From the NCBI GenBank assembly GCA_002256025.1, contig NKIB01013278.1:1-60711 (forward strand): a stretch of 60,711 bases of DNA. Direction: 5' to 3'. Numbering within the stretch: position 1 is the stretch's first letter; each line of letters opens with the position of its first letter. The notes under the pieces are model-generated. The model worked only from the letters and a program-made list of their open reading frames with translations. It ran no database searches and was not told where the DNA came from. The position numbers and the translations under genes are program-made. Shown here piece after piece: positions 1-60,711 of the stretch. This DNA comes from Asterionella formosa. Taxonomy: Eukaryota.

Positions 1-1271
1 TAATATTCGCTGCCAAGGCAAAGAGCTTGAACTTTGTTGGGTACAGGGGATTAACCCGTTTGTGGAATGGCATGGCAATGAGGACAACTTCAACCTAAAC
101 ACTGGCAAAGGAAAGCGATATCCCCAGGGACCTGTGTGTGTGTGTTAAATGGGAAGCATGCGCCCAATTTGTGTTGTTGTTCGGAATCAGGAAGCATTAC
201 TGCAGAAATGTTGGTGAGAATGTTGGCCAAAATGGATTCTTTGGAATTGTTTGACCACAGTGATGGAATAAACCCTTTCCTCATCCTAGATGGACATGGC
301 TCCAGATTCGATTGCTCCTTTCTCAAATATATCAACAGCCCTTTGACCCCATGGAGTGTGTGTACAGGTGTCCCTCACGGAACCTCCTACTGGCAAGTCG
401 GAGATTTGTCGGAGTAGAATGGAAGTTTCAAAATGGAATGACAGTTGCAAAGTGAGACCTATTACTTACCGAAAAGACTGAACATGATTTGCCTTTTGCT
501 ATTGAGAAATCTTGAGCCCTTGTTTCAACTGCCTGGGGAAAAAGCTTTGCAAATAAAAGAACAAACAGAAAAGTAGTCTCAGAACGAGGATGGGGGCCTC
601 TAAACTATAACCTTCTGCTCACTGCGGAAACACAGAAAACAAGCACTCAACTCAATTCATCACTTGCTGGAACCACAACCAAGTCGAATGTAACTCCTGA
701 ATTGCTGAATCTGACAGACGGATATTCTGGGTCATTGACAGAAAAAATTGTTGCCTTTCGCAAGAGTGAAGATGCAAGGAATGGAATAGATGCTGATGAT
801 CATGCAAGGAAACGAAATGAAACAGCACAGGCTGCAATAGATCAACACAAAAGGATTACTGCTGGACTACACTTTGCTGCTGGTAACTGTCGACTTGGTC
901 CAGAACTTTGGGATGATGCAAAAGAAGTTATGAAAATACAACAGCTTGTTGCACAAGACGAAAAGGAAAAGAAAGCAAATAATAGATTTCAAAAAATGGT
1001 GGACAAGGTTGATGCTGTGAGAGCAACTGGAAAGCTGATTGAATCTTCTTACAATGTGACTGAACTCAGAACTCTTGTAATTTGGTATAAACGTGAGGGT
1101 GATGCACCAGTACCAAATACAAGGCAACAGCTGCTTCAAAGGTACATTTACACTTGCCATCGAGGGGAGCAGATTCCACGAAATGCACTTGCTGCAGCAC
1201 AGCTTCCTGATCCTCAGCATGCTGCTGAAGATGCAGGTGATGCTGCGGTCAATGGGATCGCAATGATCTGA
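1..1271 (+). mobile_element. Decayed pogo/Tigger-like (DDE_1-type) transposase, cut by the window edge
   Basis: ORF 136-417 has LILDGHGSRF and VPHGTSYWQVGD, matching the 2nd and 3rd catalytic-Asp motifs of pogo-family transposases. Stops and frameshifts follow at ~415-600, then GWGPLNYNLL and ORF 702-1271. A homologous relic lies at 12589-13410. Confidence 0.7.
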
Positions 1272-1440
1272 CCATTGGACCTGAAAGTTGGAGGAGCATC
1301 ATGATGGTGGAAGGTGCAGCATCTTGAATATATGTTTTTAGTAAAAAGGTATAATGAAATACAAGTGCGTTAACACATGACCTAATCCGTCCTCGAAAAT
1401 GTATATCAATTTATATTCATTTATTAAGAAAAAAGTATAT

Positions 1441-1650
1441 ACTACCATGACCCATTGAAATCACTTCTTAGCTGTTTTTTTATCATCGTATCTTCTGATG
1501 TAATCGTTCAAATAGAATTTCAACACAACAGCTTGATTGATCGACGCTGTTCTGACACTATCGAACAGATGGGTCCGAAATTCGATAGAATTTACCTTTA
1601 GTCGCTCGGAGAAGTCAAACAAACACCCTAACTCAATGGGTCATGGCAGT
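1441..1650. mobile_element. MITE-like element (~210 bp) with 18-bp terminal inverted repeats
   Basis: ACTACCATGACCCATTGA (1441-1458) pairs with TCAATGGGTCATGGCAGT (1633-1650) at 17/18 positions. The interior has no convincing gene. The left end sits at a TA; the right end reads TT. Confidence 0.55.
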
Positions 1651-2275
1651 TTTTTACAGGTACCAGGTACCGGTATTGTACCTACAGTACAGTACTGTTT
1701 CTTTGTCGTTATTTTATTTCGTCATGCATTGGATGTTGAGCGAGAAGAGGCCAGGCAGGAGGATGGTTTTTTGCTTCCGGCCGTCACCTAATGAGCAAAA
1801 TTGATTCTAAAAAAGAATAAAATAAATAAGCAAGGGCCCTACCGATCATACATACACATAAAAGTGTGTCTTGCTCGAAAGTTGTATGATACGTCAGCAT
1901 GATGAAATGCATGATGAAAATATCTGAACAGCCGTCAAACATCAACATGGCGGCGTGCCGAGACTATATCATAGTACCTGGTCCAGGTACCAGGTACCAG
2001 GTACTGGTACCCCTCCCCCCTAATGAAAAGGTCATCCCAAAAACCCACTTTTTGTATATCGCGTGTATATTAATTTAAATCATACGCACACGGCTGATCA
2101 TTTTCACTTGAAATCATAAGAATACCGGTACCTGTGCGTATACCGGTATAACTTATTGACACATTAATAGGTCGCCTCCTCTACCACAACTTCACAAACA
2201 ACCACTGGCTGAAAGGGACCACCAGCTGACCAGCCCTTGCAACCGGCCAGGCAACCGTGTTGGTCTCAGTCTAAG

Positions 2276-3632
2276 ATGCCTTCGCAACGAAGAATAACTT
2301 TAGTTGCGTTAGTGCCGCTACTTGCAGTAACGGAGAGCAACGGTTTTACTGCCTGTCCCATGATCTGGCATCCCTCCATTCAGGAGAAAACAGCACTTGC
2401 ATTTGTACTTTGCATGACCTCACCAGATGGAAATGATTTTATCGACGCAGTAGTTGAAGCAAGCAATTCCAGCTCAATCCAGCCTCAAATTCCAGGTAAG
2501 CAACGACGCGGAAGACTTGACATGTTCAAAGAAACGTTCCAAAGGCTCGCACAGCTTAGTTTGGAAGACTACAAATGGCGATCAGGAGTTTTCAAGAGTC
2601 AAGAAGCAGACAGACTTGTCGAAGCGAGTGTTGCACGAATGAGAGGAGAAGAGCCAGCTTATGTTAGGCCAATGGATGCTGCAGACAGCAAGATTGGACC
2701 TATGGTGAGTTGTTATCTGAACTGTAAAATGACGCAGAAATAAGTTGGAGCTATAGTTTCCTGATGGTGCGTTGTGCCATTCAACTGTATAGGGTAAAGC
2801 AGAAAAGATAGCTGTTGGTTGGCTCTCTAAAGTCATTGAGGAAGAAGGGCGACGAGCAGAAATGATTGCCCGTTCAGAAGGACTTCTCGTGCGACCTATG
2901 GATGCTTCCAAGGGGGGAGAGATTGGCCCACTGGCAGCGATTGAAAAAGCAGCTGTCAATTTCTTTGATTCGATTCGAAATGCAGAGAAGGAGAGATTCG
3001 TGACAGGAATATTTCGTCCAAAAGACTTGGATGAGGGCAAACGTGGTCCGTTGGGAGATGCGGAAGCCAAAGCCGTTGCTACCTTGAACGAGATAAGTCG
3101 GTCGGAGAACTTGAGAATGGAGCAATCCAGACTCCGTGGTGGTGAAATCGTACGGCCGATAGATATTCCAGGCCCCCTGGGTGAATTCGAAAGAACTCTG
3201 GTCGATGTGTTTATAGCGGAGCAGCAAAGAGTCAAGGATCGAGAGGCCAACGACGGAATTCTAGTGAGACCCAAAGATGCAACTTTGCGCGGACCACTTG
3301 GCCAAGCTGAGCTCGATGCTTTGAAAGCGTTGGAAAGGTTAACGAACGAAGAAAGGGAACGATTCAAGAATATCCAACGAGTACTAGAAGAAAATCGACC
3401 TATGGAAGTCAATCCAGACTCCGTGCTCGGCGCCTCCGAGGCCTTAATGGTCGGCATCTTCCGAGCGCCCCAATTACTATTTAGCGTCGTTGATAGAGTA
3501 AAGGAACTGCTCGCAAGTGAGGATCTTAGCCAAGAAGACAAGAAATTTATGATGGAGGCGCAAATGCATTTCGACCTCAAGCTTCCAGATGTGCCAACAG
3601 ATGGCGACAGTAACATTGATGACTTCAGCTAG
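2276..3632 (+). CDS. Putative plastid-targeted protein with six RPxD...GPLG helical repeats (2 exons)
   Basis: Exons 2276-2704 and 2793-3632; intron GTGAGT...TATAG joins the two ORFs in frame. Signal peptide ends ESNG-F. Repeated motif RP[MKI]D-x(2-7)-GP[LM]G-x-AE. Confidence 0.8.
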
Positions 3633-5094
3633 CAATAGCTTTTTGTTTGATCTTGGCACCTCCTTACTCCTTGTATCTTCGTCAATTATGTAAAGCAAAC
3701 TTGATTCACATCCATTACAAACACAAAGTATACACCTTCACTTATTGTGTTAGAAGTGAATCAATAGCATCAGGCCGTCATCATTCGACTTGATATTCAC
3801 GCACAGAAATGATCAGGCGCCTTCACTGATTTTAACTCCAGGATTTTCGGTGGCTAATTCTGTCTTCTGAATATTCTCGAAAGAGAGTCTAACACATTTC
3901 CCTTCAGTCCAGCAGATAACTTCGCTTATTGCAAAAGATGCTTCACAGATATCGCCTTGTCTGAATTTATGAGCATTGAAGTACACCCATATGATCAGTC
4001 ATTTGACAGTTCCGAAAAAGCCATGATGATGTGATTGGACAACCGTTTTACTCATGAAAGCTTTGAGACTCAGTTTCACTGGATGCTGTGATAGTATTTG
4101 ACAAAACGTTTTAGCATCTTGCTTATGGACTTTGGAGACCATCATGAGACTTTGAAAATGCTTTTTCAAACTCTCAATGCCTCATCCAGAAGATCAAGCT
4201 ACTTTGCCAAAGAAAAATTGGTGCATCATTGTTATTGTCATTTTCTGTGCCCAATGCAGGGTGGCAGCAATTGTTTGATTTGAATCATACAACAACAAAT
4301 ACTGACCAATCCATTCACTCGGTTTTGACTTACTTTGACAGAAATAATCATTCAAAGAAAGGGGTCGAGGACATCCCCAAGCATGGATTCTGTACCATTA
4401 ATAAAAATCTTCATTCAACTGAAGGCCATTTTGAAATGTATCAAGAAACCAAGGGCAACTGGTGTCAAAAATTAACAAAAGATCGTCTTCATATAGCTGA
4501 AGGCAATCGTTGATGCATCAAGAAACCAAGCATTATTGTTGTCAATTTTTAACAAAAGATTGTCTTTGCATTGCCAAGGGAGGCAAGTGTTAATTTTTAC
4601 ATGATAATTTTATACCAGGTGGTTGTAGCAGGGCGCATGCAGTTGTCAATGCAGCTGTCCACACACAGAATTGTGAAACAATGGTAAAACATAAGGCCCC
4701 TCAAGTTATCATACTCCTAACAATGCTAACCCACTTCCTGTTCCTCTTGCGTGGATATTCTATGCAGATTGAATTATAATACTGACATGGCTAACCCTGT
4801 TCATGTTTTCTACAAATCTATAATTTTCCCTATGATGATGTCTGGTTAGGGTCCTGTGCCAAGGGCCATACCTGCTTACTTTTATGAATCTGCCCAGGAA
4901 CTTTTAGTGGTGCATCACAAACCATCCTGTTGGTCAGCTAGTAGCCTATGTGCCTTAAAATCAGCAGAATGCTGAACAGATTGCATTTGTACAACAATAG
5001 CAATGCTATTATTCCATAGTAGTGCTATATATGACAAAACATTGAATATGTCTAATGTCAGTCATCAACTGGATAAAATTTGTTATTTACAGGA

Positions 5095-5660
5095 TAATTA
5101 CAGTCAAGAATCCACAAGCAAATGCTATTTGTGAACCGTCTCCATCAATCTATCAGTCACAGGCTATGGGTTGTTGTGTTCTTAAAGACTCATTCTTTTT
5201 TGATGATGTATTTTCAGCTTAGAATATCATTGATATATGTTTACTGCTGCATCATATATAGCTCAAACCACTATTCATAGTACATCGTGTATTTCACCAG
5301 GAGCATTGGTTTTCCAATATTAAATGTTCCTTTAATTATGGATTTACAATTAATACACACATCACTTTTTACAAGTGGTCATTGACAAAAAACTCTGTCA
5401 TGCTAATCTCTGTCATTTTTTTGTGACTACAAAGTTGGCGACAAGATTTTGATCCTATTGCGCGCATAATCCCACTACCTAGCTAGGATAATCATGGACA
5501 AGGTCCTTACACTATTATTCAAGTGCATGCCAATGGCAGAGTCACTTTTCAATAAATTACCGTATAATCCTGAACAAATTAATATTCATCGTATCAAATG
5601 TTTCATAGGTGAAGAAAGGTTTTCCCTTAGTATGGGATGGGAGAGTGAGCAATCCCACCA
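5095..5660 (+). mobile_element. Decayed Ty3/gypsy integrase C-terminal relic
   Basis: Broken frames give KNPQANAICE (~5107), TTIHST...SPGALVF, DYKVGDKILI, GPYTIIQVHANG and EQINIHRIK. A purine tract (GGGATGGGAGAG) and TG follow at ~5634-5647. Confidence 0.7.
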
Positions 5661-6997
5661 GCACTCAACTACACATAACCCTATAGGGTTAGGATTACAT
5701 AGATTATATCAGAACTCTATCAGTAAAGAACTCAATTAACACCTGTTTTGAATTCTTTCGGCTGAAGTTTAGCTACCATGCCCGAAATACGAAGATCGAA
5801 TATTGCAATGCTATCACGGCAAAAGCTTCATATTCAGGAAATTTTTTGTCCGCCTTATGGTCCCGAAGATTAATAGTACGTCAACCATACGTCAAATGAC
5901 ATGATCTAGTGAATTGATATTATTTGCCACTACATGAAAATTGGTAGTCTTGTTCATAGGAATATTATAGTAATTAATTATAATGAAAATCGCTGTCACT
6001 TAAAGTTGCCATCATCTTCATTGCTGTTGTTGTAAGGTGATTTTATGGGATAGCTGCAATGGCGGTATCTGGGGCATGTGCTCAATCCCCTAATCTTTTA
6101 TTCACTTCACCTCTAATCGCTGATTCTATACAAGTCAAAGCCGTGGAGGGAAATTGCAAACTCGACATCTCAAGAAACAAGAGTGTCCTTCTTTCCAATG
6201 AATCCGAAACTCTGCAGAAACATTCGATTCTGCGAAAAACACTCATATGCGATGTTGATCAAGTGAATAGGAGGCTTTCAACAACTAATATGGAAGGTGA
6301 AAAGAATGCATACCTAGTATATCTCGATGAGCTAGCTACAGGTAGAACTACAAAAATGGAATAAAACAGCCAACTTTGGTTTTGATGGCTAATGTGAATT
6401 TGGTGGCTTCCGGTAACGAGAAACTTTTCCAGTCGACGGCATTCAAGACTCTATTTCCTTTGAGACAGAAAATTTCACTATCGGAACCATGGAACAAAGC
6501 GGCTTCTACAAAGCTAATGTCAATAAAAATACTGATGACGGTACTAACACAAGGCTTCATTACAAAGAGGAGAATGTACCACAAGCCAGAAATGATGATG
6601 AGATTACAAGTGACATAAGGAGGCAACGGAGAATCTCGTCTGACGTTGAGGTGGCCGTGGTGCCAAATATGCTTCCAGGTGGCTTAAAATTTGAAGGAAG
6701 GCTTGATGATGAAGTCGATATTGCAACAGTACCTTGCAGTGGTGGCGTCAAGAATGGAGAAATAGAAACATTTGCAATAAGAAATGGGAGATATCTATGG
6801 AAGCAATGACGATGCAGCGGATCAAACTTGTGTTTACAACAAGGACATTGATGGACCACCACCCACAAGGTGGAGACTGCACACACTGTTGATTATACGC
6901 CAAGAAGGTTGATGATAGTGGAGTTCTTGTCATGTTGCAAATTATTATCATTAAAATTTTTTTAAGTAATGATTATTATAATAATAGTATGTAATAA

Positions 6998-7343
6998 AGG
7001 GAATGGCATAGTGGTTTAGCATGTTGCCTTTGATCTGAGGTTGTGAGGTTCGATTCCCGCAATTGTTTTGAGAAGGAATTGTTGGGTTCGACTCCCACAC
7101 TCCTTACTGTCCCGCACGGTCTTGCCTGGTGTGCAAGAAATAGTGGGTTGTCCCTCCCCCCACCACAAGCAGCTTGTGCCGCCTTCCTAGGCGGTCGGAG
7201 TTTCCCCTAACGCTGCGGCTAAGACAATCACCTATGCTAACAAAACTAGGGAAGCACAGGTCTTGTCAGCAGGTAGCACAATGAAATACTTGCCTTGAAC
7301 AAGGGGAGTAGCTGCGAATGGGCTATAAAACATACTAACTTTT
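6998..7343 (+). mobile_element. tRNA-derived SINE, copy 1
   Basis: A box TGGCATAGTGG 7004-7014; B boxes GGTTCGATTCC 7047-7057 and GGTTCGACTCC 7085-7095; T-run 3' end. 16-bp TSD TAATAGTATGTAATAA at 6982-6997 and 7344-7359. Full-length homologue at 27117-27468 (-). Confidence 0.9.
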
Positions 7344-9148
7344 TAATAGTATGTAATAATAATGACAATAATAATACTTATAGAAGTATCGACTACTATA
7401 TCATCAGTGTATGAGATGATGATTATGTATATGAATCTCAAGTTTGAGAGACATATGAAGACCGAAACGTGATGTACCTGCACAGGCACATACGTTGACG
7501 CTGCTTGTCCTTTACGCGACTAGAACAATCCGGAAAACCTGCATACTACTATTACCTGTGCGCATTTCTATTACCGGTTTTATTAAGTTGTACATATGCC
7601 TACTAAATAGTCAGTACCAGCACCACTGGTATTTAAATTTCCTACGTAGCTTCATATAGTGGGTATGGTATGATACTGTCATGATGGATATACACCACTA
7701 CAGCATCTGGTTTTGTACAAATGTAGTAGGGGGACGATGAGACAGCAACTCCGTCTTGACCATGACGAAATTATTGGACTGAATATCTCCACCAATATTC
7801 ATGATGAACAATTCCTATTTCTCACACATATGTAGACTATCATAGACGAGGTATTTATTCAATAATAAAAATTTACACCAATATTGACAACATTAATGAA
7901 ATCGCCGCTAGAAACTGTTTTCGTCGTTGTTTGCTCAGGTTTGAGGTTTCGAACAAAAAAGAGACATTGTTGAGTTTGTGGCTAGCTTGATAACTTCTAT
8001 AAAATAATTATTTCTATCTTTTGTACAAATAGATGAGAAAAAGTGAGCAATAGAATTATCGGATAGAGCGCTGCAACAGCTCAAAATGCAAGAAATACCT
8101 TAACCACTTTTTTGTACTGACTTTCATGTATGTACCAGCAGGTAGTACTTCATGTCGTGTAGCATGTTCCTATGGAATCTTGATTAAGTCATTTCAAAGT
8201 TATGTCTATACATGGTACATATAGACATAGATCAATATGCTCCTTGTCCTTGCAGCAACTAAATATTTCGATGCTAAAATTTAAACACTAATTCCTCTGA
8301 CTGACAGTTTGTGCATTTTCAGTCACTTTTGTGCAAAAATTGTATTCTTTCCACAGATGTTGGAAGACAAAGGGGGAAGAAGGATTTGTTGGTTTGGCAC
8401 AGTAGTAGCAGCTGCAGATTGTGTGGGATCACATCACCCAAGGCATAGATGTTAGATGACAAGGAGGGCGGAAGGATGAAACAAAAAGAAGCACGGATGT
8501 TAGAAGAAATAAGTAAACCCCAGATGTGAAAATGTATGACAACCAGGAAGGATGACCCCATTCAACAATTACTACCAAACCAGGTACCAGTTTATAGGAG
8601 TACTTCTACCAGTACCTGGAAGGTGTGCCAGGTACTCTGAGTACCTTGCACAAACACTACGTATGAATTCTTTTACCGGTAGTCAGCAGCATGTCCGGGA
8701 CCTGGATTGGAATACTGTGACTTATAAAACAAATACAGGCATCCTAATCCTCAGAAATGAAGATATGTATACCGTACTCTTTACTTTAATAGCTATGTAC
8801 TCAGCCACGTAGAATAGATTTAGCCTATGTTTTATACCGAAATGACTGTTTTGGTACTATTAATGTTCAAATAAAGGTATACCTACATATGCTATTTAGC
8901 ATTGACACTATTACCAAATTAATATCAAACCAGCCATCAAGTTGAAGTTTACGAGGACTTTTTTATTTTATTTTTGACACCGGCACTTTTGTCCTTTCGT
9001 TCATCGTTGTCGCCCTGCTCTCTCGATACAACAAAGACATGCATGAATTATCTACCGGCTTAAATATTGAGAACGATACGAAGCAAGCAAGGCCTACGTG
9101 AGGACACAAAACATACTAACATCATAAGAACAGAAAACAGGTCAGTCC

Positions 9149-10548
9149 ATGATGAACGGATATACAACAGTCCTCCTATGGGTTTGCTGTATTGCCGCAC
9201 TCTCCTACTTGAACGTAGATGAGATTACCCCCAGGATCTACCGTCGAGAGTTGCAAAACGAAGGGATCATCGATCCCATGATTCAACGTGTGGTAAGTCG
9301 ACGATGCATGCAGAGCTCGTATCAAGGTACCGGTAGGAGGAGTCTGCTCACCAATGGGTTCTTGTTGTCCCCCAGGTCATCTCCGAGGATGGCGTTTGCC
9401 TCAACAAGCGGAAACATGCAAGTATTCACGATGAACGTCCTAATGTGAAGGAAGATTACGTCAAATGGTATGGGGGGCATTACAATTGGGATTATTACGA
9501 CGTGACGCTTCCACAGGTAAAACAACTACAAAATCCTAACTTGGTGGTCTGGGAAACATATGGAGCAAACACGAGCACGAGTTTGTGGGTCCCCAACAGC
9601 AACGACTTTGCCAAGGGACTTGGTTGGTACGCTCCTCCTGACCCTACCATCTCGCCGACCCGAACATTGGTTGGAAAATTTGGATTTTTCACCACATGGT
9701 TCACTGGACATTACGGACACTTCAACCACGACTACCTGCCGTCGTTGGCATACATAAGAAAGGTGACCATGTCTCGTTATGGTGATGACACAAGGTTCAT
9801 TCTAGTCGACTATCATCGCAACAAAGAACTTATAAAATTCATGGACCCTGCTTTTTACGAGCTTGTTGACTGGATTTCTATCGAGGAAGTCGTGAAAATC
9901 GAGGGCGAGGTCACCTACATCGAGCCTGTGGGCTTGCCTGAGATGGCTGGACACGCATTAATGGCGTATCTTCGTCAATGGATGATCGAAACTCATCCAT
10001 TCAATCAGGCAGATTTCGACGCAAATAAACATGTCCTTTATTACGATAGAGTTGGGTCAAGTGGTGTTATGCACGGACGCGTTTTGGATGCAGACCATCA
10101 GAAGAAAATCCTAGAAGCTATTCGAGCCGCTATGGACAGGCACGGACTGGGAGACCAAGAACTTGTTATCTTCAACGGACAAAAAGGGAATGGAGAACCA
10201 ATGTCGCCTGACGATCAGTTTCAAGCCTTTCGCCGTGCCAGCACATTGATTGGTCCCCATGGTACTGGATTAAGCAATATGGTTTGGACAAACCCCAATC
10301 CAAAAACTTGTGAATCTCGGACTCAGTTGCTTGAATTTGTTGTTGGTGCAGATGTAGCACAAGTGCAGTGCATCTACGGTGGTTACTATCGCCAATTTAG
10401 ATCACTTCCCTTGGATTATCACGAAATTTTCTATCAGATTCCTTCAACCAGCGAGACTACTTACATCAACATAGCTGAACTTGAGAATGCATTGAATGTC
10501 ATGTGGGGTGGGGACAAGAAGGTTCACATTGAGGCAGCAGTTCAATAA
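9149..10548 (+). CDS. Glycosyltransferase family 61-like type II membrane protein (2 exons)
   Basis: Exons 9149-9292 and 9376-10548 (GTAAGT...CCCCAG, in frame). N-terminal membrane anchor; YGHFNHD and QFQAFRRASTLIGPHGTGLSN resemble GT61 motifs. Confidence 0.8.
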
Positions 10549-11026
10549 TTTTGTGAAGCCACTCAGCATAATTACTTTTTTTAACATAGATGTGCATTTG
10601 ATTTAAATTCATACTGCGATTCGATTTCAAAATTTTAGGTACTTCTGTCTGTAAACTTGCCGAGGCACCTGTATTCGTTTAGCATGTTTAAACTTTTCGA
10701 TTTCTCTTCCAAAGCTCCACTACTATTTACATCAAGCTTACCGGTCCTTTTCGAGAGACAAGAAACTGTATTCCGAAATCGGAACTCCATACCCCTAATT
10801 AAAACTCAGCACTTTCGAGTTCGGCTACACTTACTGTCACAGCATGATTGACAGCATAATTGTCAATCTATCCACATGTCTCGATAAGAAGGCAGACAGC
10901 AAAATAAACAGAAAGGCGTGACATTCTTGGCAGTGAGGAACCAAGCGTAGGCAAGTGAGCGTCACTAGAGCTAGACTGACATTTACTCAGGATAATAAAT
11001 TTTGAGAAATTCCACAGGAGAGATAT

Positions 11027-12328
11027 CTAGTCATCGTCGTCCTCTTGGTTCCATAGATCAATCAAGTCCTCATCTGAATAGGTATCCTTAATTTCTTCCT
11101 CAAAGCGACTCGTCCCGTCAAACCAATGCTGCTTTGGTTTCGATGCTGCTGTAATTCCTTTTTCCTTTATACCTTCAAAGAGAGCAGCCCAATCAGATAC
11201 AGTAAGTCCTTCCTTTCGTTTGCGTACTTGCCACTCAAACCCTGGAATTCGTTCGAGTGCTTCGATACGTTTGTCTGTCAACAGCGTGGTTCTATTTTCC
11301 TGTCGGCAAGCGTAGCCATGACGTTGTTGATTGATCCAAATTCTTAAATCTTGATTGGAGAGGTCGGTTGTATTGAATTGAAGCGTATTGTGTTCTTTTT
11401 GGTATACTTTCAATCGTTCCAACATGGTGAACCATGAGAGTGTGTGAACGGACCATGTAAATTGAACTTGTTCTAATAAGGTGATGCGTTCAGGCGTCAG
11501 GGCGGTCCACAGACCTGCCAAGAATCGTTTATACCACATACGTTGATTCATGACCCACTGACCGAGAGGATAGTTGTCTTCGTAGTCTTCAGGAACGTTG
11601 GTGTGCCCGTACTGCTGGTGAAAAGCTTTAAGTTCATCGTATCGTCGGTCCCATCGTGCTTGTTGTGAGACATAGGTGTCCCAGAAGCCCAGATTCTTTA
11701 ATAACTGATACCGTTCTATAGTCAGACCGGTTGGTCGCCTGGCGAGAAAATGTCTATAATCTCTTCTCTGATTGCGGACCCAGAGCCCCAGCGTTGGATG
11801 GTCGATGGGTACATTGACATGTCCGAATAGCGACTTGAAATCGTTCAGTTCCTCCAATCTAGCTTGCCATGTGACGCTTTGCACGCTCCATACAAATCCC
11901 AGTTCGTTGAGTTGGTTTAATTTGTCTTGACGTAGCAGTGGTCGTCGTTGTCCCTTGGTGATGTTCAATGCTTGATGTCGATAATTGTATCGGACTGTTT
12001 TTGTCCACAGCGCCAAATCGAATTGCAGCGTCGGGTCTACGAGACAAGTCCCGTGTGTCGTTCTGTATTCCTTCAGTTGCTTGATTCGGTAATCAAACGT
12101 TCGACGTTGCCGAGTGGAAGGCTTTCTATTACTTCGTCGCTGTGACGACGAAGAAGAAGAAGATGATGATGACGATGATGATGATGATGGTTGATAAGCG
12201 AAGAGTATGAGAACTTGTTGTGTTCTGTGATGGCTCTGTTGGTGTCTATTCGACAGAACAAATGTCGACGTTGGTGGCAATATCAGTAGCAGCGCTACTA
12301 TTAGAACAACTCGAAACAGAATCATCAT
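11027..12328 (-). CDS. Helicase-associated (HA) repeat protein with possible plastid leader
   Basis: About four HA-type repeats (W..R..EL..F...GH.NVP...LG.WV.NQR...L..LGF.W). The likely start at 12328 (MMILF...TST-F) gives a signal peptide; the ORF is open up to 12415. Confidence 0.85.
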   Translation of the reverse strand: MMILFRVVLIVALLLILPPTSTFVLSNRHQQSHHRTQQVLILFAYQPSSSSSSSSSSSSSSSQRRSNRKPSTRQRRTFDYRIKQLKEYRTTHGTCLVDPTLQFDLALWTKTVRYNYRHQALNITKGQRRPLLRQDKLNQLNELGFVWSVQSVTWQARLEELNDFKSLFGHVNVPIDHPTLGLWVRNQRRDYRHFLARRPTGLTIERYQLLKNLGFWDTYVSQQARWDRRYDELKAFHQQYGHTNVPEDYEDNYPLGQWVMNQRMWYKRFLAGLWTALTPERITLLEQVQFTWSVHTLSWFTMLERLKVYQKEHNTLQFNTTDLSNQDLRIWINQQRHGYACRQENRTTLLTDKRIEALERIPGFEWQVRKRKEGLTVSDWAALFEGIKEKGITAASKPKQHWFDGTSRFEEEIKDTYSDEDLIDLWNQEDDDD

Positions 12329-12588
12329 CGATTCATGGTCAATAAAAGTCTTGTCTATCGCAGGGGTTGAGAGTGATGGTGAGCGACCCTGGCTTTGAAG
12401 GATTTTATTGGTCATGGCTGGCTGATGATGGCTGGCGCAAAAATTTACTCTGGAATATGATATATACAGGTAATATTAGTATTTTATTACCGGAAGTAAA
12501 AATGCTGATGACAGTCTATGTAGGGCACCAAATACAGTTGTTGCATCACTGATTCTTAGAATGGTGGTGGTCCTCCCATCATATCTTG

Positions 12589-13410
12589 TCATGTAATAGG
12601 AGCAACCAAAGGGTGCCGAAGTGGCACCATTACAGTTGCAACTGGTACTGCAGCATTGCCATGCATCATGGTGTCATAGTATCTGTTAAGTAGAAGTTGC
12701 TTCATTGTTGGTAATGGAAGATTGCAAGCTTGCTTGTACCATGTTGCCATTGTTTTCGTTTGCGCCACTATCCACTCTGCTGGCTCTTTTTTCAGTGTTC
12801 TGATTGCATAAACCTTGTTTGCAAGCACTGTGTGTGCATCTATTTTCTTATTCTCTTGCTCACTCTGCACTTCTTCTGTATACCTTTTCCTTTTTAGCTG
12901 GTCATTTACCACTTCAAGACCCAACAAGTACCTGCCTGCAGCGACATGAAGACCGGCTGTGTATCGTTTATTGCTTGCAATCGCCCTTAGTGCTGTATCT
13001 TTTTTGTTGGCAGGCAAGTTCATCCAGATTTATTCCATTTCTAGCAGCATCCTCAGGATTGCGATACTGTACAACCTGATCAATGAGGGTTCCAGTGATG
13101 CCTTGGCTCAAGTTTAGTCGGATAGGGGAATGAAAGAGACTGGTTGATTGTTGTTTGCTTCTGTTTGCAGATTCCAGGAACTTGTTAGTTGAATTTCTGG
13201 CTGGAGCAACAAGTTGTACCGGTAGTTCAATGGACCCCAACCTTGTTCAGCACCAGCTTTTTGGTTTGTAGTAATACAAGCAAAGGATGGATTCATCCCA
13301 AGCTTTCAACACAAGATCAACAATGTCATCCTTTTCAACAGCAAATGTAGCACGGCGCCTTTCCTTTTGGGTGAGTAACTCGTCCCTCTGCATTTCATTA
13401 GTGCCATTTT
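12589..13410 (-). mobile_element. Second decayed pogo-like transposase relic (C-terminal part)
   Basis: Frameshifted pieces align with 430-1200: GWGPLNY, LNLSQGITGTL vs LNLTDGYSGSL, RYTAGLHVAAG vs RITAGLHFAAG, WYKQ..LP.MKQLLLNRY vs WYKR..VP.TRQQLLQRY. Confidence 0.75.
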
Positions 13411-13825
13411 AAATAAGCAACACTACAGTCTAATTCAAAGAATTAGGCATCACCTGTTACTTTTTGGATGGTTGAGGCTGCTTTCTTGGTGTAGGTTTCA
13501 TCGTTGTTAAGGAGATGATCGCGATTTGCTTCATTTTGTGGTGTGCCGGACACAATTTCTGATATGCATTGCAGTCTCTGACATAAATATGGCGCGACTT
13601 TTTCCCATCAAGAAATATTGCATTCATTTACTTAGAGTGACTAATTGATTCATTTCTTTCTATATGTAGTAGTACATTGTCCGTGGCAGTTAAAATATGT
13701 TTGTGATTGATGGCCGTTCACTGATTCCCAACACTGCGACAACTCATCCTATTCTAAACATCACCACCAGTGAACACGCATCTCTCCCTCTTTCGTGAAG
13801 TACAACCACCTATCCTACAACAGAA

Positions 13826-15304
13826 ATGGACGCACATGAACTGCTATCCTCTTTTCAAGCTCTCAAAATCCCTAAAACTCACGCTTCTGTTGGCATCGCC
13901 AACCTTATCGCAAGCAACAATCAATACAAAACTCTCTTTGTCAATCGACGCCTTCCAGATCAGGGTTGGAGCGATGTGCAGATCCAATCTTTCATATTCA
14001 TGCTTGCCACACTAGACACCAACAACAAGGGAATGAATGGACGGTGGTGCGGTGTGGGGGAACGTGAAGGGCGAGTCTACTCCTCGCTGGTGGCTACTCG
14101 ACATTACGGCCTGTCGCATGGCATGGGCCGATCAGGGGACATTACAGAGCCACAGCCCAAGGCTCTGGGTTCGACTGTGCTTGTCAAATTGACGCTATTA
14201 CTAGTCATGGACGCCATACGACGAGCCACTGGACTCGACGCGAAAGGGCCAGCCAAACACGGGATATTGCTACCCCTGTGTACTGGCATGTCCATGGCGT
14301 TAGTACTTTCCACTCTCAGACAACAAGGTGATGGGTCAATTAAGAATGTGGTATTATGGAGTCGGATTGACCAAAAGTCATGTTACAAGGCCATTTTGAC
14401 AGCTGGCTTTAAGTGTGTAGTGGTGCCGACAGAACTGCAGGGGGACCAAGTGGTGACGGACATTTCCGCCATGGAGCGTCTCCTCCAACAATACGATGGC
14501 AAGGTCCTGGCTGTCATTACTACCACCTCCTGCTTTGCTCCTCGCGTTCCGGACCGAGTTGATTTTGTGGCCAAATTGTGCGCCGCTGCCAATGTGGCAC
14601 ATGTTATCAACCACGCCTACGGCTTGCAATGCGAAGCCACCTGTAAGTTACTCAATCGAGCCACAGTGGTGGGTAGAGTCGACGCCATTGTTTGTTCGAC
14701 GGATAAGAATTTCTTAGTACCCGTCGGTGGCGCGATTGTAATGTCGCCGAATGAAGGTATGATTACCAATCTGGGGAAAGTCTACGCGGGTCGAGCATCG
14801 TCAGCGCCAATTTTGGATTTATTCATTACGTTGTTATCCATGGGGATGCAAGGATATAAACGACTTTTGACAGAGAGAACAAATATGCTTGAGGAATTTG
14901 TTCCGAAACTGCAACAAGTTGCGACAAAATATGGAGAACGACTGATTGATTGTCCTGCCAATACAATATCCTTTGGAATCACTTTGGACCATCTCGTGAG
15001 ATCGAAGGGCATCGATGAGGACGAAGCTGTGTATCTCGAGTCAATTGGCGACGAAATTTCGTACTTTGGCGCCATGTTGTTTAATCGATGTGTCAGTGGA
15101 ACTCGAGTTATTCCACGAGCACAAACAAAAATAATGAGTGGCCAGGAATTCATTGGCTTTGGTAGCTCGACCGATCACTTTCCTCATGCTTACATGACAG
15201 TAGCATGTGCCATTGGTGTGACCAAATGTGAAACCGACGAGTTCTTTCGCCGATTGGACAAAGCCATGAAGGAATTTAGAAGCAAGCAACAAGGTCGGGG
15301 ATAA
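13826..15304 (+). CDS. SEPSECS: O-phosphoseryl-tRNA(Sec) selenium transferase
   Basis: Intact 492-aa ORF with GVGEREGRV, HGMGRSGDI, QPKA.GS, WSRIDQKSC, TTSCFAPR.PD and STDKNF (PLP lysine). Confidence 0.97.
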   Translation: MDAHELLSSFQALKIPKTHASVGIANLIASNNQYKTLFVNRRLPDQGWSDVQIQSFIFMLATLDTNNKGMNGRWCGVGEREGRVYSSLVATRHYGLSHGMGRSGDITEPQPKALGSTVLVKLTLLLVMDAIRRATGLDAKGPAKHGILLPLCTGMSMALVLSTLRQQGDGSIKNVVLWSRIDQKSCYKAILTAGFKCVVVPTELQGDQVVTDISAMERLLQQYDGKVLAVITTTSCFAPRVPDRVDFVAKLCAAANVAHVINHAYGLQCEATCKLLNRATVVGRVDAIVCSTDKNFLVPVGGAIVMSPNEGMITNLGKVYAGRASSAPILDLFITLLSMGMQGYKRLLTERTNMLEEFVPKLQQVATKYGERLIDCPANTISFGITLDHLVRSKGIDEDEAVYLESIGDEISYFGAMLFNRCVSGTRVIPRAQTKIMSGQEFIGFGSSTDHFPHAYMTVACAIGVTKCETDEFFRRLDKAMKEFRSKQQGRG

Positions 15305-15418
15305 TGTCGCAAGTCGCCGTCTTACACGCAATTCTAATTAATTTTTGCAAGGGCTGTAGACATGTGATCGACAATCATTCGCTTCATTAAAATTGTTGGC
15401 CTTCCGACCACTATTAAA

Positions 15419-16625
15419 TTATGCGGCTGCAATATCTACGGCTTCAGCAGTTTCAACGGCAAGAGCTTCGGTGTCTGATGCAGCCCGTTCGGTGGCCACA
15501 GTGGCAGCCAACTCAATAGCTGCAGCTTCAGCGGCGGCCAATTCAGCAGCAGCCAACTCAATAGCTGCAGCTTCGGCGGCGGCCAATTCTGCAGCTGCAG
15601 CTTCAGCAGCAGCCAACTCAATAGCTGCAGCTTCAGCGGCGGCCAATTCAGCTGCCGCAGCTTCAGCAGCCGCCAACTCAATAGCTGCAGCTTCAGCGGC
15701 GGCCAATTCTGCAGCCGCAGCTTCAGAAGCAGCCAACTCAATAGCTGCAGCCTCAGCGGCAGCCAATTCTGCAGCAGCAGCTTCAGCAGCCGCCAACTCA
15801 ATAGCTGCAGCTTCAGCGGCGGCCAATTCTGCAGCCGCAGCTTCAGAAGCAGCCAACTCAATAGCTGCAGCTTCGGCAGCGGCCAATTCTGCAGCCGCAG
15901 CTTCAGCAGCCGCCAACTCAATAGCTGCAGCTTCAGCGGCGGCCAATTCTGCAGCCGCAGCTTCAGCAGCAGCCAACTCAATAGCTGCAGCTTCAGCGGC
16001 AGCCAATTCTGCAGCAGCAGCTTCAGCAGCCGCCAACTCAATAGCGGCAGCCAATTCTGCAGCAGCGGCTTTGGCAGCAGAAGCCATCAAAATGCATGGT
16101 TAGAGAATGTAAAAGGTTGTGAAAAAACGATAAAACGGAAACAGGAACGACATCATAATAAATATATGTCAAGATCCTGTCATTTTGCGTACCTGCGGCT
16201 CTTGCTTCGGCAGCGATACGCTGTTCCTCCTTCATCGCGATGAAGGCAGCCTGCTTTGCCCTTTTCTTCGTAGCTGCAGCAGCGTCCAGAGTGTAATCCA
16301 CAGGTAAAGTCTTTCCGAAGATCTTAGCATGGGCGGACAGTTTCGTGAGCGTCTTTTTGCGCATTGTAACTCCTGCCTCGTTCATAAGGAACGGCTCAAT
16401 GGTTTTCACCATCTCGTCGAAAGTTTCGGCGGAAGCCTTCTTCATCATAACGTTGACTCTCCTCATAGACAATCCCGACGAAGAAGGAGCGACCTGGACT
16501 GCAATCTCGCCTTCATCCGCCATTTGAAGGCATTCGCGGTTGACCACGAAGGCGCGAGTCGCCGATGTGAATGCTCCTGTACTTCCGAGCAGAGTTGAGA
16601 AAGCGACTATTTTGATAACTTGCAT
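15419..16625 (-). CDS. Plastid-targeted protein with long Ala/Glu repeat tail (2 exons); paralogue of 19169-19837
   Basis: Exon 1 is 16625-16193 (leader STGA-F). Donor GTACGC, branch CTAAC, acceptor AAG at 16069 (an in-frame CAG 12 nt further on is also possible). Exon 2 (16068-15419) encodes AAAEAAA[A/I]EL repeats. Intron phase matches the paralogue. Confidence 0.8.
15506..16068. repeat. Coding minisatellite, 30-bp unit arranged as 60-bp dimers
   Basis: 16 consecutive decapeptide units alternate AAAEAAAAEL/AAAEAAAIEL (a few AASE variants), plus partial units. Confidence 0.95.
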
Positions 16626-19168
16626 ATTGATCCAAAGTTTTGCAGCAGAAAAAAGTGATAAGGTTCACTGATATGTTTGTATTGGTGGAAGTTGATTTTA
16701 CCCCTCCCGGTAAAATGTTTGCTGCCGTCAGTGATGCGTTGACGAATTTTCGTGGCGGCAGTCAGATTGGTCAAGTCAGCGTTGTCAACTCAGCGCTCGC
16801 TCAGGTGTGTCAAGGAAGGGGGCATCCTATCATGTAGCACGCTCCACACATTGTCTCTCCAATCTATCATTGTTTCGATTCAATGGATAATGCCGATTAT
16901 ATAGATATGTAGTGTATGAGTAAAATAAATTCTGTGGGAAGGCGGTGCATATCATCATCACATCGTTCTTGCCATTGGAATCTCCATTTGTGTCACAGGT
17001 TCCAAATAAGTGTATATTTCATTGTATCAGCACCAAGTACTGGGGGTACCCGGTGCTCGGAGTACCACCTTGCCAACCAGGTATTAGTCAGAATAAAATA
17101 TATTTTGAGGTATTGGTTTGTCATGGTTGTGGTCGACAACACCGTGAGTTTTCTTCTGGTTAAGCCTTACTGGTATACTGCTCCCGAAAATAACTCGACT
17201 CAAATTTCCTGTGGTATCTAATCATTAATTCCTATAATTTGTTACTATCATTTATCCTGTTTGTTAGGTCCTCACCAATGCTACCAAAAGCACCACCATT
17301 GTTGATCAGCTGATTGATTTAATGGTTTTCCAGTGTTATACTATGCTCAAGGGGTAATTCAATGGCCGATTTTTCCGAAAATTAGCAAGGAGTAATAGAA
17401 TTCTGGCACTGCCAGGAAGGGCTTTTTCCAAAGAATTTCTAACAACCCCCCAAAATGGAAATCCTTCACGGCACTAGGAAACAGCTTTTGAGTCACACTA
17501 CCATGTTAGAATTTCTCAGAAATTGAAAATTTTAGTAAATTTCCCGAATGCGATTTCCTGACCAATAAGCAAGGGCCTGAGAAGTGGCAGTTATCACCCT
17601 TTGATTTTTCTATGCACAATAACATTTTTGGAATTGTCAAAATTCCTTGGTGCATAACTGTCACATCTCCCACAAATGAGGTCTTACGCATGATAGATAA
17701 AGATAGAATATATCCATAAGTTGATCAATGGCTGTATCAAAGTTATGCAAATTGGTGGCATTGTTGAAAGCTAATATTAAGTTTAGCTATGTTTGGTAGT
17801 AGGAGGTGTAAACATTCTTGGGTTTGAAGTACATCATACAATGGTTTTGGTAAAATTCAGACCTCAAACTGCAAAGAGTAGGGGTACAACATGTATATCT
17901 ATATTATAAGCACTGATAGCTCTGTATTCACATGAAATACCAGTCCCTGCAAGAATATCTATCACTGGCATATCTGGTATTGTAGGAGGGTACCTGTTAC
18001 CCTAGTATGGTAGGCTACAGCTAACTTTAATATTATGGCTACTACTGTATTGCTTGTGTACTCTATGTACATGATATTCATACAGTTGAAATATATTTGA
18101 CAAATGCATACTGGAATATTACATAGAGTGATACAAAAATTTAATTATAATATTTTAAACTGTAAATCAGAAACAATGAAATGATACTAGCAATGTAATT
18201 GTAACCTGTGCAAAGAGGCCACAGAACTTTACCATGTCTTGGTTGATTGTTCCCCATCAAGTAGTGCATGCTGTAGATGTCCAATCTTTTCCAACTGGGA
18301 TGATACCAAAATTTATATCAAACACCCAGCCCCAAAACTTGCTTTAGCTTCTGACCAGTCCCAGTGATTGCATCTTCACTAGCTGTCACCCAGGACTGAG
18401 AGGGGCCTCATCCTTTGCCTTCTCCCACATTACACCACCACACATCCTGATGTTGAGTATGATGTAGGAAACTATGCTATATATAGTCACCAAACTGACA
18501 TTGGCCAAAAAGTCTAGTTGGTGCAAGCCACAACCTAAACCAAGAGAAATGCTTCTTTGATTTGGCTTTAGTAGGAGCCTCATTGACCAACTATCAAATA
18601 CCTGATATTTGGTCAACAAGGGAGCCATTGAAAGCCCAAAGCAAAAGCAAAAAATGATCTTGGTCAAAAAGGTGGCCAAAATATTTTTTGTTTTTTGACA
18701 AACATTATGCATCATGACATATAATAGGATGGACCAGTAAAGTCCATCCTGTTCTACCCACCAGATATTGGATTGATCAGAATCATGAAAAAAGCATTGG
18801 TTACACTCTGGTTGACACCTTGAGATAAAGTCAACTTAGGCAAAGTTTCCGGTGTACAAGACGAAATTGGGGCTGATCAGTTGTTGTTTCAGACTTCCTT
18901 CCAACAAGAATCGGCATGTCATTGCAGCGGTAGTGGCTACCACAGGGGCTATAATGTAGTAAATGGAAGCTACCAGTTCTGCCTAGGAATTACTGCGTTG
19001 TGCAATTGATCAATAAAGGCCGAAACAGGTTAAAAGTACTGAAATTGTCACATCCCTAGAATGTAGGTCCTCTTATAGTGGCCTTCTGATACATGTTAAT
19101 ACATCTACCAAAATGCAGAGAGTTCCTTCATCTCTGCCATCCCTTACTGTTTGCTCACTAGTTTTGGT

Positions 19169-19837
19169 TTACTCAGCAGCAGCTTCCACAACAGGAAGGA
19201 CTTCATCCTCCACAGGAGGGGCAGCTGCTGCCTCTGCCGCAGCGGCGGCTTCAGCAGCTAAATGAATACCGGTAGTTACGCAAAAAGCAGATATGACACG
19301 TTAGCCACATCATAGAACAACTCAGCATACAAAAGCAAAGGCACCCTTTATTGCACGTCGCAAATCAATTCACGTACCTGCAGCAGCAGCAGCCTCGGAG
19401 TCAGCAATGGCTTGGGCTTCAGCGGCAATGCGTGCTTCCTCTTTGGTAGCAATGAAGGCATCCTGCTTTGCGCTTCTCTTAGAGGTCGCAGCGGCACCGG
19501 TGGCATATCCGTCGGGCAAAGTCTTGCCGAAAAGCTTGGCCTTGGCAGTAAGTCTGCTGGTGGTTTTTTTTAGCATGGTAGTGCCAGCCTCGTCGATAAG
19601 AAAGGGCTCAATAGTCTTCACAATGTCGTCAAAAGTTTCAGCAGACGCATTCTTCATCATTCGGTGGACTGATTTCATGGTCAATCCAGACTTTGGTGGG
19701 GCCACCTCGACGGTGGCTTCTCCCGATTCAGTCATTTGCAAGCATGTCTTGGAAACACCGAACGCGCTGGGCGAGAAACTGAATGCAGAGGCTCGTCCGA
19801 GCAAGGCAAAGGAGGTGGCAATTAGATAAATACGCAT
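19169..19837 (-). CDS. Plastid-targeted ~182-aa protein (2 exons); paralogue of 15419-16625
   Basis: Leader GRASA-F. Exons 19837-19378 and 19257-19169 (GTACGT...TTTAG). Core ASAETFD..VKTIEPFL..EAG.TM.KKT is shared with the neighbour. Confidence 0.85.
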
Positions 19838-20575
19838 AGTATGGACAGGTTGATTTAAACAGTATACCTGGTTCCAGGTAATTGTTCTTCAGTAGTATAT
19901 GTGTGGCGACTGACGATACAAATAATAAGGAGCGAGTAAGGCGTTGATTGTTGATGTGTGGAGGAAAAACAGCCAAGCTCCAGAGGTCGTCAACTACCGG
20001 TACGGTGAACGTCCTCTCGGCGTGCGTCAAGAAGAAATCCAAAATCATGCTTATTACGATCTGCCATGATGTCATGCTCCTGGTACGTATGTCTGTCCGA
20101 TAGAGCTACGTCGAGCCGAAGCAAATATATTTACTGTCAATGTACAGAGCGTTCAATTTTTGTACGTACTCCTGCTGTGTGATTTAAAAAAAATACCGTA
20201 CGAGGCACCTGGTCCCGGGTTACGAGTTACTAACCTAGGAACAAATCCGGTATTGATAACTGTTATCATGTTCACTATGAATATTATGGTTGACAAAAGC
20301 TCGAAAATGAGAATAAGATGATGGCGTTCTTTCTTGTTATGAACCATTGCAGCCTTGACTAGGATCCACGACAATGCCCAATTTTGAACGCAGCATGAGA
20401 TTTCGAAAAAAAAACATTTGCAGTTAATCTCGTGAATTCAAACAATCCCTTAGTCGTCTGACTTCCTCGTACCTGGTAGTTAGTAGGTATAAGATACGTA
20501 TTATGGGTAATGACTTTTCAATTACCTGTACCCTGTTACCAGTATGCATGTACTGTACCTTGTACCAGTACCTGG

Positions 20576-20749
20576 TGTTTAGGGGAACCTTATCGTGAAT
20601 AAAGGTGAACTAGCTAGTACAATATTATGACTATTCTATTGCCGTTTTGAGTACATTGTTATTAGCGCTCACGCATGTACCTAATCTGGTGGTTACGCTG
20701 GTATGGTTCGTATGGCGCATGTACGGAGTACCATACTCAGATATTAACA
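20576..20749 (-). repeat. 3' LTR of the copia element
   Basis: Direct repeat of 25522-25697 with TG/CA ends, several substitutions and small indels. Confidence 0.95.
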
Positions 20750-23700
20750 CACCCTCACCAGCAGATTCAGGCAGAAGTTCAGGAGGAGAAAGTGGACAAC
20801 AAAACGCAGCATGGGTGGAGGTGGTAGCAGCATCAGAAGCCAAGCAACAAGCATAATAGTTAGGAGTAACAGGGAGGGATGGAGAGCAATGGAGATAGCA
20901 GGCGCATCAAAGTACGATGGGAACAAGCGGGGTGGTATTTAGTGAAATAATCGGCATGATTCAAACTGCCTTCAGTAAACAAGAAATTGGCCTTGGCGAA
21001 CCTGATCACGTACCCAGTAATAACGCATATCCATACTAGCTTTGGAGCATTTTAGTCGCACTGTATCATTAGAGATTACGCTGGCAGTGCTATTATCGGT
21101 GACAATATGGATAGAAAATTGCTGTTGAGCGCAATAACTAGGTGCATTCCAGGCATGGGGGGGGGGGGGGGGGGCAAATTGGGGGGGGGTGGGGTGGGTG
21201 GGGGTGAATCGTTGTAGAGCATGAACAATGTAGCAGGAATAGTGAGGTCAACGGTGTGGTGTTTGTAGTCCCACATCACATCAGCGTGAGGCCAATGCAA
21301 CCATGGGAGCCAGTCCAATCAGTGGTGAGACGGTATTTGGTGCGTAAAGTGGTGAAGAGACGTTCCACGTCACAACGTTTGGTGTAACGTACACCAAAGT
21401 CATCAACATCAAGCGAAAACATGAGATCACTGGTTGTATCCATCCATAGTAGGCCAGGAGTGACTGGGCAGGGGAGGTAATTTTGCGGGAGTAACAACTG
21501 GGCAAGTTGATCATTGGCAAGTTTACCAGCCTGAGGCAGCCCATACATGCCGCAGCGGATTTCGGCGTAGACGTGCCCATCAATGATTTTGGTAAATAAG
21601 TTGTAGAGGGTTTGGATGTGTGCGGGAATCATTGTTCATATAGGGATGCGCACATCTTCATAATCGGCGGGGGCAAGATGACTTTCGAGATAAAAATCAG
21701 ATAAATCCAGAGTCATGAAGCGGCCATTGGGGGTACTAATGGTGCTGTTAAACAAACATTTTGCAGTAGTGAGATCAGCAGTCTTGGTGCTGACATTACC
21801 AGTGTAAATCACATGATCACCCCCAGCGGTCCAACAAATGCGTTGGGGAATAGTTTTTCCAGGGCGATCGGCACACACAATGCGGATATAAGTGGCGCAT
21901 TTGTGTGTAAGCATGTTGTGTTTATGAATGAAAAAACAGCAATTAGTACCCGTTGGCATGGCGGAATGGGGTCCCAAGCCCTGAAATAACCGGCCAATTT
22001 CCAAGCCGTTGGCAGTGGCCCACAGGGGAGGAGTGCTGCAAGTCAATAATTCCTTATAGCCAGCAATTTTGCCATTGTCAGGGTTGATAGCGGTGCCATG
22101 GAAACAAAAATCAGTGACCATGGGAGTAGCACTGGTGAGAGGAGGGGCGGCGAGAGCAAAGTTGGCAAGCAAAGATGGGGTGTGGGGACTGTCAACATGA
22201 GGTGCAGCACGTTGTGTGTTTTTATAGCGACGGCGGCTCTTGGGCACAGTGGTATTTTCGTATGTGACCGTAAGGGAAGGTGGAGGAAGACTGGGCAGCA
22301 CAACAGCATCTCGATAGGAGCGAGGGGGTGTTGGAATGAGCGTGAGGCCACTGGCAGTAGGGGACTTAGGGTTAGGTGTAGGGTTAGGGTTGTAAGCAGG
22401 GTGAGCGAGGAATAGGGTTAGGTGTAGGGTTATCAACACTCGGGCCTCAACACTCGGGCCGGTAGGGTAAGGGTTAAGCACCCTCAATGGTTGGACATCG
22501 TTAGCAATGGCTGGAGGGACCGGGAGAGGTGTACGGGCATCAGGATCAGGGATAAGGTGGATGGTGGATGCTGTTGGTGTAGCTACTGGGCACCCTCAGT
22601 GATGGAACATGGCTACACAGTGGGGTGAGACCAGGAGGTGAGAGAAGTTCGAAGAGCTGGTGGAGAGCAGCTTTGTGGGTTGCTGCAGTGAGGGGGGCAA
22701 TGGGAGACCGAGTGGTTGGGTGTAACAAGGCATAGGCAATTTCCTGCAAACTGGTTGTGATGAGGTCAGTGCTGGAGGAATTACAAGGTAGGTGGACTTT
22801 GGTCGGAAACCACAAGACAGACAGTAACGCAGATGCGGATGGAACGTGTGTCCCACATCCAGATGCGATAGCAGGAATAGTAATCCACAGCAGGGCCAAC
22901 ATACCAGTCATCAAGAGCACGCAGAGCCCATGTTGTGCGGTGTTGTGGCTTGGCATGAACAAGGACCCGACAGCCTGGTGGAGCCAGGGGGACATGCTGG
23001 TTGTAATCATAAGTTCCATTGACCTGTTGTGCCCAAGTTTGGGGTTGAATCTAATAGTTGGTCCCACAAGTGTAGAGGAAAGTCTTTGTCGACACCGCAT
23101 AGGCCGGCAATAAAATGGTTTTGAAAAGAAGTGCGAATTGCACATGATTCAGCAGCATTGCGACGATGGAAAGCTGGAGGGACCAACTGAAAATCAATTG
23201 CTTTGGCATCCAAGAATTCTTTGAGGAGTGTAGAACACTCATTGTCCAGGCATTGAAGTTTGGGACGAAGGCCAGCTTTGCACAAGCTTTGGTGTAATTT
23301 TTCACAAGCAGCAAGGAGGCAGGAAGCGGTTCGGTTATGAAAAGGCTGAACGAAAATGTAATTGCTGCCATAATCATATAAGACCATAATGTAGTTGTTT
23401 CCAGTGCTGGAGGGGAGGATGAATTTGCCGGTTTGATCGGTGTAAATTTGGCCTGTGGGTGCAATAATGGACGCAAAGCACATGTTGGTATTGGTTGTCA
23501 GACCCTCAGGGTGGAAATCAGAATCACCCATGTTGTTAGGAGTGGACCAAAGTTCAGGCTTGATGATAGTGGGGGGGGGGGGCACACATGTGGACCGTAT
23601 GGTGTTTGATCGAGGTGGCCTTTGATGGTTGCGATGGAATGTGGGGGATGTTTGCGGAGTGTATCTAAAGTTAGACCTGGAAAATTGACAAGATACCCAT

Positions 23701-25521
23701 GGAGTAATGCTTTTTCCAAAGTACTAGAGATAACAGGAGAAAAGAGGGCCGCATGGGCAAAGGCGACAAGGGCTGGGGCAGTGGGACTGCCAATGGCAGT
23801 AGCAGCGTAGTGTGCTGGGGTACGCAGTGGTGGATCAATAGTGGCAGTGGTGACATGCCATAATTGAGTGGTGGTGGAGCGATGGTCCTGAAGGATGTAA
23901 TGACCATTGGACATGACAGACATGTGCGTTTTTTTGAAAAGGACCTCGTAGCTGGAGTCACATAATTGTCCAATGCTCAAAAATGAACAATTGTGCAGGC
24001 CAGGGAAAAATGTGCACATGTCGAGCAGCGGGTAAAAGCATAAAAGCATAGGTAAATTCAACTCAGCCTCGTGTGTGGATGCAACATGGTGACCGTTAGG
24101 AAGTTGAATAGTGATAGGGTTGGTGGTAGGTCATGTGTTGATGACAGGTAAATCAACAGTGGCGTAATTGCCAGAACTACCAGAATCAGCGGTGAGTGTG
24201 ATGGGGGGGACAAGTGAGGATGGAAGTCAAGATAAGGTTGTGTTAATAGTATTATCACCAGCAACTTGCTCCCCTCCACATCAAGCATGTGTTGAAGGTG
24301 TCAGTGAAACATGGGGAGCGAGTATGGGTACCATCATTGAAAATACGAACACTGCCACCCATACTACGTCGATCAAGGGTGGCAGTGATTTGAGGGCCAG
24401 AAGATGGATGATTGCAAGTGGCACTGGTATGTTCAGGGTGTTTGGTGAGACCATGAGTCCAGCAATAACCTAATTGGACATTGTTGTAAATATACCCAGG
24501 AAGGACAGCATGAGCAGTGGCAGCAATCCCTGGCAGTGGGGGAGTTTCACTGGTAATGGCAGCATGGGCACCATGATAACCAGCGGTGGTGGCGGTGGCA
24601 AGGCGCAAACGTTCCTTATCGGCATGCATGAAATGAGGGCAAAAATAAACCCATGTACAGTCCATCTTGGCGCTATCACGCCAAGTTTGAATATTATGGG
24701 AATAAACACCAGCCTGTTCCAAAGCAGACAGAGTCAACCACATGACAGTACTGTCAGATAAAGTCTCCCCACCAGCATCGGCAATGGCACAAAGATGTTT
24801 GATGCGGACCCATAAATTTTCAAAAGGTTCATCTGGTGTCCATGCATCAGCCAAGCGCATGCGATTAAATTCTAAATCATCTGCACTCAAAGTTGCATAT
24901 GTAGAATCTAAGTGAGCAAGCAAGGCCACAACAGTGATGTCAGCATACCCAAAGGTATCATCTTCCAGAACGTTGTAGTAAGTAGGTTAAATGGCTGTTA
25001 GAATTTGTTGTCGGAGAATTTCGCGGATTTGGGATTAACGGCGGAATGCATCAAGGGAGGTGTCAAAGAGACGGTTGGCAGCTGTGATTTGTGACTGTGT
25101 AGCAGTTGCACTGTGCAGCGGCTGGGTGCTAGGATGTTCGGGCGGTAAAATGGTTCACCAGCGCGTAAGAGATAAGGAGCAGCAGCCATGACAATACCAA
25201 GAAAACCATTGGCACCACCACCACCACTGGTACAGTGGACAGAGCAAGCGTTGACGAAGATTTCCTTGCAAAGGCGGGTTATTGTGAGGGCTGTAGGTTT
25301 GCCCTCGATCGGCGTCAAGAGCGGATGAGGGAATGGAAAAACGGCAGAAACGAGTGGAGTCGTCATTGTGAAAGAAGGCCCGAGAGACAGCAGGGTAAGC
25401 AAACAGGCAGTCGGTGTTACACAGTCGTGTGTAAAAAAAGTGCTGACTTGCACCACCGACAAGAGCCGCAATGTCACCACCACAGGTGCGGACCAGGGAG
25501 AGAGAACTAATATTGTAGTTC

Positions 25522-25697
25522 TGTTGAGGGGAACCTTATCGTGAATAAAGGTGAACTTCAATATTATGACTATTCTATTGCTGTTTTGAGTACATTGTTG
25601 TTAGCTCTCACGCATGAACATAATCTGGTGGTTACGCCGGTACCGGTATGGTTGTTCAAATGGCGCATGTACGGAGTACCATACTCAGATATTAGCA
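25522..25697 (-). repeat. 5' LTR of the copia element
   Basis: Direct repeat of 20576-20749, upstream of gag on the minus strand. Confidence 0.95.
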
Positions 25698-27116
25698 CCT
25701 GGTACTCTGTACCACATAACACCATAGCTACTACCAGGTAGTCAGAGCTCCGAATCAACAAAGCAGAAGAAATAAATGAACCATAATTGTCGGCCGCAGT
25801 ATGAAATTGACATCTATGGTGTGCCACCAAAAATTGGACAATACGTACTAAGTTTTGGTTGGCTACTAACCAAAATCCGCTTTTCCGCCAATCATCATTG
25901 GTATTTTTGCTTTAATGATACTGTACATGATATTACCGGCATTTTGTTGCTTTGTTGTATGCAACATGCATGTACCTGTGCAAGTTGCGGTAATTGTGCT
26001 GAAACTAAATACTTAAGCTATCTTTATCCTGAATTAAATTGTTTATTTAAGCCAGATGACCTTGCTCTGGTACCTGGTGCTGTACCTGGTACTCCAGCAC
26101 CTTGAAATCGAAAGCCAGAAAAAAAGATCATTGCTTTGATGCATTGCAAATAAATGCATGCCAGCAACTACCGGTACCGGTAATGGTACAAGCAACCAAA
26201 TAAACTTTTTTCCTGGAAGGTCTGGTAGGGCACAGTCTCTGCGCACCTTTCAGATTCGACGCACTCCCAATAGATTGTCTCATGCCTGCCAGACAAGATG
26301 GGCTGGCCATTCATTCCAAAATCTCTCAAGTTCCTTGTGTCAATTTTAAATTATCATCCGTTAAATCCAATTGGTGTTCTAATCATCGAAATTGTGCTCA
26401 CCTACTATTTCCGGTACTGATAATGGTACAGTATTCAGCACCTGGATGACGATTTGCTATTGGAATTCACCAATCAATAACTTCCAGTCATTGTCAGCAG
26501 TTTCTAGTCATAGTCATCTGATTTCAAGTCGCATGTACCAGTAGTCGCCAAATGGGACAGCAATCATAAACAACAAATAGTCACTTTGAAAATGTCAATT
26601 GACTATTAATAGGCATTGCTTAAATAGAGAATCAAACAAAATTTGGTCCAACCTACAGGCTATCATAGTGTAGAATGTTGCATAACGTGAAAGTGTCAAA
26701 TCTGTTCATAACTTCGTCATTTTGAATTGTGCATCATCTAAACTACCGGTAGTATGTCAGGCAATGCGCCATTGGCGGCTTCATTTTTCGTTGTCAATAT
26801 ATTGCTATTACATTTATTTTTCAAGATTTTATTATCTTTATTGTGTTATATGTATTTACCAAATATCATACTAGCATCGTTTTCATTTGCCATGGAGAAA
26901 TTGGTTATTTTCGACATGGTCAAGGCAGAGATGGCATGATGCAGGATTCTCCAGCCGCACACAAGAACTACACTATAGCATTTTGTATACAGAAAGAAAT
27001 CGCAATTTATAAGCTAAACAATTATATATTAGTGTCTTTAGCCTTGGGGACAGTATCCATTGACATACCGGTACCCTGAAAATGAAAATATATATCATAT
27101 GTAGCAATAGTATACA

Positions 27117-27468
27117 AAATTTTTATACGTTTTATAGCCCACTCGTACTCCCCTCTTTCAAGGCAAGTATTTCATTGTGCTACATGCCGACAAGACATGT
27201 GCTTCCCTAGTTTTGTTAGCGTAGGTGATTCCCCAACCAACTTTTGCGAAAGAGAAGCGGCGTTAGTGAAAACTCCGACCGCCTAGGAAGGCGGCACAAG
27301 CTGCTTGTAGGGAGGCAACCCACTATTTCTTGCACACCAGGCAAGATTGTGCAGGACGGTAAGGAGTGTGGGAGTCAAACCCAAGAATTGCTTCTCAAAA
27401 TAATTGCGAGAATCAAATCTCACAACCTCAGATCAAAGGCAACGTGCTAAACCACTAAGCCACTCCCA
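27117..27468 (-). mobile_element. tRNA-derived SINE, copy 2
   Basis: Reverse complement aligns end to end with 6998-7343. A box TGGCTTAGTGG; B boxes decayed by transitions. 14-bp TSD AGCAATAGTATACA at 27103-27116 and 27469-27482. Confidence 0.9.
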
Positions 27469-27757
27469 AGCAATAGTATACAGTATACTGGTATGTGATA
27501 AATGATATGAATGATATTGCAAATACGGTACCTGGTACCACCAGGTAGTATATTGGTATCCCCGATAGGCTGTTGCATCTGGATGATAATGACTTGGAAC
27601 GTGTATATAGATGTGACGTTACATATTCATATATGTAGTATTATTGACAAGGCTATCAGGGGGCGGTATTGGTTGTGTTCATTCATGTATATACTTCAAA
27701 GGCATTAGGGCCATTCACAAAATCTATTCTTATTTGCAAGTTCTACCTGTAGTCGTT

Positions 27758-27897
27758 GTCAGCAAAGTCTAGTTGCTGTCAACAAGTTCTATTTGTATTC
27801 AGCAAGTTCTATTCATAGTTAGCAGTTTCTAGTCATAGTCAGCAGATTCTAGTTGTAGTCAGCAGTTTCTAATGATTGTCAGCCAGTTCTAAACATA
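27758..27897. repeat. Degenerate 20-bp tandem repeat (7 units)
   Basis: Consensus ~GTCAGCAGTTTCTAGT(T/C)(G/A)TA at an exact 20-bp period. A related unit lies at 26493-26512. Confidence 0.85.
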
Positions 27898-28537
27898 AAA
27901 AGGTAGGATTCCTATGTTGATTCCAAATTTAGAAGATGGTTTGCTGATACCATTCATCAATCAGGAAATTCTGAGTCATGTTCAGGGACTGATTCTGCAA
28001 ATTGTCATCAGGAAATAAGAGTAATGTTTTCCTAAAAAACTTAATGAATATTATTTTCATCGAAAGCTGGCCTATCTTGTCCAGCAGGCATGAGAGGATC
28101 CATTGGGAGTGCAACAAAACTGAAATGTACACATAGTACATGCACTGCCAGACCTTCCCGGAATGCATGGCTGTAGTTTTACCAGTAGTCATGCAATTGT
28201 AATTGAATACCGGTTAAGTTATTTCTGGTACTCCGTTTTGTTCTTTATGATTAACTTTGCTGAGGGGTGAGCCCAGTATTTTAGCAATTTGGCAACAACT
28301 TTAATTAACTATTGAAACCAGCCACAACGTAATACATTCTACTCTGATGGAGGGAATGCTGTGCGCACTACTGGTTGGGTTGTTGCATATACCTTCTCGA
28401 TTCCTACCCGTACATTGTTAGGATGCAAGCGAATTGATTCATCAATTGCACTGGTGCTAGCAAGGAGAAAATTATGAATGAAAACTGAACAATACAATTG
28501 CATCAGCTTTCCTTAAATCGAACACTTTATGTTGCGC

Positions 28538-30160
28538 TCACAATCGAGATGGTAATTTGGAAGCGGCCAACAAGGCGTCGGCCTTTAGCTTGGACTTGTT
28601 CATGGCGTTGTAGTCTTCGGTAGGCCTTTTCTTGCCTTGTAGAATGGCGTCGATAAAATCAGTCGTAGCTGTATCAGCCCAGCTTGTACCAAATCCAAAC
28701 ATGCTGCCGGTGTCAGGAGGACTCTCTTGCCATCCAAGATGACCTCCGCATTTAGTATTGACAACCAAAACATTGGGATTGGCCAGAGGGTAGTACATCT
28801 TTCCTATAGATCCGTCGCGAACCAAGAAATCGTCTTGCGATGTGAGAAGTAGCAGAGGAACTGAAATGTGCCGTATGTAGAGGTAGGAACTTGCGTCTTT
28901 CCAGTACGCGTCCGCATTATCGTAACCAATTCTTGTTTCAAACGGAAAAACAGGGTTATTCTTGATCAGGATGGGAGCAATTGCTTCGTCCACACCCTGG
29001 ATCGTTGGAGCCATCATGGTGCGGTGCAGGACAGCTTGGAACTGGGGACATCTCATCGCTTTGAAAGTCTTCTGATTCTCCAGTAAACCCTTCTTTACTC
29101 CGAACGCAAGAAGGTAATTCCACGGAAAGTGGATGTTGTCACCGTGAATATGTAGTGGATTTCCCAAACTAATACCTCCAGCTACCCCCTCTGGTAGTGT
29201 TTCCGAGAGTCCCTCCTCTCCGAGATATTTTGTAATTAAGTTAGCTCCCAGAGAATTACCTACAAGGAACAGTTTCGCTTCGTCGTTGAACCTTGATGTA
29301 ATATTTTGTACAACAGATCGAATGTCTCCAGTATATGCACCTGTGTAGCCTCGTGGTGTTGTAAGCGGAGCTCCTCCGCACCCACGAAAATTCATCCCCA
29401 CTGCAATCCACCCTCGGTCGGTACAAGCCCGCATCAAGGCTCGTATGTAGCCAAAGCTTGAATCATTATTGATCCCATGTAAGATTAAAACGACGGGTCG
29501 ACGAATGACTCCGAGCAGACACTCCTTCTCTTGTTCCTCTGGTTTTATCAGCTCGTCATCGCACACAGGTAACTCCCAGTCCAAGGCGATAAGGGCTCCA
29601 TCTTGTGTCATTTTGAGCAGCTGTCGAAAGCGAACATGATCTTTGATACATGGTCCAGCAAGTGCGTACGCTGCGGTGCTTGCCATCACACTTCGAGTGC
29701 CAACAAATAGGCTGGGGTGGATGTCTCGTGTCAGCAAAGATGTTGCGGTTGCCGTCAAGCGCTGAAATATATCGTGCATCGGACTACCTTTCTGACACTG
29801 CCCATAAACAGATGGCGGACATGTCAATTTCTTTTGAAGATTTATCTCATATCCCAATATCAAGGAGGAAATTGCAGATATCAAAGCCACCCACCCTTGT
29901 GGTGTCTCCGGTAAGGATTCATTGAATGACGAACGTCGCCTTGAAACTTGCCTTGAAAAACTCTTGGAAAGGCTTCTCAGATTTCGGCCACCTACCCGAG
30001 TTGGTTCATTTGTATCGGATGCATCAATCATCTCGTAGGCCTTGGAGCAGCGATCTGTTTCATTCCTCGTGATCACCTGAATACTTGACTCACACTCGTG
30101 AAAGTCGCCGTCGTCTGTAATCATGTGCCCCAGTTCATTAGTTTCTTGGTTCGGGGTCAT
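28538..30160 (-). CDS. ABHD1/2/3-YheT-like alpha/beta hydrolase
   Basis: 540-aa ORF with DG..IALDW, LILHG, NFRGCGG, nucleophile motif GNSLG, DD and GGHLG. Confidence 0.92.
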   Translation of the reverse strand: MTPNQETNELGHMITDDGDFHECESSIQVITRNETDRCSKAYEMIDASDTNEPTRVGGRNLRSLSKSFSRQVSRRRSSFNESLPETPQGWVALISAISSLILGYEINLQKKLTCPPSVYGQCQKGSPMHDIFQRLTATATSLLTRDIHPSLFVGTRSVMASTAAYALAGPCIKDHVRFRQLLKMTQDGALIALDWELPVCDDELIKPEEQEKECLLGVIRRPVVLILHGINNDSSFGYIRALMRACTDRGWIAVGMNFRGCGGAPLTTPRGYTGAYTGDIRSVVQNITSRFNDEAKLFLVGNSLGANLITKYLGEEGLSETLPEGVAGGISLGNPLHIHGDNIHFPWNYLLAFGVKKGLLENQKTFKAMRCPQFQAVLHRTMMAPTIQGVDEAIAPILIKNNPVFPFETRIGYDNADAYWKDASSYLYIRHISVPLLLLTSQDDFLVRDGSIGKMYYPLANPNVLVVNTKCGGHLGWQESPPDTGSMFGFGTSWADTATTDFIDAILQGKKRPTEDYNAMNKSKLKADALLAASKLPSRL

Positions 30161-30972
30161 GCCTGATTAATCTATCACTCGACTTTCAAAGAGCTTCTAA
30201 AGCATTCGGCATGGCACAATCTCGTTCGGATTTGTTCTTGGTGTTTCATATAACGACGGCTGATACTGGCTGATGTTTCCATTCTGCTGATGCATGCCTG
30301 TAGCAGGATATGCATAATACCAACACTTCGATTACCTATATATACATATATATAAATAAATATTGAATCTAAGTAATTTGTTGTATGACCTCCAGACGGA
30401 AAAAGCATGAACACATTCTTCTGCCTTCTTCCGAAAAACGTATGTGGGCTCGTTCTTTTTCGATTTTCTTGGCTACGCACTGGCAGTATTGCGCTCGAGC
30501 CAAATGCAGATACCGGTAGGTGCTGTGGTACGATGAATGATATACCGGTATGTGAATTCACTACGTATGAAAGAGGAATGAAATTTTCTACATAGATATT
30601 AGGTATTTATGCATATATTGTTTGCATACATTTTTTATCATTATAAACATTCGAATAAAGAACCTTCATACATGAATAGGAGAAAAAAGCCTACCGGTAT
30701 TAGACGTTACCTGTTACTCCGTACTTTCGTTTGGTACCTGGTACTGGTACCGCTTTGTATACAGTACTCTATGTTGTTTTCCGTACCTTGTACCAGGTAC
30801 ATCCTGATCGTAAGATTATACCAGTATTTCCATTGGCTGGTTGGTATGTTTCGATCAAGATCACAAATCACTAAATGATAAGTACAAGAAACAACCTTGT
30901 CGTTTTTCGCCATTCACACTAAACAAGAAATTCTAGTCACAAACATATCATCCGCCATTGAGGCTACACCAC

Positions 30973-32648
30973 ATGATTCGTACAATTGCTCGTCGAGCTA
31001 GCGACCGAGTCGTCATTCTTGGCTCTGGTTGGGGCGGATTTAATGCCGCTCTCAATGTCAGGAAGGATCTTCCGATAACTGTTGTCTCTCCGTCGAACCA
31101 TTTTGTGTTTACTCCCTTGTTGCCATCAACGGCAGTGGGTACTCTTGAGTTCCGGTGTATTCAAGAGCCAGTCAGGTGAGATTTTGATTTATGCGTTCAT
31201 TTTACTAAAACTAAGCAAGCGATTGTGCTGACGATCATGATTCTTTGAAACAGAACGATTCTAGGGCCCAATTCAGACTACGTACAAGCAAAGGCGCAAA
31301 GTCTGGATACTGAAAACAAAAAGCTGGTTTGTGAATCAACCCACGGAGATGAGGTTTTTGAAGTCGAGTACGATAAGCTCGTCATTGCTGTAGGCGTCAA
31401 GACGAACACTTTTGGCATTGAGTCCATCCAGGTAAATTGACTTGAAACATGTGCATGCGCGTCTGCACCAACATATCAAGACTTACTGAAGCAACTGTGT
31501 CCTCACTAATGTAGGAAGGCAACGGAATTTTCTTCTTGAAGCATCTTTATCATGCACGTCAGATTCGTAACAATATTATTGATTCCTTCGAAAAGGCAGC
31601 GATACCTGGTATGTCGGACGCCGAGCGAAAGAGACTGCTCTCATTCATTTGTGTCGGAGGAGGACCAACTTCATGCGAATTTGTGGCTGAGCTTCATGGT
31701 AAGTACAATTGTATTGGATAAGTGACATCAATCTTATCGACTTTTACTAGCTGAATTTGAACGTTGCTGACAGTTTTGCATACGCAGACTTCTTGAAGCA
31801 AGATGTAAGTCGAATGTACAGGGACTTGATACCGCACGTAACTATCACGCTTGTGGAAGCCGGTCCAGCGTTGCTGGGGCCATTTGATACGGCATTGCAA
31901 AACTATGCTTATGGATTGTTCAAAAATCGTGATATCGACGTCAGATTAGGAACAGCTGTGACGGGAGTAGAGGATTTTCTTGGCGACGGATACCGGTATC
32001 CCGCTCGTCGAGCCGTGCTTACTGACGGGACTTATTTGGAGTTTGGTACAATGGTCTGGTCAGCAGGTTTGGCGCCAGTCAAATTTACAGCACAATTGGA
32101 CATGCCTCGACATGCTCGCAATGGTCGTATTCTTGTGGACCAGTATCTTCGAGTCTTGGGCCATGAAGGTTCAATCTGGGCGATCGGCGACGCGGCAAAT
32201 GCTGTCGATGAAACAGGAGTCCCTCTGCCCCAACTAGCACAAGTTGCTCGTCAACAAGGAATATACCTCGGACAAATTTTTAATGGCGAACAAAAGGAGG
32301 ACGAAAAGCCTTTCAGGTTCTTTAGTCTCGGCAGTATGGCATCCTTGGGTGAAATGAAAGGTGTCTACGACGGATCCAAAGTTGGCGAGCCTGGTAAGGA
32401 GAAGAAGCAGCCCATGATGAAAGGTCTTCTGGCTCTTCTTTTGTGGAGATTTGCTTATTGGGGTAGACAGACTAGTCTCGTCAACAAAATTCTCATCCCA
32501 ATGCATTGGTTCAAGTCAATGATCTTTGGAAGAGGTAAGTCAAGGTGTTTGGGTAATAGGGTTTGTCGACTACCGATAGTGATTCCCACCTTCTTGACCT
32601 TAACTTGCTAGGCTCTTCTTCCTTCTCACAGATATTTCACGATTCTAA
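30973..32648 (+). CDS. Type II (alternative) NAD(P)H:quinone oxidoreductase, probably mitochondrial (5 exons)
   Basis: Exons 30973-31175, 31254-31431, 31515-31698, 31788-32534 and 32632-32648, all GT-AG and in frame. Motifs [37 protein letters not shown] and C-terminal GRDISRF. Confidence 0.93.
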
Positions 32649-34271
32649 CTTCCGAAGTATGCAAGTCCTATGACATTAGTACTCATTTGAATATTTAGGA
32701 CTAGCGTTGTTCATAGCTTGTCGTCGAATACTTTATTTTTTCATATGTAGTATTATGCGTGTTCCAGGTGTAAGTGCAAGTGCCACACCCACAAGAAAAC
32801 AAACAAACATACCCATCAGTTGCTTACGTTCCGAGTGATCATGCCTAAAGTTCTACTATCGCTCAGACAGCCCCGTCAATTTCCACCGTCCCCAGCCAGA
32901 GGACCATTCTTTGCCTCATTGAATATTTGAGCAAGATTAGATGAATACTCTGCAGGAATTCTGGAATCTAGGCTATCTTGTTGAAACGAGGCTTGTGGCA
33001 ATTTAACCAGTCTACATGTTCTCCGTACCAGGGAAAGGAGTACAACCTAGAAACTTAGTACCATCAGGTAGTCTGATACCATGGGGAGAAGAGGACGATT
33101 CCAGGAATCCCCAGGAACCAGTACCAGGAAATGAATTCCATTCCCTCTTGTAGCATTCTAGGTTTTCTTCGCAACATTCATTTTCCTCACTATGCTTTGA
33201 TTTATGACTGTCTGTTGTCAACAAGATAGTCTCATGTACTGCCTTCTCGTAAACTATGGTACCAGGTACCTGGTAAGGTAGAACAAAACTCCTGGTAGGA
33301 AATAGTAGGTTCCCTGTACATTCTACAGGTATATATACCGGTATTTTATTTTTTAAGAATCTGCTACGATATGTACCAGTAATATTTTTTGCTGTTGTGC
33401 AAATGTTTGTAAGCAAACCCCAATAATTTTGATGTTCCCTTTTACCTGGTACCAGCCAATGTATGGTGCGTCCAGTATCAGGTACCTGGTATCAGAAACA
33501 ACAGGAGCAGGTGAGATAAATGACGGTTTGTACTTATTGGGGAACACATCAAATTTCCCTACTACACTATACTAGCTAGACGGCCTTCGAGATACAATTA
33601 CAGATAGAAAAAAATTAATCGGGATATTTAGCCGTGTTTCTCCTATATCTTGAACCGTCTTTTACCGGACCTTCAACCATAGGTACCAGGGTACCATAGG
33701 TGTCTGTTCAGTAAATATGTACCAGTGGGAGCACGATTTTCTACTAAGTAAAAACCGTCCTTACGCACATTGCTGCACCGTATCAACGACCGGTACCAGT
33801 TACTGTGTGACATGACGGTATCTACTTTGTCGTAAGAACCTTCGTACCAGGTACCTGGTACGAAGGATTTCGGTAGAACACGTTGTTTACTTACGAAAAG
33901 GTTGAGCTTAATTATCGCGATTACGGAACCTTCATTGGAGGTTGGGCCACTCTTTTTTCGTACGTAGCGTTTGTTTGAAGAAGTCATTCAGGGTTAGGTT
34001 TAAGTCTGTACATACTACCAGTTAACGGTATATGTACCGGTTGGATTGGGAAACGCTGACGCACGACAAAAAAGGGATCCTCGGAGGCGTCGTGTTCTCA
34101 GCTGCTTCTCGCGTCGTCCGCTCATTCTCTATCCACAGACGATCGTTAGCGTGAGTTCTCGTACGTGCGTGTCTTCTATCGTTATTCTCAGTCCATGAAC
34201 ATTGCGAACGCTCTCCTCACTGTTGCACTTGTCAATCCCTCTTGCCTTCTCAGATCATATCATACAGCAAA

Positions 34272-34589
34272 ATGAAGTCCTTCCAAGTCCTTCTCCTTGC
34301 CGTCGTCATTGCCTGCGCCGCTGCTTTCGCTCCTGCGACTGTCAGACCTGCTTTCAAGGTTACCAGCATGGCTATGAACAAGATGTCCCAAGAGCCTGCC
34401 AAGATCATGCACCCTAACGCTGCTGCCCTTGTTGCTTTCGCAACCGCCATGGCCCCACTTGCTGCACATGCTACCACCGAGGTTGATGACCTCAACACCG
34501 TCATCGGACTCGGAGTCGGACTTGTCGCTTGCGTTGTTTCCCTCGCCGTTGGATTCACCATTGGATACGGTACTCTTACAAAGCCATAA
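34272..34589 (+). CDS. Small single-helix thylakoid-type protein with tripartite leader
   Basis: MKSFQ...AAA-FAP signal and transit peptide, then a hydrophobic stretch ending AHA. The 38-aa mature peptide has one Gly-rich transmembrane helix. Third codon positions are strongly C/T-biased. Confidence 0.85.
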   Translation: MKSFQVLLLAVVIACAAAFAPATVRPAFKVTSMAMNKMSQEPAKIMHPNAAALVAFATAMAPLAAHATTEVDDLNTVIGLGVGLVACVVSLAVGFTIGYGTLTKP

Positions 34590-35100
34590 ATTAGCTATGC
34601 TTTTTGTAAATACGTCGCGAATGCCGTCTGCCGATGAGCTATCATAGATGATTGATTGTTATTTTAAGACAACGTGTTGACTGCAACACTTCCATTTACA
34701 AAAATGCTGGATTTATATATACAACTATTGACTTATATAGTTTGCCATGTATCGTTTCGTTTGGAAGGTTATTTGGAGGCTGAGAAGCCCAACGTCTTCC
34801 GTCAATTGCGATAGTGCTTGCCATCAGGACTCTATCAGAAGTCAATGACAAGTCATGGTCTACAGCTACTGTTTTGCATCCCCTTCATGGCCGTTGACCA
34901 CCAAACCACTCCCATCGTGATGTTGAACCCCACCCAGTTCAAGATCCGTCCAATTTCAAGGGGGAAATTCCTCATTCTCTGGGTGGAGCAACCAAAACTG
35001 GGGTTTACGTTGATATTGTCTCGTCTCGTCGACATGGCGATCTCTTGACCATCTAACACTAGCATGTTCATCACTAACTCTTGACATCTGAACTACCAGA

Positions 35101-36183
35101 ATGATTTTAACTGTCGGAGGAACGTTTCTCAGCTCTGCCCAAAAGGCAGCCCTTGAAGAGACGGCGTCCAAGATCGCATTTCCCGGCAAAGGCATCACTG
35201 CATGTGACGAAAGCGCAGGAACTATCGGTTCGCGCTTCGAGGCTGTCGGAATTGAAAATACCGAGGAGAATAGAAGGGCGTACCGACAGATGCTGTTTGA
35301 GACTCCTGGATGCGAAAATTATTTGAGCGCTGCTATTCTTGACCCTGAGACTCTGTACCAAAAATCTACTACTGACGGGAAAGTGTTTCCCCAAGGGTTA
35401 GCGGATCGGGGCGTCGTTCCCGGGGTCAAGCCCCATTTGAAGATATACACTCTTCCTGGAACCAACGGAGACACTATAATGCAGGGCCTTGATTCCCTCA
35501 ACATACGGTGCAAGGAGTATTTTGAGGCAGGAGCACGATTTGCCAAATGGCGCTCACCTATTCAGATCGATGTGGAGCTGGGTCGACCCACCGATCTCGC
35601 GATAAAATCCAACATGCAAGATTTGGCCCGCTATGCTTTGATTTGTCAAAGTGAGGGACTTATGCCGATTGTAGAACCGGATGTTTCCTTGACGGGGTCG
35701 CATACATTGGAGCAAGCAGTCGATGTGAATATTCGGGTCCAATCCGAGTTGTTTAAAGCCATGATTGATCATGGCGTGTATATGGCTGGATGTACATTAA
35801 AGTCGAACATTGTCAACCCTGGAATAGATTGTCCACTTTCTTACACCGTTGATGAAATTGCGAGGGCCAATATTTTTGTTCTACAACAAAGCTTTCCTGT
35901 TGCCATAAAGAGTGCGAATTACCTTTCTGGTGGACAGACCCTTGAACAGGCTGCTGCTCGTCTCAGTGTTATCAATAAGATCAAAGGAAACGCCCCATGG
36001 AACTTAAGTTTTAGCTGGAGCAAGGCGCTTCAGATTCCACTTCTCGATCTGTGCAAAGGTGAGACGAAGTTATGTCTCGAAGAGATGAGCAAATTGTACA
36101 TGGCGGAGCTCAAGATTGCTGGAGCTGCGGCTACAGGGGTCTGGGACGCAAACCTTAAAGCAGGCGACCACGTTGGTAAATAA
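35101..36183 (+). CDS. Class I fructose-bisphosphate aldolase (divergent)
   Basis: KGITACDES, ENTEENRRAYR, GARFAKWR, LARYALICQ, PIVEPD, TLKSN (Schiff-base Lys position) and LSGGQ. CTAAC...CCAG just upstream hints at an upstream intron or exon. Confidence 0.92.
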   Translation: MILTVGGTFLSSAQKAALEETASKIAFPGKGITACDESAGTIGSRFEAVGIENTEENRRAYRQMLFETPGCENYLSAAILDPETLYQKSTTDGKVFPQGLADRGVVPGVKPHLKIYTLPGTNGDTIMQGLDSLNIRCKEYFEAGARFAKWRSPIQIDVELGRPTDLAIKSNMQDLARYALICQSEGLMPIVEPDVSLTGSHTLEQAVDVNIRVQSELFKAMIDHGVYMAGCTLKSNIVNPGIDCPLSYTVDEIARANIFVLQQSFPVAIKSANYLSGGQTLEQAAARLSVINKIKGNAPWNLSFSWSKALQIPLLDLCKGETKLCLEEMSKLYMAELKIAGAAATGVWDANLKAGDHVGK

Positions 36184-36255
36184 AATACTTGAATGCCACT
36201 TTTTCATCGTTTTGTGAAGCTATGATCATCTCTAATGACATTTGTAAGAGGGTAA

Positions 36256-36918
36256 CTACGCAATTATTCCTTCTTCGCGTTGTCGGCTAATCTCCTTTAT
36301 CAACAGTTTTTCGTGTCGATCCTCAATGCCTTGTCGAACACGATTACAGCAACACATTCCTAGAAGCATGTAAAGACATCCCATTGCTACCAAGGCATAG
36401 GATGGCATCTTGACTAGAACAGATATAAAATTGGCCATTGCTGTATCAGGACTAACGCGAACTGAGTGCGATTCTTCCACTCCAATCAAACCAGTATATG
36501 AATATAGAAAACCTCGATAGACCCAATTCTCCAAGGCAGGAAGGTAGTTTAGAAGAGTCTTATATTGCAGCTCTGCCACTATTGACGTCAAGCAAAAGAT
36601 GAGTATGTGAACACGGAGAATGACTTGAATTGGTTCCAACGGTACGGTAGCAGCTGTCAGACCTTGTGATAATGCCATAAAGGTCAGGGAAGACATGGAA
36701 GCGGTGCTAATGACTAAAAAAGAAATGTGTGCCCAAGATCTCCGAGGACCGACATAAATGTGTTTGACTTCTTGGGGATCTGGATCTTCATCGGTTTGCT
36801 CACTCGAAATGCCGGATGACTGCGCAGCGATCAGTGCAAAAAGGGGCGACCTCTCTGATTTGTTGAGATCCTTTTCATTTTGGGATATTCCCACTGGAGT
36901 CTGTTGCGAATGAGACAT
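36256..36918 (-). CDS. Multi-pass membrane protein, COPI-associated/TVP15-like
   Basis: Four hydrophobic segments, with W..RGFLYSY.G and G.LYMLLG motifs. First ATG is at 36918. Confidence 0.65.
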   Translation of the reverse strand: MSHSQQTPVGISQNEKDLNKSERSPLFALIAAQSSGISSEQTDEDPDPQEVKHIYVGPRRSWAHISFLVISTASMSSLTFMALSQGLTAATVPLEPIQVILRVHILIFCLTSIVAELQYKTLLNYLPALENWVYRGFLYSYTGLIGVEESHSVRVSPDTAMANFISVLVKMPSYALVAMGCLYMLLGMCCCNRVRQGIEDRHEKLLIKEISRQREEGIIA

Positions 36919-38347
36919 GATTAAATACTTTTGCGAACGCAATGAATCGACTGATGCAGTGTTCCCATATTTTAGAAGAAAGAACAGGATTGCGGCCGAT
37001 GGCAGCAATTTTGGTGTGGTTTTGTTGGAATGCCTCCCCTATGTACGTAGTATGTACCTGGTACCTGGTGCCGGTAATACGAACAACCGGTATCATCATC
37101 CTGAAGGCAACACAATACACGCCCGAGGTGGTCTCATGCCTGCGAGTGCACATGTATACGAGAAGGCATGTTAAGGTAGGTTGCTACCGAGAATGTATAC
37201 AGTTGAGGCAATTCACAAACTACTACTGTAGCTATCGTCGCGCCATTCGCTGAAGTACTGCCCACTCATTGAGCATAAATGTCAATTTTAGCTTGCTATA
37301 GCCGATCATATAAATGATATTTTCTATATGATTTCCTATCGTCACGTCGAAATTTGCAATGGGTCCCATACTGCCCATCATCAAATTATTTTTTGTATGT
37401 ATAGGTATTTCCTATGTTCGCGTTTTGCCAATACAATTTACGCGAATTTCCCCTCAGTTTTCCAGCCCTGGGATTGCCGAAATTGGCAACCTTCAAATAG
37501 CATCAGAAAATAACTGCTAGCAATAAACTGCAGGAGGAACTTCGGTTTTTTAACCATCCCAAGTGATTTGCCCCGAAATTTCTATTCTTTTTATAGCATA
37601 GTTAAAAAACCGAAGTTTCCTTTCTGCAGTTTCTCGCCAGACCTTATATACCGGCTGGTACTGAGGACGTTACGTAGAGTTGGCCTATACCCCTACGTTG
37701 ATCAATTCCTGTATCTAAGCATATGGAAAGGGTGTATATTGGTGAATGCTCCGGTTAGTGATGTCCATTTTCATTTTGCTCACAAGGTGTCTGTTTGACT
37801 ACTCAGACTTAATTTATTTTATACCCTATATACCTCTAATCTATGTACCGGTAGTAGGGTTGAAATTCATGAACCTTAAGGTTGTATCAAAGTTTAAATA
37901 TCATTTTTGTTTGTTTAAAATGGAACTCTATCAATCTGGTGCCAATTCCTATTAAATTCAAATATTCAAATGGACACTCGAATCATGGGAATTCATAGTA
38001 GGAAACTCACTGTTCTGCGCCGTTTTTACAACCCTAGTGATATTTTCTCCAAACTAGGGTTAAGCCGGGCCGCAACCTTAACCTTAAGGCTTGTAAACGG
38101 GGCTAGTTAATTACTGCTGCACTAGCTTTCTAGTAGGGGTGCGATTTTCCGTCCAAAATATTACATAGCTACCGCAGACGATGTGAAAACAGCACTCCTA
38201 GTACCTGGTGCCAAGGTATCGGCAATTGTCCTTCGTCGGTTTCCCTCCAGATCTCCACCGGTAGCAAGAATGATGAGCAGATGCTTCGAAACGATGAAAG
38301 GAACATACAAGTACATGCATCCAAGACGTAACAATTGATAACTCACC

Positions 38348-40309
38348 ATGATAGACGCGAAAGGCGAAGAAGAGCACCCCATGGTGCCTGTTCCCGACGC
38401 CATTCGCATGGTCCTGCTTGAGACAGCAAGAGTGCTGCTCGAAGGCAGGCGAACTCCCGAAGAACGTATCAGCGTCGACACTCCGTGGCAAGATCTACTA
38501 GGAAAGACGATAGCAACCGATGTTCGTATGGAAGCGCCTGGATATCCGCCTTATAATGCAAGCGTCATGGATGGATACGCCATTCGGACAATGGATTATC
38601 CAACGGCGAATGAGGAAGGCATCACGATCCTTGCTGTGGTGGGGAAGGTATATGCAGGTGATGGAACGAATAACTTTCCAGTCAAGTCAGTTGATGGTTT
38701 ACCAGCAGCATTATATGTAACGACAGGAGCGATCATCCCCACTGGATTTGATTGTGTCGTGCCCGTTGAGGATATAAACAGATGTAGCGACGACGACAAA
38801 ATTGAAGTTTTACCCTATGCTACTATTCAAGAAGGTGCATGGATCCGAAAAATTGGATGTGATATCCAGGAAGGTACTGTCGTGTTACCAGATGGATACG
38901 TACTTGATCCTGTCGGATTGGGCTTGATGAAACAAGCAGGGGTAGATCATGTTCACATAAAGAAACCAGTTCAAGTCGGAATCTTGTCGACCGGAAATGA
39001 ATTGATTCGAAAGAATGAAGAACGAAACCAAACTGGTCGAATCCCTGATGTTAACGGACCGGTTCTTTTATCGCTCTTATCAACCTTTGGAACGTGCAAC
39101 CCAATTGACCTCGGAATTGGACGCGACGACGATATAGAATTGCTCACGAAGAAAATTGTAGATTCGTTGGAGACTTGTGAGATTATCATTACGACGGGTG
39201 GTATATCGATGGGCGAATGCGACATCGTAGAAGAAATTCTGGTGAAGCGACTGGGTGGAACGCTTCATTTTGGCCGCATGCATATGAAACCAGGAAAGCC
39301 TACAACTTTTGTGACACTATTTTATCATGGATCTACCAAATTAATATTTGCCATGCCCGGCAATCCAGTCAGTGCCATTGTATGCACGGAAATATTAGTT
39401 TATCCCTGCTTGGAGTTACTCTTCCATGGTGCTGAGAATTATGCTGATACTCACAGTGAGATTTTGGATGACAGGTTGCATCGAATTGTATCAAATGCCT
39501 GGGTACATCCTGAGATTAACGCAACAATTGTTCATGCAACAAAACTTGACAAGGAACGACCAGAATACCACAGAGTCACTCTTCGACAATTGAATAAAGG
39601 CGTGTATGAGGCAACATCCACTGGAGTGCAGCAGTCGTCAAGACTCATGAGCCTTCGAGGCGCGCAGGGATTGCTACTCTTGCCACAAGGCACGCCAGGT
39701 GGAAAGATGACGTCATATGCTGGCGAGCAGTATCCTGTTTTGATGCTTCACAGCAAAACAAGCAATAAAGTACAAGTGCGCGATTCTGTTCATCTAAACA
39801 ACTTCAAGAAATCACTCCGAATTGCTGTTGTTTACGCCGTATCGCCTACCAGCAAGGACATGGACTCTCTTGAACATGTCGCATTTCGAGTTCAAACTGC
39901 ACTTTGCAGTTCAATAAGTGGACAGGTTATGATTGTTTCATCCAGTTTCTTTGCAACCGAGCCAGATAAGTTGCTCCCATTTTGTTGCAGTCTAAATATC
40001 AACAGTGATGTCATTTGTGTAGTCTGCCAGGATTACAAGGGGAGCTTCCGTCGACACTTGGACATTTGTTCCAATCTTCGACAAGGCCTTAGCAAGATAG
40101 CAGATGCAATGGCTTTGCAGGCTCGGCAAGGTGCCGTATCTGACAATGCATCGGCAGCAATACTGGAAACGATTGTAGGATTTGTCCCAGAGCATGGTGC
40201 CATGTTGATTTGTGTATCAGAACGAGGAATGGATGGGGCACTCCAAAATGTACATGGTTTACTGAAGCATGCATTGAAAGTTGACCAAGGAATAGCGCAA
40301 CAGAGCTGA
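38348..40309 (+). CDS. Molybdenum insertase, Cnx1/gephyrin-like (MoeA E domain plus degenerate C-terminal G-like domain)
   Basis: PPYNASVMDGYA, VTTGA, LSTGNEL, ITTGGISMGE, MKPGKPT, MPGNPVSA, RPEYHRV and QQSSRLMS. The C-terminus ends ..GLLKHAL. Confidence 0.92.
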   Translation: MIDAKGEEEHPMVPVPDAIRMVLLETARVLLEGRRTPEERISVDTPWQDLLGKTIATDVRMEAPGYPPYNASVMDGYAIRTMDYPTANEEGITILAVVGKVYAGDGTNNFPVKSVDGLPAALYVTTGAIIPTGFDCVVPVEDINRCSDDDKIEVLPYATIQEGAWIRKIGCDIQEGTVVLPDGYVLDPVGLGLMKQAGVDHVHIKKPVQVGILSTGNELIRKNEERNQTGRIPDVNGPVLLSLLSTFGTCNPIDLGIGRDDDIELLTKKIVDSLETCEIIITTGGISMGECDIVEEILVKRLGGTLHFGRMHMKPGKPTTFVTLFYHGSTKLIFAMPGNPVSAIVCTEILVYPCLELLFHGAENYADTHSEILDDRLHRIVSNAWVHPEINATIVHATKLDKERPEYHRVTLRQLNKGVYEATSTGVQQSSRLMSLRGAQGLLLLPQGTPGGKMTSYAGEQYPVLMLHSKTSNKVQVRDSVHLNNFKKSLRIAVVYAVSPTSKDMDSLEHVAFRVQTALCSSISGQVMIVSSSFFATEPDKLLPFCCSLNINSDVICVVCQDYKGSFRRHLDICSNLRQGLSKIADAMALQARQGAVSDNASAAILETIVGFVPEHGAMLICVSERGMDGALQNVHGLLKHALKVDQGIAQQS

Positions 40310-42303
40310 TTACAAAGCTGGCTAATCAAGATGAGAAGAGTTCACCACTTGCAATTGCAATATTCAGCTATGTGGGCTTGTTGTTCTTGACTGTATCCTG
40401 TGGTGACTGGCTGCTCCTCTTGTTAACCCTTACAACTAGAAATGGTTAGAAGTATAACTTCAGGCAGATAAGAAGGTATATCAATACGAGAATAAAAGAT
40501 TATAAGTCCTTGTTGTCTGGGGATTGTGGCTGGAGTGGATCAAGGCATGAGTCACAAGAGCACATTGTTGTACCATTGTTGGTCCCAGAAAGTTATGGAA
40601 ACTGTACTTACATATATGATGAGTGAGCAGAATTGGGCTGTGATCACATAAAACTCCTCCTGTAGCATTGCATATTGATCAATCCTGTTGCATAAAAGCT
40701 ACATAGGAAAGGAACATTCTGTTATAAATCCAAAGGTTCAATGTACATATATGTATCGGTCATACATATTGCCACCATACTGTGCCTGTTCGCCATTGAA
40801 AGGCTACCTGGTACCAGTATACCAGAGGTACATTGTAATATTGTTCTGCTGAAGGTAAGGCATGACTGCTGGTGGAGACTGCCTGTGAGTATTCTTGTGT
40901 TCAAGGCTTGGGAGGTATGAGTAGCTTGACCAAATGAGTGGTCCCCTGGTGCTGTGAGACAGTCTTCCTGTGAGGGCCTCCCAAGTTGATTACAAAAAAT
41001 TACAAACAGGCAGACTCCTCCCAAGTAGGGTCTTAACTAGGCAATTCACAACCTAGCTATTGGTGTGCTTTTTGCCACTACATTGCCCTTTCAGTTAACA
41101 TTGAAAACCTAATTTATATAGTTGGTATGTTGGATGCAAACTTACCAATTGCCCATCATATAAAACATTTGTTACATATTTCATATGTACAGTTTTTGAA
41201 TTACTCAATCCGTCAATTGCACATGAGATCAGGCATATTTGCGTATTTCATATGCACATTTTTGGACTGTCAAACTACCTTCAACATATTCAATAACCCC
41301 TAGATATGCCTTTCAAAATAGACTCTTTTTATTAAAAAGGAAATGGCTTACTGATATCTACAGCCCCTCAATGGACTGAAGTTAACTGAAGGAAAATGAA
41401 CTGCCAAAATTGGAAGAGAGTAGGGGATGTATCACATGAAGGCATGCAATGATGGTAAAGTGTTGACAGCAATTCCACTATTTACATCCCTGCTGCCTTC
41501 CAGCATGTTCAGACTCATACAAACTGTGTTTATTTCGACAACGCAAGAAAAAAGTTTAAGCTCACAATTTTTAATGAGCATGCATTGACAATTTTTCACA
41601 TGAATTTTCCACTAGTAACCCATTTTCTTTTTCACTGTTTACACTTCTCCCTGTTGTTCATTCTCACATCTCACCTTTGTCTCAGTTTCACACTTTGGTT
41701 GCTTAGAAACATCATGTCGAATTTTTCGACGTTTGTTACAATCATTCTCACATCCAACATGTTGTGCTTCCAACTAGATGTGACTTAAAGAAGGGCAATT
41801 AATGTTGGCGGTAAAATGCAAATTCTAACTTCTTTGCATTATTTAATAAATTAATTTCGTTTCATCACTGCAATCAAGAGAAAGGAAATGAGGGGTTGAT
41901 CGAAAACCATTTCTTTCATTTGTCAGCCAATCTTGGCCACATTTTAGACTAAAGCTAATGCATATACAGCGAGCATCAGTCTGAAATGTGACCAGGACTG
42001 GCTGGGAGATGAAGGAATTCAAAATCGCGAAATAACAACAATACTATTAGATCTGGTATGTTTTGACGTAGAAACAGCGTGCAGAAGTAGTTTCCTTGTT
42101 TCTTTGTTTTTATGAATACACTATTACGATACATATACCGGTATGGATACAACGTACACACTGACGCGGTATTCAAACATGAATTTCCGGTACACCAGCA
42201 TACTCAAAGCATCAACTGCAAACTGCATGAGTGGCAATATTATTATCACAGGTCGAAGGAACACAATACATCCTGTAATTGCACGCCCAGTAAACGATTG
42301 ACC

Positions 42304-45266
42304 ATGGCTTTTCCCAGTCTCGAGATCGAAGAGAGCGAAAGCCTCGTCTCGTCCTCCACCGTTGGTACAGGAGGGAAAAATTCTGCTCCAGCTTCTGGCG
42401 TGATGGGTGCTATCGTGTTGGTAGTATGCGAACCAAAGAATCGCAAACGACTCATAACAATTGGATTTTTTATGGCTATGCTGCTGCTCATTGCGTCAGC
42501 AAACATGGGATCCTCAACGGTAATTTCAGTGGCGAATGATGACACCATAGAACTGACCTTCGTTGATCCAGCCGAGACGGCACTAGGGACATCGCTTCCC
42601 GTCGCTGCTGTGGATCAAAAGGGAGAGATAACTGTGACAGACAAGAAAGATTCTGGAGAAGGAGATGATATAACAATCATAGAAGCGCCGAAGGAACAAG
42701 TGAATTCCAAAGTGACGGAGGCACCAAAAGAAGAAATCAAAATAGTAGAAGCGCCCAAGAAAATACCCAAGAAGCCTTCGAAAATTCCACTGTTAGAACC
42801 GGACATTCAAACTGGTAGAGCCGATGAAAAGACGCGTGGCGAGCAGATTGACAAGTGGGGATCCTGGCACTTTTGGGATGGTGAAGCCAGTAGACGACCA
42901 AAGGATGATTTTGGTGCTAAATACCCCAATCGTGACGTTCCTGGCGATAAGTTTCCAGATACCGCTTGGCAAGTTGATGCCGTGTATGTAAATCATTTCA
43001 TCAATGACGGAGAAAAAATCATCCAGAGGGCAATGGAGGCAATCTTTACCGAATATGGTAAGGGCAAACCCCTTCCTCCTGAGAAAATGGCAGAGCGCTA
43101 TCACATGTTTCATTGGGAAATGTTGGATTTTACAAAATCACAGGATCCTCCTCCGGAATTTACGAAAAAGGGATCTAGAGATATTGGAGGTTGGACCACG
43201 AAGAGATCGTTTGATGGTCTTGTCAGACGTCTTCTTCATGCCATGCTGACGCAAGATACATTTACAGTTGTTTTGGCTGGCCATTCTGCTGCGCAAGGAC
43301 AGGGGTACGTAGTGGACAAGGAAGTTTCTTCGTTGTTCTTCTTTAGTGACTTGATCTTATTTTTTTCAATTCATGTGCAGAAATCACTTTCGACAGAGTT
43401 ATATAATGCAGTTTCACAGAATCATGAAGCCCATTTTTGAGCGTCTAGGCGTAAAACTGATTACACGCAACATATCCTTTGGTGGGTTGGGAACTATTCA
43501 TTCGTCCATGGGATTAAGAGACATTTTGGGAAAAGAGATTGATTTGATGTTGTGGGATAGTGGAATGACAGAAAATGCGAATCAGCATCACATTGATCTG
43601 TTTATGCGTCAAGCACTCATGGCCGGGAATCGTGTCCCGGTCCTTTGGGCCAGCGGTCCTTTTGATCTCTTGAAAATGCTCCACGAAAATGTAGATGCTG
43701 ATGTTGGTGAATTTGGCAATGGATTATCCGGTATTGAGCCTGTACGTGACGAGGAACATGCCATAGGTCTTCCCTGGGCGGCTAGATATATTAAGTGCGC
43801 TGATGAACGTAGCGATCTTTGTGCGAACGATAGATTCCGCTCAACTTGTTGGATTGATAGAGCTGATGGTATCAAGCCAGAGAGGACACAAAGAAAGAAG
43901 TTGGAGGGGCAAGTTAAGTGGCACCCGGGATGGCGTGTTCACCAATTGCAGGGTCGTGTATTGGCCTTCGCCGTTTTAGAAGGCTTGGAAGCGGCCCTCA
44001 ACCGGTGGATGGAAGGAACAATGAGTAAGTCTTGATTGCGTTAAGTGTCATTTATGAATTGAGTGCCAGCTCATGTTTATGGCCAATGATTCGCTTCAGC
44101 TGGACAGCCCCTTGATGATAATTATTGGCATGTTACTCAATACTACCAGAACATTCGGAACAAGGTGAAGGACCTAGACCCTTCGATCGGAAATTGTTAT
44201 GAAATCAATGGAACTCTTCCCATTCGCTTGTGTAATACTCCCATGAATGTAAGTTGTTTTTGCTTTACAACATTTTACTCTGTTTTTGTGGGCTCTCACA
44301 ATTTTTGCTGGTACGAAGGGTCGGACTCAATACACGCCAAGAGCTGATTACGATAAATCCAGTCTAACTAACATTATCAAGCCGGCCGATAATGGTTACT
44401 TGCCAATGAATACTCTGAAGCCTCTGTATGAAGGACCAGACGAGCACAATCCAAATTTTGATATTCCCGTGGGTGAGATTGATGTGGCCAGTATTGTGTC
44501 AAATCGTAGAAGGCTCGAGTCGACACTTCCTGGTGTCATTGGAAGTGCACGTGCTATCACAGTCAATACAGATCTGAAGTTTCTGGAATCCACGAGTAAA
44601 TTCAACCCGAGGAGGCGAGTCGACGAGGTGATCTCCCCAGGAAAGGGTTGGGAAGTCATTGATGAACCCCAAGGTCTCTGTGATGGCACCTATGAAGGGC
44701 AATGTGGACATTCCGGCAACAATGACTGTTTTTTGAGTGGACACCACTGTGCTAGAGGAGCTGTCATTGGTAATGAATGGTCTGGTTGGTTAGTATTGAC
44801 CTTGAAAGACCTAAAATTTGGAATCATTGTGGTAAAGCTTCACACCTGGCACAACCCTGACGAGCAATTGACAACAGCAGGTTGGACATCTGTTAACGGC
44901 GAACGTCGGCGGCTTGGGAGCCCGAATGAGATGCCGACGCAACCTGAAAGGGGAATTTCTGACGCCTCCCTCGAAACGGACAACATCGAATGTGATATGG
45001 GGAGAAGTCTAAAGATGAGAAGTTACGACACTCCGGCACTCCCTGATACGTTCATGTTTGACTTCGCCATTAACGGCAAGATTACATCGCTGAATGGTGT
45101 TGAGTTTTTGGCCCAAAAACATGATGTCGCTCGTGTTGTCGAAACGTTGACACTGTTGGATGATCCTAATTTTACAAAAGACCCAGAAGATGTTGAAGTC
45201 GCATTTCGACTTCGTGGTTCCGGAAGGCAGCTTGTCTTCGGGATTTCTCACATTTATTGGGCCTAG
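42304..45266 (+). CDS. Type II membrane protein with SGNH/GDSL-like domain (4 exons)
   Basis: Exons 42304-43304, 43381-44024, 44100-44248 and 44319-45266 join in frame. N-terminal TM helix; VVLAGHSAAQG, WDSGMTE and WHPG..VH resemble SGNH blocks (domain call is tentative). Confidence 0.8.
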
Positions 45267-45827
45267 AATATATATTTTAAAGAATTCTGCTGGCGCTATA
45301 CTCACAGGGAGCACTGTAGTAGGCAGCTGCTTCAATACAACTACCAGTGGCTTGCCTTTCAAAGCCATAGGCTTTATGAATGTTTCTTTTTGTCTGTATA
45401 AATCGACTCTATTGAGCACAATGACTTCATGATCTCTTTTAGTTAAGATGTTGAACTCCATTTCAGGACAATCTAGTTACCCCAACCATCATCGACGGGT
45501 TGATCAATGTCAATACCTCTATTATACTTACATCATGCACATCATGGTTAGGAAAATATTACTTTGAGCCCACTATTGGTCTCTGTAGTACCAGTACTAC
45601 CTGGTACCAGGTACCATCAGTTATTGCAAGATATAATATTACGCAAGCAGAAAAAGGATACTTACTGTGTGTGCACCAATCACCTCGCTCAGTTTTGATA
45701 AATTAACTCTATGCCGGTAGACTGCCGCAACCGGTATTTCACTCCAAAAGCTTACCACGACAACCAGATCATGAGGATAGCTAACGCTATCATTTGTCAT
45801 CCATTTCAGCTAGGAAGTGAAAATTTC

Positions 45828-46568
45828 ATGTTGAAACCGAGACCAAATACGTTGATTCTGATTTGCGGTATTCTTTTCTTGCTAGGCCAGCATGCTTCAT
45901 CCTTCACCATCAAGACTCAACAAATCGCTTTCTCAAACCGGTATTACGCATTGAAGATGTCAGATCCAGAAAGAGAAGAATCGAACGGAATTCCGCGCAA
46001 AGAACCTGAAAACGAGGAATCTCGAGATTTACTGCGCCGGTTTACAGCTCCGGTGATTGACGATGCTGGGCTCCCCATTACGGATGCGCTCATGGCGCAA
46101 ATAGTCGCTCCTTCCCTGCAAGTATTTTGGATTACCTTGGCGCATTCACCTTCTCCGACTTGGTTGCATTCAGTGTTTCAATCGAAAATTTGGGCGGCAC
46201 AGGGTTCTCTACTTGTGCCCACTTTGATGCATGGTGCTGGATTGGCATGTTGCTGGATCACTGGAGCCCTAGCAGCTGAAGCCTATAAAAGAAAAGCTAT
46301 AGATCCAACTGTGGAAGGATATGGCACGGTAATTTTAACTCTTTTGAAAGCAGGCGCCTTTGCTTCCGGCCTTCTGATCTTGGCCACACAGCTTGACCTG
46401 TTAATTGAATTTGGACGTTGGGTTCAGCCAGGCGAGTCGGCACAAATCGACTTGAGACTATTGTCTGCGATTATCGAGATTCTGAATGATATTGTATTTG
46501 AAGCCGTAACTATTACGATCATGCGTTTGTCTTTGGCGGTCGTTACTGTTCAACGAAGCAAATCATGA
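45828..46568 (+). CDS. Putative plastid membrane protein of unknown function
   Basis: Signal peptide ending HASS-F from ATG 45828; about four hydrophobic segments. Confidence 0.75.
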   Translation: MLKPRPNTLILICGILFLLGQHASSFTIKTQQIAFSNRYYALKMSDPEREESNGIPRKEPENEESRDLLRRFTAPVIDDAGLPITDALMAQIVAPSLQVFWITLAHSPSPTWLHSVFQSKIWAAQGSLLVPTLMHGAGLACCWITGALAAEAYKRKAIDPTVEGYGTVILTLLKAGAFASGLLILATQLDLLIEFGRWVQPGESAQIDLRLLSAIIEILNDIVFEAVTITIMRLSLAVVTVQRSKS

Positions 46569-46675
46569 CAATTTCAAGCAAGGGGAAATAAAGCACCATC
46601 GTTAAACGTTTCCAAACTACCGGTAACGACAGCAATAAAGACCATAACCTTATACAATCGAATAAATTTTCATTT

Positions 46676-49600
46676 CTAGTCGCGAAGGTCTTCAAAACTT
46701 TCGTCGTCAGACAAAATATCCAATGCCTTAGCCTTGACGCGATCGCCTGAATTGGTCCCGCTTGTTGCACCTCGATAGCCTTGGTATTCTAATAACTTCT
46801 CATGCAGCGTAGTGATCATAAACACCTGCTTTTCTTGGATCTGCTCAAGTTCATGCAAGTAGTCATCAATTGCATTTCTGTCACTGTCGGCATTATTCAC
46901 CAAAACCATTTCATTCTGAGAAAGAGGAGAATGGGTGAGCAAACTGCTTCAGAGTTTCAGACATTTATAAAATGTTGTATCATCAGAGTTACCTTCACCA
47001 TTCCAAGCATGTTGGTCATTACTGCCCGATGCGTGTCAATGAGCGCTTCCGCGGCGCTCGTATCTTTGCTTGTTGCCTTTGCGGGAGGAGACGCCAACGA
47101 TTCCGTCAGCAACTCATCTAAAAGATCATTTGCTCCATCATCGCTCAAACCCCCACTCCTATCATCAGAGGTGAAGTGATATTCGCCTTGTTCACAAAGC
47201 TCCTCGTCCTCAAAATCTTCCAGTGTCAAATTGTCTTCGTCGATCTCTGGCTTCGATTCCCGGGCTTTCTGGGGGCCTTTTTCCATCAAGTCATTTGATA
47301 TCAGTGAGGGCCGCGAAGTACGTTTTAATTGTTGCCCTTTCCCACCGGCGACACTTGTCGGCAGCGCCCCAGTATCACAGTTGCGACCCTTCACTCTGTC
47401 GGCATATCGAAGTGTGTTCAACGTGTGTTCACAATTACTCATATTCGGAGCAATGCAAGCGACCATGACACTCCTCGAGTTCTTCCCCGTGAAAGATTCC
47501 TTTAGCACCTGTGTTAGTTTGCTCCCGCGAAAGGGAATATGTGCCATTGAATCACCAGTAGCCAATGCTCTGATTACTTCCTTTAAGGCAAGAAGGCTGG
47601 TATTGATTTCGGCTCCTTCAAGACGAGTTGCGCGACTTGCTTTAGCAGTGTCAGCACCGCGTTCAGACCCAGCCAAGTCAATGAAAGTTAACCGACCATG
47701 CTCTATATTTGGCCTCTTCCCAACTGTCTTCCTCAGACTAAGCTGTAAGACTGCGTGAGATCGACTACTATCCGCATTCTTTGACGTTGTACCAGTAGAC
47801 CGATTCTTTGCCCCTTGCTCAATCACTTTCATCAATTCATTTGCACTTCTTACGGGATGCTCGCTGAGTCCCGGAAAGCAAACCTTTCCTCTCGAATCCT
47901 CTAAGCATTTGATCTGCGTTCTACCATTGATCAAATCGAAAAGCTTTCCTCCATAAATTTCAAATAAGGACACCCCCACCGAAAGAAAACTATTTTCAGG
48001 CTTGTTCGCTAAATCAAAAACGTCAAGGGCAGCCATATAGTAAAGTCCGAGGTTGTCTTCATCCACGATTGTCGTCCCCGCGTTGATTCCAGTTACGTTG
48101 CAGCCCATCATTGTGAACGTCTTCCTGTGTGTATGGTGAGTACAAGTAATACCATACATGACACGAATTGCAAATGCATATTGCGCTCCTATATGAAAAA
48201 TCCATCATGCATACTTACCCAGAACCCGTTTGGCCATATGCGAAACAAGACGCCCAACGTCCCTCAAAGACGCCAGGAATCAGGTTTTTCACCGCTCGAT
48301 TGTATATCTCCGTATTTGTAGACGTCTCTCCAAAGACATTGTCAAACGCAAATGGAAAGGTATCGACCTGCTTTGTCAAGTCCACGCGAGTTTTTGGTTG
48401 ATAAACGAGCACCCTTCCATATCCATGATAATCAAGGGGCTGAATTATGTCCACATCAGGGGACTCCGAAGAGGACTTTGGTCGCTTCCTTATCAAAACT
48501 CGAATGCGCATTTCTTCATCATCCCAACCATCGTCAAGAGCGTCAGTGTAGAATAGCTCATGCTCGGATTGATTATCTTCCCTCAACCGCGCCACTTGCG
48601 TGCCCCACGAAGTGTCTTCTGCGGTTCCATGCACAAACATGGGTCCATTGTCACCAGCCTTTCCTCCAAAGGGAAGACTTTTTCTTGTAGATTCATTGCT
48701 GTCGGCGACAAAATGCCCAGAAACATCGCGTGATGAATTTAAAGGCTTTCCTCCTAGTGACGTTCTAGTTGTAGCGCTCTTAACACCAACCGAGCCAGTA
48801 CTGAGCCGTGCAGGTTTCGAAGTCCCGATGCTCTGTCTTCCAATACGCCGGTGTCCCGACTGACGGTCTGTGTCACTCCCTGACGTTGAGCTATCTCTGG
48901 GCCGACGTCGACGGTCGCTTTCAGTGTCCGAACTCGCTCCCCCATAAGAGAGACGTTTACTTGTCCCGCTAACCGAAATAGAGCTGGTCTTTTTCTTTTG
49001 GTCTACCTTTTGCTGAGAAGTAATGTCAGCATCAAGTTTTGAGAATGGCAGCTCAACCAGTGGTGACATGGGGGCAATGTTTCCTGAAGGGATGGATGAC
49101 AGGGCTTTTCCGGTTCGTGTGTTTGGGTTTTGCAATTTTGATTCGAATCGTCGTCGGGGAGCCGGAACATCGACCTTGTTTGTTGAATGGGCACTGATTC
49201 CAGAACTGCTAATACTTGCTTCGTCGTCGGCGTCGCTCAGGGACAAGTTTCGACGCGGTCGTCCCGCAGCCAACCTCTTTGTAGTTTGCGACTCCACTGG
49301 CAATTTTCCAGGCACCACGTTGGAACGCCGTACAGGAATTCTTCGAGTCGGATCTCCTTTCTTAGTATCCCTCAAGTCGGTCTGAATCGATTCCGTGTCT
49401 GCCATTGATCCTTCTGCGTCTTGTCTCAGTCGCTGGTCTTGCGAGCGTCGACTTCCCCTGCGCCACCCTCCGCGCAAGGACGCTTCGTCATCAGCGATGA
49501 CGCTACTGTCACCATCCTCTTCCCATTCACTATCCACATCGTCGTACTTTTCAAAGCTTTCAACATCAATATCTCGGTCGTCATTTTTTTCTATTCCGTT

Positions 49601-50083
49601 CGCATTATGGGCCAATTTTACGGATGATTTCTTCTGGGAAGGTGGTCTCCCGGTTGCTTCTGGGGGCGGAGCAGTTGATCGCCCCAGTCGGATCTTGTCA
49701 TTTTCCTTCGCCATTTCAATCGATCGAGCATGCGATTTCTTTATTGGATGTCTATCATGTCCAGTCTCTCGTCTCTCCTTTGGCTGCCCTTTGATCGAAT
49801 CGTCGGCGGACGAAGTGCCCTTGGCACCCAAAGTCTTGGACAAGACTGCATCAACCTGTTGTTGCGATTCTTCGCCGTCGCCTTCAGCTTCGACAGACAT
49901 CTTTATTCTTTGAATGAGGTAAAACAGTTTGCGCCGTTCGTTTGGTTCCTTGACACCGAGCGCCTCGAAATGAGTCACCTCCAATTCTGCCAAGGCGGCA
50001 GGCGTCACGATGCCGGCCGCCTTGAAATTCTCAACAGCATGATCCAGGCCAATGCCGCTCAACCATGTTGTAACGAGGCCCAT
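46676..50083 (-). CDS. Kinesin-13 (KIF2/KIF24-like) with N-terminal SAM-like domain (3 exons)
   Basis: Exons 50083-48219, 48124-46993 and 46915-46676; splicing restores the P-loop GQTGSGKT. Also KTRVDLTK loop, NADSSRSHA, FIDLAGSERGAD, HIPFRGSKLT and TLNTLRYA. Confidence 0.93.
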
Positions 50084-50453
50084 GCGGTAGTTTCTATTGA
50101 TTTGTAGAGGAACGGCGCGCGGACGGAGGTAGAATAGTGGCACCGAACTCTTACAACGACGGCCTCTGGTCTCATTGCCGTTGCTGTTTTGTTTTTGCAG
50201 TACTATGCAGCAAATTCGTTGCTTCTACATTTTGTTGTTTACCACATTTCAAACCAAGAAATGGTTTGCAGCTATATCAGTTCCAAACAAAAGGCTCAGC
50301 ATGATATGCATCATGTGCGCCTGTGTCGCACATGGAAGTTTGATGCATTACCGGTACTCTTACTAGCAGATGATGGTGGTTTCCTTGCTAACATTTTTAT
50401 ATGTACATGAATAATATGTATGTTATGCCGGTATATTATGCCGGTCATAAATC

Positions 50454-51758
50454 ATGTCGTCGACCATGGTGAATCATCCTCGACTACGATGCATCCTAAC
50501 GAACGATCCCACCAGTGACACGAAGGCTGACAACAAAACAGTTTGGTTTGATCAAGAGGAAGGAAAGAAATCTTCCTTTCTACTGCGCCTACCGACTGAT
50601 TTTTCGATTGAGAAACCTGCTCATCTACTCATTCATTGTGTAGTTGGAAAGGATATTCTTCCATTTCTCTTTGGAGGTCTCGAATTGATTTGTAATGCTA
50701 GGATCATCGAAGCATATAAAAAAGAAGAATCAAATCCAAGTAATGAAAATTACCTGCAGACTGCTCGAGGAATCAAAGAAGATGGCGACACCGACATACA
50801 CAAGTCAGTTTTGGTTTGTCCCAAGGGACCAGAGACTGTCGTCCGATTAAACCTCAAGCTATTGAGTTTACGACCAGCTACATGTACAAAAATGACATTG
50901 CTATCCATGAAACTGAAGGGACGATTGCCGAATGTTGAAATGATGAGTGCTGCAGACCATGTTCCATCGGAGCCCGTGACTGCAACGGAGACCCAAGGAC
51001 CACAGCACTTTGGTATGAGTCAGACTGACATGACAGCCGCCATGGCAGGCATCACAATGCTCGTAGGATCCACAGAGACGAAGATTTCCAAAGGCTTGCG
51101 CGAGGGATTGATGACCTTAAATGTTGCTGTCGGACAACGAATTCAACAACTGGAATTAGGCTTTGGAGCTGTTTTGAATTCACACAAGGTCGCCCTTGAG
51201 CAGCAAAATGTCTTGATCCAACAGCAACAAGAGCTAATCATGAATCAATCAAAAGCTATTGAAATTTTAAACGAACAACAGATTCAACTACTAGGAATTG
51301 TTGCCGAAATGAGAGATGACTTGAAGGAGCAAAACGCTGCATTACTTGTAGCCAGGGAATCCAGAGAGTTTGCTTCTTCCGTTGCGGAACAGGTGGAAGA
51401 ACATGTAGGGGAAGTGAACTGCGAAGATTTTATGGAAATGAAACTCGACAACGCTGAACAGGAAGGCATAGATGCGGCTATTGACGATGATACTGTTGCA
51501 GTTGTGCTTGATTCAACTGACAAGGGAGATGGCATGACCCAAGATGTACTGGTGCCCAAAGCATGGATACCAGAGCCAGGGGAAGGTGAAATGCCAAAAT
51601 TATGGATCCCGGATCCAGAGGCTCACCCAGATCACAAAGCGACAAAGAATGATTTCCCAACAATGATGGAAGAGGTGGATGTGGAGATACAAGTTTCAAG
51701 GAAGACTACAAGTAGTGGCACTGATGCTGATCTGATAGCCTTCTCAGAGTTTTCATAG
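50454..51758 (+). CDS. Unknown protein, N-terminus resembling PAAT/C10orf88, then coiled coil and acidic tail
   Basis: Intact 434-aa ORF. CNARIIEAY...YLQTARG recalls the PAAT-like motif (from memory, unverified). Q-rich heptads in the middle. Confidence 0.7.
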   Translation: MSSTMVNHPRLRCILTNDPTSDTKADNKTVWFDQEEGKKSSFLLRLPTDFSIEKPAHLLIHCVVGKDILPFLFGGLELICNARIIEAYKKEESNPSNENYLQTARGIKEDGDTDIHKSVLVCPKGPETVVRLNLKLLSLRPATCTKMTLLSMKLKGRLPNVEMMSAADHVPSEPVTATETQGPQHFGMSQTDMTAAMAGITMLVGSTETKISKGLREGLMTLNVAVGQRIQQLELGFGAVLNSHKVALEQQNVLIQQQQELIMNQSKAIEILNEQQIQLLGIVAEMRDDLKEQNAALLVARESREFASSVAEQVEEHVGEVNCEDFMEMKLDNAEQEGIDAAIDDDTVAVVLDSTDKGDGMTQDVLVPKAWIPEPGEGEMPKLWIPDPEAHPDHKATKNDFPTMMEEVDVEIQVSRKTTSSGTDADLIAFSEFS

Positions 51759-52166
51759 AGATTTTTATAGTCTTCTGGTAGGATTCTATCTTTATATATA
51801 TTTGCTTGAATTTGTGAATTCCGATTGTTTTACTTCATCACTCTCCTGTTCATGAACGCCATGTTGCATTGCTTGCAAGGATCAAGTCGTTTTCCTGTCT
51901 CATTGCTTAGAGGGCGCGCCAAATTTAAGGATTTAGGTGGTTGATGGCCAGACGAACTCCCTCCAACGTGTTGTGTGTCTTTCGTGGTGAAACAACATCG
52001 TGCTGCATTCGATTTTGTAGACAATCATCATGAAATTATTTGACGGTATTCTTTGGTCGTAATCTTCCTTCCTTCATACCGGTATTGCGGTATACAATGT
52101 GTATGCATAATATTGTCATATAAAAATCAAAAAAGCTAAATAATTGCTTACCCAAAGCAGCCGACC

Positions 52167-55127
52167 ATGGGATCCGAAGAGCGTGTTATTTGGAAGCATA
52201 TAGGCCTCCATGGCCACACTGTAGGTACTTTTACAGGTAAGAACCAGGACTGAGCGTGCTAGTGCGCTAGAGCTGTCGAACAACGTCCTTTAACTCATGA
52301 AATGCAAACGGCAGCCGATAAATCGGGTATTCAGTGGAAATCCGCCCTCATGGGAGGCGACGACGATGTTAGTACCTCTCGTAGCATTCCAGGGAAGAAG
52401 ATAAAAGGCGCCAGGTGGACGCAGTTTGGAAAGTTTGGTTATTTGCGTCTCCAAACAAGTCAGGGATCCAATACGAGACATGAGCTACGTTTCGACGGAT
52501 TTGACCCCAAAGCAGTGGACCAGCTTCGTGACACTCTCAAGAACTTTTATGACGTAAATCTAGAAAAACACAGTATGTCAGCTAGTGGGGTCTCGTACGG
52601 AAAGTGTGAGGTGGAAGGCCGAAATCTAGTGTTTCGCCACATGCTGCTGGAGGACGCGAACGAAGAAGGGGAAGAATTTGAGCCACGGGTCAATGACGAA
52701 TTGCTCTCATTAGATCTCGCTGAGGTCAGTCAGTGCGTCTTGCCCGGGAATAACCGCCACGAAGTTGAACTTCAGTTCCCGGAAAGTGATACTGTTGAGG
52801 CTGGGACGGATCAACTAGGTGAGTTGATGGGACGATCGAGAATCACGAAAACAACCACCGGGATTTCTACCGAAAACTTTCCTAACACTACCCGGTATAA
52901 TCATTTCTCGCAACAGTTTCGGTTCGGTTGTACATTCCTCCTGCTCCTGATTTTGAGAACGCAGATAAAGCGACTCTTTCCAATGCTGAGCTTTTGCAGC
53001 AGCGCATCATGAAAACTGCCAACATTACAAATACAACAGGAGATGTCCTTGTTGAATTTCAAGAGTCGCAAGGAACCTTCCTCACACCTCGTGGTCGCTA
53101 TACAATTGAACTATATGATCGCTTTCTGCGCATGCGTGGAAACAAATACGATTACAAAATAAAATACGATGACATTTCCAGATTATTTTTGCTTCCCAAG
53201 CCTGATGATGTACACATGGCATTTGTCATTGCTCTCGACAAACCAATTCGACAAGGGCAACAGCGATACCAAATGCTGGTCTTGCAGACGACGAAAGAAC
53301 AATCTGAAATCACAGTGAATCTTGAGGACAAAGCGCTCGAGAAGGAGTATCAAGGAGAACTTCAGCCTGTCATGACTGGATCACTTTCCAATCTAATTGC
53401 CAAAACCTTCAAAGTCATCGCTCGCAAGAAAGTCTTCATTCCTGGAAAGTTTGCTAACGCAAATCAACAAGCATGTGTCAAGTGTGCTTTGAGGGCAAAT
53501 GAAGGGCATTTGTATCCACTCGAAAAACAGTTCATATTTATCCACAAACCACCAGTGCTGATCAGGTTCGACGAGGTCGAGAGCGTCGAGTTTCAGCGTT
53601 ATGCAGGAGGCCAAGGAAGCACACGCAACTTCGACCTTTGTGTCACTCTCAAAGCCAGCGCTGTGGGATTGGGAGGGGCGAAGGAATATGCATTCTCAGG
53701 GATCGATCGCACGGACTACGCTGGTCTCTATAACTTCTTATCAGGCAAAAAGATCAGAATTAAAAATTTGGAGGGTGTGGGCGATGAGCCCGGTCCTCGC
53801 GAGCCTGTATACAATGAAAATGAAATATATGGTATGGACGACGAAATGGGGGATGAAGAGTCTGAAGACGAAGATTTCGATGCCAACGCGAAGGATAGCG
53901 ACGATGGGAGTGATTCAGCGGATGATGGTAAGTCGACAAAGTGCGAATGGGATAAACTGATTTTTCGCGTATCTCTCACCCTTTCGTTTTATGTTCTTAG
54001 ATATTGACGATGACGAAATGGGATCAGAAGTCGACGACGAAATCGACTCTGACATTGAAGAAGCCAAAAAGAAAACCAAGAAAGAAGCTAAGAAACGAAA
54101 AGCAGAAGCATCACACGAGAATGACGACGACGATGATAGTGCCCCGAAAGCCAAGAAGAAGAAGGAAACTCCTGTCAAAAAGGGCAAAAAGAAAAAGGAC
54201 CCAAATGCTCCTAAAAATGCCATGTCTGCTTATTTCCTGTATTCCATTGCTACTCGTTCGAAAGTCAAGGAGGAAAACCCTGACGCGACCTTTGGTGATA
54301 TTGCTCGTATTATATCATCTAATTTCAAGGCACTTACTGATGAACAACGTGCCAAATGGGACCGAAAGGCCGAAGTCGACAAAGAAAGGTATACAGAAGA
54401 AATGTCTAATTATGATGCCCCTGTGGATGATGACAATGATGATGAAAATGACGATGACGACGCGGAATCTCCTGTCAAGAAATCAAAAAAGGAAGCAAAG
54501 AAAGACCCCAAGGCACCCAAAAAAGCAAAGTCTGGGTACAACTATTTTATGTCTGAAAATCGGGCGAAATTAAAGGAGGAAAACCCGGAGGCGTCGTTCG
54601 GGGAACTTGCCAAGTTGGTATCGTCAGCATACAAGGCTTTGGATGCCGGCGAGAAGGAAAAGTATGAAGAAATGGCCCGTGAAGACAAGAAGCGATATAA
54701 GGGTGAATTAGATGACTACTCTCCACAGAAAGGCTCGAAGCAGGATCTTGCAAAGAACAAGAAAATTTCGAAAGGTAAGGGCAAAGGGAAAGAAAAGGAC
54801 CCCAATGCTCCCAAGCGTGGTACAACTGCATTCTTCTTCTTTATGAAGGACGCTAGAGCAGCAGCGAAAGAAGAAAATCCAGACTTAAAAGTGACTGAAC
54901 TGACAAAACTTCTTGCAGAGAAGTTCAAGGCTCTGAGTGAGGGGGAGAAGGCGAAGTACGAGAAGAAAGCAAAAAACGACAAAGAGAGATACCAGAAGGA
55001 AATGGTATCTTATGAGAAGAAGAAAGAGGTAGACAAATCAGCAGAAGGAATAGGTGTGTCTGACGATGACAATGATGATGATGAGGACCTCATTGTTGAC
55101 GATGACAGTGATGACGATTCAGATTAA
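52167..55127 (+). CDS. SSRP1: FACT complex subunit SSRP1 with three HMG boxes (4 exons)
   Basis: Exons 52167-52236, 52315-52818, 52917-53927 and 54001-55127. Motifs LTPRGRY, YDYKI, LFLLPK, PIRQGQ.RY and GHLYPLEK..FI.KP, then an acidic linker and three KDP.APK-led HMG boxes. Confidence 0.95.
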
Positions 55128-57157
55128 CCAAAACATGGTAGAAGGGAGACGAACCTTCTATGATAGAAAATATTGGACATGGAAGGGATAAACTAAACAA
55201 CATTCAGAGATTTTAAGCTGAATTTACGTCCTCGTGTTTGACCACCTTTTATGTGAACTGCGACTTGTTGACTTAAATTGAAACCATTGCTCAAATTTGG
55301 GGTTGTGCCCCTACCACCAGCACAACACGAAGTATAGGGATCAATTAACAACATCAATAATTCATATGCTTTATTTCATAATAACATACGTGGTACTCCT
55401 ACTCCATATGACTCAAGCATTCACTACCTAAGCCAGTATGATGTCGATGTGCAGATGTTATCATTGGACAATCAGGCAGCAATGTATCATATGTACTGTA
55501 TACATGGACACACCATCTGGCATTCAGCTCACTGTGTTCAGCAATCTCCTGATAGTACTATGTGCAGTATTACCTATTGACTAATCATAACTGGAGTCGG
55601 CAACAATGAAAGCAAACAAATGATAGGAGTTATTGGACCCTCCAACAGTAGAAATTGTGGTATTGCTGACTGGGTCACCAACCAATCATCCTGGTGATTT
55701 CTACAAATACATTACCTTCAATGAACAGCCTTTTTCTTTACAAGCCTCAAATCGGCTCCCAATGTGCCAACTATAATAGCCAATTCACATCACACAGCAA
55801 ATCAGCAGGGGTTGCTAGTTCTACATCAAATTTGATGACCTACACTGTGGGATGAGTTTTCTCCTGTTGGGCGCTTTCTTCACACAATTTGGACACACCC
55901 AGTACCATTTCACTTTGGTCTTCTTTCCTTTCTTTACAATTTCTTTATTTCTTATCATAATGGGGATGCCTTATTTTTACACTGGGTACAAGGCCCAATA
56001 GTTGGGCTAATCCCCTCAGGGACCATTGATGAGATGCTTATAATGAAACTCTTGGATACCAGTATTGCCAGGCACATTCTGGTACCTGGTATAGACATTA
56101 AAGAACCCAATGAAAAACAAATGCCTTATTGTTGGTGGAGATGCTGGTCATAAACAGAGCCATATCCATGGTAGTGTATCCTAGCAGCTTGTCCAATCAC
56201 CCTCTTGATGGAACTCTGAAACATGGGGGGAACCAGTAAAGGCCTGACCTGCAAAAAAACGCAACCACCAAACCAATTTTTTAAGGGCATGCAGAAAGGG
56301 AGTCCTTAATAGGGAGTCTAGTTATATTTATTGTTTCCCTGATGGTGTTATACTATTCTTGATAGCATGACATGGTAATGCATCATATTAGGGCTGGGGA
56401 TTGCTTCATCCAATGCACACGTCCCAAGCCTGAAAATCTTGACGGCGTAAAATGTAAAATTATTTAGAGGAAAATTCAAACATGAGATACGACAAACAAA
56501 ACTGAATACCGGTATATGTATACATATATGTGTACATATATGTATGGCTGCAATTATGTCTCGGCGGTGGTAAGAAAAGGATATCGAGATCGAGGGGGAC
56601 GAAAAAAGCTATCATCAATAGATATTCATACACGAGTAATATGAAGTGATATTGGCGCGAAGAACAGAAAATCTTTCGTCAGAGCGTCCCACAAAATGCA
56701 TACCGGTGCTCGACCAATAATATTATATGTATCATGTGTGTTGCCGTTATGAAATATATCATGTCATATTCAGCACCTCACATGCGCCTCTATGCGCTTC
56801 GATGAACTTCGAAGATGAGCCGAAGAAATTTACCGGGTATATCAAAATCATTGAAACAGCCAACTTTACGGGAACAAAATGCCAAAGAGTTTACATAGAT
56901 AAGAGTACAGGTACCTGGTAGTAAGTGATGAACACGAGAGCGCATCAGCACCATGCAGGGTTATGATGGAATGCAATGCAGTACCGGTAATTCGAATCAA
57001 AGTACCGCTACCGGTTCCGGTAGTGCCGTCGTGTGCTGCCATCGGCTATCCTCACATATATCTTTAGCTCTACTTTCAGCCTTCACTTTTGATCGGAAGA
57101 AGGTTTTCTCATTCAATCCAAAGTTTTCAGTATTATCCAGCTCGGCTACTAGGTGCT

Positions 57158-59434
57158 ATGAAGAGTTCCATTCCTGACGAAAATGGAAAGCCAGAAAGCA
57201 GAGGGGGACAAAGAGTCGACGGTGCATCGTCGCTTCCGTCGGCCAGTTACAATGACGAAGGTTCTGCGCTGCTGCAACGTAAACCGAAACAGTGGTCCTG
57301 GACGAGCCTTTCTTCGAATATCTCGGATGAATCTGATAGAGGTCATTGCGAGAGGGGATGGTCCCGACTCATCTGTGCAATCGTAATTGTCATTTGCCTT
57401 CTCATTCTTGGTCCTATTGCCTCGGAAGTTGTCGACGACAGAAACACAGGACCTTTCAAGGCCAGCACTGGTGAAGACTCTTGTGGTGCCTTTTTCGAAC
57501 CAGTGCCTATCATGGAACTTAAAGGTCCGTCTACAATCGAACACCTTGAGCATGGAGCTGTGGCATCGGATCACCCGGTATGTTCCGAGCTTGGAAATTC
57601 TATACTCAAAGACCTTGGAGGAAACGCGATAGATGCTGCCGTAGCCACGATCCTATGTTTAGGCATTGCCAACCCAGCTTCTTCGGGAATAGGGGGAGGT
57701 GCCTTCATTATCGTCCACGGGGATTCTAAGCATCATCGACAGAAAATAGCGCATAAGAGCTATACCCCTCCTGACTTTATCGATGCTAGAGATCTTAATG
57801 ACAGAACACCAAAAGCAGGGAAAGTGACTGAAGTCATTGACTGTCGAGAAGTGGCCCCCGGAGCAGCAAGTACGAACATGTACGACAATAAGCCCACTAC
57901 TGCATCAACAGGTGGCGGATTAGCAATCGCAGTGCCGGGGGAACTTAGAGGACTCGAACTGGCTCATGCTCGCCATGGTCGCCTGCCGTGGGCTGCAGTG
58001 GTCAAACCTGCTGTCCAACTCGCTCGATATGGAGTTGAGGTCGGGGCCCACCTAGGACATGATATTTCGATGTTAGCAGGTTATCTTGCCCACTTCGAAG
58101 GCCTAAAGACTCTGCTTACAAAGAACCACGATAATGTTACTCTCCTTAAGGAAGGCGACAAAATGACAAATCCTGCACTAGCCGATACTTTGGAGGATGT
58201 TATGAAGTATGGTGTCGATGCAATTTACAAAGGGGCTCGAGCATCAGCCCTTGCTGACGAAATACAGCAGGCTGGTGGCATTGTAACCAAAGACGATTTA
58301 TCGAGCTATAAAGCGACGTTGAGATCACCATTAATTGCGAAGGACATACTCGGATTTACTGTTGTCGGTGTTCCACCACCGAGTTCAGGCGGCGCAGCTA
58401 TTATTGGTGCAGCTCGATTCTTGGCAGGATACAAAATCCCTTTCGCAAGCTTCTCGGAAACTCTATCCAAGCATCGACTTGTTGAAGCTATGCGGCACGT
58501 CTTCGCTATTCGCATGTCGCTCAGTGATCCGGCTTATAATACTGAAGTTGTACAAGATGCCGTGCGTGACTTGGTTGAAGGCGACTACATGGAGATGTTG
58601 CGCTTAAGTACACTTGATAACGCCACCCTACCTCTCTCCATGTACGGCGGGGGGAAATGGGCACAGGTTCATGATTACGAAGGCGAAGGGACCGCGAAAG
58701 ATGCCAGCGAGGGAGACAGGAGGCGAAGGCTACGCACGGCTGGAGTTGGCAATCGAAGGCAACTATCTCGCAGATTTGGATATTTGGACGACAGCGGGAC
58801 GTCGCACCTCTCTGTTGTTGACAACGAGGGCAATGCAGTGTCAATCACCAGCAGTATCAATACTTACTTCGGTTCTGGTATCATTAGTTTATCTACGGGT
58901 ATTTTGTTGAATGACCAAATGGACGATTTCGGAATTCCTGGTCGGCCAAACGCCTTTGGACTGAAACCAAGTGAATCCAATTATATTTCCCCAGGCAAAA
59001 AACCTTTAAGCAGTATGTCACCTATGATGATGTTTCGTCAAGAAGAATCGATCAAATCTGATGAGTCGCTAGGAACCCTCTTCTTGGCGATCGGGGCATC
59101 TGGAGGTCCCAAGATCATAACAGCGATTTTGCAAGTATTCATCAATTTTGCATGGCTTGGCATGCCAATTTATGAGTCAATTGCTCATCCGCGAATTCAC
59201 GATCAGCTTTTGTATCACGCAATTGCAGTCACGACAGTTGAAAAGAGCCAGTTGGAACAGGGTCCTACTATCGAGGTTTCACAACGAACAAGGAATGCCC
59301 TTGAGGCTAGGGGGCATCAACTAATTGATGTCGACTATGCAGGTACTGTCCAAGCCATTTCTGTTGATCTCGAAACGAAAACATTAATGGCAGCCTGTGA
59401 TATTAGAAAGGGTGGAAGTCCAGCGGGATTTTGA
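57158..59434 (+). CDS. GGT: Gamma-glutamyl transpeptidase (glutathione hydrolase), membrane anchored
   Basis: GGNAIDAA, SGIGGG.F, IDCREVAP, AVPGEL.G, PPPSSGG, catalytic GTSHLSV, NDQMDDF, PLSSMSP, GASGG and D.RKGG. Confidence 0.96.
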   Translation: MKSSIPDENGKPESRGGQRVDGASSLPSASYNDEGSALLQRKPKQWSWTSLSSNISDESDRGHCERGWSRLICAIVIVICLLILGPIASEVVDDRNTGPFKASTGEDSCGAFFEPVPIMELKGPSTIEHLEHGAVASDHPVCSELGNSILKDLGGNAIDAAVATILCLGIANPASSGIGGGAFIIVHGDSKHHRQKIAHKSYTPPDFIDARDLNDRTPKAGKVTEVIDCREVAPGAASTNMYDNKPTTASTGGGLAIAVPGELRGLELAHARHGRLPWAAVVKPAVQLARYGVEVGAHLGHDISMLAGYLAHFEGLKTLLTKNHDNVTLLKEGDKMTNPALADTLEDVMKYGVDAIYKGARASALADEIQQAGGIVTKDDLSSYKATLRSPLIAKDILGFTVVGVPPPSSGGAAIIGAARFLAGYKIPFASFSETLSKHRLVEAMRHVFAIRMSLSDPAYNTEVVQDAVRDLVEGDYMEMLRLSTLDNATLPLSMYGGGKWAQVHDYEGEGTAKDASEGDRRRRLRTAGVGNRRQLSRRFGYLDDSGTSHLSVVDNEGNAVSITSSINTYFGSGIISLSTGILLNDQMDDFGIPGRPNAFGLKPSESNYISPGKKPLSSMSPMMMFRQEESIKSDESLGTLFLAIGASGGPKIITAILQVFINFAWLGMPIYESIAHPRIHDQLLYHAIAVTTVEKSQLEQGPTIEVSQRTRNALEARGHQLIDVDYAGTVQAISVDLETKTLMAACDIRKGGSPAGF

Positions 59435-59492
59435 TTACTCAACTAATAGTATTAAGCACCTTGTATCATACCTTATTGACGCTGTATGGAAT

Positions 59493-60287
59493 TCATGCGC
59501 TATTTTCTGTTTCCTTGACAAGCACAAATGTGGTACCCTTGTTTCCCCTCGATATTCGTACTCGCTCCGACAAGTAGGTGATATCGATCCAACCCTTTAC
59601 CCAGTCCCTGAATAATGGGATTCGAAAAGGAACTGGGTAAGGAATTTTCATTCCGCCAAAGTCGAAGTTACCTTCATCAAACACAAAATCGATTCTGGAA
59701 TCAGGTCTATTGGGGTCAGGTTTTGCTTCTTCTCCAACAAGCGAAACACCCAAAACATTCAAGCCGAGAACCTTACCGGTCGATTGTCTTTCCGATAGCT
59801 CAGGCAATGGATAGGCTGTCGTCGATGCGAGTGCAGCTACACATAGCTCGTTCGTGGCACTGAATTTCACCACCTGACTCACTACTAGCTGACCCTTATC
59901 ATTGACAAGTATGTCTTGGTAGATCGCAAACTTTGTCGTGTCTACCGCCTTTCTTTGAATAGGTGAGGCGGAGTCAGCGTTGGTTGTTTGTACCAGTCGC
60001 CACCTGCCGTAGACCTCTGGCGCAATTGCGGGTCTCGCGATGGACAACCCACTTGCCTCCAGTTGAATGACAAGCGACGTTACCTCATCGGAATTGTCTA
60101 ACCTTTCCCCTTTCGAAGCGATAGCAGCTAACAGTTTCTTCTCGATATCAAGAGCTCCTGCTTTCCTGGGTGGCGGGGGAGCACCAAACAATGATGTGGG
60201 AAACTTTGGTAGCAAGTTCTGAAATGCGTGTGTTGAAGGGCGCAAGCAACAGAAGAGCAGAAGGGGAAGGAAGCGTGATGCTTTCAT
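59493..60287 (-). CDS. Plastid lipid-associated protein / fibrillin family
   Basis: Leader from ATG 60287 ending STHA-F; G.WRLV.T and GWIDITYLSE.VRISRGNKG.TFVL. Confidence 0.9.
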   Translation of the reverse strand: MKASRFLPLLLFCCLRPSTHAFQNLLPKFPTSLFGAPPPPRKAGALDIEKKLLAAIASKGERLDNSDEVTSLVIQLEASGLSIARPAIAPEVYGRWRLVQTTNADSASPIQRKAVDTTKFAIYQDILVNDKGQLVVSQVVKFSATNELCVAALASTTAYPLPELSERQSTGKVLGLNVLGVSLVGEEAKPDPNRPDSRIDFVFDEGNFDFGGMKIPYPVPFRIPLFRDWVKGWIDITYLSERVRISRGNKGTTFVLVKETENSA

Positions 60288-60711
60288 GACAAAGGCGACA
60301 GCCGTAATTAAATAAAATGCCAGTGCCCTCCGTTTGTTCCTATTAGCACCAACAACCATGATCACACACAATGCATAAAACAAAAATGAACCTACATAAT
60401 ACCTGTCAAGAATATTAGCCCGAGTCACAAGGATTGTGGACTCGATTGTAATCGAACGAGTCGAATATTGCATTGCCACGTCAATCAGCTGTCTAACGAG
60501 ATCAGAGATTGAAGATTTCTATGGAAATGTTAAGTGGAAACTCGAAGAGAGTCTTAGAATGACTTTGCAGGAAGCAAAGATGCATGGAAAGGAAACATTT
60601 AGTTTAGCTTATAATTTAATTTGAGATTTAGATTATCAACCGAGGAAACAGTGTGTTAATTGACAGGAAGGTCAATTAGTCTATCTAGCAGGAAGGCTAG
60701 AAGCAGAGACA

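Follow-up and report, generated by a model that had tools for sequence, protein, structure and literature searches.

A probable tRNA-type SINE family, with two complete copies in one stretch of diatom DNA

The two elements, their ends and their flanks

The window analysed here is the whole stretch of 60,711 nt. It encodes an aldolase whose best named relatives (74-77% identity) are all diatoms, in agreement with the diatom-like genome proposed in the initial annotation. Diatom mobilomes are described as dominated by copia-type LTR elements. The window carries two copies of a different kind of repeat, assigned below with high probability to a SINE family, each flanked by a target-site duplication (TSD).

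6982..6997, plus strand: 5' TSD of copy 1, TAATAGTATGTAATAA; exact 16-nt match to 7344-7359; stops 1 nt short of the element
6999..7343, plus strand: putative SINE copy 1, 345 nt; homologous to copy 2 over its full length; separated from the 5' TSD by one extra A at 6998
7340..7343, plus strand: 3' T run of copy 1, TTTT; Pol III terminator-like tail, no poly(A)
7344..7359, plus strand: 3' TSD of copy 1, TAATAGTATGTAATAA; adjoins the element 3' end with a gap of 0 nt
27103..27116, minus strand: 3' TSD of copy 2, TGTATACTATTGCT; follows the homology with a gap of 0 nt
27117..27467, minus strand: putative SINE copy 2, 351 nt; aligns end to end with copy 1; extra T at 27468
27469..27482, minus strand: 5' TSD of copy 2, TGTATACTATTGCT as read on that strand; exact 14-nt match to 27103-27116; 1 nt from the homology

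Copy 1 starts with GGGAATGG... at 6999 and ends with ...CTTTT at 7343. BLASTN aligned the copies at 83.6% identity (E 3e-107; 353 columns, gaps counted) and detected no third copy in the window. Identical residues occupied 290 of the 323 ungapped columns, which bears out the initial description of two copies of about 350 bp on opposite strands with end-to-end homology. Transitions in these columns numbered 23, of which 10 fall at CpG, and transversions 10; the commonest changes among family contigs matched to copy 1 were C>T and G>A. The transition excess, CpG sites included, and the predominance of C>T and G>A would fit the expectation for old, methylated repeats.

A full family member measures ∼360 nt and consists of a ∼107-nt head, a ∼240-nt body with several short hairpins and a tail of 3-4 T. 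Body indels of 7-30 nt distinguish the copies of the family. Copy 1 is without a hairpin segment that most family contigs insert between 7228 and 7233; copy 2 has this segment (TTTCGCAAAAG...GGGGA), as do most of the contigs. Relative to most family contigs, copy 1 also has short insertions near 7151 and 7311. A segment of ∼16 nt (GGCTAAGAC...) is present in copy 1 and in two metagenome loci described below (L001 and L002) and is missing from copy 2.

Copy 2 ends in TTT, so that both elements close with the short T run first described for them, TTTT and TTT respectively, and no A-rich tail was found on either copy. Coding capacity is small. The sole frame of at least 70 aa overlapping copy 1 is a stop-to-stop frame of 76 aa on the minus strand (6976-7206), and copy 2 contains a plus-strand stop-to-stop frame of 73 aa (27229-27450). 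A domain scan of 55 window ORFs detected neither reverse transcriptase nor endonuclease, and a partner LINE was not seen there.

TSDs were readable for the two complete copies only. The initial annotation had assigned each copy its own direct repeat, of 16 bp and 14 bp; both repeats proved to be perfect and to abut the homology. In a random-placement control within the window (345-bp gap, 40-nt flanks) a shared word of at least 14 nt was obtained in 4 of 5000 placements. The first TSD base is T in both copies (n = 2), and the nearest T stretch upstream of the TSD start lies at 20-26 nt in copy 1 and 18-20 nt in copy 2 (n = 2).

Internal promoter and ancestry of the head

The head of each copy contains one A box and two B boxes.

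7004..7014, plus strand: A box of copy 1, TGGCATAGTGG; fits the TRGCNNAGTGG consensus
7047..7057, plus strand: B box 1 of copy 1, GGTTCGATTCC; identical to the GGTTCGANNCC consensus; start offset from the A-box start by 43 nt
7085..7095, plus strand: B box 2 of copy 1, GGTTCGACTCC; inside an internal 21-nt duplication
27371..27381, minus strand: B box 2 of copy 2, GGTTTGACTCC; one C>T relative to copy 1
27409..27419, minus strand: B box 1 of copy 2, GATTTGATTCT; decayed, one C>T relative to copy 1
27452..27462, minus strand: A box of copy 2, TGGCTTAGTGG; found by match to the composite A..B pattern

The strings TRGCNNAGTGG and GGTTCGANNCC were used as A-box and B-box consensus, which we take to be Pol III promoter motifs. 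The A box, TGGC[A/T]TAGTGG, stands at element position 6 in both copies and the B boxes at positions 49 and 87; an A box at position 6 followed by a B box at position 49 has the spacing of a tRNA gene. A composite A-box-gap-B-box pattern matched two sites in the window, namely the two SINE copies, and was matched in 0 of 100 shuffles, in support of the earlier description of a Pol III A box followed by a B box in both. There are two B boxes because a T-arm-like segment of 21 nt is repeated 38 nt downstream (7041-7061 and 7079-7099 in copy 1, 81% identity).

In one metatranscriptome (run X17) 16 assembled contigs lay on the element at a depth of 3-4 and on both strands, a form of data that cannot show starts, ends or polymerase. 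An 18-nt piece of the loose end of an RNA contig, beside 6876, searched for as a test of whether copy 1 lies in an intron, gave 0 matches in the window with up to 2 mismatches allowed.

The head was compared with structured RNA families and with tRNA models. The only structured Rfam match was to the tRNA-like model RF01852, whose gathering score of 47 was not reached (16.5 bits, E 1.6, and 20.0 bits, E 0.18); this sub-threshold match pairs element positions 1-7 with about 100-106. No Rfam family reached its gathering score, and the body was without any match. ARAGORN found no tRNA in either copy at default or 90% thresholds, and in-silico removal of either 38-nt internal repeat unit still gave no tRNA at these settings. 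Lower thresholds returned inconsistent isotypes (Ala, Pro, Gly, Ile, Gln). Calls on shuffled sequences numbered 0 of 200 at 85%, 4 of 200 at 80% and 53 of 200 at 70% with introns. A 'tRNA-Gln with a 24-nt intron' called in both copies by relaxed ARAGORN was rejected on that last rate and on the shift of isotype with threshold.

Given the blank and inconsistent ARAGORN results, descent from a tRNA would rest on the promoter boxes and the sub-threshold model match. The head may be termed tRNA-like only by these boxes and this weak covariance-model match, and no parent tRNA can be named. Structure prediction closed the head with an acceptor-like stem. Folds of the whole elements were only marginally better than those of shuffled sequences (z -1.9 and -2.4; range of fold z values -1.9 to -2.7), a margin given no weight as evidence.

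Repetition and dispersal in the host

Logan contigs from public DNA runs of the same organism (X1, X4 and X6) were matched to positions 6700-7650 at 80% likeness, which placed 12624, 1819 and 994 contigs, respectively. In the same order, the element bins (7020-7307) had summed depths of 0.49-2.03 million, 26.7-87.3 thousand and 951-4547; the left flank bins (6700-6859) gave 1709-4594, 248-536 and 13.5-21.1. Element depth thus exceeded that of the flanks roughly 10^2-10^3-fold in 3 of 3 DNA runs, where summed contig depth is not the same as copy number and may include other organisms. In all three runs the excess begins in the 6988-7019 bin. At 6998, the 5' end of the element, 28, 36 and 22 contigs of the three runs exit into unrelated AT-rich sequence, and no consensus is found beyond this point (agreement 0.44, 0.42 and 0.45). 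The family is highly repeated and dispersed in the host organism. A high-copy family had initially been inferred from the two window copies, and the depth excess together with 22-36 unrelated 5' flanks per run in each of the three runs substantiates it.

Further dispersed copies had been expected and were found, four more with different flanks being recovered from other assemblies. Scanning metagenomes with a 20-nt body pattern yielded four loci, two of which are family members: L002 (84-88%) and L001 (73-78%). The other two, L003 and L004, were rejected as chance matches of 20-27 nt. The same pattern gave one chance match each in prokaryote genomes and viral contigs, the former (L005) in a bacterial chromosome and the latter (L006) being the contig of L004. 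With a 32-nt head pattern, 0 matches were obtained in metagenomes. Both of the predicted proteins found via the 76-aa reverse-strand frame (2 of 2) are alignable over the head and lose similarity at its 5' end. L002 starts at element position 35 and showed no TSD, the longest word common to its flanks being 4-6 nt; it may be a 5'-truncated copy or a chimeric contig.

One X1 contig, at a depth of 1180 (near single-copy contig depth), and one X6 contig join 6951 to 7357 without the element. These contigs, whose shorter anchor is just 21-22 nt, hint at an empty allele.

Origin of the family and its place among known SINEs

SINEs are defined in SINEBase as short (<700 bp), non-autonomous elements with an internal Pol III promoter that are retroposed by a partner LINE (PMC3531059). 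At 345 and 351 nt and with short frames only, the present elements are short and non-autonomous in this sense. Retroposition is indicated by dispersed copies with TSDs of variable length (16 and 14 bp) in unrelated flanks, and the internal promoter by match to the consensus strings given above. The two copies are very probably old, independent insertions of one tRNA-type SINE family in a diatom nuclear genome, spread by a LINE for which RTE is the best guess.

Three other origins were weighed. That the element is a non-autonomous, MITE-like DNA transposon with an incidental tRNA-like stretch is extremely improbable and already disfavoured: it is short, non-coding, highly repeated and set in AT-rich DNA, as such a transposon might be, but its ends read GGGA... 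and ...TTTT with no terminal inverted repeats (an inverted-repeat scan around copy 1 gave matches in the AT-rich flanks only), and its TSDs are long and unequal (16 and 14 bp). Cut-and-paste families have TSDs of a single fixed short length. We also hold it very improbable that the copies are pieces of a longer element, either a 5'-truncated LINE tail or a solo LTR, rather than free-standing SINEs. No origin was identified for the body, and the position-35 start of L002 would suit a fragment; however, the two window copies have a common first base and carry a Pol III promoter at that end, and 22-36 contigs break at the same 5' base in 3 of 3 DNA runs. LINE tails have ragged 5' ends and solo LTRs have TSDs of 4-6 bp.

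A functional Pol III non-coding RNA gene, a single master cellular gene, could also have shed the copies as retropseudogenes, in which case the family would not be a selfish SINE. The closed acceptor-like stem of the head and the slightly better than shuffled folding of the whole RNA speak for such a gene. Against it, no Rfam family reaches its gathering score, the copies vary by body indels of 7-30 nt and the repetition goes well beyond the usual level of retropseudogenes, which makes this origin distinctly unlikely; in practice such copies would still count as SINEs by definition.

For the preferred reading, a LINE-mobilised SINE family, the following route is proposed. RNA polymerase III would start at the internal promoter and stop at the element's own T run. 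AT-rich target DNA would be nicked by a LINE-encoded endonuclease/reverse transcriptase, and target-primed reverse transcription would copy the U-ended RNA at the nick. A staggered second nick would then leave the 14-16 bp duplication with T as its first base.

A partner of the RTE clade is a best guess, suggested by the T tail, by TSDs that begin with T and by the model diatoms, where RTE-like elements are the reported non-LTR retrotransposons (T. pseudonana and P. tricornutum; PMC2806351). Plant Au-like SINEs, which end in TTT/TTTTT and have T-first TSDs, are described as moved by RTE LINEs (PMC6007223). The same source places the majority of RTE TSDs at 7-15 bp, most often 10-12, and the start of the Au-like TSD ∼10 nt downstream of a T stretch. 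The T-run 3' end and the T-first TSD were found in the present copies (n = 2) and the ∼10-nt spacing was not (n = 2, a weak comparison). At 14 and 16 bp, the present TSDs are at the top of this RTE majority range or exceed it, and are within the L1 range.

By description, the plant Au-like SINEs likewise have a tRNA-type head with an internal promoter, a short T-run end, T-first TSDs and hundreds to thousands of copies (PMC6007223). The present family departs from them in its longer TSDs (14 and 16 bp), in a T stretch ∼20 nt rather than ∼10 nt upstream of the TSD (n = 2), in an element length more than double theirs and in its stramenopile host. Stramenopile hosts are shared with the infSINE families of the oomycete Phytophthora infestans, where a SINE is said to be expressed via an internal Pol III promoter; infSINEm, compared by description, has 32 copies, far fewer than the present family (PMC3429519). 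The quasidimeric SINEs of SINEBase (PMC3531059) have an internal duplication in common with the present element. Here, in contrast, the duplication is short (21 nt, giving two B boxes) and lies within the head, and does not make up a large part of the element.

The initial annotation had called diatom SINEs barely described, and the literature found agrees, its reports being limited to automated repeat-annotation classes. Putative SINEs are listed for P. tricornutum (13 elements, 1,454 bp; PMC5859163), C. cryptica (PMC7466962), S. costatum (PMC8147415) and Pleurosigma (PMC12803021). The host group and the repeat class label are common to these and the present family. Unlike the present family, they are software-assigned classes for which the annotations, as far as consulted, state no head, body and tail anatomy, TSDs or parent RNA, and the P. 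tricornutum set is tiny beside a repetition of order 10^2-10^3-fold. No anatomically described diatom SINE was found in the literature, only mentions at annotation level, and the supplementary tables of these papers could hold consensus sequences.

We tentatively suggest that this may be the first anatomically defined diatom SINE family, hitherto undescribed: T-tailed, RTE-type and tRNA-like, with a duplicated B box, of order 10^2-10^3 copies and possibly still segregating. SINEs are known across eukaryotes, other stramenopiles included, so the family is an addition to a known kind and not a new mechanism. With its head, body and tail, its TSDs and its high copy number defined, the family offers annotators of diatom genomes a concrete consensus to mask, and its copies provide markers with which to type strains and haplotypes of a common freshwater (lake) diatom. 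It also points to LINE machinery, probably RTE-like, that is or recently was active in this diatom lineage. The insertion signature of a T tail and a T-first TSD is known from plants and animals and would, with this family, extend to stramenopiles.

Boundaries and structure of the two copies

Two SINE copies were delimited in the window by direct reading and pairwise alignment. The coordinates proposed in the initial annotation proved right to the base.

Features of the two copies
6999-7343, plus strand: SINE copy 1, 345 nt, GGGAATGG to CTTTT (direct reading and pairwise alignment)
27467-27117, minus strand: SINE copy 2, 351 nt, GGGAGTGG to AATTT (direct reading and pairwise alignment)
6982-6997 and 7344-7359, plus strand: target-site duplication (TSD) of copy 1, TAATAGTATGTAATAA, perfect direct repeat
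27482-27469 and 27116-27103, minus strand: TSD of copy 2, TGTATACTATTGCT, perfect direct repeat, read on the minus strand
3' tails: TTTT (copy 1) and TTT (copy 2), without an A-rich tract (direct reading)

The copies were 83.6% identical over 353 columns, gaps counted (BLASTN, E 3e-107), and BLASTN found no third copy within the window. Ungapped columns comprised 290 matches, 23 transitions (10 at CpG) and 10 transversions. GC content was 0.47-0.50 in the element against 0.35-0.38 in the 200-nt flanks. Both copies finish in a short T run, as initially described. Stop-to-stop frames overlapping the copies were short only (76 aa, minus strand, over copy 1; 73 aa, plus strand, within copy 2) and no terminal inverted repeats were found. 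The ~240-nt body of either copy had no Rfam match at permissive thresholds.

Each copy has its own direct repeat, as had been claimed. The perfect TSDs of 16 and 14 bp adjoin the ends of homology, with a spacing in both copies of 1 nt at the 5' side (A in copy 1, T in copy 2) and 0 nt at the 3' side. As a control, a 345-bp gap was placed at 5000 random window positions and the 40-nt flanks were compared for shared words; a word of at least 14 nt was shared in 4 placements. Because the repeats are perfect, unequal in length and exactly at the homology boundaries, and given this control, they are not due to chance.

Other repeats were recorded in the window. A 94-nt inverted repeat (78%, 26210-26303 / 28070-28163) brackets copy 2, which is also flanked on both sides by 20-nt tandem repeats (26474-26523, 27759-27888); copy 2 may have inserted within an older foldback-like repeat. 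A direct repeat pair of ~175 nt (20576-20750 / 25522-25698, 85% identical, 4.95 kb apart) encloses minus-strand open frames (21279-25911) without a Pfam match, and could be explained by a degenerate non-autonomous element of LTR type, with the pair as its terminal repeats, or by exon duplication. A tandem array with a 15/30-nt period (15407-16140) contains several open frames on both strands, one of which matches the pentapeptide-repeat family (E 1.6e-10).

Promoter boxes and tRNA likeness of the head

The A-box consensus is TRGCNNAGTGG and the B-box consensus is GGTTCGANNCC. An A box fitting the former, TGGC[A/T]TAGTGG, was located at element position 6 in both copies (positions counted from the SINE 5' end). 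Copy 1 contains two B boxes, GGTTCGATTCC at position 49 and GGTTCGACTCC at 87, both exact against the consensus; copy 2 has a single C>T change in each. Both boxes are contained in an internal duplication of 21 nt (7041-7061 / 7079-7099, 81% identical, 38 nt apart). A composite pattern of A box, 25-45 nt gap and relaxed B box matched only copies 1 and 2 in the window and none of 100 shuffles. An A box followed by a B box had been noted in both copies initially.

Rfam gave no match in the whole window at gathering thresholds. At permissive thresholds the only structured match on either copy was to the tRNA clade RF01852, with scores of 16.5 and 20.0 bits against a gathering score of 47 (E 1.6 and 0.18). 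In this alignment positions 1-7 pair with about 100-106, as in an acceptor stem, and the copy 2 head, when folded by minimum energy, has the same closing stem. ARAGORN at default settings found no tRNA gene in the copies; relaxed settings gave Ala, Pro, Gly, Ile or Gln, varying with threshold and copy. A 'tRNA-Gln with intron' called in both copies at the loosest setting was rejected, as the same setting called 53 in 200 shuffles. Deletion in silico of one unit of the internal duplication still gave no tRNA recognisable to ARAGORN. Judged from sequence, the head appears to combine a tRNA-gene type promoter with a partial tRNA-like architecture. The tRNA-like head of the initial annotation is supported to that extent; a parent tRNA is not nameable from two decayed copies.

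Host DNA, repetition and dispersal

The window encodes a kinesin, SepSecS, a four-repeat helicase-associated (HA) protein, gamma-glutamyltranspeptidase, a class I aldolase and an SSRP1/HMG protein. All named relatives of the aldolase among the best 120 matches are diatoms (Grammatophora, Nitzschia, Seminavis, Epithemia and Chaetoceros, 74-77% identity), and the public runs that contain this stretch carry the labels algae, freshwater or lake-water metagenome. A freshwater diatom host is therefore supported, in agreement with the diatom-like genome first proposed. The SepSecS (O-phosphoseryl-tRNA(Sec) selenium transferase) frame, 13799-15304, is uninterrupted (E 6.6e-114), thus selenocysteine machinery is present in the alga; the weak tRNA-Sec model match on the SINE head has no relation to this gene. 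The protein at 11027-12475 (minus strand) carries four HA (PF03457) domain repeats, a family much expanded in diatoms.

Logan contigs from three DNA runs (three studies) and one metatranscriptome were aligned to 6700-7650 at a likeness of at least 80%.

Contigs and summed contig depth per run (bins 7020-7307 of the element; left flank 6700-6859)
X1, DNA: 12624 contigs; element 492,541-2,026,814; flank 1,709-4,594
X4, DNA: 1819 contigs; element 26,731-87,344; flank 248-536
X6, DNA: 994 contigs; element 951-4,547; flank 13.5-21.1
X17, RNA: 16 contigs

By bin medians, depth over the element exceeded that of the flank ~150- to 500-fold. Summed contig depth is not copy number and other organisms may contribute, so the claim is held to repetition of the order 10^2-10^3, with which all three DNA runs are consistent. 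At 6998, 28 contigs in X1, 36 in X4 and 22 in X6 passed from the element into AT-rich DNA lacking a consensus (agreement 0.44, 0.42 and 0.45, respectively); many members therefore share the start base of copy 1 but lie at different sites. Most family contigs contain an additional hairpin-forming segment (TTCGCGAAAGGTGGTTGGGGAC...) at the deletion of copy 1 (7228-7233); copy 2 and the metagenome locus L002 retain this segment. At several head positions most family contigs differ from copy 1 and copy 2 has the majority base. The commonest changes were C>T and G>A.

Summed depth in X1 was also raised in the copy 1 flanks 6860-6923 and 7340-7435 (22-37 and 59-120 thousand, against ~2-4 thousand nearby), and a single contig links 6912 to 7383. 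No clear terminal repeats were found around these flanks. The raised depth suggests a second repeat of lower copy number near the insertion, or matches to AT-rich DNA of low complexity. Contigs linking 6951 to 7357 without the element were found once in X1 (depth 1180, near the 750-990 of single-copy contigs) and once in X6, with 32 AT-rich letters between the sides, partly like 6964-6981 by eye. These joints, whose shorter anchor is just 21-22 nt and whose type is flagged unreliable, hint at another haplotype, or a relative, lacking the insertion.

In JGI metagenome contigs a 32-nt head pattern had no matches and a 20-nt body pattern matched four loci. L002 covers element positions 35-345 at 84-88% identity. 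No TSD was found there (longest shared flank word 4-6 nt) and it is either a 5'-truncated copy, often yielded by target-primed reverse transcription, or a chimeric contig. L001 matches the final ~180 nt at 73-78% identity, the contig start cutting off the remainder. L003 and L004 were rejected as chance matches with only a 20-27-nt word in common, as were the one body-pattern match in prokaryote genomes and the one among viral contigs. L004 and the viral match L006 are one 35,430-bp contig, listed as both JGI metagenome and IMG/VR viral contig. The minus-strand translation of copy 1 (6976-7206) was used as a probe against a protein collection. Over the head, both candidates (ENA and JGI contigs, 6.6 and 18.6 kb) align with 72% and 68% identity, and their similarity stops exactly at the element's 5' end; they are thus two more copies with different flanks. 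With L002 and L001 they provide the further dispersed copies that had been anticipated; together with the depth excess in all three DNA runs and the varied 5' flanks, they support a high-copy family.

Class, proposed mechanism and relation to known SINEs

The feature is real and its reading as a SINE was correct. The assignment is very probable, based on the short non-coding element, internal Pol III-type promoter, T-run end, long variable TSDs, repetition, dispersal and CpG decay. Cut-and-paste elements have terminal inverted repeats and a fixed TSD length; such an element was ruled out by the lack of the former and the unequal TSDs. SINEBase defines SINEs by size, non-autonomy, internal promoter, retroposition, Pol III transcription and LINE partner, and the first four are seen here (PMC3531059).

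Pol III would read from the A and B boxes through to the element's own T run. A LINE reverse transcriptase would take the U-ended RNA at a nick in AT-rich DNA, and the 14-16 bp duplication would arise from a staggered second nick. The first base of both TSDs is T, directly behind the T run, as would be expected if the U tail pairs with A residues of the bottom strand at the nick. In the RNA run X17 a few of the 16 contigs cover the element, in both orientations and at depth 3-4, and a share of 0.86 of all 16 continues into unlike sequence. This fits SINE copies within longer transcripts, or DNA carry-over, and is no indicator of Pol III.

Among described cases, plant Au-like SINEs match best: their 3' end is TTT/TTTTT, T is the first base of their TSDs, and RTE-clade LINEs mobilise them (PMC6007223). 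The likeness lies in the T-run end and T-first TSDs of both window copies. By this analogy the partner LINE is tentatively placed in the RTE clade, although three observations weigh against a simple assignment. The TSDs of 14 and 16 bp are at or above the top of the 7-15 bp majority range given for RTE in the same text, and within that of L1. The T stretch of Au-like SINEs lies ~10 nt upstream of the TSD there, against ~20 nt here (n=2) (PMC6007223). No reverse transcriptase or endonuclease domain was found in the 55 window ORFs scanned, and no LINE was seen. The non-LTR retrotransposons reported for T. pseudonana and P. tricornutum are RTE-like (PMC2806351).

Mentions of diatom SINEs in the texts searched are few and of annotation type: 13 'putative SINE' (1,454 bp total) in P. 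tricornutum, called the first in a diatom (PMC5859163), SINEs in the second assembly of C. cryptica (PMC7466962), a SINE class plotted for Pleurosigma (PMC12803021), and a statement that C. cryptica and S. costatum were the only two other diatoms with reported SINEs (PMC8147415). Characterised SINEs are available from the oomycete P. infestans, e.g. infSINEm with 32 copies (PMC3429519). No diatom SINE characterised by head, body, tail and TSDs was found in the main texts searched, consistent with the earlier remark that diatom SINEs are barely described. Judged from the literature searched, the family is probably undescribed. The mechanism itself is not new; the finding is a tRNA-type SINE in a lineage with SINEs barely characterised. 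It is useful in annotating diatom genomes, and it hints at RTE-like retroposition machinery in this lineage.
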